IMG/VR virus record: IMGVR_UViG_3300030389_004188
Strand: one strand, 5' to 3'
From: an uncultured virus (IMG/VR IMGVR_UViG_3300030389_004188)
Taxonomy: Duplodnaviria; Heunggongvirae; Uroviricota; Caudoviricetes
Length of the DNA stretch: 64,000 bases
Shown here: positions 1 through 64,000 of the stretch, piece after piece
Layout of the letters: every line of letters begins with the position of its first letter
How positions within the stretch are numbered: position 1 is the first letter of the stretch
The notes under the pieces: model-generated
The model's database searches: none
The model's input: only the letters and a program-made list of their open reading frames with translations
What the model was told of the DNA's origin: nothing
Position numbers and translations under genes: made by a program

Positions 1-1
1 G

Positions 2-928
2 TTAGTACCTTATGTTGGTGCTGAAATCACTTCTGCAAATAGTTCTGGATTTGATTTATCAAGTTCTACTGCAAGTGGTTCAGTTGCTTATAAGAGGGCA
101 CTAAATGCAATAAGTAATGCTGATGAGTTTGATATCAATATGTTGGTAACACCTGGTGTGATTTCAAGATTACACTCTAATGTAACTAATCATGCTATCA
201 CTAAAGTGGAAGAAAGAGCAGATACATTTTATGTAATGGATTCAGCAGCTTGGGGTGATACAATCAGTACAGTAACTGGTGAGGTAGAAAAATTCGACAC
301 TAATTATGCGGCAACTTATTATCCGTGGGTAAAGATTGTAGACTTAAATACAAATCTACCTACTTGGGTTCCGCCTTCAGTAGTATTACCTGGTGTAATA
401 TCTTTTACTGATAAAGTGGCACACGAATGGTTTGCACCTGCTGGTTTGAATCGTGGTGGTTTGACTTCTGTAACAGAAGCTAAAACACGATTGACTCACG
501 AAGAAAGAGATGACTTATACGAAGGTAGAGTCAATCCAATCGCAACATTTCCTGGTCAAGGTGTTTGTGTTTGGGGTCAAAAGACCTTACAAGCAAAACC
601 ATCTGCATTGGATAGGGTAAATGTAAGAAGATTGTTGATTAGACTTAAGAAGTTTATCTCAAGTTCTTCAAGGTTCTTGGTATTTGAACAGAACACAATC
701 TCTACAAGAAATCGTTTCTTGAACATTGTGAATCCGTTCTTAGAATCAGTACAGGCTAATAGTGGTCTGTCAGCGTTCAGAGTTGTAATGGACGATTCAA
801 ACAACACACCTGATGTCGTAGACAGAAATAGGTTAGTTGGACAAATCTTCATTCAACCAACAAGAACTGCAGAGTTCATTGTACTTGACTTTATTGTACA
901 ACCAACTGGAGCTTCTTTTCCAGAGTAA
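2..928 (+). CDS. Contractile tail sheath protein (C-terminal part; gene starts before the window)
   Basis: Frame is open from position 2. Sheath motifs YYPWV, WFAPAGLNRG, NPIATFPGQG, WGQKTL, DRVNVRRL, PTRTAEFI. Confidence 0.95.
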   Translation, partial: LVPYVGAEITSANSSGFDLSSSTASGSVAYKRALNAISNADEFDINMLVTPGVISRLHSNVTNHAITKVEERADTFYVMDSAAWGDTISTVTGEVEKFDTNYAATYYPWVKIVDLNTNLPTWVPPSVVLPGVISFTDKVAHEWFAPAGLNRGGLTSVTEAKTRLTHEERDDLYEGRVNPIATFPGQGVCVWGQKTLQAKPSALDRVNVRRLLIRLKKFISSSSRFLVFEQNTISTRNRFLNIVNPFLESVQANSGLSAFRVVMDDSNNTPDVVDRNRLVGQIFIQPTRTAEFIVLDFIVQPTGASFPE

Positions 929-945
929 TTAGTCAATTACATTTC

Positions 946-974
946 AAAAAGCCCCACTACTCGTGGGGTTTTTT
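946..974 (+). terminator. Intrinsic terminator after the sheath gene
   Basis: AAAAA-GCCCCAC-tactc-GTGGGGT-TTTTT hairpin with U tract (A tract on the other side). Confidence 0.85.
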
Positions 975-1046
975 GTTTAAGAATAAAACTATGAAAAAAC
1001 TATGAAAAATGATACCAAAACAAATCAGACGATTTTTTAGAATACT

Positions 1047-1055
1047 GATATTTAT
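1047..1055 (+). promoter_or_regulatory. Putative late promoter motif (GATATTTAT)
   Basis: Same or similar motif recurs in intergenic gaps at 2652, 14224 and 45474. It resembles the T4 late TATAAATA element or its reverse complement. Confidence 0.5.
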
Positions 1056-1091
1056 TACTGAAATAAGAAATTTTTTAATTGGAGAAATCAA

Positions 1092-1583
1092 ATGCCAGAT
1101 TTATTAGATCCTTCTGAAATAATGTTCACACCGTTTGAACCGAAGACTAAAAACCGATATGTAATGTACATTGAAGGAATTCCGTCTTACCTTATCAAAG
1201 CGGCAAATAGACCATCTATTCAGTTTGATACAATAGAATTAGATCACATAAATGTGAAAAGATATGTCAAGGGTAAAGGTGCTTGGCAAACTATAGACAT
1301 AACACTTTACGACCCAGTTGTTCCATCGGCTGCACAGGCAGTAATGGAATGGGTTAGATTATCACACGAGTCTGTTACGGGTCGTGATGGATATTCAGAC
1401 TTTTACAAAAAAGATGTAACATTCAATCTACTCGGACCTGTTGGTGATGTTGTAGAAGAATGGACATTGAAAGGGGCATACATACAGAATGCAGCTTTCA
1501 ATGATTTGGATTGGGGTAATGGAACTGATCCAGTAGACATAACACTAACATTACAATACGATTACGCAATATTACAATTCTAA
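1092..1583 (+). CDS. Tail tube protein (T4 gp19-like)
   Basis: Follows sheath; 163 aa; GKGAWQTIDITLYD, EEWTLKGAY, ITLTLQYD; GGAG RBS. Confidence 0.9.
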   Translation: MPDLLDPSEIMFTPFEPKTKNRYVMYIEGIPSYLIKAANRPSIQFDTIELDHINVKRYVKGKGAWQTIDITLYDPVVPSAAQAVMEWVRLSHESVTGRDGYSDFYKKDVTFNLLGPVGDVVEEWTLKGAYIQNAAFNDLDWGNGTDPVDITLTLQYDYAILQF

Positions 1584-1667
1584 CAATACTTTTATATCTG
1601 GCATTTTTTCCAAAAGTATAGTTATATAAATGGTTTTAGTATAGTATAATAACATAGGAGTATAGCA

Positions 1668-2438
1668 ATGGCTGACTTTCAGTTTCCAACTGAAGTGGTA
1701 GATTTGCCGTCACAAGGTAAACTCTATCCAAAAGAATCACCATTAGCAAAAGGTACTATTGAAATAAGATATCCTACCGCAAAAGACGAGGATATTCTAA
1801 CATCAGTAAATCTTGTAAGAAAGGGTCAAGTTATTGACAAATTCATACAGAATCTTATTGTTGATAAGAAAATAAAATATAGTGAACTTTTGATTGGTGA
1901 TAAAAACGCAATTATGATAGCTGCAAGGATACTTGCATATGGTAAGAAATATGAAGTTGAGTTTGAACATCCGACTAATGGTCAGAAAGTATCAGACACA
2001 ATTGATTTGACTTCATTCAAAGATAAAATCATAGATGAAAGTTTATTACCAAAAAGTGGGAGTGATATACCATTTAAGCTACCTAATTCAAAAATAGATG
2101 TTACTTTCAAGTTACTTACTGCATTGGATGAAGATGAAGTAACAAGAGAACTTGAGGGTTTGAAAAAAATATCAAAAGTAGATGGAGTCGATAGGGGAGT
2201 AACTACTCGTCTAAAGAGACTCATTACATCTGTAAATGGAGATTCCGAAAAGGCAACTATCACGGAGTTTGTCGATAATTATCTTCTTTCAAGGGATGCC
2301 GTAGCATTGCGTGAACATGCGAGAATGGTAACACCTGATATAGACTTAAGTTGGGACTATATGGATGAAGACGGAGTAAATCACACCTTACAACTACCCA
2401 TCACCACCAAGTTTTTTTGGCCCGAGTCCGCAATATAA
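1668..2438 (+). CDS. Tail assembly chaperone / baseplate hub assembly (gp26-like) protein
   Basis: LPSQGKLYP, TAKDEDIL, GDKNAIMIAARILAYG, C-terminal FFWP; lies between tube and tape measure. Confidence 0.7.
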   Translation: MADFQFPTEVVDLPSQGKLYPKESPLAKGTIEIRYPTAKDEDILTSVNLVRKGQVIDKFIQNLIVDKKIKYSELLIGDKNAIMIAARILAYGKKYEVEFEHPTNGQKVSDTIDLTSFKDKIIDESLLPKSGSDIPFKLPNSKIDVTFKLLTALDEDEVTRELEGLKKISKVDGVDRGVTTRLKRLITSVNGDSEKATITEFVDNYLLSRDAVALREHARMVTPDIDLSWDYMDEDGVNHTLQLPITTKFFWPESAI

Positions 2439-2448
2439 GGCGGACTTG
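2412..2448 (+). promoter_or_regulatory. Putative programmed frameshift signal (UUU UUU U plus hairpin)
   Basis: T7 run at 2412-2418 in frame (TTT TTT TGG), followed by stem GAGTCCGC/GCGGACTT (2424-2447). The +1/-2 frame continues into ORF 2446..2643. Confidence 0.65.
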
Positions 2449-2643
2449 CATTCTGAGATATGGTATCTCCTCTACCTCGGACAGGGCCAATTTACATTTG
2501 ACCAAGTGTATACCCTGCCCATCTATCTTCGTAGGTTTTACATAAAGAAATACGAAGAACAAAACCAAAAAGAAAAAGAATATATGGACAAACAAACCAA
2601 AAAAACTCAAGGTATTTCTAAGCCTGGAATAACGAGAAAATAG
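2419..2643 (+). CDS. Frameshifted C-terminal extension of the tail chaperone (GT-like)
   Basis: Open in the +1 frame from 2380 to 2643; only a TTG start with no evident RBS; reads GPSPQYKADLHSEIWYLLYLGQGQFTF... Confidence 0.6.
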   Translation, partial: GPSPQYKADLHSEIWYLLYLGQGQFTFDQVYTLPIYLRRFYIKKYEEQNQKEKEYMDKQTKKTQGISKPGITRK

Positions 2644-2651
2644 TATTTCAC

Positions 2652-2660
2652 GATATTTAT
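2652..2660 (+). promoter_or_regulatory. Putative late promoter motif (GATATTTAT)
   Basis: Identical to the motif at 1047, intergenic, upstream of an RBS. Confidence 0.5.
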
Positions 2661-2679
2661 AACTATATTGGAGAATCTT

Positions 2680-2919
2680 ATGAAAACTCGTGGAAAACTA
2701 ACAGAAGGTATTCTTGACGGAATATTAAAATTGATATTGAAAGGTCGTTCTAACGCTCTAAATAAGGCATTTAATAATGACCCTACAATACAGAAAGCCA
2801 CGAAAGAAACAGAAGAGGCTCTCGATACTTGGGAGCAAACCTTAGTGAAATTAGCAAAACAAGGTAGTCCAAGTGCAAAGAAAGCTTTATCCGATTTGAG
2901 AAAATATCGTAATCTATAA
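2680..2919 (+). CDS. Small hypothetical virion-module protein
   Basis: ATG at 2680 preceded by GGAGA; in the frame of ORF 2668..2919. Confidence 0.7.
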   Translation: MKTRGKLTEGILDGILKLILKGRSNALNKAFNNDPTIQKATKETEEALDTWEQTLVKLAKQGSPSAKKALSDLRKYRNL

Positions 2920-2971
2920 TAAGTTCTTCAGAAATCATAGTATTTCAAAATTCAACTAAAAGAAAAAAAAT

Positions 2972-5284
2972 ATGGCAACTAATCAAGAAGTTAGGAATCA
3001 GAACGAATTAACCAAAGGTGCAAAATTATATAAAGACGCCGTTGTCGGTTCTGTAAAAGCCTTTAAGGAAATGGGTCAAGACACCAAGAAAATGTTGTCT
3101 ACTTTTGACTCCATTACTGATTCAATTTCTGAAATTGCAACAAGTTTTGATGATATTGGTGATTCTACATTTTTGATAATGGACAACACCAAGACTCTTC
3201 AAAAACAAATTGCAAAAGTAGCAAAAACAAATAAAGACCAAGCAACAGTACTAAATTCACATTTGAAGGCGTATCAAGGTGCATTGTCTACTGCAAAAAA
3301 ACTTGATGCACAAGCAAAATTATTACTTGGTCCGTTGGAGAGTGCAAAGAATTTTGTTGATGGAATGTTTGGACAAACCCTATCTGATGCATTGGGATTG
3401 GGAAAAATATTTGATGACCTAAATGATACAATTAAAGATGCATTTCTAAATTTAGATTATGTAGATAATTTACGAAAAGGAATTACTGATACTATTAATG
3501 GTGCTACTGCAGCTTTTCAAGAGTTGGGTGGTGTAAAAATGGATGGTATGGAAGAAGCAGCTGAGGCTGCAGAAGAAGTTTCAAAGAGTACTATGACGAG
3601 TTATGATGCTATAGGTAATGGAAATCGTGTAGCAAACGAACAGGCAAGAAAGCTCGCAGAAGGTGCAGATGGTGCAGGAGATATAGCTGATGCAGCAGCA
3701 GCAGGTAAATTACAAATGTTGGCTTTAGGTGCAGCTGCACTTGCAACTGTTGCATATTTTGCATCAATCGTAAAGGGTGCAATAGAGTTGAGAAAAGAGT
3801 TAGGTGTTTCTGTAATTGAGGCATCAAAACTAACCAAACAATCACAAATCTTATCATTTCAATTCGCACTATTGGGTGTTAGTGGAGATGAGATAAAAAG
3901 TGCACAAATTGCAATACGAGAAGAGTTGGGTGGAACTGTAGATGGTTCAAGGCAGTTTTTATCTAATCTTATCAATACATCTGCACAAATCGGAATGAGT
4001 GCTAGTGACTTGATTGTGATGAGAGAAAATATGAGAGCAATTGGTGGATTTTCACAAGACCAAGCAGATGCATTGATTATGTCTACTCGTGAATTAGCAA
4101 CTCAAAAGAATGTAATACCAAGTAAGGTATTTGCAGATGTCACGGAAGATGCAGAGTTTTTTGCAAACTATGCTAAAGATGGTGGAAAGAATTTATTAGA
4201 TGCTGCGGTTGCAGCAAGACAACTTGGAAGTAACTTAGCAATAACTGCTAAAGTTGCAGATTCACTTTTAGACTTTGAAAGTTCTGTGAATGCAGAAATG
4301 GAGGCAAGTGTTTTACTCGGAAGAGATTTGAATTTAGATATGGCAAGAAGAGCAGTTCTTAATAGTGATATGCTAACCGTACAAAAAGAAGTATTGAGAG
4401 TTGTGGGTAGTATGGCAGAGTTCGATAGACTCAATGTTATTGAAAAGCAAAAGCTCGCAGCTGCAGTTGGATTATCCACAAGTGAATTATTGACTCAAGT
4501 AAAGGCTGCAGAAAGAAAGAAAATTTTAGATGACGATAGTCTAACTACTCAACAAAAATTGGAAAGTGGTTTAGTAGGTATATCTGATTTAATAGGAAAA
4601 GGTATAAATCAATTTATGGCCACATTTGGAGATTCGTTAGCTGGTATTGGTACTACTCTTATTAGTGTTATTATGCCTGCATTAGGTACAATATTTACAG
4701 TTATTGGTGCGATATTAATTCCTGTTGCTGGTATTGCAGAAGCTTTCAATATGGTGAATGATTATCTTGGTGGTGCTTTAGGCTCAATTGTAGGTATAGG
4801 AGCTGCAATGTACGGATTAGTGACAGTATATAAAACCTTGAAAGGTATTGCTGCAGTAACAGCTGTTTTTGATATTTTTAGAAATGCATTTACAAAAGGT
4901 GGTCATCCAGTTTTAGCTCTTAGTCTAGCAACTGCCTCTATTATTGGTATGATGAGTATGGCAAAAAAAGTAATGAATGTTGGTGATATGCAGATGAGTG
5001 GTGGTGGTGCCACAATAATGACTTCAGGTACAAGTGGTGGTATTTTTAATACTCGAGCTGACGATGAAGTCAATGTAGGTCCAAAAGGATTTATGGCACA
5101 GGCAGTTACAAATGGAATGTTACAAGTTGCAAGTATGCAACAACAAGGAAGTAGTGAGGTTGCTCAAGCATTCAATAGATTTGAGAGTGGACAGAAACAA
5201 AGACACTTAGAGGCACAAACTTCTCGTGGTGTATTGACAGACCAAACAAAACGAAACAGACCAGGTGAGGTGGTAATAACATAA
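2972..5284 (+). CDS. Tape measure-like protein
   Basis: 770 aa, Ala/Gly-rich helical with hydrophobic segments; LLDFESSVNAEMEASVLLGRDLNL motif; position after chaperone. Confidence 0.75.
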   Translation: MATNQEVRNQNELTKGAKLYKDAVVGSVKAFKEMGQDTKKMLSTFDSITDSISEIATSFDDIGDSTFLIMDNTKTLQKQIAKVAKTNKDQATVLNSHLKAYQGALSTAKKLDAQAKLLLGPLESAKNFVDGMFGQTLSDALGLGKIFDDLNDTIKDAFLNLDYVDNLRKGITDTINGATAAFQELGGVKMDGMEEAAEAAEEVSKSTMTSYDAIGNGNRVANEQARKLAEGADGAGDIADAAAAGKLQMLALGAAALATVAYFASIVKGAIELRKELGVSVIEASKLTKQSQILSFQFALLGVSGDEIKSAQIAIREELGGTVDGSRQFLSNLINTSAQIGMSASDLIVMRENMRAIGGFSQDQADALIMSTRELATQKNVIPSKVFADVTEDAEFFANYAKDGGKNLLDAAVAARQLGSNLAITAKVADSLLDFESSVNAEMEASVLLGRDLNLDMARRAVLNSDMLTVQKEVLRVVGSMAEFDRLNVIEKQKLAAAVGLSTSELLTQVKAAERKKILDDDSLTTQQKLESGLVGISDLIGKGINQFMATFGDSLAGIGTTLISVIMPALGTIFTVIGAILIPVAGIAEAFNMVNDYLGGALGSIVGIGAAMYGLVTVYKTLKGIAAVTAVFDIFRNAFTKGGHPVLALSLATASIIGMMSMAKKVMNVGDMQMSGGGATIMTSGTSGGIFNTRADDEVNVGPKGFMAQAVTNGMLQVASMQQQGSSEVAQAFNRFESGQKQRHLEAQTSRGVLTDQTKRNRPGEVVIT

Positions 5285-8200
5285 TGGCACTCAAGGACTT
5301 AAAATCAGATTTAGGAAGAATATCCACGGTAGATTTTATATCAAATACCGTAAATGATGGTTTTATCAAGAATGATAATTCACGAGACACGAGTCGTTTC
5401 AAAGGTGTTGCTGGTCAATCCTATGGATATCCAAACTATAGTGGATTGGGATTGGGACTAATTAGTTCAGTAGACTTTTTTCCAAATGTAGATGCAAATG
5501 GATTTAGTCAAAGATTTGTAGATAGAGATGCCAGTAAATTTCAAGGTATCAAAATAAAAGGAGAGGACTATACATATTCATATCCAAATAATTATGGTAT
5601 GAATTTGGGATATACAGACGAGGTAACTACAGTAGATTTCTTATCGGGTCGTAGTGGAGAGTGGGGTTCAAACACATTACCAAACGGATTTACAAAAACT
5701 TTCAATAGTAAGTATAGTTCACAATTAGTAAATGATGGTAATACTTTTCCATATAATGTAATCTCACCTAAATCGTGGGATATAGATGAAACCACAAACT
5801 CATCTGCATTTACTTTCAAGACTCGTTCACAATTACAAGATAGTGGATTACTATATATTCCAGATTCAACTGGTGGGCCCTTACCCACTAATACAAATCC
5901 ATATTTAGATATTTTGGGAGACTTACAATTTAGTAATTGGAAATCACAACATAATAAACTTGGATATGGAAAAGATTTACCAAATGGGGAGTTTTCAGGT
6001 TTACCATTTATTGTTAGAAATATAGGTCAGAGGTGGGATGGTAATAGTTATCCAACCATAGGATTTTCTGGAGATTTCTTCAGAGGTGGAGTGATGACAC
6101 GAATTGGTAGACAAGATTCTGATTTTGTTAGATTGAGTGCGGTAACACAAAGGAGTAATTTTATAGGTAATAATTCTATATTACAATCTCTAAATTTACG
6201 ACAAGAAACTCGTGTTATGGCATTACCAAAAATTTTATTGTCCGCAACAACAGATGCGGCATACACTCGACACACCGATGTTAGTAAAGGTGTAGACTTT
6301 TTTAAGAAAGCTTTAGATGCATTTAGTGCTGCAGGTGGTGGAACTTCAGAACTACCAACAACTGGTGCAGAGGCTAGTCTATTCAATCAAAATGTTAGTG
6401 ACCTTGAAATTGCAAGAAATACACAAGTCACGAGTCATGCACAATCTGCACTAAATAATAATAGACTACAACAGGCACAAAACAGAACTAAATTTGGTTC
6501 TTCTATGTCTTCATTTTTTGATAATACAAAAACTACTACTAATAGAACATTACCACCTTTATTCACACCATCAAGAGCAAGTATCAATGATTTCTTAATT
6601 AGTAACGATAATGACCCTAATCTACCAGAGTTTGCTAGATTGGGTGATGGTATAGGTGCATTACCTAATCTTGGTCCTTCAAGAGTTATAGGACCAGGTG
6701 CTATGACAGATGGTGTGGGGTTGAATGTTATCTCCAATACACAACAAGAAGCTAATTTAAAATTTGGTCAAGTAAATACTGATAATTTTGGTGCAAGTTT
6801 GGCACCATATAGTGCACAAAATGGAGTTCTTGATTGGGGACTAAGTACGAGACATCAATTCTCACCAGGTACTCCAAGTCGTATACTTCAAGGTCCTGAT
6901 GGGGCATATGAAAATAATATTCCAGTTTCATATTTGGCAAAACATACTCACGAAGAGAATTTTGCACTTGGTGTTTATACCACAGGAACAGATGATTATT
7001 TGAGTAATTGGATGGATAATCAAATGGCAAGTGTAGATGGATTGAATACTAAAAAAGATAGACCACCAAATCCAAACGATAGATTGAGTAAGGCATTTTA
7101 TTCTTTCTTTCACGGAGACCCAACAGAATTCTTGGCAGACAAGTATTATGGGACAAGTGCAATACAAACTTATAATATAGGTGGACAACGAATTCCAATA
7201 TATAGTTTAGACCAACCAGAAAATGGTGCACCTACTTCTTTTCTTGGTAAACTTTCAAGTGGATTCAAGTCAATGGTGAATAGTATAATGAGTGCAACAA
7301 TTGCTACACGATTTGAAAACACACGAAATGCTGGTACACTAATGAAATCCAATGTGTTGGGTCGTATGGAAAATTTATATTTTGGTAGTGGGAAGGCCTT
7401 TGAATTGGCTGATAATGACTTTTCAACAGTAGATGAGGCAAGAGCTTTTCAAACAAATGATTTGATATTTGGTGGACAAAATGGTTCGTTTAGTAACTTT
7501 AGTATGTTTGTAAACGATGAGGGTAGAGTTGAAAACAAATATGGTACAGATACATTAGACTCGGCTGTAGGACATTTTAGAAAGTATGCACCATATGCAC
7601 AAAATGCTTCATCAATAGGTCCTACATCAGATTTACAAATGACTGCTGGTTGGGAGATGGAATCAACTATTGATGCAAGTTCTCTATCAAATGCTGAAAA
7701 AGATAAATACTTTGAAATGAATGGTGAAGAGATTGATTTATGGTCAGACTTTGGTATACGATATAAACAATCTAAATTGGCAATACCAACAGATAGAGTA
7801 AAAACACTAAAAGGAAAATTAGATACTAAGGAGTTGGTCGAGAAACCAAACTCACCATTTTATCCAAAGGTTACAAATGCTGCTAAGAGTCAAGATTTTA
7901 GGGTAAGACCTCGTACTGAAACCTCAGATAAAGAACTTCCAGATGGAATTAAACCTCGTTCTTATGCAACATTACATTATGGTATGTTGGGTAGTCGTTA
8001 TGATTCAGATTTTGAAGATAAGAGTTTTTCATATGAAAAAACAAAGATGAGTCCATCAGAACAGCTAGAGAATCCAGAGGTTATTACTAATCTCGTTGAT
8101 GACACAACACCAGAAAAAGAAAATAAATTTTTCAATGAAGAACTTCGTAAGAGAACTGATGGTCAAAATAAAGTAAAACTGATAGGTAATCAAGGTAGAA

Positions 8201-9087
8201 CTGATTACAAAGCAGTACATAATGATGAACTTGGAAAGATATTTGTTGATCCATTTAGTGGTAATATAGTCAAAAATAATCCATATGTAGACCAAGTAAA
8301 TGCCTCACCATATGGTGGTAAGTTTGGTGACTATACCATTTATGATAATAATGATGATTTTATACCTTTCAAAATTAGAGATGAGGTAAAAGGTAAGTGG
8401 TTGATATTTAGAGCAATATTGAGTGGGATAACTGATAATACCACACCTGAGTTTCAATCAGAACAATACATTGGTAGACCAGATAAAGTGCATGTTTATA
8501 CAGGTGTACAAAGACAAATAGATTTTACATTTTTGATTTACCCAAAAACAAAACAAGAATTACCAATATTGTGGGAAAAGATAAATTACTTGGTTGGACT
8601 TGGATATCCACATTATAATAATAATGATAATAGAATGATTGCACCATTTGTTAGTTTGACAATTGGTGATATGTATGATAAGACACCAGGATATTTTTCT
8701 GGTATAAATGTAACTGTGGATGATGGTTCTACTTGGGAATTAGATGATGGATTGAGAGTTCCAAAGTATATATCTGTTGGTTGTAACTTTACACATATTG
8801 GTAGATATAAATTGAGAGCAGATGGTAAACATTTTGATTTACCACACATTCAAGGTATGAGACCTGGTAAGGATAATTTATATCCTGATAGAGGTGGTCA
8901 GTTTGAAAGTTTATTTGGAGAAATGGGTGGTAGTAAACAAGGTGAACCTTTACAGGCTAGTGAGGTTTCACAACAATCAAATGCACCTAATCTAGCAAAC
9001 TTTTGGAACAATGACCCTAACAGACCAAAAAGATTTTATAATAATGATGGTAAATTAGTTCAAGTTGGTGATACCAAATTAATATAG
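5284..9087 (+). CDS. Large tail/baseplate protein with probable C-terminal tube-initiator-like domain
   Basis: 1267 aa; C-terminal DFIPFKI..FRAILSGITD..YIGRPDKVHVYTG..APFVSLTIGDMY; tail module context. Confidence 0.6.
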   Translation: MALKDLKSDLGRISTVDFISNTVNDGFIKNDNSRDTSRFKGVAGQSYGYPNYSGLGLGLISSVDFFPNVDANGFSQRFVDRDASKFQGIKIKGEDYTYSYPNNYGMNLGYTDEVTTVDFLSGRSGEWGSNTLPNGFTKTFNSKYSSQLVNDGNTFPYNVISPKSWDIDETTNSSAFTFKTRSQLQDSGLLYIPDSTGGPLPTNTNPYLDILGDLQFSNWKSQHNKLGYGKDLPNGEFSGLPFIVRNIGQRWDGNSYPTIGFSGDFFRGGVMTRIGRQDSDFVRLSAVTQRSNFIGNNSILQSLNLRQETRVMALPKILLSATTDAAYTRHTDVSKGVDFFKKALDAFSAAGGGTSELPTTGAEASLFNQNVSDLEIARNTQVTSHAQSALNNNRLQQAQNRTKFGSSMSSFFDNTKTTTNRTLPPLFTPSRASINDFLISNDNDPNLPEFARLGDGIGALPNLGPSRVIGPGAMTDGVGLNVISNTQQEANLKFGQVNTDNFGASLAPYSAQNGVLDWGLSTRHQFSPGTPSRILQGPDGAYENNIPVSYLAKHTHEENFALGVYTTGTDDYLSNWMDNQMASVDGLNTKKDRPPNPNDRLSKAFYSFFHGDPTEFLADKYYGTSAIQTYNIGGQRIPIYSLDQPENGAPTSFLGKLSSGFKSMVNSIMSATIATRFENTRNAGTLMKSNVLGRMENLYFGSGKAFELADNDFSTVDEARAFQTNDLIFGGQNGSFSNFSMFVNDEGRVENKYGTDTLDSAVGHFRKYAPYAQNASSIGPTSDLQMTAGWEMESTIDASSLSNAEKDKYFEMNGEEIDLWSDFGIRYKQSKLAIPTDRVKTLKGKLDTKELVEKPNSPFYPKVTNAAKSQDFRVRPRTETSDKELPDGIKPRSYATLHYGMLGSRYDSDFEDKSFSYEKTKMSPSEQLENPEVITNLVDDTTPEKENKFFNEELRKRTDGQNKVKLIGNQGRTDYKAVHNDELGKIFVDPFSGNIVKNNPYVDQVNASPYGGKFGDYTIYDNNDDFIPFKIRDEVKGKWLIFRAILSGITDNTTPEFQSEQYIGRPDKVHVYTGVQRQIDFTFLIYPKTKQELPILWEKINYLVGLGYPHYNNNDNRMIAPFVSLTIGDMYDKTPGYFSGINVTVDDGSTWELDDGLRVPKYISVGCNFTHIGRYKLRADGKHFDLPHIQGMRPGKDNLYPDRGGQFESLFGEMGGSKQGEPLQASEVSQQSNAPNLANFWNNDPNRPKRFYNNDGKLVQVGDTKLI

Positions 9088-9094
9088 GTAAGTA

Positions 9095-9424
9095 ATGAGA
9101 TATAGTAAAACAAGAAAGAGAAGAGCAAAAGGTACAGGACAACTGGTTCAAAAACCCACTTTCTATCCATTGATAGAACCGAGAGATGATGATGTCATTT
9201 ATCGTCCAAAGTATGGAGAGAGGTTGGATAAACTTGCTGCAGAATATTATGGTAATCCAAGTTATTGGTGGATTATATATCAGGCAAATAAAGACTTAAT
9301 ATTCAAAGGAGAGAGAATACTACAACCATATAGTTTTGAAACAAACCCTAATTTTTCACTAAGGATACCACAAAATCTACAACAGATATTGATAAAGTTT
9401 GATGATGTAAATCGAGGTTATTAG
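9095..9424 (+). CDS. LysM-like baseplate wedge protein (gp53-like)
   Basis: GERLDKLAAEYYGNPSYWWIIYQAN...LRIP motif. Confidence 0.8.
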   Translation: MRYSKTRKRRAKGTGQLVQKPTFYPLIEPRDDDVIYRPKYGERLDKLAAEYYGNPSYWWIIYQANKDLIFKGERILQPYSFETNPNFSLRIPQNLQQILIKFDDVNRGY

Positions 9425-9426
9425 AT

Positions 9427-12400
9427 ATGATAAATCTAAAGAGTATTGATAAACGAGTACAAAATACTTTACTTGAAAAACAACGACAATTATCAGAACA
9501 CAATCCAATTGGTGGTGGTAATATTTTTTCTCGTTCTGTTTGGTCAAGAGTATCTTGTTTGTTCAATGGTAAGTTGGTTAGTTTTTTTAGTGATAAAGAC
9601 CCAACTAATATAAATGATTCAAAGTCAGATACGGTGTATGCATTTTATCGTCCTGATAATTCAAATCAAATATATAAGAGAAAAGTACGAACACTAACTG
9701 ATGCAGTAAGTGGTGAAACTACACCAAAGTATGAGGAGTCAAGTGCATATTATAGACCAATACCAGGTGTGACAGCAATTTCAACTCAGTATGAAGGTGG
9801 GTTGAAATCTTTTCGTAAAACAGATTTGAGTTTTATTGTTTGGACATATGATGATATAGCTTTTATGCAAAATTCTTTTATGGCAATAGGAAATTATGTT
9901 CTATTAGAATATGGTTGGAATGGGGATATAAATGATACTGCAGGATTCTCTAAACCATTTTTACTTGAAAAACTATTGGGAGAAAATCCATCAATAACAA
10001 GTCCACTTAATTTGTTCAACGATGTATTACAAAACTATGCTAGTTATGCACTTGAAATGGAAGGGAATCAAGATGTAATTATGGGTAGAGTTAGTAATTT
10101 TGAATATACTACTCGAGCAGATGGTGGATTTGATTGTAGTGTTTCATTGACTTCTTCTGGTGCACAATTATTGAAAACTGAATTACCAGATATAGAAACG
10201 ATAGAGTTTGTTAGTGGTGAAAATAAAGATGCAAATAAATTTGATTTAGAAGCTGCAAAATCTGTTGTTACTAATGTAAAAACTTTGATGAACTCACTAC
10301 CCGAACAATTTGACAAGTTTTATGTTGATGTTATTGCAAAATATTCAAACAAGAAGTTATTAACAAATGCAGATGGAAGTCAAGGATTTCTTAGTCTTAT
10401 AGGGGATTTGGTAAGTTTGAACATAGGAATGGATGATACTTCATTATCAACATTGATGAATGACTTTACAGATAATATGTCGTGGCACACTTTATTTCAC
10501 GATGAGAAATATACTAAAGACGGTGAAACAGAAGAAATAAAAAAGGTATGTGTACCACAAATATATGCACTACACCATACATATAATGTTAGACAGACAG
10601 GAAATAATTCTTACGGAGTTGGTTCTTTGAAATTATCAGAACAAGATGGTACAAGTGATGGACTCGGTATGCACTATTATGTTACATTGGGGTGGTTTGA
10701 AGATAATGTCCTAAATGGTGCATTGGGTGCATTGAATAGTAAAGGAAATTCAATTTATAAATTTAGGTCTACTGAAAGGTTTAGTCCTGAGTTTATAAAA
10801 GAACTTGGACTAGCAGAAAATCCTGACGGATTATATCAAGATTATTTAAAAGTCACAAGTGGTAATCACAATATATCTGATGATTGGATGCCATCTGTTA
10901 CGATATCAAATAATCCATTTCTAACCACAATGAGACCATTTGTTGGAAAGAATTTTACTTCTGATTCTTCAAAGTATTGTTTTATATTACCTGGTCAAAA
11001 TTTTGTAAATAGTGGAGATATTAAGAGCGGAACTATGAGATATAATGGTACTGTAAGTCAAGTTAGAGCTATGGATGCACATTTGAAATATATAAATGAA
11101 GTTTTTCCATCATTTGCAGTTCAAACTGGATTAGAAAATAACACACCCACATATGATTATTCACGAGGATATTATAGAAATATTTTAGTTCACATTGAAT
11201 TGTTGAGAGATGCAGTTTCAAATTCTAAAACAGTTGAAGATGTGTATAAAAATATTTTTAAAAATTTGAATCACGACTATGGTGATTTTTGGGACTTGAG
11301 TGTTGTACAAGACCCAATTGAACAAGGTAAAATTACCGTTATGGATAGAAATGTAACACACTTGAAAATAAAACAAAGTCAAGATTCAGATACATATTAT
11401 AGTGATTTATATTCCACTCCAAATAGATTATCGACAGATGATTCTCCAGAACCTGGTGAAGTTTATTTTTTCAACATATGGGAAGATAATAGTATAGTGA
11501 AAGATTATAAGGTTACTTCAAAGATTCCTGATGAGTTTAAAGTAGCTATGGCATATTCTGGTAGAGATCCAGACGCACATAATCTTGGTCAAGATAAATA
11601 TTCTCTATTGGGTAGAATAATAAATCAACAAAGTCAAGATTATGTTGAAGAAAAGATTGGTGATATAAATAAAGAAGAGTTTGAAGGAATACTAACAGAC
11701 TTGGAACAAGGTATGTATACATCAGAAGCTATAAATAAATTCAAATCAACTGGTAATATTGGTATTTTAATTCCATCAGGTGAGAAAGAAATATTTTTGC
11801 CAGTATCATATAATCCAAATAGTAGTGAAAAAAATGGATTCAATGGTGGTAGAGGATTGATGACAATAACAGAATTACTTGGTAAGAAAGCTCTAATAGA
11901 TGGTTCTTCTACAACAGTAGTTCATAATGGTAAAAGAGGTCAGAGGAATGATGACTTTCAATCCTATATAGCTGCAGCTGCAATTTCACCAAAAATATTA
12001 GTGGATATAGCAATAGAAAAAATAAAAAAATACTATAAAGATAAATTTCAAGAAGTTGATGATAAAGAGGATAAAGATGAACCTGTAGATGCTTCAAGAC
12101 CAGTAATTGATATAGCTCTAATCAAAGATATTGGGAATCAAAATGGAGTATTGAAATTGAGTGATGATGACGATGCATTAGGTGAAGCACTAACAAGTGC
12201 TGGGTTTAGTGATACAGATATCCAAAGTTATACAGATAATACAGGTGATGAGGGAAGTACTAATGAGATTCAAACTAAAATTTATAGTCATAATATTGGT
12301 GGGATGAATCCTATACTTAGAGGGTTATATAAAAGTTTATTGACTTCTACGAGTACGAGTAAGTTTCCTAACATACCCATAGAAGTAGAAATAACTATAG

Positions 12401-13428
12401 ATGGGGTTTCAGGAATTGAACCAGGTGATTCTTTTCAAGTTGGTTATTTACAAGAAGAGTATCTAAAATATACTTTGTTTCAATCTATAGATGTTAGTCA
12501 CGATGTAAGTAATACTGGTTGGTACACAACAATAAAAGGTATAATGAGAATCAATCGTCAAGCTATGGGATTATTCTTACCTGATACTGTAAAAGAAGTC
12601 AAACCACCCACTGCTTTTTCTGGAACAACAACTTCAACTCCATCGGAAACATATACGATACCAACAGGAATTCCACCAGTACCAAAGAGAAAGAAAACCA
12701 AAATTGGGGATGAACCTGAGATAAAACCACCTGCTCATTTACAAGAAATTGAAATAAACACAACTGCAATTGATGAAACTTCACAGGTCATCATACCTAA
12801 AAGAAGAAAAGAACCAGACTTTAAGTGGTTTGAAGATATTACTGGAGCAAAAGTATTAGAAGACCAAGAAGAAGATGATGACCAAATACCTCTTTTTGGT
12901 GGAGTTGGAAGTGGAGTTTATCCACTTGGTACTGTAAATGTATCTAATGGAATGAATTATACATTGAAAAAGGATGGTAGTAAGATTCCACCACGAACAC
13001 AACCAAAACTAAAAAAAATCATACCATTGAAAAATCAATTTTATAGTACTGGTACTCTTTCTGTTGATGCTGGAGATGAGTATACAAATAAAACTCCACC
13101 ACCTGAAGCAATAGGAAACATTTTCTTGTTCGAGAAATTTCGTAGAGAATCAAATCCATCAGGTCTTCAAAGTAGAGTATTTAGAATTCAAGATGAGTTG
13201 GCAAGTAACTATCCAAAGTATAAGAGTGAGTGGGTTGTTATGAAGAAAGTTCGTGGTAAAGTATTCCCATCAGGTTGGGGAGATTCAATCTCATCGGATA
13301 TGTTGAGTTTGAACAAAATGTTTTATTTCAAGAACAGACAAGTTTTTCGTGATTATGCAAAACTACACGGATATAGATTGGAAGAAGGTTCTAAGATAAG
13401 TATGAATACAGAACAGGTGGTGAGATAA
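9427..13428 (+). CDS. Large baseplate hub-like structural protein
   Basis: 1333 aa after LysM wedge; RPIPGVT, LLEYGWN, GRVSNFE..RADGGFDC, IPIEVEITIDGVSGI..VSHDVS..GWYTTI motifs. Confidence 0.55.
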   Translation: MINLKSIDKRVQNTLLEKQRQLSEHNPIGGGNIFSRSVWSRVSCLFNGKLVSFFSDKDPTNINDSKSDTVYAFYRPDNSNQIYKRKVRTLTDAVSGETTPKYEESSAYYRPIPGVTAISTQYEGGLKSFRKTDLSFIVWTYDDIAFMQNSFMAIGNYVLLEYGWNGDINDTAGFSKPFLLEKLLGENPSITSPLNLFNDVLQNYASYALEMEGNQDVIMGRVSNFEYTTRADGGFDCSVSLTSSGAQLLKTELPDIETIEFVSGENKDANKFDLEAAKSVVTNVKTLMNSLPEQFDKFYVDVIAKYSNKKLLTNADGSQGFLSLIGDLVSLNIGMDDTSLSTLMNDFTDNMSWHTLFHDEKYTKDGETEEIKKVCVPQIYALHHTYNVRQTGNNSYGVGSLKLSEQDGTSDGLGMHYYVTLGWFEDNVLNGALGALNSKGNSIYKFRSTERFSPEFIKELGLAENPDGLYQDYLKVTSGNHNISDDWMPSVTISNNPFLTTMRPFVGKNFTSDSSKYCFILPGQNFVNSGDIKSGTMRYNGTVSQVRAMDAHLKYINEVFPSFAVQTGLENNTPTYDYSRGYYRNILVHIELLRDAVSNSKTVEDVYKNIFKNLNHDYGDFWDLSVVQDPIEQGKITVMDRNVTHLKIKQSQDSDTYYSDLYSTPNRLSTDDSPEPGEVYFFNIWEDNSIVKDYKVTSKIPDEFKVAMAYSGRDPDAHNLGQDKYSLLGRIINQQSQDYVEEKIGDINKEEFEGILTDLEQGMYTSEAINKFKSTGNIGILIPSGEKEIFLPVSYNPNSSEKNGFNGGRGLMTITELLGKKALIDGSSTTVVHNGKRGQRNDDFQSYIAAAAISPKILVDIAIEKIKKYYKDKFQEVDDKEDKDEPVDASRPVIDIALIKDIGNQNGVLKLSDDDDALGEALTSAGFSDTDIQSYTDNTGDEGSTNEIQTKIYSHNIGGMNPILRGLYKSLLTSTSTSKFPNIPIEVEITIDGVSGIEPGDSFQVGYLQEEYLKYTLFQSIDVSHDVSNTGWYTTIKGIMRINRQAMGLFLPDTVKEVKPPTAFSGTTTSTPSETYTIPTGIPPVPKRKKTKIGDEPEIKPPAHLQEIEINTTAIDETSQVIIPKRRKEPDFKWFEDITGAKVLEDQEEDDDQIPLFGGVGSGVYPLGTVNVSNGMNYTLKKDGSKIPPRTQPKLKKIIPLKNQFYSTGTLSVDAGDEYTNKTPPPEAIGNIFLFEKFRRESNPSGLQSRVFRIQDELASNYPKYKSEWVVMKKVRGKVFPSGWGDSISSDMLSLNKMFYFKNRQVFRDYAKLHGYRLEEGSKISMNTEQVVR

Positions 13429-13429
13429 G

Positions 13430-14200
13430 ATGATGTATGTTGATAAAAAAGAATTTGAAGATAAACCTATTGATAAAATAGTAGGTCAAACTATGCAAGT
13501 AATAACTGGAAGAATTACTAAGAAATATGAATTTAAATATTTGACTGGTCATTATGTTCCAGAAAATATTGGATATCACATCCATATAACAAAAACAAGA
13601 GCCACTATCTATATGACTAATCACCAACATAGTGAGGACTCTAAAATAATAGTACCACAAAAAGAATCGATTGTTGCAATTGAAAAATATATGAAGTTGA
13701 ATCCACAAAAAGTAGATACCTATCCTATTACGAATGAGGCAAATCCAAATCAAAATGATTATGATGCTGGTTTTATAAAGAGAAAATTTGCATATGAGGC
13801 GGGTAAGAGAAATCCAGATGTTTTTGAAATATCACCAACAGATGATTTCACTACTTCAAAATACACCACTTATGAATATGAACATATCATTTCATCTAAC
13901 TATTTCGACACACCTCTTACCTTGTTTGAATCAGAAAATAAGGCACAAGAACTAAATGGTGATAGGATACGAGAGATAGTTGATAAAGTTCCTAAAATTA
14001 GAAATATAGCTAGTACAGGTCAATTTTGGAGAGAAGTTTCACCAATGGAAAAAACATTAGAAAAACTTTTTGGGGGTGGAATAAGTGGACATAAAATATC
14101 TCAACAAGGTGGACAAACACCATCAGCTGGTGGTTCAACTGGTGGTTCAACTGGAGGTGGTGGTTCTACAGGCGGTGGTTCTGGTGGTGGTGGATATTAA
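13430..14200 (+). CDS. Hypothetical protein with Gly/Ser/Thr-rich C-terminal tail
   Basis: 256 aa ORF ending the structural operon; PNQNDYDAGFIKRKF; ends GGSTGGSTGGGGSTGGGSGGGGY. Confidence 0.75.
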   Translation: MMYVDKKEFEDKPIDKIVGQTMQVITGRITKKYEFKYLTGHYVPENIGYHIHITKTRATIYMTNHQHSEDSKIIVPQKESIVAIEKYMKLNPQKVDTYPITNEANPNQNDYDAGFIKRKFAYEAGKRNPDVFEISPTDDFTTSKYTTYEYEHIISSNYFDTPLTLFESENKAQELNGDRIREIVDKVPKIRNIASTGQFWREVSPMEKTLEKLFGGGISGHKISQQGGQTPSAGGSTGGSTGGGGSTGGGSGGGGY

Positions 14201-14223
14201 TTTATTGTTTGGTATTTTAGGAT

Positions 14224-14237
14224 AATATTTATAAATA
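14224..14237 (+). promoter_or_regulatory. Putative late promoter (AATATTTATAAATA, contains TATAAATA)
   Basis: Intergenic upstream of thyX; contains the T4 late consensus TATAAATA at 14230-14237. Confidence 0.5.
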
Positions 14238-14252
14238 AATTAGGGTTATAAT

Positions 14253-14948
14253 ATGATACAAAATGTTTTAGATAAAGGTTTCATTGAAGTTGTGGATTCT
14301 CTTGGAGATGACCTAACAGTAGTAAATTCTGCTCGTGTATCATTCGGTAAAAGAAAAAAGAAGTGGGATAAATCGGATGAAAGGTTGGTTAGGTTTTTAG
14401 CAAAATATAAACACTATTCACCATTCAGACATTTACAAGTTCAATTTCACATCAAGGCACCAGAGTTCGTTATGAGACAATGGTATAAGCATGTTGTGGG
14501 TATTGAGACATCTTCGAGTAGTTCTACGAAAGACCACGCTTGGAATGAGATTAGTGGTCGTTATGTTCCTGTTGAGGACTTTTACACGCCAGAAGTGTTT
14601 AGACAACAATCAGAAGACAACAAACAGGCAACAGAAGGAGCAGTAAAAGACCAAGATTCTGCAAAACATCATTGGGAACAGGCGATGTTTCACGCTAAAG
14701 AACAATATCAGAAGTTGTTGGATATGGGTGTTGGTAAAGAACAAGCAAGAGCTATCCTACCATTGAACCAATACACCGAAGTATATTGGACAGCATCATT
14801 TCAGGCAGTAATGAACTTTATAGAACTAAGAAATGAGAAAACCTCACAATGGGAAATTCAAGAATATGCAAAAGTTCTGTTGGAGTTAATGCACGATACA
14901 TTTCCTAAAATAACAGAAATATGGTCGGAGGCACATAACTGGAAATAA
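14253..14948 (+). CDS. thyX: Flavin-dependent thymidylate synthase
   Basis: VNSARVSF, HYSPFRH, FVMRQWYKH..WNEISGRY, EQARAILP, NFIELR..SQWEIQEYA. Confidence 0.95.
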   Translation: MIQNVLDKGFIEVVDSLGDDLTVVNSARVSFGKRKKKWDKSDERLVRFLAKYKHYSPFRHLQVQFHIKAPEFVMRQWYKHVVGIETSSSSSTKDHAWNEISGRYVPVEDFYTPEVFRQQSEDNKQATEGAVKDQDSAKHHWEQAMFHAKEQYQKLLDMGVGKEQARAILPLNQYTEVYWTASFQAVMNFIELRNEKTSQWEIQEYAKVLLELMHDTFPKITEIWSEAHNWK

Positions 14949-14949
14949 T

Positions 14950-15510
14950 ATGTTGGATGTATTTGTATTTGAAGACTTTTATGAAAATCCTGATGAAGTA
15001 CGAGATTATGCTCTAAATCAAACTTTTAATATTGAGGGTAATTATCCTGGTTGGAGAACTAAACCAGCCGTACCCGAACAATCTGAAAAACTAAAAAATT
15101 TCATACAAGAAAAAATTATAGGAAAAGAAATAATACATTGGCCAGAAGAATACAATACTGCATATCAGTACACGGATAAGGATTGTGTTACTTGGGTTCA
15201 TCACGATGCGACAGAGTGGGCAGGTGTTGTGTATCTAACTCCAAATGCACCTGTTGATTCAGGAACTTCAATTTACAGATTGAAGGAAACAGGTGTTTAC
15301 CAATGGAATCCAGATGATGATTCTACGGACTATAACAATGGAGAAATTCCAAGAGACATTACGAAATGGGAAGAAATTTTGAGTGTAGGAAACATTTATA
15401 ATCGTTTGGTAATTTACAAAGGTACTTATTATCATAGAAGTAAAATTCCAGGTTTTGGTAATGGTAAAGAAGACGGAAGATTATTTCAAACATTTTTCTT
15501 TGATACATAA
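14950..15510 (+). CDS. 2OG-Fe(II) oxygenase-like protein (DUF6445-like)
   Basis: DFYENPDEVR, NYPGWRT, WVHHD, WAGVVYL, YNRLVIY..YHRS, RLFQTFF. Confidence 0.75.
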   Translation: MLDVFVFEDFYENPDEVRDYALNQTFNIEGNYPGWRTKPAVPEQSEKLKNFIQEKIIGKEIIHWPEEYNTAYQYTDKDCVTWVHHDATEWAGVVYLTPNAPVDSGTSIYRLKETGVYQWNPDDDSTDYNNGEIPRDITKWEEILSVGNIYNRLVIYKGTYYHRSKIPGFGNGKEDGRLFQTFFFDT

Positions 15511-15513
15511 ATT

Positions 15514-16158
15514 ATGGATTATATTTTAACAGGTAAAATACCACAAGAGTGGTCACACGGAGCAAACATATCCGATAATTCTTGGTATTGTTGGAATGAA
15601 TTATTTTCACCATCACAATGTGATGAGATAATAAGAATTGCAGAAGATGAGTTTCCTTTGATACGAGGAACTATTATGTCTGAAAATGAAGATTTAGGTA
15701 AACGAAGTGGATTCAATGCTCAAACAGATAAAGTGTTGCGTGACTCACAAGTTAGGTGGGTTCAACCTACAGATTCTACTACTTGGATTTATGAATGGAT
15801 ATGGAATTCAGTTGTTTCTACAAATCAAGGTAATTGGGATTTTGATATACGAGGGATGGGTGAGGCACTACAATATACTGTTTATGATAGTAATGTAGGA
15901 GATGCACATTATGGTTGGCACAGAGACATAGGTGGTAATCAAAATCATAGAAAAATAAGTTTGACTATTCAGTTATCAGATGATAGTGAATATGAAGGCG
16001 GACATTTTGAATTGGAAGATATTGGTAAATTTGAAACCTATCGAAATAAGGGAGATGCAATAATGTTTCCCTCAATCTTTAGACATAAGATTCACCCAAT
16101 AACATACGGAGTAAGAAAGTCATTAGTGGTTTGGATAACAGGCCCAAAAATAAAATAA
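15514..16158 (+). CDS. 2OG-Fe(II) oxygenase (prolyl-hydroxylase/PiuC-like)
   Basis: LQYTVY, YGWHRD, RKISLTIQLS, YEGG, FPS..HKI.PIT.GVRKSLVVW. Confidence 0.85.
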   Translation: MDYILTGKIPQEWSHGANISDNSWYCWNELFSPSQCDEIIRIAEDEFPLIRGTIMSENEDLGKRSGFNAQTDKVLRDSQVRWVQPTDSTTWIYEWIWNSVVSTNQGNWDFDIRGMGEALQYTVYDSNVGDAHYGWHRDIGGNQNHRKISLTIQLSDDSEYEGGHFELEDIGKFETYRNKGDAIMFPSIFRHKIHPITYGVRKSLVVWITGPKIK

Positions 16159-17430
16159 ATGGTTATAGAAAGTCAAGGACAACTTGACAAGGTTATTGAA
16201 TTAGTAAAAACAAAAAACTTTTTCATACAAGTGTTATGTGACACTATAAAAAAACATCCAAGTGATGATAAAATTAGTGTCATTATGTTATACTTTGATG
16301 AATGGTATGTTGTACCATTTGACCATATAGATTGTATAAATCTGTCAGATGCACAACAAGAACAATTCCTTGTCGAATTAGTTTGTTCAAATACAAAAAA
16401 ATATTGTGTAGATAAGAAGAGATTACTTCATTTGGTAAAGTGTGCAAATCTCATAGACCTAAAAATGTCACGATACCTTTCTGATAATGAAGTCTTGGAT
16501 GATGAAGATTTTTATACTAATACACAACAAATATTTCACTATGAATGGCGTAATCTAAAAAAGATAAATAATTTATTACCGATAACTAAACTAATAGAAT
16601 ATACTACAAAGATTTATGATTCATACAAATCATATGATAATCATCAAGAATGTTCAGATGTATATCATAATTTGATGTTAGAAAGTTATCAAACAATAGA
16701 GAGTAATGGAATACAAACTACAGATGGTATTGTATATTCAGAATATAATCCTTTCACAAGTACAGGTAGACCGAGTAATAGATTTGGTGGTATCAATTTT
16801 GCAGCTCTAAATAAAAAAGATGGTAGTAGAAAAAAGTTTATAAGTAGATTTGGACAAAATGGTAAGTTAGTTGAAATGGATTATGATGCATATCACTTGA
16901 GGTTGATTGCAAAAATAATAGACTTCGACCTACCTAAAACTTCAGTACACGAATATATGATGAAATTTTATGGTATAGATGATTATGAAGAAGCAAAAAG
17001 ATTATCCTTTCAATACTTGTATGGTAACATTCCAGAGAACATTATTGATACCAATCCCTTTTTTAAATCCGTACAAGAGTATATAAATTCAAAATGGAGT
17101 GAGTATAAAGAACGACAATTTGTTTCTTCAGATATTTATAAACGAAGGCTTTTCGCCAAAAATCTACCAAATATGAACAAAAATAAATTGTTCAATTATT
17201 TGATACAATTGAGTGAAACAGAAAACAATCTACAAGTAATTCAAGAGTTGAATAAGTATTTGGAAGACAAAGAATCCAAGTTGGTTTTATACTCATATGA
17301 TTCTTTTCTAATAGATTTCAATATGAACGATGGTGTAGAGACTTTGAAAGATTGTAAAAGAATAGTTGATAGGGATGGTATTTTTCCTGTCACACTAAAG
17401 AGGGGTGATAATTATCACGATATGAAATGA
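16159..17430 (+). CDS. Compact family A DNA polymerase-like protein
   Basis: TSTGRPSN, motif A EMDYDAYHLR, motif B AKRLSFQYLYG, NYLIQ, motif C variant LYSYDS. Confidence 0.75.
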   Translation: MVIESQGQLDKVIELVKTKNFFIQVLCDTIKKHPSDDKISVIMLYFDEWYVVPFDHIDCINLSDAQQEQFLVELVCSNTKKYCVDKKRLLHLVKCANLIDLKMSRYLSDNEVLDDEDFYTNTQQIFHYEWRNLKKINNLLPITKLIEYTTKIYDSYKSYDNHQECSDVYHNLMLESYQTIESNGIQTTDGIVYSEYNPFTSTGRPSNRFGGINFAALNKKDGSRKKFISRFGQNGKLVEMDYDAYHLRLIAKIIDFDLPKTSVHEYMMKFYGIDDYEEAKRLSFQYLYGNIPENIIDTNPFFKSVQEYINSKWSEYKERQFVSSDIYKRRLFAKNLPNMNKNKLFNYLIQLSETENNLQVIQELNKYLEDKESKLVLYSYDSFLIDFNMNDGVETLKDCKRIVDRDGIFPVTLKRGDNYHDMK

Positions 17431-18296
17431 TAAAACTAAAACAATTACTAAAAGAAACTTTCATAGGAGATAAATGGTATCCAGCACATACTCAAGAATC
17501 ATTGAAATGGGTATTGAGTCAAGAAAATGTACCAATCTATCCAAAGACGATAGAGAAACTAATTGGTCAAGTACCAGTTACAGCTTTTCATATGACAGGA
17601 CCAGAATATATTCCTAAAGTAGCTGGTGTGGTTGGTAAGAAAAAATCTCTTTCTACATTTGACCAAGTTGCTGCAGACTCTCCATTGGCTAAAGGAAAGG
17701 GAATACAGACAGGTTCAGGTGGAATTGTATTTCAAGTAGAGGGATTTTTACTGGCAAGAGCACAATCTGATTTGGCAAGTGTTCCAGACAAAACAGGTCG
17801 TAGATGGTTGGAGTCTCGTAAAGTATTTGGAGATAGTGAGTTCGTAAGAAGAGCAGCTAAAAAGAATAAAAAATTATATACTCGTAGTGAATGGTATGAT
17901 ATGGAACAAGATATTCAAGATGAGATAAAAGATAAAAATCCAGATGCACGGTATATGGAAGTTGTAGAATTGGCTAAGGTGGAAATGAATAAAAAAGCAA
18001 ACGAACTTATACGAAATTATATTGATTTTACAAATGACTTATTGATGAAAAATAAAAAGAAATTTGTAAAAAATCTTACGAGTGATGAGAGTAAAGTAAA
18101 TTGGAATTGGAATGAAATCATACTACATAGTGCAAAAATAAAAAGTGCATTTGTAATGAAAAGACTTGAAAAAGATTATTACTTTAAGGAAAATAAAAAA
18201 CAACTCGAAAAACTAACAAGAGATATAACATATGGAACACCTGGTCAATACAGAAAATGGTATACCGCAAGAAAAGGACAAATAAATGTCAATTAA
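17427..18296 (+). CDS. Hypothetical protein, probable internal head protein; possible ADP-ribosyltransferase-like fold
   Basis: N-terminus MIKLKQLLKE; AFH, SLSTF, WNE spacing resembles ART H/R-STS-E (weak). Confidence 0.5.
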   Translation: MIKLKQLLKETFIGDKWYPAHTQESLKWVLSQENVPIYPKTIEKLIGQVPVTAFHMTGPEYIPKVAGVVGKKKSLSTFDQVAADSPLAKGKGIQTGSGGIVFQVEGFLLARAQSDLASVPDKTGRRWLESRKVFGDSEFVRRAAKKNKKLYTRSEWYDMEQDIQDEIKDKNPDARYMEVVELAKVEMNKKANELIRNYIDFTNDLLMKNKKKFVKNLTSDESKVNWNWNEIILHSAKIKSAFVMKRLEKDYYFKENKKQLEKLTRDITYGTPGQYRKWYTARKGQINVN

Positions 18297-18909
18297 TATT
18301 TCATTATATGATTTGGTCAATATAGACGAACTCGTTTATACTAACGACATATCAGAGAAACATCAAAAGAGAATTGATGAGGGAAAGGAATGGCTAAAAA
18401 CTATCACTCTACCTTATAAAAATCCACCAAAAAATTCAAGTTATGTTACATTGAATGAATTGGAATTTTTACGAGACTTGAGAACAGATGGTAGTGAACT
18501 AAAAGAATTTGATAATATCGAAGACAACTTTGGTGATTTATTGGAAGGTTTTGGATTTGATAGAAATAAAGATTATATTGATGACTTGGTACATAAAAGT
18601 AGAGGTCCTATATATGTTCTAAAATATCATTATAATAGACCAAGACCATCTCAAGTTGCAGAAGTTAGAGGTATTGATATAAATCAATCTTCTGTGGATT
18701 CTGCAAAAACACCAAGTTATCCAAGTGGACATTCAACTCAGGCTTATTTATTGTCCATAAAATTAGCAACAAAATATCCGAGTATTGCTAGTGAATTATA
18801 TGAGTTGGGAGAAAATATTTCATACTCAAGAGTCTTAGGTAAAGTTCATTATCCAAGTGATTATCAGTATGGTAAAATTTTGGGTGACTCTTTAGCGAGG
18901 TCTTTATGA
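18286..18909 (+). CDS. PAP2/vanadium-haloperoxidase superfamily phosphatase
   Basis: KYHYNRPRP, TPSYPSGHS, SRVLGKVHYPSD: all three PAP2 motifs. Confidence 0.9.
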   Translation: MSINISLYDLVNIDELVYTNDISEKHQKRIDEGKEWLKTITLPYKNPPKNSSYVTLNELEFLRDLRTDGSELKEFDNIEDNFGDLLEGFGFDRNKDYIDDLVHKSRGPIYVLKYHYNRPRPSQVAEVRGIDINQSSVDSAKTPSYPSGHSTQAYLLSIKLATKYPSIASELYELGENISYSRVLGKVHYPSDYQYGKILGDSLARSL

Positions 18910-19430
18910 TTAGTTTGTATTCACTTATAAATGAAGTGACTTTGAAGAAGTGGAATCATTTTAGACCTTTGAGTTACGATGAGATTAGAGATGAGTATGA
19001 TGAATTCAAAGAGAATGATAAAACAAAATTTGTAATGCCACGATTGGCAAAAGATTGGGATGATTTCAATGATTCCGTAAAGGTTGCACAAGAGGAAATA
19101 TTTAGTGTTGAGGAGTTGAAAGAATTGTATAATTCAGATGTTGGAGAGGTTCTAACCATTATAAAAGATGGTGGATTATCTGCGGGATTAGATGAGACAA
19201 AAAGATTATCTAATCATTATGGTAAGGATTGGAAAAGAATTTACAAGGCATTCAAATCAACACCACCAATGAAATTACCATTACCACTTGTAGTGAGAGA
19301 TAAAAATAGTGATAATTATTTATTGGCTGGAAATACTCGATTGATGGTATCTGTGTCTTTAGGATATAATATGGGTATCAATGTCATACCTTACAAGTAC
19401 GAATTTAAGAGTGAGGGATTTTACTTATGA
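18906..19430 (+). CDS. ParB/sulfiredoxin-like nucleotide-binding protein
   Basis: PLPLVVRD...YLLAGNTRL; N-terminus MISLYSLINE. Confidence 0.55.
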   Translation: MISLYSLINEVTLKKWNHFRPLSYDEIRDEYDEFKENDKTKFVMPRLAKDWDDFNDSVKVAQEEIFSVEELKELYNSDVGEVLTIIKDGGLSAGLDETKRLSNHYGKDWKRIYKAFKSTPPMKLPLPLVVRDKNSDNYLLAGNTRLMVSVSLGYNMGINVIPYKYEFKSEGFYL

Positions 19431-21619
19431 AAAAATTAATGGAACATATAGATTCTCTAATACTAAATTGGGGAGTAGAAGACGGAAAACTATCAAGTCT
19501 TGAAGAACTATATGGAGTTTTGATAGACAAGGGATGGGATCATCCATCTGCAACTGCTTACTTGAACAATATACATAAAGTATTTTTGGGTGAGGCACCA
19601 GAGGATGATACAAAACCACTAACTGATAAAGATAAAGAATTATTAAAACAAAAAGGACTTGCTTATATCAGAGGAACTAAACCTGCAGAATATGGTAAGA
19701 AAAATAATAAAGGTGAAGGAGAAAAACCAGCAGTATTTGTAAATGTTGATGGTAAACTTCAGAAACCAGATGAGGCTGAAAAAGATACTGATTCAAAATC
19801 AAAAGATAAAGAAGAGGACGAGACACAGAAGGCAACTCCTGATGATTTTGATGTTGATAAACACCTTGACAATCCACCAGAAAAGAAGAAAAATATTTCA
19901 AAAGAGAATCAAAAGAAAGTAAACTTTTTGAAAAAGAAAGTTGATGAGGCTCGTGATTTATTAGATAAAGACAAACAAGACTTGGTGGACGAATGTATGG
20001 ATAGGATTGAAACACTATATGATGATGATGCAACTGAAGAAGAAAAGAAAGAAGCTGCAGAATGGTTGATGAAAAATGGTAGATTCTCTACTAATGCGAT
20101 GCCAAAATCTGGTCAAAGAAAAGCCTATTTGAATGGAATCGGTGGAATGAGAAAAATATTATCTTCATCAGGAACTGTTGCATCAGAAGACTTGGTACAA
20201 CAGATGGAAAAGTATGTTGATTTAGGTGAACCTTTCAATCCAAGAGCTTTGAAAGATGGATTTAGTGCAGCAGCTAAACCAGACTTGGGTGATGAAAATA
20301 TAGCAAAACCAGAGGACGATGAGAGTGTAAAGGAATTTCACGAAAGACATCCTATAATGAAAAAAATAAGGTCAGGTTTACACGGATTATATGTTGTAAA
20401 AGACAAAGATGGAAAGGCTAAAATGCCAAGTAGTCAATACTCAAAAGATTATTTGGAACAAAGTATAAATAATCCAGCACTACAAAATACAATTGACTTT
20501 GCAAAAGAACAGGCAGAGGCTGGTAATGTTGATGAGGGAGTTCCAAAGGCGTTAGAAGCACATCAAAAGAGATTACAAAAAATCTTGGAAGAGGTTCCTG
20601 TACCAAGTGAAGAGGCAAGAAAAGCAATTGCTGATAGTTACAATCAATTGATGGTTGATTTACATAAGGCAGATTCGGATATTGCTAATTCAATATTGAA
20701 ACAGATTGCTGAAAATAATTTATATGAACAAGAATTGGCAAATGGTGAAGAAGTATACTTACCATCTGCTGGTAACTTTCCTGCTGGAGATAAAATAAAA
20801 GTAAATGGTGGTGAGGTAGTTGCATTGATAAGTTGTAAATGGGGTAAACAAGGTAGAACATATGGATGTCCTGCAAACTCAAAAACTATCTGTGAATTAC
20901 ATCAAGATAAATCAAAACAAAATAATCAAGGACAATATCTTGGAGAAGAAGGTCATACATTATTGATAAATGATGATTTGATAAAGGGTGAGAATAAAAA
21001 AGAAACCAAAGAAAAAACCAAAAATTGGATAAAGAAGACACTCCAAGAAGTAGACTTAGGTGACACTTTTACTGAAGAAGAAATAGAAAAAATTGCAGAA
21101 ATTACTGCAGACTATATGGAAGAGATTGAACGAATTCAAGAACTCACAAAAGACCTAAAACCTGCAGAAGTAAAGTGGGAAACTTTTCAACGAGAGATGA
21201 AAAAGATTGATGATAAGTTTAGGAAACTTATGGGTGGTGTTATCACAAAGGAACATGCGGCTGCACTTATTGGTGAAAATAATGCTGGTAATCTAATCGA
21301 AAGAGGTGGTAAGGTAAAACCAGAAGCTCTATTATCTGCAATTGAAATTGCAAATAACATTAGAACAAATGAAACACTCACCGAGTTAGAACACAACAAA
21401 CAATTCTATGATGAAAATAACGAACCAAAATTCGTAACATCAAAAGGTACAAATGACCCAAATGATTACTCAATAACATTCAGAACTCGTAGAACCAAAG
21501 GTCGTTCAGGTGGTGGATGTCAGTTATCATTTACTGGAGATGGTAAACCTGCAGATGTAGAATTGAAAGATGGTGGTGAGGTTTTAGATTCCGAGACAGG
21601 TGAAATAAAGGAAGTCTAA
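19427..21619 (+). CDS. Large acidic/lysine-rich hypothetical protein with possible PD-(D/E)xK-like C-terminal domain
   Basis: 730 aa; low-complexity K/D/E linker; NFPAGD...LISCK. Confidence 0.55.
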   Translation: MKKLMEHIDSLILNWGVEDGKLSSLEELYGVLIDKGWDHPSATAYLNNIHKVFLGEAPEDDTKPLTDKDKELLKQKGLAYIRGTKPAEYGKKNNKGEGEKPAVFVNVDGKLQKPDEAEKDTDSKSKDKEEDETQKATPDDFDVDKHLDNPPEKKKNISKENQKKVNFLKKKVDEARDLLDKDKQDLVDECMDRIETLYDDDATEEEKKEAAEWLMKNGRFSTNAMPKSGQRKAYLNGIGGMRKILSSSGTVASEDLVQQMEKYVDLGEPFNPRALKDGFSAAAKPDLGDENIAKPEDDESVKEFHERHPIMKKIRSGLHGLYVVKDKDGKAKMPSSQYSKDYLEQSINNPALQNTIDFAKEQAEAGNVDEGVPKALEAHQKRLQKILEEVPVPSEEARKAIADSYNQLMVDLHKADSDIANSILKQIAENNLYEQELANGEEVYLPSAGNFPAGDKIKVNGGEVVALISCKWGKQGRTYGCPANSKTICELHQDKSKQNNQGQYLGEEGHTLLINDDLIKGENKKETKEKTKNWIKKTLQEVDLGDTFTEEEIEKIAEITADYMEEIERIQELTKDLKPAEVKWETFQREMKKIDDKFRKLMGGVITKEHAAALIGENNAGNLIERGGKVKPEALLSAIEIANNIRTNETLTELEHNKQFYDENNEPKFVTSKGTNDPNDYSITFRTRRTKGRSGGGCQLSFTGDGKPADVELKDGGEVLDSETGEIKEV

Positions 21620-22014
21620 TGAAAACTCAACTACTATGTACTTTTGCTGCACCTGATCAGTTAGACCATATTCTGTTTCTAATTTCGGAATGTAGTGATG
21701 TTTTGTTTGGTAAAATATTTGTATTGGAAAATGTAAACAATCCAAATCAGTTGATGTGTACATATAACATAGAACAAACTGGTGATTACATTACTGATAT
21801 GAGAGATACTATTTCATTACATAGAAAGAAACAGACCAATACATTGTACACAATCAATGCGATAAATTGTATAATCAAAGAATTGAACAATGGGGTACTT
21901 GATAAAAGATATGTTATTCCTTGGGATAATTATCAAAATTCTTTATTGCTAAATAAGGGACAAGACTCTTATCAAATCATAAAAACAAAAATACACACCG
22001 TACATAATTTATAA
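21619..22014 (+). CDS. Conserved phage hypothetical protein
   Basis: MKTQLLCTF...TISLHRKKQTNTLYTINAIN..LNNGVLD; upstream of SSB. Confidence 0.75.
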   Translation: MKTQLLCTFAAPDQLDHILFLISECSDVLFGKIFVLENVNNPNQLMCTYNIEQTGDYITDMRDTISLHRKKQTNTLYTINAINCIIKELNNGVLDKRYVIPWDNYQNSLLLNKGQDSYQIIKTKIHTVHNL

Positions 22015-22113
22015 TCGTTTGAGATCTGACCGTCATATATATTAAGGATGGTCAAACAAAATAGGTTATACGAAAAGTTTTTTCGATTAATAATATTTTC
22101 CGTGATATATATT

Positions 22114-22182
22114 ATTACAAATCAGGTTACTACTTGATTGGTAATTAACAATTAAACAATAACACTAAATTAGGAGTAAATA
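22114..22182 (+). promoter_or_regulatory. Hairpin plus unstructured A-rich leader of the SSB gene (possible autoregulatory operator)
   Basis: ATTAC-A-AATCAGG/CTTGATT-G-GTAAT stem at 22114-22145, then an A-rich tract up to AGGAG and the ATG. Confidence 0.4.
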
Positions 22183-22929
22183 ATGGACATTGATGCAGTT
22201 AGAAAAAGATTGAATCAACTTCAAACAACAAACACTCGGACTTCCAACCTTTGGAAACCAAGTCCTGGTAAACAGGTTATCCGAGTAATTCCTTACAAAC
22301 ACAATAAAGACATTCCTTTTATAGAATTGTTCTTTCACTATGATTTAGGTGGAAAGACTTATCTTTCTCCTATCACTTATGGTCGTCCTGACCCGATTGA
22401 AGAGTTTGCAAGTAAACTAAAACAATCAGGTAGTCGTGATGATTTTCGTCTTGGTCGTAAGTTAGAAGCTAAGATGAGAACATTTGCACCAGTAATTGTT
22501 CGTGGTGAAGAGAATGAGGGTGTTCGCTTTTGGGGATTCGGTAAAACAGTATATCAAGAATTACTTTCAGTAATTGCCGATCCTGATTATGGTGATATTA
22601 CAGATCCAGTAAATGGTCGTGATATTTCTGTAGAGTTCCTAACGGCTGAGGAAACAGGTGCTAGTTATCCAAAAACTAACATCAGAGTCAAACCAAATCA
22701 GACCGCCATCACAGAAGATGCTCAAAAACTTGAGAGTCTTTTGGAGAATCAATCAGACTTACGAGAGATTTATACAGAACTTTCGTATGATGAATTGACA
22801 GATGTATTGAACCAATGGTTACAAGGTACTGAAGAAGAAGAAGCTGAAGAGAAGAAGTCTCCAGCTTTAGACACTGCAACTTCTAATGTAAATGTAGAAG
22901 ATGCATTTGATGACCTTTTCAATAAGTAA
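22183..22929 (+). CDS. Single-stranded DNA-binding protein (gp32-like)
   Basis: LWKP..GKQVIRVIP, PFIELFFHY, WGFGKTVY, acidic tail EDAFDDLFNK; AGGAG RBS. Confidence 0.85.
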   Translation: MDIDAVRKRLNQLQTTNTRTSNLWKPSPGKQVIRVIPYKHNKDIPFIELFFHYDLGGKTYLSPITYGRPDPIEEFASKLKQSGSRDDFRLGRKLEAKMRTFAPVIVRGEENEGVRFWGFGKTVYQELLSVIADPDYGDITDPVNGRDISVEFLTAEETGASYPKTNIRVKPNQTAITEDAQKLESLLENQSDLREIYTELSYDELTDVLNQWLQGTEEEEAEEKKSPALDTATSNVNVEDAFDDLFNK

Positions 22930-22941
22930 ATAACAATAATA

Positions 22942-23005
22942 TTTGGGTGGTATCCTACAGAACCAAGCGATGAGAGGGCTGTGTTTGTATGCCCAACCAC
23001 CCAAA
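22942..23005 (+). ncRNA. Candidate structured RNA between ssb and uvsX
   Basis: Perfect 10-bp stem TTTGGGTGGT/ACCACCCAAA enclosing a GC-rich 44-nt core with alternative pairings. Confidence 0.45.
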
Positions 23006-23027
23006 GTTTTAACATTAGGAGTAATAT

Positions 23028-24125
23028 ATGCCTACAAAAGAAGATTTGGCTCAAGTTTTAGCTGAAAATCTAAACAAGAGTTTCAAAGATTACAAAGTTG
23101 CTTACTTTTTGGGAGAGGCTTCACAATCACCAACAGATGTAAAAGATTTCATTTCTACAGGTAGTAGTATGTTGGATTTGGCTATTTCAAATAGACAAAA
23201 TGGTGGAATTGCAGTTGGTAGAATTACTGAAATCAACGGATTGGAATCAAGTGGTAAATCATTACTTGGTGCTCATATATTATCCGAAACTCAGAAGAAA
23301 GGTGGAGTCGCAGTTTATATAGATACTGAGACTTCAGTTAGTCAGCAATTTCTTGGGGCTATAGGTGTTGATGTTTCAAAGATGTTGTATTTACATCTCG
23401 AAACTGTGGAAGACATCTTTCAGGCTATTGAAGAAATTGTAACTAAAGTTCGTGAGTCCGATAAGGATAGGTTGGTAACTATTCTTATTGATTCATTAGC
23501 TGCAGCTTCTACTAAGGTAGAGATGGATGCTGACTTTGATAAAGATGGTTGGGCAACTGCGAAGGCAATCATCATATCAAAGGCAATGAGAAAAATCACA
23601 CAGATGATTGGTAGACAAAACATAGCCTTGGTATTTACAAACCAACTCAGACAGAAACTCGGAGTTATGTTTGGAGATCCTTGGACAACAAGTGGTGGGA
23701 AGGCCTTACCATTTCACGCATCAACTCGTATTCGACTAAAGAATATGGGACAAATCAAGGATAATAAGAAAAATATTCTTGGGATGAAGTGTAGGGCTCA
23801 AATAATCAAGAATAGACTTGGCCCACCATTACGACACGCAGACTATGATATGTATTTCGAGAGTGGAATTGACAATCTTGGTGGTTGGTTGACTGTGTTG
23901 AAAGACCACAAATTAGTAAAGTCCGCAGGTGCTTGGTATACATTAGTAGATGGAGAAGGTAAAGAACATAAATTTCAATCAAAAGATTGGGACGAACTTA
24001 TGGAAGATGAAGAGTTGAAATCTTATGTCTATGACCTTATTTGTAATAAAGTAATATTACAATATAAAACAGAAGATATGGGAATCGATGATATTGAATA
24101 TACAGACGAGATAGTTGGGGACTAA
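23028..24125 (+). CDS. uvsX: RecA/UvsX recombinase
   Basis: ISTGSSMLD, GRITEINGLESSGKS, YIDTE, ILIDS, FTNQLR, TTSGGKALPFHAS, KNRLGPP. Confidence 0.95.
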   Translation: MPTKEDLAQVLAENLNKSFKDYKVAYFLGEASQSPTDVKDFISTGSSMLDLAISNRQNGGIAVGRITEINGLESSGKSLLGAHILSETQKKGGVAVYIDTETSVSQQFLGAIGVDVSKMLYLHLETVEDIFQAIEEIVTKVRESDKDRLVTILIDSLAAASTKVEMDADFDKDGWATAKAIIISKAMRKITQMIGRQNIALVFTNQLRQKLGVMFGDPWTTSGGKALPFHASTRIRLKNMGQIKDNKKNILGMKCRAQIIKNRLGPPLRHADYDMYFESGIDNLGGWLTVLKDHKLVKSAGAWYTLVDGEGKEHKFQSKDWDELMEDEELKSYVYDLICNKVILQYKTEDMGIDDIEYTDEIVGD

Positions 24126-25162
24126 TGAAAAAAGAGTATCTATCTATCTTGGAAGAAATCAAGAAGAATGGTGGAAAAGATAATCTTGGTGAATTGAACG
24201 ATAAGGTTCTAATCATTGATGGGTTGAACACTTTTATAAGATGTTTTAGTGCGATACCAACAACAAATGATGATGGAGAACACATCGGTGGTTTATCAGG
24301 ATTTCTCAAATCAATAGGTTATGTCGTGAGTATGGTCAGACCCACACGAGCTATCGTGGTATTCGATGGTAAAGGTGGGTCTACCAGAAGAAGAAAACTC
24401 TATCCTGAATATAAACAAGGTAGGAAAATGTCAGAAAGACTAAATCGTGCCGATGGACTATTCAATGAGAAGAATGATGAACGATTTTCTATGATGAAAC
24501 AACTGAGAAGAGTTGTTGAGTATCTTGAGTATCTTCCTGTATTGACATATTCTGTTGATGGAATTGAGGCTGATGATACCATTGGTTATCTAACTAAACA
24601 ATGTCTCAAAGAATCTGAAGTCATTATAATGTCTACTGATAAAGACTTTCTTCAATTGGTTAGTGATAGGGTGAGTGTTTATTCACCAACAAAGAAAAAA
24701 TTCTACAAACCACCACAAGTATTAGAAGAATATGGTGTTAGTTCAAAGAATCTTTTATACTATAGAATTATAGAAGGAGATAAAAGTGACAACATAAAAG
24801 GTGTTCGTGGAATTGGTGGAAAGACAATACAGAAATGGGAAGTTTTATCAAAAGATAAAATGATTTCAATGGATGAGTTGATTAGTTTAGATAAAAGACT
24901 TTCAGACTCTTCAAACACATTAGATATAAATTACAAATTGATGCAGTTACACGATGTAAATATAAGTGGAACTACAAAAATAAACATATTGGATAGGTTA
25001 GATGAACCACCTACAGAACTGAAAAAGGTGAAGTTTCAGAAACTATTCTTAGAGGATAAACTATATGGTGCAATTCCAAATATTGATAGTTGGTTGAATT
25101 CAACTTGGAGTATGATAAATCACATAGTAAAGAACACAAATGGGAAGAAAGAAAATTTATAA
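24125..25162 (+). CDS. 5'-3' exonuclease / flap endonuclease (T4 RNase H-like)
   Basis: IIDGLN, VVFDG, YPEYKQGR, EADD, STDKDFLQL, GDKSDNIKGVRGIG. Confidence 0.92.
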   Translation: MKKEYLSILEEIKKNGGKDNLGELNDKVLIIDGLNTFIRCFSAIPTTNDDGEHIGGLSGFLKSIGYVVSMVRPTRAIVVFDGKGGSTRRRKLYPEYKQGRKMSERLNRADGLFNEKNDERFSMMKQLRRVVEYLEYLPVLTYSVDGIEADDTIGYLTKQCLKESEVIIMSTDKDFLQLVSDRVSVYSPTKKKFYKPPQVLEEYGVSSKNLLYYRIIEGDKSDNIKGVRGIGGKTIQKWEVLSKDKMISMDELISLDKRLSDSSNTLDINYKLMQLHDVNISGTTKINILDRLDEPPTELKKVKFQKLFLEDKLYGAIPNIDSWLNSTWSMINHIVKNTNGKKENL

Positions 25163-25319
25163 CACGGAAGAAGAAAAGCGACAGGCTCAAAGAAAATGGC
25201 AAGCCGAATACTATCTTCGTAATAAAGAATCGATTAAGAAGAAAGCTCGTGATAGATATAGATTGAAGAAGTCAAAGGAAATCCGTGAAAGAAGAAACAA
25301 AGAATTATATGGAGAGTAA
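25140..25319 (+). CDS. Small basic protein (59 aa, not in the ORF track)
   Basis: MGRKKIYNTEEEKRQAQRKWQAEYYLRNKESIKKKARDRY...LYGE; fills the gap to the helicase and supplies its GGAG RBS. Confidence 0.7.
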   Translation: MGRKKIYNTEEEKRQAQRKWQAEYYLRNKESIKKKARDRYRLKKSKEIRERRNKELYGE

Positions 25320-25322
25320 AAT

Positions 25323-26669
25323 ATGGCAGATAGTCTAAACGATTATGGACCAACTTTTCAAACTAAAATACTATCGTCATTATTGACAGACAAGGTATTT
25401 ATATCTACTATTATCGACATCATAGAAGTAGATTATTTTCAATCAGATGCAAACAAATGGATTGTGAAAACAATCGAAAAATATTTTATGGAGTATAAGA
25501 CTCCACCATCACTTGATGCACTCAAAGTAGAATTGAAGAAACTAAAGAATGATGTTCTTCAAGTTGCTGTAGTTGAGGCTTTGAAATCGGCTTGGACTCA
25601 TAGAGAGTCTGATGATTTAGATTATGTAAAGGATGAAATATTAGATTTTTGTAAAAATCAAAAACTAAAAAAGGCAATATTAGAATCAGTTGATTTGTTA
25701 GAAAATAAAGATTATGATGGTATAAAAATGGTAGTAGATACGGCAATGAGAGCTGGAACTACAAGAGATTTAGGACACGATTATATAAGTGGTTTTGAGG
25801 AAAGACTTGAAACATCGGCTAGAAAGACCACACCAACACCTTGGCCAGTAATAAATGATATAATGGATGGTGGATTAGGTGGTGGTGAACTTGGTGTTAT
25901 GGTTGCACCAGCTGGTATTGGTAAGACTTGGTTTTTACAAACTGTTGGTGCGGATGCAATAAAGAAAGGTATGAAAGTTGTACACTATACACTTGAGTTG
26001 AATCAGGCTTATGTTGGTTTGAGATACGATACTATTATTTCAGGTATCAATACTCAACAATTGAAGTATTATAAGGAAGATGTACAATCAAAGTTATTTG
26101 ACATACAAGGTAATCTGATGATAAAGTATTACCCTACAAGAACTGCATCGGTTCAGACAATATCATCTCATCTAAAACAATTAGAGTTGATAGAGTTCAA
26201 ACCAGATGTTATTGTTGTTGATTATGCAGATATACTGAAACCCATATCAAATTATAGAGAGAAAAGATTGAATTTGGGTGAGACTTATGAACATCTTAGA
26301 GGTATGGCTGGTGAGTTTGATGTTCCTGTATGGACTGCATCTCAGGCAAATCGTAGTTCTTTAGAGGAAGAGGTAATTGGTGCGGATAAAGTTAGTGAAG
26401 ACTATAGTAAGGTAATGACTGCAGATTTTGTTATGTCGATTAGTAGAAAAGTAGAAGATAAAGTTGCTAATCTTGCAAGAGTTCATATTATAAAAAATAG
26501 ATTTGGTGTGGATGGTGTCACATACCCAACTGATATGAATACTGATATTGGTAAAATTATGGTAAATGATAGTAATACCAAACAAGGTCAGATTGCGAGT
26601 GAAAAGATGAATAACTCAGAAGAATATTTGAGGAAAATGGCAAAAAATCGATTCGACAATCTCAGTTGA
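25323..26669 (+). CDS. DnaB-like replicative helicase (gp41-like)
   Basis: Walker A APAGIGKT, HYTLEL, VVDYAD, WTASQANR, KNRFG. Confidence 0.93.
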   Translation: MADSLNDYGPTFQTKILSSLLTDKVFISTIIDIIEVDYFQSDANKWIVKTIEKYFMEYKTPPSLDALKVELKKLKNDVLQVAVVEALKSAWTHRESDDLDYVKDEILDFCKNQKLKKAILESVDLLENKDYDGIKMVVDTAMRAGTTRDLGHDYISGFEERLETSARKTTPTPWPVINDIMDGGLGGGELGVMVAPAGIGKTWFLQTVGADAIKKGMKVVHYTLELNQAYVGLRYDTIISGINTQQLKYYKEDVQSKLFDIQGNLMIKYYPTRTASVQTISSHLKQLELIEFKPDVIVVDYADILKPISNYREKRLNLGETYEHLRGMAGEFDVPVWTASQANRSSLEEEVIGADKVSEDYSKVMTADFVMSISRKVEDKVANLARVHIIKNRFGVDGVTYPTDMNTDIGKIMVNDSNTKQGQIASEKMNNSEEYLRKMAKNRFDNLS

Positions 26670-26719
26670 GTATAATTATAAATGTATGTTATGGACACGA
26701 AATATTGGGAGTTTTTTGA

Positions 26720-28729
26720 ATGAGTAAATTTCAGTTATCAGATAATTTTATAAATAAGTACAAGAGGAAAAAAGCTCCTTTTGGTTTTAATGGATTAGGT
26801 GAGTTGGTTTATATGAGAACCTACTCAAGAATCAAGGACAATGGCAAAAACGAAAGATGGTGGGAAACAGTACAACGAGTTGTAGAGGGAACTTACAACA
26901 TGCAAATGAATTGGATTGAATCACATCAATTAGGGTGGAATCCCTGGCAAGCACAGAGGTCAGCACAAGATATGTATGACCGTATTTTCAATATGAAGTT
27001 CTTACCGCCAGGTCGTGGTTTGTGGGCAATGGGAACACCAATCACAGAAGAAAAAGGACTATATGCCGCCCTAAACAATTGTGCCTTTGTATCAACAAAA
27101 ACAATAAAAGAAGACTATGCCAAACCTTTTTGTTTCCTTATGGATGCAAGTATGTTGGGTGTTGGTGTTGGGTTCGATACAAAAGGTGCTGGAGAGATAG
27201 TAGTCAAAGGTATAAACAAGGATAGAGATGTTCAGACATTTCAAATACCTGATACTCGTGAGGGTTGGGTTGAGTCACTAAAGTTACTATTAGAAAGTTA
27301 CTTTCACGGACAGGCACCAATGGAGTTTGACTACTCAATAATAAGACCAGCTGGTGTACCAATAAAAGGTTTTGGTGGAGTTAGTTCAGGACCAGAACCA
27401 CTAAAAGAAGTACACGAAGATATAAGAAAAGTACTTGAAAAGAATAGTGGAGAACCAATCTCAATCACTACAATTGTTGATATTATGAATCTTATCGGTA
27501 AATGTGTAGTGGCTGGTAATGTTAGAAGAACGGCTGAGATTGTATTTGGAGACCCACATTCAGAAGAATATTTAGATTTGAAAAATTATAAAGTAAATCC
27601 ACATAGAGAACAATATGGATGGACAAGTAATAACTCCATATTTGCAGAGTTGGGTATGGATTATACAGAAGCTGCAAAAAGAATTGCAGACAATGGAGAA
27701 CCAGGATTTGCTTGGTTAGAAAATATGAGACAATATTCTCGTATGAAAAATGGTGGAGACAATAAAGACCATAGAGTAATGGGTGGTAATCCTTGTTTGG
27801 AACAATCATTAGAATCATACGAATTGTGTTGTTTGGTAGAAACATTTCCTGAAAATCACGATGATTTTGAGGATTATGCGAGAACACTAAAATATGCATA
27901 CTTGTATGCAAAAACAGTAACACTTGGTAGAACTCATTGGAGTGATACAAATCGAGTTATGTTGAGAAATAGGAGAATCGGTTGTAGTGTAAGTGGTGTT
28001 GCTCAGTTTATAACAAATAGAGGTTTAGATGAACTGAAAGAATGGTTGAATGGTGGATTTGATGTTATCCAACAATGGGATAAACAATATTCAGATTGGA
28101 TGGCAGTTCCACGATCTATCAAGACCACATCGGTCAAACCATCAGGAACAGTTTCATTATTAGCAGGAGCGACTCCAGGATTACATTATCCTGAGAGTCG
28201 TTTTTACATTAGGAGAATAAGAGTTTCAAAACATTCGGAACTATTAGAACCTATGAAAAAAGCAGGTTACAAAGTAGAACCAGCATTTGGTTCAGAAGAC
28301 ACAACTATGGTTGTCGAAGTACCAGTAGATGTCGGTGAGGGGATTAGAACAGCGGCTGAACTTTCGATTTGGGAACAATTCAGTTTAGCCGCTTTTCTTC
28401 AACGACATTGGGCAGACAACCAAGTAAGTTGTACGGTTACATTCAATCCAGAAACGGAGACAGACCAAATTGCTCCGTGTTTGAATTATTATCAGTATCA
28501 CCTAAAGGGTATTAGTTTATTACCAAGACACGATTATGGGGCTTATCCTCAAATGCCATATGAAGGTATTGATGAGAAAACCTATGAGAAAGAAGTAAAG
28601 AAATTAGGTAAACTATCCTTTGGTGTGATAAAGAATGAAGAGGCAGAAGTAGATAAATTTTGTAACAACGATAGTTGTGAAATCATTCCAACCACTGGTG
28701 ATAATGATGACCAAGATTATGCAAATTAG
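26720..28729 (+). CDS. nrdJ: Class II (adenosylcobalamin-dependent) ribonucleotide reductase, monomeric RTPR type
   Basis: YMRTYSR, PPGRGLW, ALNNCAF, GNVRRTAEI, NPCLEQ, VKPSGTVS, C-terminal C-x4-C; no small subunit gene nearby. Confidence 0.92.
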   Translation: MSKFQLSDNFINKYKRKKAPFGFNGLGELVYMRTYSRIKDNGKNERWWETVQRVVEGTYNMQMNWIESHQLGWNPWQAQRSAQDMYDRIFNMKFLPPGRGLWAMGTPITEEKGLYAALNNCAFVSTKTIKEDYAKPFCFLMDASMLGVGVGFDTKGAGEIVVKGINKDRDVQTFQIPDTREGWVESLKLLLESYFHGQAPMEFDYSIIRPAGVPIKGFGGVSSGPEPLKEVHEDIRKVLEKNSGEPISITTIVDIMNLIGKCVVAGNVRRTAEIVFGDPHSEEYLDLKNYKVNPHREQYGWTSNNSIFAELGMDYTEAAKRIADNGEPGFAWLENMRQYSRMKNGGDNKDHRVMGGNPCLEQSLESYELCCLVETFPENHDDFEDYARTLKYAYLYAKTVTLGRTHWSDTNRVMLRNRRIGCSVSGVAQFITNRGLDELKEWLNGGFDVIQQWDKQYSDWMAVPRSIKTTSVKPSGTVSLLAGATPGLHYPESRFYIRRIRVSKHSELLEPMKKAGYKVEPAFGSEDTTMVVEVPVDVGEGIRTAAELSIWEQFSLAAFLQRHWADNQVSCTVTFNPETETDQIAPCLNYYQYHLKGISLLPRHDYGAYPQMPYEGIDEKTYEKEVKKLGKLSFGVIKNEEAEVDKFCNNDSCEIIPTTGDNDDQDYAN

Positions 28730-28745
28730 ACTTACAAAACAGCGG

Positions 28746-28779
28746 ACAGGCAGACGACACACCTGTAAAAAAATGTGTC
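28746..28779 (+). promoter_or_regulatory. H-type RNA pseudoknot in the leader of the TonB-dependent receptor
   Basis: S1 ACAGG/CCTGT, S2 GACACA/TGTGTC, loop 1 CAGAC, loop 3 A7; all pairs Watson-Crick. Confidence 0.6.
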
Positions 28780-28809
28780 AATTTCAAAACAACAATAGGA
28801 GTGATTACT

Positions 28810-31563
28810 ATGAACTATCGTAATCTAATCTCTATTCTTGCAATGTCAGTAGGACTTGTTTATGGGCAAGCCGTTACTGGTTTTGTTGGGGATGGAGAAA
28901 AACCACTTGTTGGAGCGAATGTAATCGTTGAGGGTACAGAACTCGGTGGAGTAACAGACGAAAGTGGAAAATTCGTCATCGAAACTGGATCTGGTACTTT
29001 TGACATTACTGCTTCATACATCGGTTATGTTGCCAAAACTCAATCAGTTGAGATTGGTGATATAGTTGGAAGTGTCAGTTTTGACTTAGAAACTGATGTG
29101 GTTGCTCTCACAGCACTTGAAGTTCTTGCTTCTCGTGCAGATGAGACTACACCTGTTGCTTATACTACGGTTAGTAAAGAAGAAATGGAAGTTCGTCTTG
29201 GTTCACAAGATATTCCAATGATTCTAAACACAACACCAAGTGTATATGCAACTCAACAAGGTGGAGGTGCGGGAGATGCCCGTATTAATGTTCGTGGATT
29301 CAACCAACGAAATGTCGCAGTAATGATAAACGGAGTTCCCCAAAACGATATGGAGAACGGATGGGTTTATTGGTCTAATTGGGATGGAGTAGGAGATGCT
29401 ACTTCCTCAATTCAGATGCAACGAGGTCTATCAGCCGTGAATCTTGCTACACCATCAATTGGTGGAACGATGAACATTATCACCGACCCAGCTGCTCACG
29501 AAAAAGGTGGGAAGTTCAAACAAGAAGTCGGTGAGGGTGGATTTCTAAAATCTACCTTGAATTATAACTCAGGTCTAATAAATGATAAGTTGGCAATTAG
29601 TGGTACAATTGTTCGTAAAACTGGTGACGGTTTGATTGACGGTACTTGGACAGATGCTTGGGCTTATTATTTAGGTACATCATATGCTGTATCAGATAAA
29701 CAGAGATTCGAGTTATATGCAATCGGTGCTCCACAAAGACACGGACAGAACCTATACAAACAGAACATAGCTACTTATTCTCAAGAGTTGGCTGGAAGTA
29801 TCGATGGATACAATGATTCAGCTTATGTTGAGGGAGAGAAGTTTGAAACTGAAGCTGGTAGGTTCTTCAATCAGAATTGGGCACCTGTAGACCCATCATA
29901 CAAAGGCCAACAATATTGGTATATGTATGGTGCGAGAACTACAGACAGGTACAATCCAAATCTGTTGAATGAAAGAGAAAACTTCTTTCATAAACCACTT
30001 GTAAATCTAAACCATTTCTATGATATAAATGATGATATGAGATTATCTTCAGTATTATATTGGAGTGGTGGTTCAGGTGGTGGTACTGGTACTTATGGAA
30101 GTGTCAGTAGAAAACCTGCAGTCGAAGGAGAACCTTGGTATGCAAGTTCACCTTGGATGTGGGATTGGAATGCTGAGATTGAACAGAACTCATCTAATGT
30201 AGATTCTGCTTGGTCTGATGTTGAAAATCGTTCAACAGGTATTCTTCGTAACTCAATCAATCGTCAGAACACATATGGTTTGATTTCTAAATTGAACTAT
30301 GATGTATCAGACGAACTTGAAGTTCAAGTTGGTATCGATTGGAGAACTGCTGGTATTGAACACGCTCGTGAGGTTCGTGATTTATTAGGTGGAGACTACT
30401 ATGTAAATTTCGCCGATGATAACGCACCTGATGGTAAAGTAGTTCGTTTAGGTGATATTATCGCCTATCACAACGAAACAACTGTAAATTGGTTTGGTGC
30501 TTTCTTACAAGGTAGTTATACTGGTGAGAAACTAAACCTTTATGGTATGGGTGGTGTATCCACTATTGGATATACTTACGAAGACCATTTTGCTCTAAAT
30601 GTAGATGAAGATGGAAACAAAATTGATAATTTTGTTGAAGCTCCATCTATCACAACCTTTCAAGTAAAGGGTGGTGCTAGATATAATCTTGATGACAGAT
30701 TATCAGCATTTGCTAATTTAGGGTATGTTCAAAAACCACCAATCTTAGATAATGTGATTGACTATGATGGAAATGTATCTACAAATCCAGATAATGAGAA
30801 ATTCATATCTAATGAAATCGGTGGAGAATACAGAAGTGATAAAGTTGCTATCAAGGGTAGTTATTATAACACTCAATGGAAAGATAGAAACCTTACAAAA
30901 TCTGTAACAACAGGACAAGGTGATTCAGGTGACACAGACATCATTTATCTAACTGGTGTAGACCAAAGTCATAGTGGTTTCGAGATAGAGTCTAAAGTTG
31001 CTCTACACGAAATGGTAGACTTAGATGTCGCTGTTAGTATCGGAGATTGGTACTTTGACGGAGATGCTAAAGGTGACTATACTTCAATGGAATACAATGA
31101 AAATAATGAGATTATCGGACAAACATCTACTGAGTATGAATATGCTCTCGCTAATCTAAAAGTTGGTGATATGCCACAAACATCTTATGTTGGTGGACTT
31201 ACAGTAAAACCAATTAAAGGTTTGAGTGTACAAGGTCTTTATAGATGGTACGACAATCACTATGCTGATTGGAGTCCTGATTCTCGTGAGGTTGAAGGTG
31301 ATGCAGATAGAGAACAAGTATGGAAAACTCCATCTTATGGTAAGTTAGACTTACATCTATCTTATAAATTACCTGAAATTGCAGGTCTTGATATGACTAT
31401 TCACGGTCATTTATTCAATGCACTTGATGAGGTATTTATTCAAGATGCAGTAGACAATAGTAAATACAATGGGTATGGTGATAAACTTCACTTAGCTCAT
31501 AATGCCGAAGTATTTCTTGGAACACCAAGAAGTTTCAACTTAGGACTATCTGTCAATTTCTAA
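28810..31563 (+). CDS. TonB-dependent outer-membrane receptor
   Basis: Signal peptide; N-terminal PLVGANV..GTELGGVTDESGKF..ASYIGY domain; plug INVRGF..VMINGVP..IQMQRGL..IGGTMNIIT; C-terminal beta-signal GLSVNF. ATG at 28810 follows AGGAG. Confidence 0.92.
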   Translation: MNYRNLISILAMSVGLVYGQAVTGFVGDGEKPLVGANVIVEGTELGGVTDESGKFVIETGSGTFDITASYIGYVAKTQSVEIGDIVGSVSFDLETDVVALTALEVLASRADETTPVAYTTVSKEEMEVRLGSQDIPMILNTTPSVYATQQGGGAGDARINVRGFNQRNVAVMINGVPQNDMENGWVYWSNWDGVGDATSSIQMQRGLSAVNLATPSIGGTMNIITDPAAHEKGGKFKQEVGEGGFLKSTLNYNSGLINDKLAISGTIVRKTGDGLIDGTWTDAWAYYLGTSYAVSDKQRFELYAIGAPQRHGQNLYKQNIATYSQELAGSIDGYNDSAYVEGEKFETEAGRFFNQNWAPVDPSYKGQQYWYMYGARTTDRYNPNLLNERENFFHKPLVNLNHFYDINDDMRLSSVLYWSGGSGGGTGTYGSVSRKPAVEGEPWYASSPWMWDWNAEIEQNSSNVDSAWSDVENRSTGILRNSINRQNTYGLISKLNYDVSDELEVQVGIDWRTAGIEHAREVRDLLGGDYYVNFADDNAPDGKVVRLGDIIAYHNETTVNWFGAFLQGSYTGEKLNLYGMGGVSTIGYTYEDHFALNVDEDGNKIDNFVEAPSITTFQVKGGARYNLDDRLSAFANLGYVQKPPILDNVIDYDGNVSTNPDNEKFISNEIGGEYRSDKVAIKGSYYNTQWKDRNLTKSVTTGQGDSGDTDIIYLTGVDQSHSGFEIESKVALHEMVDLDVAVSIGDWYFDGDAKGDYTSMEYNENNEIIGQTSTEYEYALANLKVGDMPQTSYVGGLTVKPIKGLSVQGLYRWYDNHYADWSPDSREVEGDADREQVWKTPSYGKLDLHLSYKLPEIAGLDMTIHGHLFNALDEVFIQDAVDNSKYNGYGDKLHLAHNAEVFLGTPRSFNLGLSVNF

Positions 31564-31570
31564 AGTAATA

Positions 31571-31600
31571 AATTGGGGGGAATTTTTCCCCCCAATTATT
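31571..31600 (+). terminator. Strong hairpin after the TBDR (terminator or stabiliser)
   Basis: AATTGGGGGGAA-ttt-TTCCCCCCAATT, 12-bp stem. Confidence 0.75.
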
Positions 31601-31615
31601 GTAAAGGTACAAACA

Positions 31616-32116
31616 TTGAAAAAGTTATTATTTTTGTTATTATTATTTTGTTGTGATGATAGAGTAGAAGACCCGACTAAATCTAATATTATCGTGACGA
31701 TGTTACGAGTAGATAGAATTGAAATACTTGATTGGTTATGGATAACACCTGCTCCAATTTGGGGTCACTTAGAATCAGAAGATAGTATACCTCTTGAAAG
31801 AATGGTTGTACATTGGTGGAGTAATCTGTATTGGGACGAGGATGATTCAAGTGGTCATTATAGATTACTACCCAACAGAAGAAACAAAGCAATATGGTAT
31901 GATAACTTTGGAAACAGAGATACTATGGATGTAGATGTAGACACACTAAGATGGACTACAGACAGATACTCTGAAGTAGATAGTTTAGGATATTTTTTTA
32001 ATACACTAAGACCTACAAGAGTAATGCAAAATAAGGGTAGTGGTAGTTGGATGAAATTGTATTGGAGTATTGAAAATACACTAATAGATTCACAAGAAAT
32101 ATTTCTAATGGATTGA
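31616..32116 (+). CDS. Putative lipoprotein
   Basis: MKKLLFLLLLFCC: basic N-terminus, short hydrophobic core, then Cys; TTG start. Confidence 0.55.
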   Translation: MKKLLFLLLLFCCDDRVEDPTKSNIIVTMLRVDRIEILDWLWITPAPIWGHLESEDSIPLERMVVHWWSNLYWDEDDSSGHYRLLPNRRNKAIWYDNFGNRDTMDVDVDTLRWTTDRYSEVDSLGYFFNTLRPTRVMQNKGSGSWMKLYWSIENTLIDSQEIFLMD

Positions 32117-32146
32117 AAAAAAAATAAAAAAAGTTGTAAAAAGTGC

Positions 32147-32175
32147 TTGTATTTGTCATTTTTTCTTTGTAACTT
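32147..32175 (+). promoter_or_regulatory. sigma70-like early promoter
   Basis: TTGTAT-17 bp-TAACTT with A-tract UP-like element upstream. Confidence 0.55.
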
Positions 32176-32201
32176 ATGGTATGATAAATAAGGAAAAAAC
32201 A

Positions 32202-32558
32202 ATGAATACAAGAAAACATCTAAAAGAAGGTACTTACACTTATTGGGTAAATAAAAGAAGTGGTACTATCCAGCATGTGGGAGTTGAATACAGTAAGTAT
32301 TTCAAAAACTTCAAATTGACTATGAGTACTGTAAATTTACCATACGAAAGAATGTATTTCACAAAAGGTAGTGATATGAATGGTGTGGATAGATTCTTGA
32401 AAAACTATGAGTTTATTTGTGAGAATCCAGACAATGATTTTTTTGTAAATGTCTTGGCTAACAAGAAACTAAAGAGAGAGTTTACTTGGGGTAGAAAAAC
32501 CAATGGTAGACTTGGTATCACTAAAGATGAATATTTTTCAAAACTAAACATAAAATAA
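32202..32558 (+). CDS. Hypothetical early protein
   Basis: ATG 32202 after AAGGA; in the frame of ORF 32181..32558. Confidence 0.7.
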   Translation: MNTRKHLKEGTYTYWVNKRSGTIQHVGVEYSKYFKNFKLTMSTVNLPYERMYFTKGSDMNGVDRFLKNYEFICENPDNDFFVNVLANKKLKREFTWGRKTNGRLGITKDEYFSKLNIK

Positions 32559-32570
32559 AAGGAGTCTATT

Positions 32571-32690
32571 ATGTATAGAAGTGAATGTTGTGGTGGAATG
32601 GTCTATGATGACTATGACATCTGTTCAGATTGTTACGAACACTGCGAAGTGTGGTTTGATGGTGATGAAGAAGACGAAGACGAATCGTAA
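32571..32690 (+). CDS. Small Cys-rich acidic protein (39 aa, not in the ORF track)
   Basis: AGGAG RBS; MYRSECCGGMVYDDYDICSDCYEHCEVWFDGDEEDEDES. Confidence 0.7.
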   Translation: MYRSECCGGMVYDDYDICSDCYEHCEVWFDGDEEDEDES

Positions 32691-32784
32691 ATGTAAACAA
32701 TGTAAAACAGAGTTAGATGGGATAATGATTTTTTATCCTGAACTCTGTTTATTTTGTGTTATAAAAAAAGAAAATAATGCTTGA
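32665..32784 (+). CDS. Small zinc-finger-like protein
   Basis: MKKTKTNRKCKQC...LCLFC; C-terminal part of ORF 32581..32784. Confidence 0.4.
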   Translation: MKKTKTNRKCKQCKTELDGIMIFYPELCLFCVIKKENNA

Positions 32785-32810
32785 CACATATAGTAAAAGT
32801 TGTGTATATT
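32781..32810 (+). promoter_or_regulatory. sigma70-like promoter
   Basis: TTGACA-18 bp-TATATT preceded by TGTG (extended -10). Confidence 0.7.
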
Positions 32811-32831
32811 ATACTATGAATAATAAACAAA

Positions 32832-33428
32832 ATGAAGACAACAACTAACAATCTAATAAACAATTTTTCTTATGAAGACTTGGCTCACGCTTTATATCTA
32901 AAAGGTGAGAGGGATGGTGTTCATAAAATTACAGACAAAACTCAATGGAGAGAGTTTGTTATCGCTGACAAATTAGGTCATAAGGCTTTTGATAAGATTT
33001 CTGCTGGTAAAGGTAGTGATAAATATGGTGCAGATGCTTATGAGGCTAATGGACAAACTGCAGAATATAAGAGTAAGTCTATCAATGACAAAGAGGTTCG
33101 TAACCTTACTCGTCAAGTTAGAAACCATAATACAGGTTTGAGATTTTCAGCACTCAAAGTTCCTGGTGTTTACAATGGGGCATATACACAAGATGCAATT
33201 GATGCTTATTCTAAACATAATCACTATTTTGGTGTGTTTTGGAAAGAGAGATGTGTTTTGATTATCAAACCAACTACTGATTATGTTATCAGTACACTTA
33301 CTGAAAACAACAACAATCGTAAAGATGGGGCGACAACAAACCTAAATAGTGTTGTTGTGAACTTAGACGATGTTTCTAATTATGAAATTGCTTACAAAGA
33401 CAATGATTGGTTCGAGGAGAATGAATGA
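32832..33428 (+). CDS. Putative PD-(D/E)xK restriction-like endonuclease
   Basis: WRE...GADAYEANGQTAEYKS (E..D..ExK); overlaps the MTase start (ATGA). Confidence 0.55.
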   Translation: MKTTTNNLINNFSYEDLAHALYLKGERDGVHKITDKTQWREFVIADKLGHKAFDKISAGKGSDKYGADAYEANGQTAEYKSKSINDKEVRNLTRQVRNHNTGLRFSALKVPGVYNGAYTQDAIDAYSKHNHYFGVFWKERCVLIIKPTTDYVISTLTENNNNRKDGATTNLNSVVVNLDDVSNYEIAYKDNDWFEENE

Positions 33429-34189
33429 AAAGTTATGCTATAGTAAATGAGGATTGTTTAGACTTACTAAGAGGTCTTGATGATAATTCTGTTGATTTGG
33501 TTCTAACAGACCCACCATACTATATTGGATATGATGGTGGTAAGGGTTGGGACTCGGCTTGGGACACAGAACAAGATTATTTAGATTGGTGTAAGTTATG
33601 GACAGCGGAATGTGTTAGGGTATTGAAACCAAATAGATGTATGTATGTTTGGGGTACTACCAAAACAGATACATTCTTGAGATATAAATTAGATGTTCTC
33701 AACTCTTTTGATGATATTTATTATCAGAGTTGGATAATATGGTCGTATGATTGGGGTGGTAGAACAAAGAAAAACTTTGCCAGAAAACACGAGGATTTAT
33801 TGATGTATTCTAAAGGTAAAGAATTTATGTTCAACAAAGATGATGTTAGAATACCATATATTTTGAAAAAGAGTGTTAGAAAAGGTAAAGAACTAAATCC
33901 ACTTGGTAAAATACCAACGGATGTTTGGCCAAAGAATAATCATACCACATCAAAAGAATATGCTGGATGGCATCCAACTCAGAAACCACTTGAGTTATTA
34001 GAAAGAATTATCAAGGCTCACACAAATAAAGGTGATGTTGTTTTGGATTGTTTTAGTGGTAGTGGTAGTACTGCAATTGCATCCATAAATACCAACAGAG
34101 AATTTATTGGTTGTGAGTTAGATGAGGAATATTTTACAAAATCAATGGAAAGAATAAACGAACTAACAGGTGTAAATAGGTTTATATAA
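33425..34189 (+). CDS. DNA amino-methyltransferase, beta class (m6A/m4C)
   Basis: DLVLTDPPY, HPTQKP, VLDCFSGSGST, GCEL. Confidence 0.93.
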   Translation: MKSYAIVNEDCLDLLRGLDDNSVDLVLTDPPYYIGYDGGKGWDSAWDTEQDYLDWCKLWTAECVRVLKPNRCMYVWGTTKTDTFLRYKLDVLNSFDDIYYQSWIIWSYDWGGRTKKNFARKHEDLLMYSKGKEFMFNKDDVRIPYILKKSVRKGKELNPLGKIPTDVWPKNNHTTSKEYAGWHPTQKPLELLERIIKAHTNKGDVVLDCFSGSGSTAIASINTNREFIGCELDEEYFTKSMERINELTGVNRFI

Positions 34190-36712
34190 ATGTATCAGGC
34201 AATTCATTACGACCATTTCAAAAAGAAAATACATCTTTGGGATGATAAGGCTGGTTACCAAGTCATACCATTCAAAAAATATGCGTATACTAAATCACCT
34301 GGTGGTCAATATGTTTCACTATACGGTGATAGACTAAAGAAGATACACGATTGGGATCCTAAAGAAAAAGGTCTGTTTGAGTCTGATGTACAACCCGTAG
34401 TTAGATTTTTAGTAGACCAATATACAGATAGTGATGAAGTATCTGATGGTCACAGAGTAATGATTATGGATATCGAGTGTGAAATCGTAGATGGATTTCC
34501 TGATGTTCAGAATCCAAAAGAACAGATAACTTCTATTGCGATTTATGATTCTATTACCGACCACTATACTGCTTTTGTACTCGATCCTGAAAATAAATTT
34601 GAACTACCATCTGATGATGTAGGTAACAGAGTAAAAGAAGAAGATGGACAAACGATTGAAACATTCAAAACAGAGTTTCAATTATTGACAAGATTTTACC
34701 TAAAATATATGGAAATCCAACCAACAATAATTACTGGCTGGAATATAGAGTTTTTCGATATTCCTTTTCTCTATAATCGGTCAGTTCAAGTGGTTGGTGC
34801 TGATGTGGCCAATTTACTATCACCAATTAGAGAAGTAAATTGGTCTACATTCAGAGAAAGATATACAATTGCAGGTGTGAACATTTTAGACTATCTCGCA
34901 CTCTACAAGAACTTTAGATTTACGATGCAATCAAGTTACAGATTAGACCATATTGGTGAGGTTGAGGTTGGTACGAATAAAATAGAATATGATGGTACAT
35001 TGAACGATTTATATGAAAATGACTTAGAGAAATTTGTAGAATATAACATACACGATGTTAGGATTGTGAAGAAACTCGATGATAAATTAGATTTTATTGA
35101 TATTGCTCGTGGTGTGGCTCATCTTGGGCATGTACCTTATGAAGATGTATTTATGAGTTCACGATATCTTGAGGGTGCGATTTTAGTCTATCTGAAAAAG
35201 GTTGGAATGGTTGCACCAGATAAACCACCAAGACCAAAACAATTGAGTGGTGATAAGTTCGCAGGTGCTTATGTACAAGAACCACAATCTGGTAAACATA
35301 GTTGGGTATATGATTTGGATATTACGAGTATGTATCCGAGTGTAATTCGTTCATTGAATATTTCACCTGAAACTAAACTTGGTAAGGTTATTGGTTGGGA
35401 TCCTGAAGAGTATTTACAAAAAGATTTGAAAAAGACTTATACTATTGAGATGAAAGGTAAGGAACAAGGTAAAGTAACTAATGACCAACTCGAACAATAC
35501 TTCAATGATAATCAAGTCAGTATATCTTCTTGTGGAGTATTGTATAGAACTGATAAGAAAGGTTTGATTCCATCACTATTGACCAAGTGGTTCAATGAAA
35601 GGGTAGAGTTCAGAAAGTTGGCTAAGAAGTTTGCTGAAGAGGGTAACGATGAACAACATCAGTATTTTGATAGAAGACAATACCTACAGAAGATTATTCT
35701 AAACTCATTATATGGTGTATTGGGTTTACCTGTATTTAGATTCTATGACTTAGATAATGCAGAATCAACAACATTGACAGGTCAATCACTAATCAAATTC
35801 ACTAAGAAAATGGGTAACTACTTTTACAACAGAGAGTTGGGTGATGACAAAGACTATTGTATTTACATTGATACTGATTCAGTATTTTATTCTGCAGTTC
35901 CATTGGTAGAGAAGAGATTTCCGAATGAAAAATTATCTGATGTGATGATGTCAAAAAAGATTCTTGATATTGCATCAGAGGTACAAACATTCTTGAACAA
36001 TTCATATAATTATTTTGCCAAAAGATTCAATCGTATAGATGAACACCATTACGAGATAAAACAAGAGGTTATTGCAAAGAGTGGATTATTCATTACCAAG
36101 AAAAGATATGGTATGAAAATTATCAATGATGCTGGAGTAAAGGTAAACAAAGTGCATGTCAAGGGTTTGGATACCGTTAGAAGTTCGTTTGCAATAGCGA
36201 TGAAAGAATTACTATCGAGTGTGTTGGAAGATATCTTGGCGGATGTACCAAAAGAAAAGATAGATGAGAGAATTGTAAACTTTAGAAATTCAATGGAGTT
36301 GATGGACTTTGATAGAATCTCATCACCAGTTGGGGTAAAGAATATATCAAAATACATATCACCATCTGATGGTATGTTTACTGATTTCAAAAAAGGTGCA
36401 CCAGTGCATGTCAAGGCTGCTATAAATCACAATGACTTACTGAAGTATTACAAACAAGATAAGAAATATGAATTCATCAAGAATGGTAGTAAGATAAAGT
36501 GGGTGTATCTAAAAGAAAATAATTTAGGTATGGATGTGTTGGCCTACAAAGGTTATGAGGATCCACCTGAGATAATCAAATTCATAAAAGAGAATATACA
36601 CCATAAGAAAATCTACGACCAGGCGTTATATAAAAAGATTATGATGTTTTATCAGGCTATGAATTGGGATGAACCAACACTAAAAAAAGATACCATTGAA
36701 AGATTTTTTTGA
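34190..36712 (+). CDS. Family B DNA polymerase (gp43-like)
   Basis: Exo DIE, GWNIEFFD, YNIHD; DLDITSMYPS; KIILNSLYG; YIDTDS; KKRY. Confidence 0.96.
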   Translation: MYQAIHYDHFKKKIHLWDDKAGYQVIPFKKYAYTKSPGGQYVSLYGDRLKKIHDWDPKEKGLFESDVQPVVRFLVDQYTDSDEVSDGHRVMIMDIECEIVDGFPDVQNPKEQITSIAIYDSITDHYTAFVLDPENKFELPSDDVGNRVKEEDGQTIETFKTEFQLLTRFYLKYMEIQPTIITGWNIEFFDIPFLYNRSVQVVGADVANLLSPIREVNWSTFRERYTIAGVNILDYLALYKNFRFTMQSSYRLDHIGEVEVGTNKIEYDGTLNDLYENDLEKFVEYNIHDVRIVKKLDDKLDFIDIARGVAHLGHVPYEDVFMSSRYLEGAILVYLKKVGMVAPDKPPRPKQLSGDKFAGAYVQEPQSGKHSWVYDLDITSMYPSVIRSLNISPETKLGKVIGWDPEEYLQKDLKKTYTIEMKGKEQGKVTNDQLEQYFNDNQVSISSCGVLYRTDKKGLIPSLLTKWFNERVEFRKLAKKFAEEGNDEQHQYFDRRQYLQKIILNSLYGVLGLPVFRFYDLDNAESTTLTGQSLIKFTKKMGNYFYNRELGDDKDYCIYIDTDSVFYSAVPLVEKRFPNEKLSDVMMSKKILDIASEVQTFLNNSYNYFAKRFNRIDEHHYEIKQEVIAKSGLFITKKRYGMKIINDAGVKVNKVHVKGLDTVRSSFAIAMKELLSSVLEDILADVPKEKIDERIVNFRNSMELMDFDRISSPVGVKNISKYISPSDGMFTDFKKGAPVHVKAAINHNDLLKYYKQDKKYEFIKNGSKIKWVYLKENNLGMDVLAYKGYEDPPEIIKFIKENIHHKKIYDQALYKKIMMFYQAMNWDEPTLKKDTIERFF

Positions 36713-36775
36713 TTGTTTGAGAATAATAAACAATATATATAAATATACTAAAACTATAATAGGAGAAAAACGGTT

Positions 36776-37501
36776 ATGAATAAAGATGTATTGACTCGTT
36801 TCATTTCAAAATACCATTTGAGTGGTAACATAAATACTGCCATTTGGAGAAACAACGATAGTACTCTATCAACACGATTCATTTCAGGTGATAAATCATT
36901 ACTTGGAAATGTTAGTTTGGATGAGTTTGATGTTGAAGATTTTGAAATGGGAGTATATAATACAAACCAATTATCATCATTGCTTGGTGTAGTTGGTAAT
37001 GATATCAATCTTGATATACTAAGGTCAGAAGATAAATGTATTTCACTAAAAGTGAAAGATGATACTTCTTCTGTAAACTATATGTTATCTGATTTGTCAG
37101 TAATAAACAGACCACCAGACTTGAAGAATGTTCCTGATTTTACATTGACACTTGACATTGATTCTAATTTTATCAATAAATTTATCAATGGTAAATCTGC
37201 ATTACCAGATACAGAAACATTCACTATATTGACAGATGAAAGTGATAGTGGTGCAAAAGTTGTTATTGGTTGGAGTGAAATAAACTCTAATAGAGTTGAA
37301 CTACCAGTAAATGTAACTGAGTTTGACAAGTTAGACAATATCTCATTCAATGCAAATCTATTCAAAGATGTATTGGTTGCAAACAAAGAGTGTGGTAATG
37401 CAAGATTGAGAGTTTCAAAAGATGGACTTGCACATATCAAATTCCAAGTTGATAAGTATGTTTCTGAGTATTTTCTTGTTGCATCCGCAAATAAGAGATA
37501 A
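36776..37501 (+). CDS. Sliding clamp (gp45-like)
   Basis: 241 aa directly after PolB; FNANLFKDVL..KDGLAHIKF..SEYFLV; TATAAATA at 36738. Confidence 0.7.
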   Translation: MNKDVLTRFISKYHLSGNINTAIWRNNDSTLSTRFISGDKSLLGNVSLDEFDVEDFEMGVYNTNQLSSLLGVVGNDINLDILRSEDKCISLKVKDDTSSVNYMLSDLSVINRPPDLKNVPDFTLTLDIDSNFINKFINGKSALPDTETFTILTDESDSGAKVVIGWSEINSNRVELPVNVTEFDKLDNISFNANLFKDVLVANKECGNARLRVSKDGLAHIKFQVDKYVSEYFLVASANKR

Positions 37502-38728
37502 ATGTATCTAAAATACTTTGACAAATTTTACGACCAAGATGGATACTTAGACATACCCGAAGAAGAGTGGACTTACATAAAAGAAACCTTTGAGAAGGAT
37601 GATGTAAAAGAAAGTCTTGCCAAAGTTGCAATGACTTATCCGATACCTTATGCGGAAATATCTGAAGAGGTGTGTCTAAAAGACTATAAAAAGTTGAAAG
37701 GTATTTGGTGGAATGATTTGATTATAGAAGACGAGTGGTTTGCCAGAAGTGAAGATGGATATAGATGGGGAATTGATTATAAAGGTAAACAGATTTATTT
37801 CAAACGATATAATGTTGGTAATAAATCATCAAACTACTTTCAACAGAAAAATAGATGGTCTGTAGATGGTTCAGTATCACCTGGACCACAACGGACTTGG
37901 GAAACTGAAAAGTTTATGACGAGTCTAATGGGTGCGGCATACTCTTTGAAGTTACCTAAGATTGATAAAAAACATCTAAGGTTGATGATAGGACTCAGAA
38001 AATACATTTGTAGTCAATTCAAACCATCGGTCGCAAAGGCAATATATGATTACTTTGAGGCTGATAGTATTTTAGATTTTTCTGCAGGTTGGGGTGATAG
38101 ATTGGCTGGATTTTATGCCTCTAATTCAAGTAGGTATTATGGTATAGACCCAAGAAAAGAAAATCATCCAATCTACAGAGAACAGGCTGAGTTTTATGAA
38201 AAACATAGAAGTACTTTTTTAGAACCAACTAAGGAAGTAGATTTCTTTGAATCACCTGCAGAAGATTTTGATTACTCTCAGATAAAACCTGTTGATTTGG
38301 TATTTACATCACCACCTTATTTCAATGTGGAACGATATAGTTACGATGACACTCAAAGTTGGATAAGGTACAAGGATATAAATTCTTGGAATGAATCATT
38401 CTTACATAGGGCACTCGAAAAGATGTGGACTCGTATAAGTAGTGGTGGACATTTGTTGGTAAATATTTCTGATGTCTATTCTAATTCAAAATGGAGTACT
38501 GATAGAGGTTGGGATAAAATATGTGACCCAATGAATGATTTCATAAATAATGAATTAGAGGGTTCAGAATATCAAGGTTGTATTGGAATGGAAATGGCAA
38601 AACGACCTAATAGTGGTGGTGCAGGAACTGCAAAATCAGAAGAGTATAGTGAAGAATCACTAAAACTTGCGGAAGAGACAAAGAACAAAACATTTTGTGA
38701 ACCTATTTGGGTATGGAAAAAATTATAG
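37502..38728 (+). CDS. DNA methyltransferase, SPPY type (likely m4C)
   Basis: SQFKPSVAK, motif I LDFSAGWGDRL, GIDP, motif IV FTSPPYF, NISD, EPIWVWKK. Confidence 0.85.
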   Translation: MYLKYFDKFYDQDGYLDIPEEEWTYIKETFEKDDVKESLAKVAMTYPIPYAEISEEVCLKDYKKLKGIWWNDLIIEDEWFARSEDGYRWGIDYKGKQIYFKRYNVGNKSSNYFQQKNRWSVDGSVSPGPQRTWETEKFMTSLMGAAYSLKLPKIDKKHLRLMIGLRKYICSQFKPSVAKAIYDYFEADSILDFSAGWGDRLAGFYASNSSRYYGIDPRKENHPIYREQAEFYEKHRSTFLEPTKEVDFFESPAEDFDYSQIKPVDLVFTSPPYFNVERYSYDDTQSWIRYKDINSWNESFLHRALEKMWTRISSGGHLLVNISDVYSNSKWSTDRGWDKICDPMNDFINNELEGSEYQGCIGMEMAKRPNSGGAGTAKSEEYSEESLKLAEETKNKTFCEPIWVWKKL

Positions 38729-39924
38729 ACTATTTTACTAAGTTTTACGATATGAAACCGTATCTTTTCATAGATGAAAAGGAATGGAAATACATTATGG
38801 AGACTTATGAAAAAGATGAAGTAGTTGATGAATTGGCTAAATGTTTACATACATATCCGTGTCCAATACCACAAATTACTGAAGAAGAATCTTTGAGAAG
38901 TTTGAAAAGACTCAAGGGTGTGAAATGGCCAGATATATTGATGGAAGATTTTTGGTTTCCAAGAAATGAACAAAAATCAAAATACATATTATCACCAAAA
39001 TATTTCAAAAGAGATAATAAAGGTAATAATGCATCAAATCCATTTCACATAGAGACAAGATGGAAAGTTGATTGGACGAGAACACCAAGTGGATGGAAAA
39101 CTTGGCAAACAATTGATGGGATAAAAACAATTGTTAGGGCATTTTGGAGTCTTGAAAAGGTATTGACCAAAGTAGATTTACAAAGTATTAGGATGGCCAC
39201 CACATTACGAAAGTATGTGGCATCACAATTCAAACCAAGTATAGCGAAAGGATTTTATGACTACTTTAGAAGTGGTAATGTACTCGACTTTAGTGCTGGT
39301 TGGGGTGATAGGTTGGCTGGGTTTTATTGTGGAGAGACAACAAAATCATATGTTGGGATTGACCCAAACACCCTCAATCATCCAAATTATCAAAGACAAG
39401 TTGAGTTCTATAAAGAAAACCAAACATTTTTTGAAGAACCAAAAGAGGTAGAGTTTATTTGTGAACCAGCGGAAGATGTGGATTATTCAAAATATGAAAA
39501 TTATTTCGATACAATATTTACATCACCACCTTATTTCAATGTTGAGAAATATTCCGATGAAGATACACAAAGTTACATCAGATATAAAGACATTGATAGT
39601 TGGAATAAAAACTTCTTACATAAGACAATAGAAAAGATAATTCCAACATTGAAAAAGGATGGGATACTGGCAATAAATATTGCAGATGTTTATGATGCAA
39701 AAAACAAAACATATTTTGACATCTGTAATCCAATGAATGATTTTATAAAATCACAAGGGTTGGAATACTATGGTTGTATAGGAATGGAGATGACTAAGAG
39801 ATTCAATAGTGGTGGTGCTGGTAATGCAAAAAGTGAATACTTTAGTGAGGATTTGAAAGATAAAACAAAGGAAACCGAAAATATAGCATTCGGAGAACCA
39901 ATATGGATATGGAAAAAAGCTTGA
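38713..39924 (+). CDS. DNA methyltransferase, SPPY type (tandem paralog)
   Basis: SQFKPSIAK, LDFSAGWGDRL, FTSPPYF, NIAD, EPIWIWKK; ATG at 38713. Confidence 0.85.
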   Translation: MEKIIDYFTKFYDMKPYLFIDEKEWKYIMETYEKDEVVDELAKCLHTYPCPIPQITEEESLRSLKRLKGVKWPDILMEDFWFPRNEQKSKYILSPKYFKRDNKGNNASNPFHIETRWKVDWTRTPSGWKTWQTIDGIKTIVRAFWSLEKVLTKVDLQSIRMATTLRKYVASQFKPSIAKGFYDYFRSGNVLDFSAGWGDRLAGFYCGETTKSYVGIDPNTLNHPNYQRQVEFYKENQTFFEEPKEVEFICEPAEDVDYSKYENYFDTIFTSPPYFNVEKYSDEDTQSYIRYKDIDSWNKNFLHKTIEKIIPTLKKDGILAINIADVYDAKNKTYFDICNPMNDFIKSQGLEYYGCIGMEMTKRFNSGGAGNAKSEYFSEDLKDKTKETENIAFGEPIWIWKKA

Positions 39925-39949
39925 CTTGTATTGCTTTTATTCGTATATT
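39921..39949 (+). promoter_or_regulatory. sigma70-like promoter
   Basis: TTGACT-17 bp-TATATT upstream of the clamp loader. Confidence 0.65.
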
Positions 39950-39974
39950 CATATATGATAAATTAGGAAAATAA

Positions 39975-40892
39975 ATGGAAAATGATACTCTTTTGTGGGT
40001 TGAGAAATATCGACCACAAACACTCGATACATATGTTGGTAACGAACACCTTGTAAAGAAGGTTGGTTCATATATCAAAAATGATGACATACCACACCTT
40101 TTACTATATGGGAAGGCTGGTACAGGTAAGACTACTCTTGCAAAACTAATCGTCAATCAGATTGATTGTGATTATTTATACATCAATGCATCCGATGAGA
40201 ATAATGTTGATACTGTTAGGACAAAGATAAAGACATTTGCCTCAAGTATTGGATTCAAGAAATGGAAAGTGGTTATATTAGACGAGTGTGATTACATAAC
40301 ACCAAATGCTCAGGCTGCTCTTCGTAATCTTATGGAAGTATTTTCTTCACATTGTAGATTTATATTGACTTGTAATTATTTAGAGAGAATGTTACAACCT
40401 ATCGTAAGTCGTTGTCAGACTTATAATATATCACCACCATCTAAAAAAGAAGTTGCTCTTCACTTGAATACCATTTTGAAACAAGAGGATGTCGATTTTG
40501 AAATAAAAGATATGGGTGACATAGTAAATGCAAACTATCCTGATATTCGTAGAATTATAAATACAATACAAAGACAAGTGGTGGATGGTAAACTCGTATT
40601 AGTATCTGAAGAATATAATGATAATTATAAAGTAAAGATTTTGGAATCATTGAAAAATGACAATCCAAAAGATTGTTTCAATAACATACGAAAGATTCTT
40701 GCAAACTCAAAGATAAACGACTTTGTGGATTTGTTTAGATACTTATATGACACGATAGATGATTTTGCAAAGGGTTCTGAAGCCGAGGTTATACTAACAA
40801 TCGCCGAGTATGAGTTTCGTGATTCACAAGTTCCAGATAAAGAGATAAATTGTATGGCGATGCTAACCAAGATTATAGGATATGTAAAATGA
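39975..40892 (+). CDS. Clamp loader AAA+ subunit (gp44/RFC-like)
   Basis: WVEKYRP, GKAGTGKT, INASD, ILDECD, SRC, YPDIRR. Confidence 0.95.
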   Translation: MENDTLLWVEKYRPQTLDTYVGNEHLVKKVGSYIKNDDIPHLLLYGKAGTGKTTLAKLIVNQIDCDYLYINASDENNVDTVRTKIKTFASSIGFKKWKVVILDECDYITPNAQAALRNLMEVFSSHCRFILTCNYLERMLQPIVSRCQTYNISPPSKKEVALHLNTILKQEDVDFEIKDMGDIVNANYPDIRRIINTIQRQVVDGKLVLVSEEYNDNYKVKILESLKNDNPKDCFNNIRKILANSKINDFVDLFRYLYDTIDDFAKGSEAEVILTIAEYEFRDSQVPDKEINCMAMLTKIIGYVK

Positions 40893-41131
40893 CAATGAGA
40901 CCGATGAAACCAATGCCAGGACAACAACAACAAGTACAAGTTGATTTGAGTAAGGCTGAAAGTATCTCGTGTGAGAAATGTGGTAATTATAATTTTATTC
41001 AGACATACTTTCTGAAGAAATTATCACCACTTGTATCACCAACAGGAGAAGAAGCCATAGTACCAATCAATGTATTTTCTTGTGGTAATTGTGGTGAAGT
41101 ACCAAAAGGATTCATTCCAAAAGATGAGTAA
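40889..41131 (+). CDS. Small zinc-ribbon protein
   Basis: CEKC...CGNCG; ATG at 40889 overlaps the upstream stop. Confidence 0.75.
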   Translation: MTMRPMKPMPGQQQQVQVDLSKAESISCEKCGNYNFIQTYFLKKLSPLVSPTGEEAIVPINVFSCGNCGEVPKGFIPKDE

Positions 41132-41678
41132 TTACGAACAAAATTTAGTAAAATTATTTGGTAATGATTATGTGGATAATCTTGTTCCATCTGAAGAAGA
41201 GTTGGAACAAAAGTATAGTATTGAGGATACCAAACAAAAAGGTAAATCTTTATTTGACCACATAACTGCGATTTGTACACAACCAAACAACTATTTTGAA
41301 AATCTAACAGAGGTTGATAAAAAGTCGTGGTCAAATTATATGGTACATCGATTCCTTTCAATGAAAATGGAATGGGTGGACTTTGTAAATGATGTTCAGA
41401 AGTATTGGACATTAGAACCTAAAGATGTTTATAAGTTGTATACAAGTATATTACCAAGAAAAAAACAATGGTTGAAATATATCAAGGGAGAAAAAGATAT
41501 GAGACCCAACGAGGTATTAGAGATAATATCAAAACACTTCAAACTATCATACAGAGAGTCTGTGCAGTATTATGACTACTACATCTCTTCTGAACAAGGT
41601 AAGACCGAACTCGGTGGTATCTTGAGAAAGTATGGAGTAAAAGAAGATGTAATTCGTAGGAAATACGGACTTACATAA
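41124..41678 (+). CDS. Clamp loader small subunit (gp62-like)
   Basis: SLFDHITAI, WSNYMVHRFLSM, ILPRKKQWLKYIK; context. Confidence 0.7.
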   Translation: MSNYEQNLVKLFGNDYVDNLVPSEEELEQKYSIEDTKQKGKSLFDHITAICTQPNNYFENLTEVDKKSWSNYMVHRFLSMKMEWVDFVNDVQKYWTLEPKDVYKLYTSILPRKKQWLKYIKGEKDMRPNEVLEIISKHFKLSYRESVQYYDYYISSEQGKTELGGILRKYGVKEDVIRRKYGLT

Positions 41679-41734
41679 TGTATAATCGGTTTAATAACCC
41701 AAACTTAAATCCAGTTACAATAGAGGGATACAAA

Positions 41735-42307
41735 ATGGCGAAAGGTAAATTGACAGAACTTACTAATTATGAGAAAGCATTGTATGAACACGAATGGGGA
41801 TTAGATACCAAAGAAAAAATAATTTGGTTGAATCAAGAATTCGAGTTATCGACAATTTATGATATCGGAGCAAAATTACACACGATACAGAGGGTAAATC
41901 CTACTGATGACCCAATAACTTTACATATCACATCTTATGGTGGTGATTTGTATTCGGCACTTGGGTTGATAGACACTATACAATCATTTCCTGTGAAAGT
42001 AAATACACACGCAGTTGGTGCATGTATGAGTGCAGGAAGTTTGATTCTAATAAGTGGTACAGGTGAAAGAACTATGACTAAAAATACGACAATTATGGTA
42101 CACGAGGGTTCTTCTTTTGAACACGGAAAAACAAGTGATGTGTTGAGTTCATCAAAACATCTTGAAAATCTTAGGAAGAAAATGATAGAGATGTTTATTC
42201 AACACACCAACAAACCAAAGGCATTTTGGAATAGAATTATGACAAAAGACACATACATTGATTCCAAACAGGCTATAGAATACGGAATAGTAGATAGTAT
42301 AAAATGA
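41735..42307 (+). CDS. clpP: ClpP-like protease
   Basis: ITSYGGD, ACMSAG (Ser), IMVHE (His), DTYID..AIEYGIVD; ATG 41735 after GAGGG. Confidence 0.85.
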   Translation: MAKGKLTELTNYEKALYEHEWGLDTKEKIIWLNQEFELSTIYDIGAKLHTIQRVNPTDDPITLHITSYGGDLYSALGLIDTIQSFPVKVNTHAVGACMSAGSLILISGTGERTMTKNTTIMVHEGSSFEHGKTSDVLSSSKHLENLRKKMIEMFIQHTNKPKAFWNRIMTKDTYIDSKQAIEYGIVDSIK

Positions 42308-43383
42308 CAAGTGTAGATTACCAAGTCCTAAGTAAGTTCGTTGATATTGATGAACGAGATTTGGAGTTTCACAAGATAACAAATGCAATAAAAGAACACG
42401 ATATCGAACACGGTATCGAAGTTATATTTGATTATTATCGGAGACACGGATTTCCACATTATAAAATTCGTGAAGAAGAGAAACACGACCACATAAGAAA
42501 ACTACAAAAGTTCGATGTGGATACTATTTTTATTGATAATCAAATCATACAGACAATGCATTGTTTGAGATTGGCTTGGACATACTTCCCACATTTTTGG
42601 GAAATAAGATGTGGGAGTGCCAAACAATCACCAATGGAAATATTCAATGATGACGAGAAGTTCAAAAAGACTATTCGTAAATGTTGGAATTGGAGTGCAA
42701 AACATTACAAAGGTGAGGAGAATCATCCAAACAATAAGTTTACAGAGAACAGACTTAGACAATCACTAAAAATTTATACAGGAACTCAATCAGTTAGTAA
42801 CTTTAGACCAACTGCTGCAAAACTTATATATGAGAAGTTTGGTGGTGAAGTAGTTTGGGATATGAGTTGTGGTTGGGGTGGTAGATTATTAGGATTCTTA
42901 TCTGCATCAAATACCAAACATTACATTGGTACTGAACCATCTACGAGAACTTTTGATGGTCTGTTGAAGATGAAAAAAGATTTTTCGTATTTTGGGAAAA
43001 AAGTTGATATTTATAAACAAGGAAGTGAGGAATTCAAACCAGAAAAAAAATCACTCGATTTATGTTTCACTTCCCCACCTTATTTCGATACTGAAAAATA
43101 TAGCTTGGAAAAGTCACAAAGTTTTATTAAATTCCCTACAGAGAATGAATGGGTAAATGGTTTTTTGAGAAAGACTATTCAAAATTGTTATGATGGACTA
43201 AAAAAAGATAAATATATGTTGATAAATATTGCAAATACTCCTAAGTATGATTTTATAGAAAAGGAGACTATTGGTATATCAAAAGAACTTGGTTTTACAC
43301 AAGAAGACACATTACAATTGACATTATCAAGTGTAATGGGTGCGGGTTATAAATATGAACCCATATTTGTTTTTAAAAAATGA
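42304..43383 (+). CDS. DNA methyltransferase, SPPY type (third paralog)
   Basis: SNFRPTAAK, WDMSCGWGGRL, GTEP, FTSPPYF, NIAN, EPIFVFKK. Confidence 0.85.
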   Translation: MTSVDYQVLSKFVDIDERDLEFHKITNAIKEHDIEHGIEVIFDYYRRHGFPHYKIREEEKHDHIRKLQKFDVDTIFIDNQIIQTMHCLRLAWTYFPHFWEIRCGSAKQSPMEIFNDDEKFKKTIRKCWNWSAKHYKGEENHPNNKFTENRLRQSLKIYTGTQSVSNFRPTAAKLIYEKFGGEVVWDMSCGWGGRLLGFLSASNTKHYIGTEPSTRTFDGLLKMKKDFSYFGKKVDIYKQGSEEFKPEKKSLDLCFTSPPYFDTEKYSLEKSQSFIKFPTENEWVNGFLRKTIQNCYDGLKKDKYMLINIANTPKYDFIEKETIGISKELGFTQEDTLQLTLSSVMGAGYKYEPIFVFKK

Positions 43384-43400
43384 TAAATGAGAGGTTATAA

Positions 43401-43778
43401 ATGATAAAAGAAAGAACAGAAACATCTGTTGTATCAACTGATGAAGTTGTAGAACTGATGGAAAAAGAGTGGCCAGTAATGACTGCTGAGTTCAAAAAGT
43501 TACAAAGAGAACAATATGAATTGTTCTTACACAAACAACACGATTATGGTCCTGGTAATATTTCAGTTGGAACAGCATTGAAAACACCAGAAGAGGTGAA
43601 ACTATCACTTACAGGTTTGTGGTTTCGTATGAATGATAAGTTACAGAGAGTAAAGACTTTATTGATGAACAATAGAGAATCTGCTGTAAAAGATGAACCA
43701 TTAGAAGATGCATATTTGGATGTATCTAATTATGGGATAATGGCGACAATTGTAGGTCGTGGTAAGTGGGGTAAGTAA
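43401..43778 (+). CDS. DUF1599 / nucleotide-modification-associated domain protein
   Basis: KQHDYG, RMNDKLQR, EPLEDAYLDVSNYGIM. Confidence 0.75.
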   Translation: MIKERTETSVVSTDEVVELMEKEWPVMTAEFKKLQREQYELFLHKQHDYGPGNISVGTALKTPEEVKLSLTGLWFRMNDKLQRVKTLLMNNRESAVKDEPLEDAYLDVSNYGIMATIVGRGKWGK

Positions 43779-44648
43779 TTGTCAGTAAATAGAGTAAGTC
43801 ACTCACAATATTCTGTATGGAGTAATTGTCCTTATCAATGGAAACTAAAGTACATTGATAAGTTAGCTCCATTTTCAGATTCCATACACACTATGTTTGG
43901 TACGAGTGTACACGAGGTATTACAAACTTATCTTGATGTAATGTATAAAAAGTCAATCAAAGAGGCAGACCAACTACCACTTGATAAAATGTTACTTCAT
44001 AGAATGAAAACCAACTATGAGAACATTATGAAAAACAATGGTGGAGAAGAATTTTGTACTGAAAATGATATGAAAGAATTCTTTAGTCACGGAGTATTGA
44101 TATTTGATTTCTTCAAAAAGAAAAGAGCTAATTATTTCTCAAAGAAATATTGGGAGTTGGTTGGAGTAGAAATTCCACTACAGAAGAAATTGAGACCAAA
44201 TATGAACTTTGTTGGGTTCATAGATTTAGTTATGAAAGATACACGAAATGGTAGATTCAAAGTTATTGATATAAAGACATCCACTAAAGGGTGGAATAAA
44301 TATGTCAAACAAGACAAGATAAAATCAGACCAAATTTTGTTGTATAAAAAGTTTTTATCTGAGACTTGGAAGATACCAATTGATAGGATTGATGTAGAGT
44401 TTCTTATATTGAAACGAATGTTATATGAAAATGTGGACTTTCCACAAAAAAGAGTACAACTTCACCATCCAGCAAATGGAACTCCAAGTATGAATCAGAC
44501 TTGGAAAAGATTTGAATCTTTTATGGATGATTGTTATGACGAGAATGGAGATAGAATATTAGACAAAGAGTATACAAAAACAAATACTCAGAAGTCTTGT
44601 AAGTGGTGTGAGTTCAAAGATAAACCAGAAATATGTGATAGGGGATAA
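43779..44648 (+). CDS. Cas4/RecB-like PD-(D/E)xK nuclease with Fe-S cysteines
   Basis: CPYQW, FGTSVHE, GFIDL, IDIKTS, QILLY, CKWCEF..C. Confidence 0.85.
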   Translation: MSVNRVSHSQYSVWSNCPYQWKLKYIDKLAPFSDSIHTMFGTSVHEVLQTYLDVMYKKSIKEADQLPLDKMLLHRMKTNYENIMKNNGGEEFCTENDMKEFFSHGVLIFDFFKKKRANYFSKKYWELVGVEIPLQKKLRPNMNFVGFIDLVMKDTRNGRFKVIDIKTSTKGWNKYVKQDKIKSDQILLYKKFLSETWKIPIDRIDVEFLILKRMLYENVDFPQKRVQLHHPANGTPSMNQTWKRFESFMDDCYDENGDRILDKEYTKTNTQKSCKWCEFKDKPEICDRG

Positions 44649-44650
44649 GG

Positions 44651-45067
44651 ATGCAAGATACCTTTGGCAAACAAGTAAATTATAGTATCAGAATATCAAC
44701 AAAAGGTTGGTTAGGTAATGGAGTATATGAAGACTTTATACTCGATTTCTTGGACGAGGCTTGGGGTAGTTCTGCAAGATTCAAATGTTATTTTTTACTT
44801 CACGATTCAAAAGACCTAAGTGGGTTACAGAAATTTATGAAGACTTGTGAAGGAAAATTACATTGGAAAACAATCATAGAATCAGAACCAAAGGAGAGAG
44901 TTTGGTTCGATATAGGTGAAGTAGATACAAAACTAAATAGATTTTGGTATCAGGCAGATAATCCAGATGGTATAGTTTTAGGTGTTTCCCAATTTATAAA
45001 GGCTGCAGAGTTTTGTTCACAACCAAAACACCAACAGAAACCAAAACAGAAGAGAACCGATGGATGA
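44651..45067 (+). CDS. Hypothetical protein
   Basis: 138 aa ORF tightly packed in the operon. Confidence 0.65.
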   Translation: MQDTFGKQVNYSIRISTKGWLGNGVYEDFILDFLDEAWGSSARFKCYFLLHDSKDLSGLQKFMKTCEGKLHWKTIIESEPKERVWFDIGEVDTKLNRFWYQADNPDGIVLGVSQFIKAAEFCSQPKHQQKPKQKRTDG

Positions 45068-45470
45068 TATGAGAGTAGCAATTGTTGGGAGTAGAGAGTA
45101 TGTTGATAAGAGAAAAGTACGAGACTTTATTTTCAAATGTAAAGAACAATTTGGTACAGACTTAGAAATAGTAAGTGGTGGTCAAAAACAAGGTGCAGAT
45201 GGTTACGCAAAAAAATTCTCATTAGAAATGGATGTAAAATATTCAGAATTTCCACCACAACATTACCCATACAACCAACATTGTATACGACCAAACTATG
45301 AGTATGGTAAGGATTATAGAGTTTATCATTATCATAAAAGAAATAAACAGATTGCAGAATACTCTGATGTAGTTGTTGCATTTATACCAGTAGATAAAAG
45401 GTCAAAAGGTACAGAAAGTTGTTTATTGGAGGCTAAAAAATTGAAAAAAAATATAACCATTATACAATAA
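45060..45470 (+). CDS. SLOG-family (YspA/DUF2493-like) protein
   Basis: AIVGSR, IVSGG..GADGYA, RNKQI, DVVVAF, SKGT. Confidence 0.8.
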   Translation: MDDMRVAIVGSREYVDKRKVRDFIFKCKEQFGTDLEIVSGGQKQGADGYAKKFSLEMDVKYSEFPPQHYPYNQHCIRPNYEYGKDYRVYHYHKRNKQIAEYSDVVVAFIPVDKRSKGTESCLLEAKKLKKNITIIQ

Positions 45471-45509
45471 TGATATATTTATATATAAGTATTTATGAGG
45501 GAAAACTAA

Positions 45510-45704
45510 ATGGATAAGTTCAAATTGACTTCGGTAAAGGTGTTGAAAGATTCATATATAAGATTTAGAAGTATATGTCTCGATGATGATTTTACCTTAC
45601 AAAAATTAGTAAACAGAGCTATAGACAAATATAATCAAGATGAAAATTTTCGAGATGAGATTCGAGACTATACTCAACTACATATTAGTAGTTCAAAATT
45701 ATAG
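45510..45704 (+). CDS. Small ribbon-helix-helix-like DNA-binding protein
   Basis: KLTSVKV beta strand then FTLQKLVNRAI; GAGGG RBS. Confidence 0.55.
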   Translation: MDKFKLTSVKVLKDSYIRFRSICLDDDFTLQKLVNRAIDKYNQDENFRDEIRDYTQLHISSSKL

Positions 45705-45722
45705 AAATAGGATAGGTTATAA

Positions 45723-45974
45723 ATGATAAATTTAAGAGACGACTTAATAAGAGCAAGTGAGTCACATTTTTTAGCACACATTGAGAAACATAGAGTCAAT
45801 GTGGAGAATCTATTAAATAATGCAGTAGGAGTTAGTGAACATTCAGACTTGATGGATACGATAGAAAAAGAGCTGGCAATTATTGCTGAGTATGATGATA
45901 AACTTGAAACTTTAAAAAAATATTTTCCGACAGAATATAATGGAAAAGATACGAAGGAACTTCTAAATGGCTAA
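45723..45974 (+). CDS. Small conserved phage hypothetical protein
   Basis: HIEKHRVNVE..NAVGVSEHSD..IEKEL. Confidence 0.7.
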   Translation: MINLRDDLIRASESHFLAHIEKHRVNVENLLNNAVGVSEHSDLMDTIEKELAIIAEYDDKLETLKKYFPTEYNGKDTKELLNG

Positions 45975-47376
45975 GAAAAAAATATTATTATTATCAGACG
46001 ACTTGAGAATGGCTTCTGGTGTTGGTACGATGTCAAAAGAATTTGTTATGGGAACTGCTCATCATTTTGATTGGTATCAGATTGGTGGTGCTATCAAACA
46101 TCCTGAAGAGGGTAAGATATTTGATATATCTGATGATGTGAACAAGGAACGAGGTATCAAAGATGCAAATGTAAAGGTTCAACCAATTAGTGGTTATGGT
46201 AATCCTAATTTACTGAGAGGAATTTTGTCAGTAGAAAAACCAGATGCTATAATGATTTATACAGACCCAAGATTTTGGGTTTGGTTGTTTGAAATGGAAC
46301 ACGAAGTACGACAAGAGATTCCTATCTTCTATTATAATATTTGGGATGACTTACCTTATCCGAGATGGAATGAAAACTATTATGAGTCTTGTGATTTGAT
46401 TATGAATATTTCAAGACAGACTGTGAACATAGTCAATCAAGTTTGTCAAAGAACACCGAGAACTGAGAAGGATTCTACATACATACCACACGGAATAAAC
46501 GAAGAACTTTTCAGACCATTATCTGATGAAGATACCAAAAGTAAAAAGTATACTGAATTTGTATCCAAGATAAACTCAAGGGGTAAAAAAGATTTTATCA
46601 TTCTTTACAACAATAGAAACATCAGAAGAAAATTACCTGGTGATACTATATTGGCTTATAAACATTTCTGTGACCAATTACCAAAAGAAGAGGCTAAGAA
46701 ATGTTTGTTGATTATGCACACCAATCCTGTAGACAATAATGGAACAGATTTACCAGCAGTTGTGGATGAATTGTGTCCAGACTACGATGTATTCTTCTCG
46801 CATGTCAAACTATCTACTGAGGAATTGAATTATTTATATGGAGTTTCGGATGTTACAATCAATATGGCATCAAATGAAGGATTTGGACTTGCTACTGCAG
46901 AATCCCTAATGAGTGGAACACCAATTATTGTAAATGTTACAGGTGGATTACAAGACCAATGTGGATTTACAAAACAAGTTATAAATAATGATGGTAGTGG
47001 ATATACAAATGAATTACTTACCGTTGATGATTATACTAAAGAATGGGGTTCTAACCACGATGGTAAATATCAAGAGTGTGGAGAGTGGGCATTTCCAATA
47101 TTTCCAGCCTGTCGTTCACTTCAAGGTTCACCACCAACTCCGTACATTTTTGATGACAGATGTAGATTTGAAGATGCAGGAGATAAGTTGAAAGAGGTTT
47201 ATGATTTACCTAAAGAAGAAAGAGTTCGTAGAGGATTATTGGGTAGGGAGTTTGTTTTGAGAGAGGACATTGGTATGTCTTCAAAACATATGAATGAAAG
47301 GTTCATAAAAGATATGGATTGGGCTTTCGAGAACTTCAAACCAAGAAAACAATTTGAATTATCAGAGGTTATATAG
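45967..47376 (+). CDS. Glycosyltransferase, GT4/GT-B
   Basis: YIPHGI, NNRNIRRK, SNEGFGLATAESLMSGTPII. Confidence 0.9.
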   Translation: MAKKKILLLSDDLRMASGVGTMSKEFVMGTAHHFDWYQIGGAIKHPEEGKIFDISDDVNKERGIKDANVKVQPISGYGNPNLLRGILSVEKPDAIMIYTDPRFWVWLFEMEHEVRQEIPIFYYNIWDDLPYPRWNENYYESCDLIMNISRQTVNIVNQVCQRTPRTEKDSTYIPHGINEELFRPLSDEDTKSKKYTEFVSKINSRGKKDFIILYNNRNIRRKLPGDTILAYKHFCDQLPKEEAKKCLLIMHTNPVDNNGTDLPAVVDELCPDYDVFFSHVKLSTEELNYLYGVSDVTINMASNEGFGLATAESLMSGTPIIVNVTGGLQDQCGFTKQVINNDGSGYTNELLTVDDYTKEWGSNHDGKYQECGEWAFPIFPACRSLQGSPPTPYIFDDRCRFEDAGDKLKEVYDLPKEERVRRGLLGREFVLREDIGMSSKHMNERFIKDMDWAFENFKPRKQFELSEVI

Positions 47377-48666
47377 ATGAAACCATTAGTATTAGTTACC
47401 GCACCAGTTGGGACTCGTAGTGGATATGGGTCAAGGTCAAGAGATATAGTTAGGGCTCTTGTAAAATTAGATAAGTATGATGTGAAAGTATTCAATGTAC
47501 CTTGGGGTAATACACCACAAAATGCTTTGATGATTGACCATCCAAAAGATAAACCAATCATTGATAATTTATTAGTCAATCCTAACTTAGATAGACAACC
47601 CGATATACATATTCACATCGTTGTACCAAATGAATTTCAACCTTATGGTAAGTTCAACATTGGAATAACTGCTGGATTAGAGGCCACACTCATACCAAAA
47701 GAGTGGATTGAGGGATGTAATAGAATGGATTTGGTTTTAGCAAGTTCTAATTTTTCTAAAGAAGTATTGTTGAAAACTGTATATGAAGAGAAAAATCAAC
47801 AAGGTCAAGTAGTAAATACATTACAAGTAAACTCACCAGTAGAGGTTTTATTTGAAGGTGTGGATACTGAGGTTTACAATACAACAAATGAATTTGACCC
47901 AATCGTAGTTGATGAGTTAGGTAAGATAAAAACTGATTTCAATTATTTATTTGTTGGTCATTGGTTACAAGGTGGATTTGGTAATGATAGAAAAGATGTG
48001 GGTAGAATGATACATACATTCTTACAGACATTCAAGAATCAAGAAGACCAACCAGGATTGATATTGAAAACAAGTGGTGCTGGATACTCTATTATTGATA
48101 AAGATGTTATAACAAAAAGAATCAAAGAGATACAGGCAAAGTTCAAAGGTGAATCATTACCACCAATATATTTTCTACACGGAGATTTGACCGATGAACA
48201 AATGAACCAATTATACAATCATCCAAAAGTAAGTGCACATATTTCATTTACTCACGGAGAGGGATTTGGTAGACCATTATTAGAGGCGACAATGAGTGGT
48301 AAACCAGTAATTGCATCTGCTGCAACAGGACATATAGATTTTCTAAAACCTGAATATTCTATGTTGGTGAATGGTAATTACATACCTGTACATAAAGATT
48401 CATTTCCAAAAAATATCTATGTTGAGGGACAACATTGGTTTGATGTAAATTTACAAGAGGCATCTAATTCTATGAAGTTCGTGAAGTCTCGATACAAGAA
48501 ATTTACAGAACTTGCATCACAACAAAAGATAATAAATGAAGTAGAGTTTTCATTTGATAAGATGGTGGAACTATTAGGTACATACATTGATAAGGTGCCA
48601 ACTGCAGTAGAAATGAAACTACCAAAGTTAGGTAAGTTACCAAAACTAAATAAAGTTGGGAGTTAG
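47377..48666 (+). CDS. Glycosyltransferase, GT4/GT-B
   Basis: RSGYG, FEGVD, DRKD, HGEGFGRPLLEATMSGKPVIA. Confidence 0.9.
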   Translation: MKPLVLVTAPVGTRSGYGSRSRDIVRALVKLDKYDVKVFNVPWGNTPQNALMIDHPKDKPIIDNLLVNPNLDRQPDIHIHIVVPNEFQPYGKFNIGITAGLEATLIPKEWIEGCNRMDLVLASSNFSKEVLLKTVYEEKNQQGQVVNTLQVNSPVEVLFEGVDTEVYNTTNEFDPIVVDELGKIKTDFNYLFVGHWLQGGFGNDRKDVGRMIHTFLQTFKNQEDQPGLILKTSGAGYSIIDKDVITKRIKEIQAKFKGESLPPIYFLHGDLTDEQMNQLYNHPKVSAHISFTHGEGFGRPLLEATMSGKPVIASAATGHIDFLKPEYSMLVNGNYIPVHKDSFPKNIYVEGQHWFDVNLQEASNSMKFVKSRYKKFTELASQQKIINEVEFSFDKMVELLGTYIDKVPTAVEMKLPKLGKLPKLNKVGS

Positions 48667-48668
48667 TA

Positions 48669-49169
48669 ATGGCAGAAAGAAAAGTTAGTTGTCCTTGTTG
48701 TGCAAATTATGGTATAAATCAAAAAGAAAAATGTTTCGAGGAGACATTAGAAGATAGTGGGTTTAGGTCATACTTATGTTTTCATTGTGGATACACAAGT
48801 AATTCAGAATATTATGATGGTTCTGAAAAAAGAGATAAGATGTTAGAGACAACTGCACTCATAGTAAAACAAATAGAAGTGTGGGATAATGATAGACAAT
48901 TATATTGGTATCCATCTGTTTTGAATATGGGTATGTTGGGAATGATTTATCCTGAAGGTACACAAGACGAGTGGGTTTGGAGATTTGCAAAAGTAATAGA
49001 GATACCAGAAAATGAACAACATATGTATTTAGACGAAAAAGGTGAACCACATAAACACAGACTCGATGTTGAGGGTGCAACAACTTATGGTAAGTTTGAT
49101 TTTTTCACGGCCTGTAAAGATATGGGAATCATTACAGACCAAAAACTTGAGGTGATGAATGGCTCGTAA
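48669..49169 (+). CDS. Zn-finger-containing hypothetical protein
   Basis: CPCC...CFHCGYTSN, WYPSVLN. Confidence 0.7.
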   Translation: MAERKVSCPCCANYGINQKEKCFEETLEDSGFRSYLCFHCGYTSNSEYYDGSEKRDKMLETTALIVKQIEVWDNDRQLYWYPSVLNMGMLGMIYPEGTQDEWVWRFAKVIEIPENEQHMYLDEKGEPHKHRLDVEGATTYGKFDFFTACKDMGIITDQKLEVMNGS

Positions 49170-49656
49170 ACCTTATACTTGGTCAAAAGTCAAGAACGGA
49201 GATATAATTTCATTTCATTATGAGACAAAAAGAGGTCCTGATAAAGGTCGTAAATTATTACGAACCATATTGGTGATAAATAAATTGTTTCGTAAGAATA
49301 AAATTGGTGGTGATGTTAGTCGATTATTGAGTGGAATATTATTGAAGAAATCTGCAAGTGCAGTCGCCAGACCAGAATTGGTCAAAACAATTATTGACTC
49401 TTTTGGTGAGATAAAACTAAGGGAGGCAATTTCTGGTACAAGAGTTATTTTGAGTGTAAGTCCAGACTTCAATGCAGACACTCCACAAAGAGTAAGAGAT
49501 ATTCTACAACAACTATCGAGAAAGATGGGTAGAGTTGGTGGTACACCATACAGAACATTCGATTATGATGAATGTTTGACATCGGCTGTACACTTAGAAC
49601 CAATACAAATGCCATTGAAAGTGGTTGAAGGACTAAAAGACCAAATAGAAAAATGA
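49159..49656 (+). CDS. Hypothetical basic protein
   Basis: 165 aa; GDIISFHY, YRTF. Confidence 0.65.
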   Translation: MARKPYTWSKVKNGDIISFHYETKRGPDKGRKLLRTILVINKLFRKNKIGGDVSRLLSGILLKKSASAVARPELVKTIIDSFGEIKLREAISGTRVILSVSPDFNADTPQRVRDILQQLSRKMGRVGGTPYRTFDYDECLTSAVHLEPIQMPLKVVEGLKDQIEK

Positions 49657-50306
49657 AAATAAGTTATGGAATTACAGTTCACAATGAATCAGAGGAACTG
49701 AATAAGTTATTAGAAATATTAGTACATAAAACACAAGCCGAAGATGAGATAGTAATTGTACAAGATGGTGATGATAAAAAAGTAGAAGAAGTTATATCAT
49801 CGTGGATGAGTCAATACTTAGATGCCAAAGGTATCTATTGGTGGACAAGAAAACTTGATGGTAACTTTGCAGACCAAAAGAATTATGTAATTGAACAATC
49901 ATCAGGTGATTATATTTTTCACATCGATGCTGATGAATATCCACACGAAACTCTGATTGAACAATTACCAGAAATATTAACAATCAATGATGTTGATTTG
50001 GTTTGGATACCACGAGTAAATACTATTGATGGAATGACAGAACAAGATGTTATGAAATGGGGCTGGAGAGTTTCGGAACAAGGATGGGTAAATTATCCTG
50101 ATTATCAGAGTAGGGTTTTTCGTAGGGATGAAAACATAAGATGGACTCGTCCACTACACGAACATATTGTTGGTTGTAAAACATACTCCCACTTACCACC
50201 ACACGAGGAGTTGAGTTTGTACCACCCAAAAACTATTGAGAAACAAACTCAACAAAATGTGTTTTACAACCAAAATTTTAGTCAAGAATTGAATAGAAGA
50301 GGATAA
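49653..50306 (+). CDS. Glycosyltransferase, GT2
   Basis: ISYGITVHNE, FADQKN, IDADE, YPDYQSR, LHE. Confidence 0.88.
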   Translation: MKISYGITVHNESEELNKLLEILVHKTQAEDEIVIVQDGDDKKVEEVISSWMSQYLDAKGIYWWTRKLDGNFADQKNYVIEQSSGDYIFHIDADEYPHETLIEQLPEILTINDVDLVWIPRVNTIDGMTEQDVMKWGWRVSEQGWVNYPDYQSRVFRRDENIRWTRPLHEHIVGCKTYSHLPPHEELSLYHPKTIEKQTQQNVFYNQNFSQELNRRG

Positions 50307-50307
50307 G

Positions 50308-51531
50308 ATGAAAACAAAATTTTTAGATTTAGGTAAACAACCAATTGCAAATGATTTCATACCAGGTGAAGAATATGAAAGTGAAAGATATTCATTTGAT
50401 TTAGGAGTGGTGTATGATGATGAAACTCATTTGGTTTCGTTGAGTGAGTTTGTCCCACCAGAAAAAATGTTCAATGAAAATTATGTGTATCATTCATCAT
50501 ATTCTCAGACTATGAGAGACCATTTCAAAAACCTAGCGGATACTTGTAGTGAGAGATTCAATCCACTTACTGTTTTGGAGATTGGTAGTAATGATGGTGT
50601 GTTTCTAAATCATTGGGGTAACGATTATACTATTGGAGTTGAACCTTGTAGTAATTTTGCTGAGATTACAGAAGAATTAGGATACAAAACATATCCTAAG
50701 TTTTGGAACACAGAATTATCAAACGAAATAAAAGAAAGTTTTGAGAATGGTTTCGACCTAATTTCTGCATCAAATTGTATTTGTCACATCCAAGATTTAG
50801 ATGATTGTTTTACTGCAGTACATAATTTATTATCCGATAGAGGAGTATTCGTATTTGAAGACCCATCACTAATTGAAACAATGAAGAGAAACTCATATGA
50901 CCAATTCTATGATGAACACGCTCATATATTTTCAGTTACTGCATTAGAAAAACTATTGGAAAGAAATGGTTTATTTTTATTTGATGTAGAACCTTTGAGT
51001 GTTCACGGTGGTTCTAATAGAATATTTGCCAGTAAAACAGAAACAGAAAAAACTGATAGAATGAAAGAGATTCTGAAAGATGAATCAGACTATGGTTTGG
51101 ATAAACTTTCTACATATGAAGAGTTTGCAAAAAGGGTTGAGAAGTCAAAAGAAGATTTATTCAACATACTAAAACAATTCAATGAAAGAGGTTACAAAGT
51201 AATTTCATATGGTGCGACATCTAAGTCTACTACGGTTTTCAACTATTGTGGGATTGATGATTATCTAATACAATACATTACTGATACCACAGAAGATAAA
51301 CAAGGTAAGTATTCACCTGGTGTAAAGTTACCCGTTGTCTCACCCGAAGAGGGATTTGATGACGAGGTTGATGTTGCATTTCTTGGGGCTTGGAATTTTG
51401 AAAAAGAGATACGAGAAAAAGAATCAGATTATGAAAAGAGTGGTGGACTATGGATAACGCATGTACCAGAAGTTAGAGTACTTGGTCACAAAGACTTTGT
51501 ACACGAACCTTGGGTAGAATTAGATGAGTAA
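50308..51531 (+). CDS. NDP-sugar C-methyltransferase
   Basis: FLDLGKQPIAN, EIGSNDG, YDQFYDEH, VHGGSNR, YGATSK, KQGKYSPG, AWNF. Confidence 0.88.
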   Translation: MKTKFLDLGKQPIANDFIPGEEYESERYSFDLGVVYDDETHLVSLSEFVPPEKMFNENYVYHSSYSQTMRDHFKNLADTCSERFNPLTVLEIGSNDGVFLNHWGNDYTIGVEPCSNFAEITEELGYKTYPKFWNTELSNEIKESFENGFDLISASNCICHIQDLDDCFTAVHNLLSDRGVFVFEDPSLIETMKRNSYDQFYDEHAHIFSVTALEKLLERNGLFLFDVEPLSVHGGSNRIFASKTETEKTDRMKEILKDESDYGLDKLSTYEEFAKRVEKSKEDLFNILKQFNERGYKVISYGATSKSTTVFNYCGIDDYLIQYITDTTEDKQGKYSPGVKLPVVSPEEGFDDEVDVAFLGAWNFEKEIREKESDYEKSGGLWITHVPEVRVLGHKDFVHEPWVELDE

Positions 51532-51946
51532 ATTTGAAGAGATAAAATTAGGATTCAATGAGGATGATAGAGCACAACGAGTGTTCTTACCATATGATGA
51601 CTTAGATGGTCAGATAAATATATCCTATGTAAACTCTACAAGTCACATTGTTGCTTGGCATAAACACGAGGTACAATATGATTATTGGTTTTGTGTAAAG
51701 GGTTCATTCAAAGTTGGTTTGTGTAAATCAGGACCTAATGAGACAAATGGACAAGTAGAGTGGCAGTATCTATCGGATAAAAATATTAGAAGTATAAAGA
51801 TACCACCTGGTGTATGGCACGGATATAAGGCATTAGAACCAAACTCTATTATGATGTATTACTTGACACAAAAATATGAATTGGGTGATGAACAGAAATG
51901 TAAACCAGGTCAATTTGGTGAGGATTGGGGGACAGAGAACAAATGA
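51524..51946 (+). CDS. RmlC-like cupin (NDP-sugar 3,5-epimerase)
   Basis: EDDR, AWHKH..QYD, IPPGVWHG. Confidence 0.75.
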   Translation: MSKFEEIKLGFNEDDRAQRVFLPYDDLDGQINISYVNSTSHIVAWHKHEVQYDYWFCVKGSFKVGLCKSGPNETNGQVEWQYLSDKNIRSIKIPPGVWHGYKALEPNSIMMYYLTQKYELGDEQKCKPGQFGEDWGTENK

Positions 51947-52419
51947 GTTTTAGACATAGAAGTACAAGTAATAGAAAAAGATTTTCCGACACGAGAGTAT
52001 CTGATGCCATACTATTTGAAGTAAAGATGATTGAAGAGTCAGATGGAATATTAGTACCAATAGAATCTAATAGTGACATACCATTTGATATAAAGAGATT
52101 ATTTTATGTTACTAAAGTACCTGCAGGAGAAGTTAGAGGTGAACACTCACATTTTATAACCGAACAAGTATTGACTGTTCCGAATGGTTCTTTATCAGTT
52201 CTACTTGATGATGGGTTTGAAAAAAAAACTTTTTTGCTTGACTCTCCCAATAAAGCTTTGTATATTCCGTATGGTATATGGGACTCGGCAGTATATGAAA
52301 GTGAAGATACTATTTTGTTGGCAATGTCAAACATAGAATATAGAAGAGAAGATTACATCGTAGATTATTATGAATTCAAACGACTAAAGGGAGTACAAGA
52401 TGAGACCATTAGGAACTGA
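51943..52419 (+). CDS. FdtA/WxcM-like sugar 3,4-ketoisomerase
   Basis: IPFDIKRLFY, RGEHSH, LDSPNKALYIP, DYIVDY. Confidence 0.85.
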   Translation: MSFRHRSTSNRKRFSDTRVSDAILFEVKMIEESDGILVPIESNSDIPFDIKRLFYVTKVPAGEVRGEHSHFITEQVLTVPNGSLSVLLDDGFEKKTFLLDSPNKALYIPYGIWDSAVYESEDTILLAMSNIEYRREDYIVDYYEFKRLKGVQDETIRN

Positions 52420-53062
52420 TTATCTACAATATGATAGTGAGATTTATCCATTCAGAACAATAATCGAAGATTATATTGGGGAAGAATTAGAAAGAATACA
52501 TTATAAAAGACATTATGAATTATTGAATCAACTGAAAACTGAACAGAGAACTATCTTTCACAAAAGAGTTTATCGTGAAGTTACTGGCGATGATAGATTG
52601 AATTTTATTGAGTTGTATAAAAGTTTTTTGAAAGATTACATACAGCCACAATGGGGAGATACTCAGTTATGTTATCAGACTATTCCAACATTTAGATTTC
52701 AATTTCCTGGTAACATCGGTGTATCAAAATTTCATAGAGATAGTTCATACAACCACTCACCCAATGAAAAAAACTACTTCCTACCATTGATGGATACTAA
52801 AGAGACTACTTCAATTTGGGTAGAATCAAATGTAGACAAAGGAGATTATGCACCAATGATTTGTAAATATGGTGAGGTAATACAATGGGATGGTTCTACT
52901 TTGACTCACGGAAATAAACTAAACACTACAGATACTACAAGAGTTAGTTTTGATTTCAGAATTATTAGTTTTGATGATTGGGAAAGTTATAAGTGGAAAG
53001 AAAGTACGATAACTGCAGTAAAAAATCTAAGTGTTCTTGGAGACTATTGGAGTAAATTATGA
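52400..53062 (+). CDS. 2OG-Fe(II)-type oxygenase (StrG-like)
   Basis: YQTIPTFR, FHRD, HGN, TRVSFDFR. Confidence 0.65.
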   Translation: MRPLGTDYLQYDSEIYPFRTIIEDYIGEELERIHYKRHYELLNQLKTEQRTIFHKRVYREVTGDDRLNFIELYKSFLKDYIQPQWGDTQLCYQTIPTFRFQFPGNIGVSKFHRDSSYNHSPNEKNYFLPLMDTKETTSIWVESNVDKGDYAPMICKYGEVIQWDGSTLTHGNKLNTTDTTRVSFDFRIISFDDWESYKWKESTITAVKNLSVLGDYWSKL

Positions 53063-53982
53063 GAAAAAATATACTTGTTACAGGTGGACTTGGACATATT
53101 GGTTCACAAATTATAAGAAAACTTGACCACGATATAACCGTAGTTGATAACCTTTTGACTCAAAGGTATTGTTCTTTATTCGAGTTGGATAAGAAAATAA
53201 ATTTTGTAGAGTCTGATTTTTCTGAATTAGATTCTTCCTTTCTAAGTACATTTGACGAGATATTACACTTTGGTGCAATAACAGATGCAGCTGGTAGTTT
53301 TGATAACAAAGAAGAGTTGGAAAAACATAATGTGGTATCTACTAAAAAACTAATAAATAAATTCGTAGATTCTACTTGTAAGAGATTTATATTTCCCTCA
53401 TCTACAAGTGTTTATGGTGTCGCAGCTAGTGTAGTGGATGAAGATAATGATGAGTATGTAAATCCACAATCACCATATGCAGAATCAAAAGTAGAGATTG
53501 AAAACTATCTAAAGTTGAAAATAGACCCAACAACACATAACTATATTATTCCAAGATTTGGAACTATCTATGGATTTTCGATTGGTATGAGATTCCATAC
53601 TGCAATAAATAAATTCATTTGGCAATCAAAAATGAAAGAACCATTGACGATATGGAAAGAAAATTATAAACAATACAGACCTTATTTGGAATTATCAGAT
53701 TGTGTTCGTAGTGTTCAACACTTATTAGAAATTCCTTATATGGATGCAAAAAATAATACGATTTACAATATTTTGACTAATAATTATACATTAGAAGAAG
53801 TTATTGAAAACTTAGAAAAAGTTTTTGGTAAACAAGAACTCAATTTTGTTGAGACTCCGTTATTGAATCAATTTAGTTATAAAGTGAATGACTCAAAAAT
53901 TAGAAGAACAGGATTTGTACCAAGTGGTGACTTACAATTATCGTTGGTTAGTACATCAGTTGCAATGGATGGTATAAGATGA
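53059..53982 (+). CDS. NAD-dependent epimerase/dehydratase
   Basis: TGGLGHIG, SSTSVYG, YAESK. Confidence 0.9.
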   Translation: MRKNILVTGGLGHIGSQIIRKLDHDITVVDNLLTQRYCSLFELDKKINFVESDFSELDSSFLSTFDEILHFGAITDAAGSFDNKEELEKHNVVSTKKLINKFVDSTCKRFIFPSSTSVYGVAASVVDEDNDEYVNPQSPYAESKVEIENYLKLKIDPTTHNYIIPRFGTIYGFSIGMRFHTAINKFIWQSKMKEPLTIWKENYKQYRPYLELSDCVRSVQHLLEIPYMDAKNNTIYNILTNNYTLEEVIENLEKVFGKQELNFVETPLLNQFSYKVNDSKIRRTGFVPSGDLQLSLVSTSVAMDGIR

Positions 53983-54893
53983 AAAAAGTATTAGTAACAG
54001 GTGGAGTTGGATTTGTTGGTACAAATCTGATAGAAGAATTACTAAAACAAGGTTATAAAGTTTCATCAGTAGATAATTACGATACAGGAAAAAAAGAAAG
54101 AGAACTTGAGGGATGTAAATATCATAATATAGATATTTCAAAACCAAGTTGGTGGAGTTTATCAGATAGTTGTTGGTGTGAGTTTTGGTGTGATTGTGAG
54201 ATAGAACAACCTGATATTATTTATCATTTAGCTGCAAGAGCTAGAATACAACCATCTTTTGAAGACCCACAATCTACTTTTCGTAGTAATGTTTTAGGTA
54301 CACAAAATGTATTAGAGTATGCGAGACTACGAAATATACCTGTAATATATGCGGCATCATCCTCATCACACGGAGATGTACACGCAAATCCATATACATT
54401 TACAAAATGGCAAGGTGAAGAATTGATAAGACTTTATAATAAAGTATTCAATGTACCAACCGTTATCACAAGATTTTATAATGTGTATGGTGAGAGACAA
54501 AATACAGAGGGTGCTTATTGTAATGTATTGGGTATATTTGAAAGACAATATGGTGAAGGTAGACCACTAACAATAACTGGTGATGGGGAACAGAGAAGAG
54601 ACTTTACTTATGTAAAAGATATTGTTGATGGGTTGATTAGGTGTAGTTATATTCTTGAAAGTAATAGAAGTCACAAAATTAGTGGTGAAGAAATAGAATT
54701 AGGTAATGGTAAAAATTATTCAATCAATGAATTGGCTGATTCGTTTGGTGAGAACTATCCTACAAAATACTTAGATGAAAGACCTGGTGAAGTTAGGGAG
54801 AGTCTAAATACAGATACAAAGGCACAAGACATTTTGGGTTGGAATCCAAGTGGAGATATTTTAGATTACATAAAAAATAAACTCGTAAGATGA
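53979..54893 (+). CDS. NAD-dependent epimerase/dehydratase
   Basis: TGGVGFVG, HLAA, YTFTK, RFYNVYG, GDGEQRRDFTYVKD. Confidence 0.92.
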   Translation: MKKVLVTGGVGFVGTNLIEELLKQGYKVSSVDNYDTGKKERELEGCKYHNIDISKPSWWSLSDSCWCEFWCDCEIEQPDIIYHLAARARIQPSFEDPQSTFRSNVLGTQNVLEYARLRNIPVIYAASSSSHGDVHANPYTFTKWQGEELIRLYNKVFNVPTVITRFYNVYGERQNTEGAYCNVLGIFERQYGEGRPLTITGDGEQRRDFTYVKDIVDGLIRCSYILESNRSHKISGEEIELGNGKNYSINELADSFGENYPTKYLDERPGEVRESLNTDTKAQDILGWNPSGDILDYIKNKLVR

Positions 54894-55288
54894 AAATCAG
54901 AGACATAGTAAGACCATTATTACAAGAGATTTATCAACCTGATGGTTGGAAGATGTTGGTTTGTTGTATAATGTTAAATCTAACAAACAGAAAACAAGTG
55001 GATAGAGTAAGACATAAATTATTCAAAAAGTATCCAACTGCTAAAGATTTATCGGTAGCTGATTATGAAGAACTATCTGAATTACTCACACCATTGGGGA
55101 TGCAGTTCAAGAGAGCTGCAACACTAATGAAATTTAGTAAAGAATATAATGATGGATTTACAGATCCCATAGAATTATATGGTATCGGTAAATATGCTAA
55201 AGACTCTTGGGAGATATTCCAAAATAATAATATGAATGTAAAACCAAAGGATAAAGTTTTACAAGAATATCTAAGAGTAGAGGGGTAA
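54890..55288 (+). CDS. MBD4-like HhH-GPD DNA glycosylase
   Basis: WKMLVCCIMLNLT, LTPLGM..RA, LYGIGKYAKDSWEIF, PKDKVL. Confidence 0.8.
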   Translation: MKIRDIVRPLLQEIYQPDGWKMLVCCIMLNLTNRKQVDRVRHKLFKKYPTAKDLSVADYEELSELLTPLGMQFKRAATLMKFSKEYNDGFTDPIELYGIGKYAKDSWEIFQNNNMNVKPKDKVLQEYLRVEG

Positions 55289-56017
55289 ATGAAAATAATA
55301 GTTACAGGTGGTAAGGGTAAATTTGCATCTTTACTAAAAGAAAAAGGTAGTGAGTTAGGTCACGAAATACTTTGTCCAACTAAAGAAGAAATGGATATAA
55401 GAAAACTTTGGGGACACGGTGGTGTTTATGATTATTTGTGGAGTCAAACAGATACAGACATCGTAATACACGCTGGGGCACTAACAAGACCAATGGTTGT
55501 ACATCAAGAAAGACCACACGATAGTATAGAGACAAATATAATTGGTAGTAGTAATGTGGTTCTTGGTTGTATGAAATTTGATATGAAAGTAATTTATGTA
55601 TCTACTGATTATGTTTATGAGGGTAAAGATGGAAACTATACAGAAGACTCACCAGTAAAACCATTCAACAATTATGGTTGGTCAAAACTTGGTGGTGAAA
55701 CACCTTGTATGATTTATGATAATTCACTAATACTAAGAATTTGTATGAATAACAAACCATTTCCACATCCAAAAGCATTAGATGATATGTATAAGAGTTT
55801 GATTTGGGATGATGAGGCTGCTGATATTACATTGAAATTGTTAGATGAAAAAGGTATCATAAATGTAGGTGGTGAATCAAGGTCGGTGTATGACTTTGTA
55901 TCTAAAACACATAAAGAAGACATTGGAAGAATATCACTATCAGATGTAAGTAATGTAAAGATGGGTACAAACACAACAATGGATTGTAGTAAACTTGAAA
56001 GGATATTGAATGATTAA
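55289..56017 (+). CDS. rmlD: RmlD-like NDP-4-keto-sugar reductase
   Basis: TGGKG, HAGALT, YVSTDYVYEG, PFNNYGWSKLGGE. Confidence 0.8.
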   Translation: MKIIVTGGKGKFASLLKEKGSELGHEILCPTKEEMDIRKLWGHGGVYDYLWSQTDTDIVIHAGALTRPMVVHQERPHDSIETNIIGSSNVVLGCMKFDMKVIYVSTDYVYEGKDGNYTEDSPVKPFNNYGWSKLGGETPCMIYDNSLILRICMNNKPFPHPKALDDMYKSLIWDDEAADITLKLLDEKGIINVGGESRSVYDFVSKTHKEDIGRISLSDVSNVKMGTNTTMDCSKLERILND

Positions 56018-56975
56018 TTTATTTGAATTCAATAATTACAAAATAGACACTAAGAAATTAGACCATTTATTACACGGTTCTGCAGTTAGAAAACTTGAAG
56101 AACAGATTTGTGAATATGTTGGTGCAAAATATTGTGCATCATTCTGTAGTGCATCATTTATAATAGAACTTATGTTTAGTCGTCCTGAGTTTATCAACAA
56201 TGAGACAAGTCTTGATATTCCAAGTATGATTCCACCTGTCGTTCCGAATGCACTACATCATGCAGGTATGGAAATATACTTGAATGATGATGTTGATTGG
56301 GTTGGACATTCTTATGTGTTATGGGAAGAGTTTGGTGGTGAGAGAAAGATAATAGATTCTGCACAACAAATTGATAGGAATCAATTTTCTGATAATTGTA
56401 ATGATGATGACTATATGATATTTTCATTGTATCCAACAAAACCATTATCATCATTGGATGGTGGATTAGTTGTATCAAATAATAAAGAGGGTATTGAATT
56501 ACTAAGTAGTCTTGGATTCTATGGTATGAAACGAGAGATAGATTCTTGGTCAAGAGAACCAATTAGGTATGGACACAAAACATATTTACCAACAATACAG
56601 GCAGAGTTGGCATTAGAAAACCTAAGATTTTTAGATGAGAGACACGAAAAGATTGACTACATAAGAAATTATTATAACAAGAATCTTGGGTTGAAAAATA
56701 CAAGTAGACATCTTTATAGAATACGAGTTGATAATAATCAAGATGCAATGAAATGGTTCAAGGAACAAGGTATAATTACAGGTGTACATTATAAACCAAT
56801 TCATCAAATAGAATTATATAATCACTATGAATGGGATTGGCATCTTAGATACCACAACATACCGAGAGTAAATAATCACGGAGAGACCACATTATCAATT
56901 CCATTTCACCATAAATTACAAGACAATGATATAGAATATATAGTCGAAAAGGTACAGGAGTATAAGAATGCTTGA
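56010..56975 (+). CDS. DegT/DnrJ/EryC1/StrS aminotransferase
   Basis: IDSAQ, SLYPTKPL..DGG (PLP Lys), GVHYKPIH, LSIPFH. Confidence 0.85.
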   Translation: MINLFEFNNYKIDTKKLDHLLHGSAVRKLEEQICEYVGAKYCASFCSASFIIELMFSRPEFINNETSLDIPSMIPPVVPNALHHAGMEIYLNDDVDWVGHSYVLWEEFGGERKIIDSAQQIDRNQFSDNCNDDDYMIFSLYPTKPLSSLDGGLVVSNNKEGIELLSSLGFYGMKREIDSWSREPIRYGHKTYLPTIQAELALENLRFLDERHEKIDYIRNYYNKNLGLKNTSRHLYRIRVDNNQDAMKWFKEQGIITGVHYKPIHQIELYNHYEWDWHLRYHNIPRVNNHGETTLSIPFHHKLQDNDIEYIVEKVQEYKNA

Positions 56976-58089
56976 AGAAATAAAAAGTTTATTCAAGGAT
57001 GGTGACTATAAAGGTAAGGTGGAGTTTTTAGTATTAGGACCTTGGTGTGGTGAGTTTAGTTATGAAACGAATTGGTGGATTCCTGAGTGTAGATTACAAG
57101 TAGATAAATATTCAAGTGACGATGATATGAAGATGGTAGTTGTGGTGGTAGGTGAGTTGGGTAGTCAGCCATTGTATAGAGATTTTTGTGACTACTACAT
57201 TCCAATACCACATAATTTTGGTGACGAACACGGTAAAGAGATTAAAATTCCTGAGATGAGAGACACTTGGGCTAGAAGAAGTGATAATAAAAATGTTATG
57301 ATGGCAGAAATACCTAAACCAATACAAGATTTTTATAATCATATTTGTAATAAGTGTGGAGAGTATGGAGAGGTTTACAAATATAGTCCGAGTGAGTACA
57401 TAAAAGATAAAAGATATATGGAAAGACCTGCAGGTATTATTGAATATTATACACCACCACTAAAAGAGTTGAACTTAGTAAAAGATATAATTCAAAATCA
57501 TATACATAAAAACGAAAGAAAACCTTTGATATCAATATTTGCAAAACAAAGATATCGACAAGGTAAATTAGACTTTGAGAGTTGGAGTCCAAAACTTTGG
57601 GAAGAGTTTATGATAAGACTTGATGAGTTTGGTGTAAGTATTCTAAATTTTGTAATAGAAGGTTCTGCAGGATTCTTAGAACTTGATGAAGAAGTGGTAA
57701 AAAAATATCCACATATAAATCAAATGGTTGTAAAAAACGATGTTCCAGCACCAATGGTAGATTGTATGTCCGAAAAAACAATTTTAGGATATCAAATGGC
57801 AGTTCTTGAACTAACAGATATGTCAATTTGGGGTTCAACTGGTGCTTGTACTCTAAATTATTTTATGAAGTATAGAAAACCTATGTTTGTTCAACACAAT
57901 AAAAACGATGTTTGGAGACAACAATTCGAGTGGATGAGAGATATAACACAAGACTTACATCAGATACATTTTTTTGATAAGTATAAAAGAAATGAGATGG
58001 AAAATATTCCTGTAGATGAAATGATAGATGAGTTTAGAGGGTGGCTCAAGTCTGATTTTCAAATAGAAACTAAGAAAGAAGAAGAATGA
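56968..58089 (+). CDS. Hypothetical protein in the sugar cluster (possible transferase)
   Basis: 373 aa; GPWCGEFSYE; no motif I can assign. Confidence 0.6.
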   Translation: MLEEIKSLFKDGDYKGKVEFLVLGPWCGEFSYETNWWIPECRLQVDKYSSDDDMKMVVVVVGELGSQPLYRDFCDYYIPIPHNFGDEHGKEIKIPEMRDTWARRSDNKNVMMAEIPKPIQDFYNHICNKCGEYGEVYKYSPSEYIKDKRYMERPAGIIEYYTPPLKELNLVKDIIQNHIHKNERKPLISIFAKQRYRQGKLDFESWSPKLWEEFMIRLDEFGVSILNFVIEGSAGFLELDEEVVKKYPHINQMVVKNDVPAPMVDCMSEKTILGYQMAVLELTDMSIWGSTGACTLNYFMKYRKPMFVQHNKNDVWRQQFEWMRDITQDLHQIHFFDKYKRNEMENIPVDEMIDEFRGWLKSDFQIETKKEEE

Positions 58090-58301
58090 GAGATTTACAA
58101 TCATCACTAAAATCAAAAGGTGAGTATGTAACACAGATAATTCACTTTGTTGGCGGAGTGAAAAGAACATTTGAGGGTGTATCGACATCCAAAATAAAAC
58201 AAGGTCAAATGACTAAATTAGAACTAAAGGATGGTAGAATAGTAATGATAAATGATACAAATGTATTATGTGTAGAAGTATTTTCAGAGGATATGGAATG
58301 A
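58086..58301 (+). CDS. Small hypothetical protein
   Basis: 71 aa, overlapping starts/stops on both sides. Confidence 0.7.
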   Translation: MRDLQSSLKSKGEYVTQIIHFVGGVKRTFEGVSTSKIKQGQMTKLELKDGRIVMINDTNVLCVEVFSEDME

Positions 58302-59596
58302 GTGTAGTAGACAAAATAAAGAATCTCATTGACGAGATTGAATCAGATAAGAGTGTATTGAGGTACTCGTACAATACCTCAGATATAGTTCCTGGTAAGA
58401 CTCCAATATACTATTCAGGTCCTTATTGGGATTCTGATGAGTTGAAGGCTGGTGTTGTTTCATTTTTGACTGGTAAGTGGTTGAGTTCAGGTGAAAATGT
58501 ATATAAATTTGAAAAGAAATTCTCAAAAAGATTCAAGTGTGGAAACTCAGTTATGGTCAATAGTGGTAGTTCTGCAAATCTTGTTATGATTGCAGGAATA
58601 AAGAAACATTTGAAATGGAATGATGGTGATGAGATAATTGTATCACCAGTTGGATTTCCAACTACCATTGCACCTATTGTTCAGAATAATATGACTCCAA
58701 TATTTGTGGACATCGAATTCGACACATTGAACTTTGATGTAAAACTAATAGAGAAAAAGATAACAAGTAAAACACGAGGTATATTTTTATCACCAGTATT
58801 AGGTAATCCTTGTAATATGGATTTCTTGGATTACTTATGTAAGAAATATAACTTGGAATTAATTTTAGATGGGTGTGATTCACTTGGTACATTATGGAAT
58901 GGTAAATATCTAACAGAAATGGCAAAAGTATCTTCTTGTTCTTTTTATCCAGCACATCACATTACTTGTGGTGAGGGTGGTATGATTTCATCAACAGATG
59001 AGGATTTGATTTCTATGGTGAGAAGTTTTTCTTGGTGGGGAAGAGATTGTTATTGTGTCGGTAGTGCTAATTTACTTGCTTGTGGAACTTGTGGTAATAG
59101 ATTTGATAAATGGTTAGAACCAATGTATGATGGTATAGTAGACCACAAATATATTTTTACCAATATGGGATACAATCTAAAACCATTAGACTTACAAGGT
59201 GCACTTGGACTCGAACAATTGAAGAAGTTTGATTTCATTGAAGAGAAAAGAAGAGAGTCAAGAGAAAGAGTTTCTAAAATATTTGAAGATAATCTTGATA
59301 TAAAAGTACCAATTCAGTTAGACCAAGCCGATACCTCGTGGTTTGGTACACCAATAATCTGTAAGGACAAGGAACAAAAAGATAAGATTGTTAGTCACCT
59401 TGAAGAAAATAAAATACAGACTCGTAACTATTTTGCGGGTAATATTTTGATACATTCTGGTTACTCACATTTGGATGATTACAAATTATATCCAAATTCA
59501 AATGAAGTCTTGGATAGAATATTTTTTGTAGGGGCTGCACCACATTACAACGATGATGTGTTTCAGTACATAGAAGATGTAGTGAGAAAAATATGA
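58298..59596 (+). CDS. rfbH: RfbH/DdhC-like CDP-4-keto-6-deoxyglucose 3-dehydratase (PMP, Fe-S)
   Basis: NSGSSANL, SFYPAHHIT.GEGG (His in place of Lys), WGRDCYC..CGTC..RF, DHKY, GYNLKP. Confidence 0.85.
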   Translation: MSVVDKIKNLIDEIESDKSVLRYSYNTSDIVPGKTPIYYSGPYWDSDELKAGVVSFLTGKWLSSGENVYKFEKKFSKRFKCGNSVMVNSGSSANLVMIAGIKKHLKWNDGDEIIVSPVGFPTTIAPIVQNNMTPIFVDIEFDTLNFDVKLIEKKITSKTRGIFLSPVLGNPCNMDFLDYLCKKYNLELILDGCDSLGTLWNGKYLTEMAKVSSCSFYPAHHITCGEGGMISSTDEDLISMVRSFSWWGRDCYCVGSANLLACGTCGNRFDKWLEPMYDGIVDHKYIFTNMGYNLKPLDLQGALGLEQLKKFDFIEEKRRESRERVSKIFEDNLDIKVPIQLDQADTSWFGTPIICKDKEQKDKIVSHLEENKIQTRNYFAGNILIHSGYSHLDDYKLYPNSNEVLDRIFFVGAAPHYNDDVFQYIEDVVRKI

Positions 59597-60441
59597 GTCA
59601 GTTAGGAGATAGGAAAGTATCAATTGTTATTTCACTTTTCTTGAAAACAAGAGCAGTTGTAGGTGGTTCACGAGACAATCCAAATAATAATACTAAATTA
59701 TTTGATATGTGTCAAAATGTTATGAAGTATGCCAATTCGATATCAAATAAAAACATACAAGTGTTCTTGGGAGTAAACTATACAGAGGATTCTGATAAGA
59801 AATGTTTAGATTATTTGGAAAAAGAATCTGATAGAAATCAATTTATCACCTTTGTACGAAGAAATAATAATTTAGGTGGTTGGTCGTATGGATTGTTTGA
59901 TTATGTATTTAGACAAGAAAGAGATAATGGATATGATTATTTTATATTCTACGAAGATGACCAGGTTTCAAAGTATGGGTGGGATGAAAATGTAATATCA
60001 AATTCGATTATGACAATGGAAAAGAATAATGAAATAGGATTTTTTGCATCAATTGGAGTGAATAAAAGAGACCCATTCAAAAGAATAGGTACTTGTTCTG
60101 CACATAATGGTACAGGAATGTCTTCAACTAAAATCTTGGGTGAGGTTTGTGATAAGTGGGGACAATTGAATTGGTCAAAAGTTGAGGGTGGATTTATTCA
60201 CAATGGATATGGTGATAAAATTCAAGTAACAGGATTGACCAGACCACAAATGGTAGAAAGAGCCCTTGAGTTTTTACCACAATATACTGAGGATGTAACT
60301 TCATCATACAATAGAAAAGTTCAAGCCGCATTTAGTGAGGTGGATTTTACTGATAGTATTTGTAAGTTGGGTTATGGAATCTATGAAGAAAAAGGTGGAC
60401 CAGGTGGTAAGGGAGTTTTACATTGGAGGACAGCAAAATGA
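59593..60441 (+). CDS. GT-A-like glycosyltransferase
   Basis: NLGGWSYG, YDYFIFYEDD. Confidence 0.55.
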   Translation: MSQLGDRKVSIVISLFLKTRAVVGGSRDNPNNNTKLFDMCQNVMKYANSISNKNIQVFLGVNYTEDSDKKCLDYLEKESDRNQFITFVRRNNNLGGWSYGLFDYVFRQERDNGYDYFIFYEDDQVSKYGWDENVISNSIMTMEKNNEIGFFASIGVNKRDPFKRIGTCSAHNGTGMSSTKILGEVCDKWGQLNWSKVEGGFIHNGYGDKIQVTGLTRPQMVERALEFLPQYTEDVTSSYNRKVQAAFSEVDFTDSICKLGYGIYEEKGGPGGKGVLHWRTAK

Positions 60442-61178
60442 AAAAAACTATAGTAGTTGGAACAGGAAGATGTGGTACACGAGGGTTTGCAAAAGCCTTT
60501 GGTGGAGTTCACGAGTATAAAACATTCGAGAGATTTCATCCATTATATGTTAGGATGAACACTGCAGTTCGTAATCCATTTCCAAGATTTGAAGACAGAC
60601 TTTATAGTTCAAAGTTGATGTATCACGACTTAGAACAATTACATCCACATAAAGAATCATTTATGAATGTAGATAATTCTATGACTTGGTTGGTAGATGG
60701 AATCTATAAATTCTTTGAGGGTGATGTGAAGTTTATTTTATTAGTAAGAGATGGTAGAGATTTTGTTACATCAGCCGTAAATAGAGGATGGGCAGAGAGA
60801 GTAGAGTTAGACCATTATCCATTAGAGGGTGATTTGGTTAGAGACAGATGGGACAATATGTCTTTGATTGGAAAGGCATCTTGGATGTGGAATGAAAGAA
60901 ATAGAAGGGCACTAAATTATTTGGCAGAGATACCAGAAGATAGTTGGAAAGTACACAGAATCGAGGATTCAACAGAAGAGAGTTTGAAAGAGTTATCAGT
61001 ATGGTGTGAACAACCATTAGTTGATTCCAATCAGATTTTGAAAGGTAATGAGAATACAAACATTGGAAGTGGAAGGTATAATAAGAAAATAGAAAACCAC
61101 CAAAGATGGAATGAAAAAGAAAAATTAGACTTTTGGGAATACTCTCAAGAGTTACAGGAGTATTTTGGATATGAGTAA
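60438..61178 (+). CDS. Sulfotransferase-like protein
   Basis: 5'-PSB-like VGTGRCGT, HE, 3'-PB-like LLVRDGRDFVTS, YFGYE terminus; ATG 60438 after GGAGG. Confidence 0.7.
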   Translation: MKKTIVVGTGRCGTRGFAKAFGGVHEYKTFERFHPLYVRMNTAVRNPFPRFEDRLYSSKLMYHDLEQLHPHKESFMNVDNSMTWLVDGIYKFFEGDVKFILLVRDGRDFVTSAVNRGWAERVELDHYPLEGDLVRDRWDNMSLIGKASWMWNERNRRALNYLAEIPEDSWKVHRIEDSTEESLKELSVWCEQPLVDSNQILKGNENTNIGSGRYNKKIENHQRWNEKEKLDFWEYSQELQEYFGYE

Positions 61179-61920
61179 AGTATTATTTGTAATACCCACA
61201 ACTGCAAGAAGATTGAAGTTGTTATCTAATGTAGTACAAGAGGTATTGGATAAAAATAAAAACCACGAGTGTGAATTTATTGTGGTAAAAAATGGTAATT
61301 TTCCTGAAGATGTATATGATGAGTTTGAATTACAACCAGAAGTAATCAAAGAAAGGTCAGAACCTGCAGCAAATATTGCAGTGGCAATAAACAAAGGACT
61401 TTCATATCAAAGAGATGACCACGATTGGGTAGTTATACTTGAGGACGATTTTTTAATACATAAGGAGAATTGGATTGATACTTATATAAAAGTTATGGAG
61501 TCAAAAGATAAATGTGGTTGTATTGGTTCACGAGTTCACGGAAAACAAAGTAAGATGAGAGTACCAAGTTTACAATTTGAGTCACCTCAATCGTTTGAAG
61601 TTTTTTGGACAGATGGGGTAAACTTTCTAAGGCCAGAAATTACTTGGGACCATAAATTAGATGAACAATTTTGGGGAAACTCAGAAGTACCAGATTATTG
61701 TGTAACACTTATAGACCACGGTTGGGAAAATTGGTATGTTTATGTTGAACACACTCACGACACAATATCAGAAGAAAAGAAATATGAATATTCAGAAACA
61801 CATATCAATCAGTTTGCAAACAGAGGTAAGTTGTGGACTAAATGGTGTGAGACAGATAATGATAAAATTTTTACTTATGTGATGATGGATTTAGTAGAGG
61901 ACAGACAATATGCAGAATAA
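61171..61920 (+). CDS. Glycosyltransferase, GT2-like
   Basis: FVIPT..R, AINKGL, VVILEDD. Confidence 0.7.
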   Translation: MSKVLFVIPTTARRLKLLSNVVQEVLDKNKNHECEFIVVKNGNFPEDVYDEFELQPEVIKERSEPAANIAVAINKGLSYQRDDHDWVVILEDDFLIHKENWIDTYIKVMESKDKCGCIGSRVHGKQSKMRVPSLQFESPQSFEVFWTDGVNFLRPEITWDHKLDEQFWGNSEVPDYCVTLIDHGWENWYVYVEHTHDTISEEKKYEYSETHINQFANRGKLWTKWCETDNDKIFTYVMMDLVEDRQYAE

Positions 61921-62755
61921 AAATCTTGTATGGTTGAATGGTATAGTACCAACAGACCCTATGATTAGAAGAAAATACGGGTTTGATAACATAGATTGGA
62001 TTGAGTTATCAAAGTATTATTGGAGTAAGTATTGTGAGATACACGATGGTATAGATTTATATCATTATGAAAAAGTTAGTCCACCATATACAAATACAAA
62101 TAAACATAGAGTACCTTGGACACGATGGTTTGACCAAATAAAATTTCTTGAAAGACCAGAGAACTCTCATTACGAAAAAGTGTACTCAGTTGATGCAAGT
62201 ACATTGATAAATTTGAAAGAATGTCCTAATATATTTACACGAACCGAAAGAGAACCCGACAATGACTTTTGGGGTACTCGTGACTTTGCAAATCTTGGGT
62301 GGACATATGATGGTATTGTTGGTTATGAAGACATATGTAATTACAATAATATAAAATATGACCACACGAGATACTTTGCTGCTGGGCATGTCTTGTATGA
62401 TGTGAAGAAAATGTTACCTATGTTGAAAAAATTAGAGAAGTTTTACAACGATAATATGGAAGTAATACTTGAGAAACAAAATCACTCTGTTAGAAAAGGT
62501 ACAGACCAAGTAGTATTCAATTGGTTAGTTCAATCAGAGGGAATCAAATATGACTTATCTTTATTGGATGTTAGGTATCAGGCAACACATTTCAAACGAT
62601 ATGAATGGGATAAGGCAGCAGATGGATACTTGAGACAAAATTATATATTATCTATTTCAGGTATGTCAAAGAAAGACGAAAGAGGTATTTTGATGAAAGA
62701 GTTACACGAGTTACTACTAAATCTTTATCCAGACTATATAGGAGCTGTAAAATGA
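61910..62755 (+). CDS. GT-A glycosyltransferase-like protein
   Basis: YCEIHD, SVDAS, YFAAG, TDQVVFN. Confidence 0.6.
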   Translation: MQNKNLVWLNGIVPTDPMIRRKYGFDNIDWIELSKYYWSKYCEIHDGIDLYHYEKVSPPYTNTNKHRVPWTRWFDQIKFLERPENSHYEKVYSVDASTLINLKECPNIFTRTEREPDNDFWGTRDFANLGWTYDGIVGYEDICNYNNIKYDHTRYFAAGHVLYDVKKMLPMLKKLEKFYNDNMEVILEKQNHSVRKGTDQVVFNWLVQSEGIKYDLSLLDVRYQATHFKRYEWDKAADGYLRQNYILSISGMSKKDERGILMKELHELLLNLYPDYIGAVK

Positions 62756-63483
62756 ATGTAGTTTTTATGATTGATATACAAAATGACGATAGGTCAAAAA
62801 ACACACCTTACAAATTGAGTCAAGAAGTGTGGAAGGCTTGGATAGAAGATAAACCTGATACAGAATTATTTGTATTGAATGAACCACTATTTGATGACCC
62901 AAACATAAGACCTAATTTTTACAAAATGTATTTTCCTCAGTTGATGGAGGCTACAGGACAAGAATGGGACAAATGTTTGTATGTAGATTCAGATACAATT
63001 CCCTCACCAGACTTACCAAATATATTTGATGTGGTTGGTGATAAATTTGGTGTGGTTAGAAACTTTGGTTCGTGTGAATGGGTAGTGAGGTCAATATTGA
63101 ATTGGAGAAACAATTTATTTCCTGAAGAACCAATACTAAATTACTCAAGGTATTTCAATTCTGGTATGATGGTATTTTCAAAACACCATACTGAATTTTT
63201 TGAAAAGGCACAAGAATGTTTTACAGAAAACTTTGCAAAAATTATGGGGTTGGTAAGACTTGGGTGTGGTATAGACCAAACTATGTTGAACTTTTTGACA
63301 AGAAAACACAATGTAGATATGATGTGGTTACCATATGAATATAATATGCAAGACCTAATAAGATTTGAAGTACCAGAAGATTGGCCAGGATACATATGGC
63401 ATTTCAATGCCATACCCAATGACCCACAAAAACATCATACTAATATATTGATGCAAACAAAGGCAAATTACTTATGGAGATAA
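62752..63483 (+). CDS. Glycosyltransferase, GT8-like
   Basis: LYVDSD, YFNSG, DQTMLN, LPYEYN, IWHF. Confidence 0.8.
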   Translation: MNVVFMIDIQNDDRSKNTPYKLSQEVWKAWIEDKPDTELFVLNEPLFDDPNIRPNFYKMYFPQLMEATGQEWDKCLYVDSDTIPSPDLPNIFDVVGDKFGVVRNFGSCEWVVRSILNWRNNLFPEEPILNYSRYFNSGMMVFSKHHTEFFEKAQECFTENFAKIMGLVRLGCGIDQTMLNFLTRKHNVDMMWLPYEYNMQDLIRFEVPEDWPGYIWHFNAIPNDPQKHHTNILMQTKANYLWR

Positions 63484-64000
63484 AATATAGATACATTGTA
63501 GGTTGTCACATAATGTTTTATGAAATTGATATGATAACCGAGTATATAGATTCTCTTGTACAATGGGACTATATAACTAATAAAGAAAATATAACTATAG
63601 ATTTATTTTATAATATGAGTCAGTATTTTGAAAAGATGGATACTGATAAAGTAAAGAAACACGAATTTTTAATTAGGTTCAAACGACAAGTTGCGAGACT
63701 TGAATCATTAGGATTTCTTGTTGAGTATGAGGTTTATGATGATGATGAAACACCATACACAATGTCAGACTATCGTAGAGACCTAAATTATAAATCTGTA
63801 AACTCACTCAAATATGATTATACGATATGGGGTGAAAGTGATTGTTTACTACCAAAAGAAATGTTACCAACACTTGACCACATAATGGATAACTCACCAG
63901 TACCAAGATACATTGTGACATTTGCCATAAGAAAGATGTGGGATGATAGTTGGAGAGTATTAGAACATCCAAAGTTTACTGATAGTCCATTTTATGAAAT
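63474..64000 (+). CDS. Probable GT-A glycosyltransferase (runs off the window end; not in the ORF track)
   Basis: MEIKYRYIVGCHIMFYE...YDYTIWGESDCL...RKMWDDSW, open to 64000. Confidence 0.6.
   Translation, partial: MEIKYRYIVGCHIMFYEIDMITEYIDSLVQWDYITNKENITIDLFYNMSQYFEKMDTDKVKKHEFLIRFKRQVARLESLGFLVEYEVYDDDETPYTMSDYRRDLNYKSVNSLKYDYTIWGESDCLLPKEMLPTLDHIMDNSPVPRYIVTFAIRKMWDDSWRVLEHPKFTDSPFYE

What the first reader, a model, noticed from the sequence alone, without database searches (positions are those of the whole stretch)
1..64000. Context-dependent palindrome avoidance: CATG and CTAG survive only as GCATG/CATGC and GCTAG/CTAGC
Seen by eye: I found 16 CATG (191, 2316, 6436, 8491, 14490, 21254, 26899, 32274, 35129, 36155, 36407, 42021, 46801, 51460, 56259, 62387) and 18 CTAG (4002, 4925, 6374, 6635, 8065, 8957, 8992, 10040, 10810, 14010, 18788, 22661, 25819, 30677, 50533, 53426, 54241, 57272). 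A rough base-composition expectation is well over 100 each. Every one has a 5' G or a 3' C, so one strand's C sits in a GpC. His-Val forces either CATG or ACGT, and all 9 His-Val junctions I found use CAT with a normally rare G-ending previous codon (gtg, aag, ggg, tcg, acg, cag). Pro-Trp is written CCT TGG and His-Glu CAC GA. GC-centred palindromes AGCT and TGCA are common. Inference: the phage marks C in a short GC-containing motif, and this blocks host enzymes at overlapping CATG/CTAG sites, so only self-protected copies persist. The window encodes three SPPY (typically m4C) methyltransferases that could do this. Alternative: host enzymes recognise degenerate 6-mers such as HCATGD and HCTAGD.
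Basis: partly seen in the sequence, partly recalled or inferred. Interest (0 to 1): 0.9.

Follow-up and report, generated by a model that had tools for sequence, protein, structure and literature searches.

The report
Restriction sites survive only beside GpC
In this ocean phage every surviving copy of several otherwise purged restriction sites overlaps a G-C step, which points to a phage-made chemical mark on GC that shields its DNA from bacterial cutting enzymes.

Summary
The window has 16 CATG and 18 CTAG, against 123 and 154 expected from a codon-preserving shuffle. All 34 carry a 5' G or 3' C (null 0.23-0.25; p about 1e-21). Codon choice shows active selection: His-Glu/Gly/Asp use CAC 72 of 72 times, all 9 His-Val use CAT after a G-ending codon, and only GCT (13 of 13) precedes AGN codons.

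The rule is general. An unbiased scan finds only 'G before C' words (CATG, CTAG, CAGTG). In six diverged relatives with other avoidance spectra, 35 of 35 surviving CTAG are G-flanked. ACGT, TCGA and AGCT survivors show no flank effect.

- Positive control: Synechococcus phage S-B43, with a proven GC-motif cytosine modification, keeps 8 CCGG, and 8 of 8 are G-flanked.
- Negative control: Microcystis phage Mel-JY01 has 0 CTAG and 0 GATC.

Best reading: a phage-borne mark on GpC shields overlapping sites. Its assignment to the SPPY methyltransferases, and to m4C, is untested.

Unexplained: GATC follows the same G-flank rule without forming a GpC, GCGC is purged, and NGC codons are almost absent.

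This is a new variant of known GC-modifying phage systems, with a sequence-only signature found in none of three searches of print.

The parts
1..64000 (.). Genome-wide signature. CATG, CTAG and CAGTG/CACTG survive only next to a 5' G or 3' C. ACGT, CCGG, CGCG and GCGC are absent. GATC is 18 and TTAA is 67. GpC odds ratio is 0.59. NGC codons are nearly absent.
191..62390 (.). The 16 CATG sites, at 191, 2316, 6436, 8491, 14490, 21254, 26899, 32274, 35129, 36155, 36407, 42021, 46801, 51460, 56259 and 62387. All are GCATG or CATGC. Nine are His-Val junctions (CAT GTN) preceded by a G-ending codon.
4002..57275 (.). The 18 CTAG sites, at 4002, 4925, 6374, 6635, 8065, 8957, 8992, 10040, 10810, 14010, 18788, 22661, 25819, 30677, 50533, 53426, 54241 and 57272. 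All are GCTAG or CTAGC. Thirteen are GCT|AGN codon junctions. The site at 22661, in the gp32-like gene, is conserved in G004 and G008.
1107..55166 (.). The 18 GATC sites. Fourteen are GGATC or GATCC. The four exceptions are at 1242, 21655, 22023 and 28113.
   Evidence: null 0.367; p = 4.6e-4
37502..38728 (+). Methyltransferase MA, 408 aa. Motif I (DFSAGWGDR) comes before motif IV (TSPPYF). Sits next to the sliding-clamp gene. An ortholog is present in every related contig examined. Main candidate writer of the GpC mark.
38707..39924 (+). Methyltransferase MB, 405 aa, 51% identical to MA. Present in the window clade, G008 and G010.
42304..43383 (+). Methyltransferase MC, 359 aa, 33% identical to MA over the catalytic core. 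Present in the window clade, G003 and G011.
33425..34189 (+). Beta-class DPPY methyltransferase, 254 aa. PF01555 at 191.5 bits. Resembles YhdJ/CcrM-type adenine methylases. GANTC is not avoided (262 copies).

Best explanation
The packaged DNA of this marine T4-like phage carries a modification on the GpC dinucleotide. The simplest version puts it on the cytosine of 5'-GC-3' when the next base is A, C or T, and probably not in GCG. A phage-encoded enzyme writes it.

Host restriction enzymes for CATG, CTAG and CASTG (and CCGG in relatives) have purged every copy of those sites, with one exception. A copy survives if its outer C:G pair happens to be half of a GpC. That copy then has a modified base inside the recognition sequence on one strand and cannot be cut.

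Where an amino-acid pair forces the site, the neighbouring codon has been pushed to end in G. This is the case for His-Val, because CAC GTN would create the equally forbidden ACGT.

The best candidate enzyme is the SPPY methyltransferase at 37502-38728. It belongs to a large virus-associated family and sits among the clamp and clamp-loader genes. Its paralogues at 38707-39924 and 42304-43383 may add further specificities.

Shown here: the sequence signature, its selection at codon level, its generality across motifs and lineages, and the controls.

Inferred: that a modification exists, that it sits on C, which enzyme writes it, and its chemistry.
For: 1. 34 of 34 CATG/CTAG are G/C-flanked, against a null of 0.23-0.25. 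The non-overlapping 57.7 kb of the sister contig G002 adds CATG 12 of 12 and CTAG 6 of 6.

2. Codon-level selection:
- His-Glu 25/25, His-Gly 24/24 and His-Asp 23/23 use CAC.
- His before non-G codons is 212 CAT to 94 CAC.
- His-Ala, where CATGC is allowed, is 5 CAT to 10 CAC.
- His-Val is 9/9 CAT after a G-ending codon.
- Before AGN codons only GCT occurs (13/13). ACT, CCT and TCT never do, although they are used 454, 206 and 308 times overall.

3. I scanned all 4- and 5-mers against all four flank bases, using the codon shuffle as the null. Only G-before-C words passed: CATG, CTAG, their sub-words and CAGTG. CASTG survivors are G/C-flanked in 6 of 7 cases.

4. Relatives at 56-69% methyltransferase identity have different avoidance sets but follow the same rule:
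- CTAG: G004 9/9, G005 11/11, G006 2/2, G008 3/3, G009 5/5, G010 5/5. That is 35/35, log10 p = -24.3.
- CATG: G010 6/7.
- CCGG: 24/38 against a null of about 0.22 (p = 6e-8).
- The sites are independent, apart from one conserved position.
- Where a site is not avoided, the flank fraction is at null (G004 CATG 27/230).

5. Internal negative controls: survivors of ACGT, TCGA, AGCT and TTAA show no G-flank excess.

6. GC-centred palindromes are not purged beyond the general GC deficit: AGCT 78 against Markov 62, TGCA 297 against 271, GGCC 21 against 24.5.

7. Positive control: Synechococcus phage S-B43. CmoX writes 5-carboxymethylcytosine at GC motifs, and about 75% of GC sites are modified (PMC12783734, passages and section 13 read). 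It has 8 CCGG against 323 (zero-order) or 120 (Markov) expected, and 8 of 8 are GCCGG/CCGGC (null 0.24; p = 1e-5). Its GpC odds ratio is 0.66.

8. Negative control: Microcystis phage Mel-JY01 is the nearest cultured PolB relative and has no MA-family gene. It has CTAG 0 of 592 and GATC 0 of 592 with no flanked survivors, and a GpC odds ratio of 1.02.

9. An MA ortholog is present in all 10 related contigs examined. However, they were found by searching with MA.
Against: - There is no chemical evidence for a modification.
- GCGC contains two GpC yet is purged. There is 1 copy against about 55 expected (first-order) in the window plus G004-G010. The mark must therefore skip GCG or fail to block that enzyme.
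- GATC follows the same 5'-G/3'-C rule without forming a GpC: 14/18 here, 19/19 in G007, 6/7 in the rest of G002. A pure GpC-cytosine model does not explain this.
- GpC is itself almost eliminated at synonymous sites: AGC 3 to AGT 466, GGC 13 to GGT 830, TGC 0 to TGT 183, CGC 1 to CGT 101. That is odd for a protective motif.
- A milder NGC deficit also occurs in S-CREM2, a cyanophage without a C5-methyltransferase. GpC depletion is therefore not diagnostic.

Against the enzyme assignment:
- Distant MA-family carriers (Bacteroides phage DAC16, Vibrio phage 2.058.O) show neither GpC depletion nor a flank rule.
- The MA model's nearest solved folds are tRNA N2-guanine methyltransferases (TrmN Z 16.5, Trm11 15.4, Trm14 15.3). 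These barely exceed generic Rossmann methyltransferases at 13-15.
- All contigs are 13-70% complete by CheckV. Another modifier could lie in the unseen part.
Confidence: 0.6

Rival explanations
1. The mark is not on the cytosine of GpC. It sits on the flanking G:C pair itself, or on guanine. For example, a G followed by C or G could be modified by an exocyclic-amine (N2-guanine-type) methyltransferase. One rule, 'G before an S-first site', would then cover CATG, CTAG, CCGG and GATC.
For: - GATC survivors obey the same 5'-G/3'-C rule: 14/18 in the window, 19/19 in G007.
- No flank effect is seen at A/T-first sites.
- The nearest solved folds to the MA model are the tRNA m2G methyltransferases TrmN, Trm11 and Trm14, at Z 15.3-16.5.
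- (D/N/S)PPY enzymes methylate exocyclic amines of A, C or G. This point is recalled knowledge.
Against: - GTAC shows no G-flank tolerance where it is avoided (G009 9/22).
- Under a 'G before S' rule, CCGG and GCGC would carry the mark internally and be protected. Yet they are purged.
- CpC/GpG shows no depletion comparable to GpC.
- The fold margin over generic methyltransferases is about 1.5 Z.
- I know of no precedent for N2-methylguanine as a phage DNA mark (recalled; not searched).
Confidence: 0.13
2. No phage modification is involved. The host restriction enzymes themselves need non-G/non-C flanks (HCATGD, HCTAGD and so on).
For: It would reproduce the pattern in this window taken alone.
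Against: - It needs the same flank preference in unrelated enzymes for CATG, CTAG, CASTG, CCGG and GATC. It also needs it in the hosts of lineages whose avoidance spectra differ.
- Mel-JY01 purges CTAG and GATC completely, flanked copies included.
- S-B43, which has a demonstrated GC modification, shows the same signature for CCGG.
Confidence: 0.07
3. The GpC mark is real but is written by something other than the SPPY paralogues. Candidates are an enzyme in the unsequenced third of the genome (for example a C5-methyltransferase or a CmoX-like enzyme) or a host methyltransferase.
For: - Contigs are 13-70% complete.
- Known phage GC writers are C5-type enzymes (PMC8256090 and PMC12783734, passages read).
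- Distant MA-family phages lack the signature.
- The extreme C-to-T-like loss of NGC codons would fit 5-substituted cytosine better than N4-methylcytosine. This last point is inference.
Against: - 0 of 5 contigs (35-70% complete) have a PF00145 match.
- 0 of 5 records have a Tet_JBP match, though that search rang in no control genome.
- There is no CmoX homolog in the window or in 10 contigs (tblastn, best E = 0.64).
- The unseen part is probably the structural module, because the window starts at the tail sheath.
- A host enzyme would have to be shared by the hosts of all lineages.
Confidence: 0.15
4. The pattern has a non-restriction cause. One option is a context-dependent mutation or repair bias, such as very-short-patch-like repair or a deaminase with GC preference. 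Another is functional constraint on GCTAG/GCATG words.
For: - CTAG is rare in many bacteria for repair-related reasons (recalled).
- NGC-to-NGT bias is extreme.
Against: - Unflanked copies are zero, against about 95-116 expected.
- Neighbouring codons are re-coded: His-Val 9/9, and GCT-only before AGN.
- Several unrelated motifs follow the same rule.
- Sites are at independent positions across lineages.
- A bias that destroys GpC would remove the survivors, not create them.
Confidence: 0.05

Closest known systems
CmoX / 5-carboxymethylcytosine (then 5-glycylcarboxymethylcytosine) at GC motifs in Synechococcus phage S-B43 (Nat Commun 2025, PMC12783734; passages and section 13 read)
   Same: - Both are marine T4-like myophages.
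- The modification is tied to the GC dinucleotide and said to protect against restriction.
- In my counts S-B43 has the same genomic signature: CCGG 8 copies, 8/8 G-flanked, GpC odds ratio 0.66.
- In the related S-CRM01 the CmoA-CmoX genes lie beside the clamp loader. That is the same neighbourhood as the SPPY genes here.
   Different: - CmoX is a C5-type enzyme with an SPPC catalytic motif, and it uses carboxy-SAM made by CmoA.
- Neither CmoX nor any PF00145 enzyme is found in the window or its relatives.
- The SPPY family is absent from S-B43.
- A profile comparison shows no relationship (hhalign probability 0.25%).
- The signature here is broader (CATG, CTAG, CASTG, GATC) and the GpC purge is far stronger.
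Phage GpC-specific C5-methyltransferases with TET dioxygenases and glycosyltransferases (Burke et al., PNAS 2021, PMC8256090; passages read), and M.CviPI of a chlorella virus as cited there
   Same: - Virus-encoded, orphan, dinucleotide-level GpC cytosine marking.
- Preferences at the 3' base (GC[C/T], GC[C/T/G]), comparable to the GCH preference inferred here.
- Glycosyltransferase and sugar-nucleotide genes are nearby in both.
   Different: - No C5-methyltransferase was found here (0 of 5 contigs).
- No Tet_JBP match was found (0 of 5, but the search rang in no control).
- The 2OG-Fe(II) oxygenases here are PF13640/DUF6445 types.
- The motif inferred here must include GCA, which their clade I enzymes do not target.
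Classical restriction-site (palindrome) avoidance in phage genomes (recalled from the literature, not from a call)
   Same: Short palindromes are strongly under-represented against codon-preserving nulls. The avoided set differs between related phages, presumably tracking host enzymes.
   Different: The classical picture treats a site as avoided or not. Here avoidance is conditional on one flanking base, with an all-or-none outcome. Two full-text searches and a look inside the S-B43 paper found no description of such flank-conditional avoidance.
PF01555 N6/N4 amino-methyltransferases (m4C enzymes with SPPY/SPPF motif IV such as M.PvuII and M.BamHI; these names are recalled)
   Same: - Invariant S-P-P-Y motif IV and an FxGxG-like motif I (DxSxGWGxR) in 81 aligned family members.
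- Weak PF01555 matches.
- One distant relative in a Vibrio phage is annotated as an N4-cytosine methylase.
   Different: - Only the first 60-110 positions of the 221-position profile match.
- MA scores 24.8 bits, below the 26.7 cut-off. MB scores 29.5 and MC 27.3.
- Motif I comes before motif IV, the reverse of the beta-class order (recalled).
- A conserved N-terminal domain of about 170 aa has no known family.
- No solved relative is found by sequence.

Membership tests
GC-motif cytosine-C5 modifying phage systems (CmoX; GpC C5-MT/TET; M.CviPI) | A C5-type cytosine transferase (PF00145 fold with a catalytic Cys, e.g. SPPC in CmoX) | tested here: not met
   PF00145 matches 0 of 5 related contigs, while the control genomes rang 9 of 14. 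tblastn of S-B43 CmoX against the window and 10 contigs gives a best E of 0.64. hhalign of A1 against CmoX gives probability 0.25%. The contigs are incomplete, so absence from the whole genome is not shown.
GC-motif cytosine-C5 modifying phage systems (CmoX; GpC C5-MT/TET; M.CviPI) | The modified base sits at GC in virion DNA | not testable with these tools
   Evidence is indirect only: the G-flank rule and the same signature in S-B43. Available runs are Illumina or contigs.
GC-motif cytosine-C5 modifying phage systems (CmoX; GpC C5-MT/TET; M.CviPI) | Partner enzymes (CmoA/CmoY, or a TET/JBP dioxygenase) | tested here: inconclusive
   Tet_JBP matches 0 of 5 records, but the search rang in none of the 14 controls. 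No CmoA-like hit appeared in Pfam scans of 60 window ORFs and 79 G002 ORFs. Glycosyltransferases and 2OG oxygenases of other families are present.
PF01555 N6/N4 DNA amino-methyltransferases | Score above Pfam's gathering threshold (26.7 bits) | tested here: inconclusive
   MA scores 24.8 (below), MB 29.5 and MC 27.3 (above). Each matches only the N-terminal third or so of the profile. The DPPY enzyme at 33425-34189 is a clear member at 191.5 bits.
PF01555 N6/N4 DNA amino-methyltransferases | Catalytic (S/D/N)PP(Y/F) motif IV and a SAM-binding motif I | tested here: met
   S270, P271 and P272 are invariant, and Y273 is nearly invariant. D192, G196, G198 and R200 are invariant in 81 sequences. 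The model is a confident Rossmann methyltransferase fold at pLDDT 95.
PF01555 N6/N4 DNA amino-methyltransferases | Acts on DNA, on N4 of cytosine | not testable with these tools
   The nearest solved folds are tRNA m2G methyltransferases at Z 15.3-16.5, against 13-15 for generic methyltransferases. No DNA methyltransferase is among the 50 rows shown, which does not exclude one.
Restriction-site avoidance | Short palindromes under-represented against a null that keeps protein sequence and codon usage | tested here: met
   Observed against expected: ACGT 0/101, CCGG 0/23, GATC 18/174, CTAG 18/154, CATG 16/123, TTAA 67/447. z scores run from -5 to -29.
Restriction-site avoidance | The avoided set varies between related phages (tracking hosts) | tested here: met
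   TCGA is 0 in G004 and G006 but 93 in the window. CATG is 230 in G004 against 16 in the window. GTAC is 0-2 in L073-L077.

The most novel reading that the evidence does not exclude
An abundant group of ocean T4-like phages uses a large, uncharacterised, virus-associated family of SPPY methyltransferases embedded in the replisome operon. The family has 6437 clusters at 50% identity. These enzymes would write a dinucleotide-level mark on GpC, with paralogues adding a GGATC-type specificity.

The mark would be strong enough to exempt every overlapping restriction site. It would also be costly, mutagenic or targeted enough that the phages have almost erased GpC from synonymous positions.

If so, a phage's epigenetic motif can be read from its bare genome sequence, using flank-conditional site survival. 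Metagenomes could then be screened for it.
Probability: 0.35. Interest if true: 0.8.

Novelty: new variant of a known kind. Interest (0 to 1): 0.72.

Why it matters
Phage DNA modifications are normally found by chemistry or long-read kinetics on cultured phages. Here a modification motif is inferred from sequence alone in an uncultured phage found in marine metagenomes from six studies.

The same signature appears in the one phage where a GC-motif modification has been demonstrated. If that holds more widely, three things follow:
- Flank-conditional survival of avoided sites becomes a cheap screen for phage epigenetic motifs across millions of viral contigs.
- A very large methyltransferase family with no studied member becomes a candidate writer of the mark.
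- The near-complete loss of NGC codons raises an open question. Why is the protective dinucleotide itself selected against: mutability of the modified base, cost, or modification-dependent host nucleases?

Tried and rejected
- No whole genome is held for the window.
- Megablast of 4.8 kb against cultured phages found nothing.
- Sequence searches of the PDB with MA and with a 12-sequence family profile gave no meaningful relative.
- Foldseek gave only generic Rossmann methyltransferases.
- Sequencing runs: 19 of 24 listed runs hold the stretch, but all of those are kept as Logan contigs. The only raw-read runs (X23, X24) are Illumina, were added by study, and are not indexed as holding it. No modification readout is possible.
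- Distant MA-family carriers were tested as extra positive controls: Bacteroides phage DAC16 and Vibrio phage 2.058.O. Both have GpC odds ratios of 1.12 and 1.02, and DAC16 GATC is G-flanked in 10/30 cases (null 0.28). There is no signature. This is uninformative, or mildly against a family-wide GC specificity.
- S-CRM01 (CmoX 65% identical) was tested as a second positive control. It has no strongly avoided C-first 4-mer, so the flank rule cannot be tested there. Its GpC odds ratio is 0.72.
- GpC depletion as a diagnostic was rejected. S-CREM2, which has no PF00145 hit, also shows a mild NGC deficit.
- I looked for a gene shared by the window clade and G007 (both tolerate GGATC) but absent from G004-G010. 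Only salvage enzymes and small ORFs turned up, with no methyltransferase. G007 is only 27% complete.
- I tried to link GGATC tolerance to paralogue MC. G007 shows 19/19 with no MC in its 50 kb, so this is unresolved.
- A word search of earlier findings, and a search by place, returned nothing.
- Two literature searches and a term search inside the S-B43 paper found no description of flank-conditional avoidance.
- Supplements of PMC8256090 (Figs S8-S11 on NGCN preferences) and of PMC12783734 were not opened. They may refine the comparison of 3'-base preferences.

Full report
**What the window is.** All large ORFs lie on the + strand. Pfam finds these families:
- T4-type tail sheath, tube and baseplate proteins, gp32, RecA, a B-family polymerase, clamp loader and a class II ribonucleotide reductase
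- ThyX, ClpP and a TonB-dependent-receptor-like gene
- a long block of sugar-nucleotide and glycosyltransferase genes

The nearest cultured polymerase is that of Microcystis phage Mel-JY01 (44.7% identity). Megablast to cultured phages finds nothing. Window 12335-64000 is 98.9% identical to one end of a 109-kb IMG/VR contig, G002. The stretch occurs in marine metagenomes from six studies. This is an uncultured marine T4-like myophage with an unknown Gram-negative host.

**The observation.** All 34 have a 5' G or a 3' C.

I ran 300 shuffles that permute synonymous codons within each gene. These are the results:

| Site | Expected | Flanked fraction in shuffles | Observed |
|---|---|---|---|
| CATG | 123.4 +/- 7.6 | 0.231 | 16 |
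| CTAG | 154.4 +/- 9.0 | 0.246 | 18 |

The chance of 34 of 34 being flanked is about 1e-21. Unflanked copies are 0, against roughly 95 and 116 expected. Flanked copies stand at 0.55 and 0.45 of expectation. That is the same deficit as GC-containing words in general (AGCT 0.54, GCTA 0.54, AGCA 0.57). So G-flanked copies appear to be tolerated in full.

The window also lacks ACGT, CCGG, CGCG and GCGC altogether. It keeps 18 GATC (174 expected) and 67 TTAA (447 expected).

**Selection is visible in codon choice**.
- His before a codon that does not start with G is CAT 212 times and CAC 94 times.
- His-Glu (25/25), His-Gly (24/24) and His-Asp (23/23) always use CAC.
- His-Ala, where CAT GCN gives the permitted CATGC, uses CAT 5 times and CAC 10 times.
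- His-Val cannot escape, because CAC GTN would make ACGT. All 9 junctions use CAT, and each follows a G-ending codon. Such codons are 10.8% of the total (p = 2e-9).
- His-Val is itself scarce: 9 against 24.7 expected, while Val-His is 32.
- Before AGN codons the only NCT codon is GCT (13/13). ACT, CCT and TCT are used 454, 206 and 308 times overall and never precede AGN.

**The rule is 'G before C', not two special 5-mers.** I scanned every 4- and 5-mer with each of the four flank bases against the shuffle. I asked for words whose non-flanked copies are at most 0.12 of expectation while flanked copies are at least 0.35. Only G-flanked C-first words passed: CATG, CTAG, four of their 5-mer extensions, and CAGTG. 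CASTG survivors are G/C-flanked in 6 of 7 cases.

**Relatives.** A search with the first SPPY methyltransferase (MA) returned 80 IMG/VR loci. I fetched ten whole contigs of 40-123 kb. Their avoidance sets differ. For example, TCGA is 0 in G004 and G006, and CATG is unavoided in G004-G009. The flank rule still recurs:
- Surviving CTAG are G/C-flanked in G004 9/9, G005 11/11, G006 2/2, G008 3/3, G009 5/5 and G010 5/5. That is 35/35 with nulls of 0.16-0.23 (log10 p = -24.3).
- Only one of 53 CTAG sites (window 22661, in the gp32-like gene) is at a shared position.
- CATG in G010 is 6/7.
- CCGG is 24/38 across G004, G005, G006, G008 and G010 (null about 0.22; p = 6e-8).
- The non-overlapping half of G002 adds CATG 12/12 and CTAG 6/6.
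- Where a site is not avoided, the flanked fraction is ordinary (G004 CATG 27/230, G007 CTAG 22/100).
- In G003 and G011 avoidance is weaker and so is the rule (CTAG 44/88 and 13/23).

I pooled 22 de-duplicated representatives. Survivors of ACGT (G-flanked 33 against 37.4 expected), TCGA (8 against 9.2), AGCT (25 against 20.8) and TTAA (17 against 27.5) show no G-flank excess. This rules out a compositional artefact.

**Controls from cultured phages.**

I read passages and section 13. In Synechococcus phage S-B43, CmoX carboxymethylates C5 of cytosine at GC motifs, about 75% of GC sites are modified, and the product resists HhaI.

In the S-B43 genome the only strongly avoided 4-mer palindrome is CCGG. 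There are 8 copies against 323 (zero-order) or 120 (Markov) expected. All 8 are GCCGG or CCGGC (null 0.24; p = 1e-5). The GpC odds ratio is 0.66. The paper's main text does not mention this.

Mel-JY01 has no MA-family gene. It has 0 CTAG and 0 GATC (592 expected each), with no flanked survivors, and a GpC odds ratio of 1.02.

So a phage known to mark GC shows the signature, and a phage without such an enzyme purges the sites outright.

S-CRM01 (CmoX 65% identical) has no avoided C-first 4-mer and is uninformative.

**Interpretation.** These data fit a phage-borne modification of GpC that leaves overlapping host sites hemi-modified and uncuttable.
- Sites whose C has a fixed non-G 5' neighbour (ACGT, TCGA) cannot be rescued, and they have no survivors or no flank effect.
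- GC-centred palindromes (AGCT, TGCA, GGCC) are not purged beyond the general GC deficit.
- The tolerated contexts are GCA, GCT and GCC.
- GCGC is purged: 1 copy against about 55 expected in the window plus G004-G010. This suggests the mark skips GCG, or does not block that enzyme.

Phage GpC methyltransferases with 3'-base preferences are known (PMC8256090, passages read).

**The enzyme.** The three SPPY paralogues lie among the sliding-clamp and clamp-loader genes. MA and MB are 51% identical, and MA and MC 33% over the core.

The family:
- It is large: 3037 hits at 90% clustering and 6437 representatives at 50%.
- It carries no names, and no solved relative is found by sequence.
- In 81 aligned members the SPP of motif IV and D/G/G/R of motif I are invariant.

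The AlphaFold model is confident (pLDDT 95). It is nearest to the tRNA m2G methyltransferases TrmN, Trm11 and Trm14 (Z 15.3-16.5), only slightly above generic methyltransferases.

Distribution of the paralogues:
- MA has an ortholog in all ten contigs, but they were found with MA.
- MB is in the window clade, G008 and G010.
- MC is in the window clade, G003 and G011.

No PF00145 enzyme (0 of 5 contigs) and no CmoX homolog is seen. However, the contigs are 13-70% complete.

Distant family members in Bacteroides phage DAC16 and a Vibrio phage come without the signature.

I therefore rate 'a GpC mark exists' well above 'MA writes it' and 'it is m4C'.

**What stays unexplained.**

1. GATC obeys the same flank rule although no GpC forms. 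It is 14/18 in the window (p = 5e-4), 6/7 in the rest of G002 and 19/19 in G007. In G004-G006 and G008-G010, GATC is 0-1 with no tolerance. GTAC shows no such effect. A second specificity, or a mark on the flanking pair, is needed.

2. GpC is nearly erased where synonymous choice exists. The C share of NGY codons is 0.011 in the window and 0.018-0.041 in G002 and G004-G010. For NAY, NCY and NTY it is 0.13-0.25. The NGY share is 0.11 in S-B43, 0.17 in S-CRM01 and 0.25 in S-CREM2, a control without a C5-methyltransferase. A mild deficit is therefore not diagnostic. The 5- to 20-fold deficit here has no tested explanation.

**Novelty.** GC-directed cytosine modification by viruses is established: M.CviPI, the GpC C5-MT/TET systems, and CmoX. 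New here are three things:
- the flank-conditional, all-or-none survival of avoided sites as a sequence-only signature
- its presence across a diverged group of uncultured marine phages that lack the known enzyme types
- the accompanying purge of NGC codons

Two full-text searches and a search within the S-B43 paper found no earlier description.

Noticed in passing
window 1-64000; also G002, G004-G010: NGC codons are almost absent: AGC 3 to AGT 466, GGC 13 to GGT 830, TGC 0 to TGT 183, CGC 1 to CGT 101. NAC, NCC and NTC codons are 16-24% of their Y pairs. The deficit is 5-20-fold, much stronger than in S-B43, S-CRM01 or S-CREM2.
   Followed up: partly
window GATC sites 1107-55163; G007 (L106-L108): GATC survivors are GGATC or GATCC in 14 of 18 cases here and 19 of 19 in G007. 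No GpC is formed. G004-G006 and G008-G010 tolerate no GATC at all.
   Followed up: partly
window 28801-31563 (+); L083:6432-6770 (-) in G002: The phage carries a TonB-dependent-receptor-like gene (CarboxypepD_reg plus Plug domains, 920 aa). The sister contig also has a TonB C-terminal-domain gene and three pilin-like N_methyl proteins. These may be host-surface auxiliary genes, and they hint at a Gram-negative, perhaps Bacteroidota, host.
   Followed up: no
window 45967-63998: An 18-kb block of glycosyltransferases, dTDP-sugar epimerases/dehydratases, two DegT-type aminotransferases and a C-methyltransferase. They could decorate the host envelope or the DNA. This was not resolved.
   Followed up: no
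L081:76-3559 (-) in G002: A fourth, longer paralogue of the SPPY methyltransferases (505 aa) lies beside a 640-aa protein with a weak GmrSD_C (DUF1524-type nuclease) match.
   Followed up: no
window, whole: Further avoided words: TTAA 67 against 447 expected, with GTTAA/TTAAC the most depleted (8 of 147). GGTACC is 0 (5.6-10.7 expected) and TTCGAA is 0 (11.6). CGACG/CGTCG is 0 of 15.8, GACGC/GCGTC 2 of 19.7 and GGAGG/CCTCC 8 of 70.
   Followed up: no
window, 34 CTGCAG sites: CTGCAG occurs 34 times against 17.1 +/- 3.4 in the codon shuffle. All copies are in one frame (NCT GCA GNN).
   Followed up: partly
window, proteins: The dipeptide His-Val is depleted at the protein level (9 against 24.7 expected; Val-His is 32). 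Site avoidance appears to have reached amino-acid sequence.
   Followed up: partly
L152 (S-CRM01, NC_015569.1 113586-117713): In S-CRM01 the CmoA-like and CmoX-like genes sit directly beside the gp62-type clamp-loader gene. The unrelated SPPY methyltransferases occupy the same neighbourhood in the window.
   Followed up: no
Mel-JY01 (L125-L134); Vibrio phage 2.058.O (L146-L151); DAC16 (L137-L145): Mel-JY01 has CCGG at 5.9 times expectation (948 against 161). In the Vibrio phage only 4 of 128 GGCC are G/C-flanked (null 0.36), so GGGCC is avoided there. DAC16 has a CpG odds ratio of 0.14.
   Followed up: no
window 22661: One GCTAG, in the gp32-like gene, is conserved at the same position in G004 and G008 (75-82% identity over 44 nt). 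It is the only shared CTAG among 53.
   Followed up: partly
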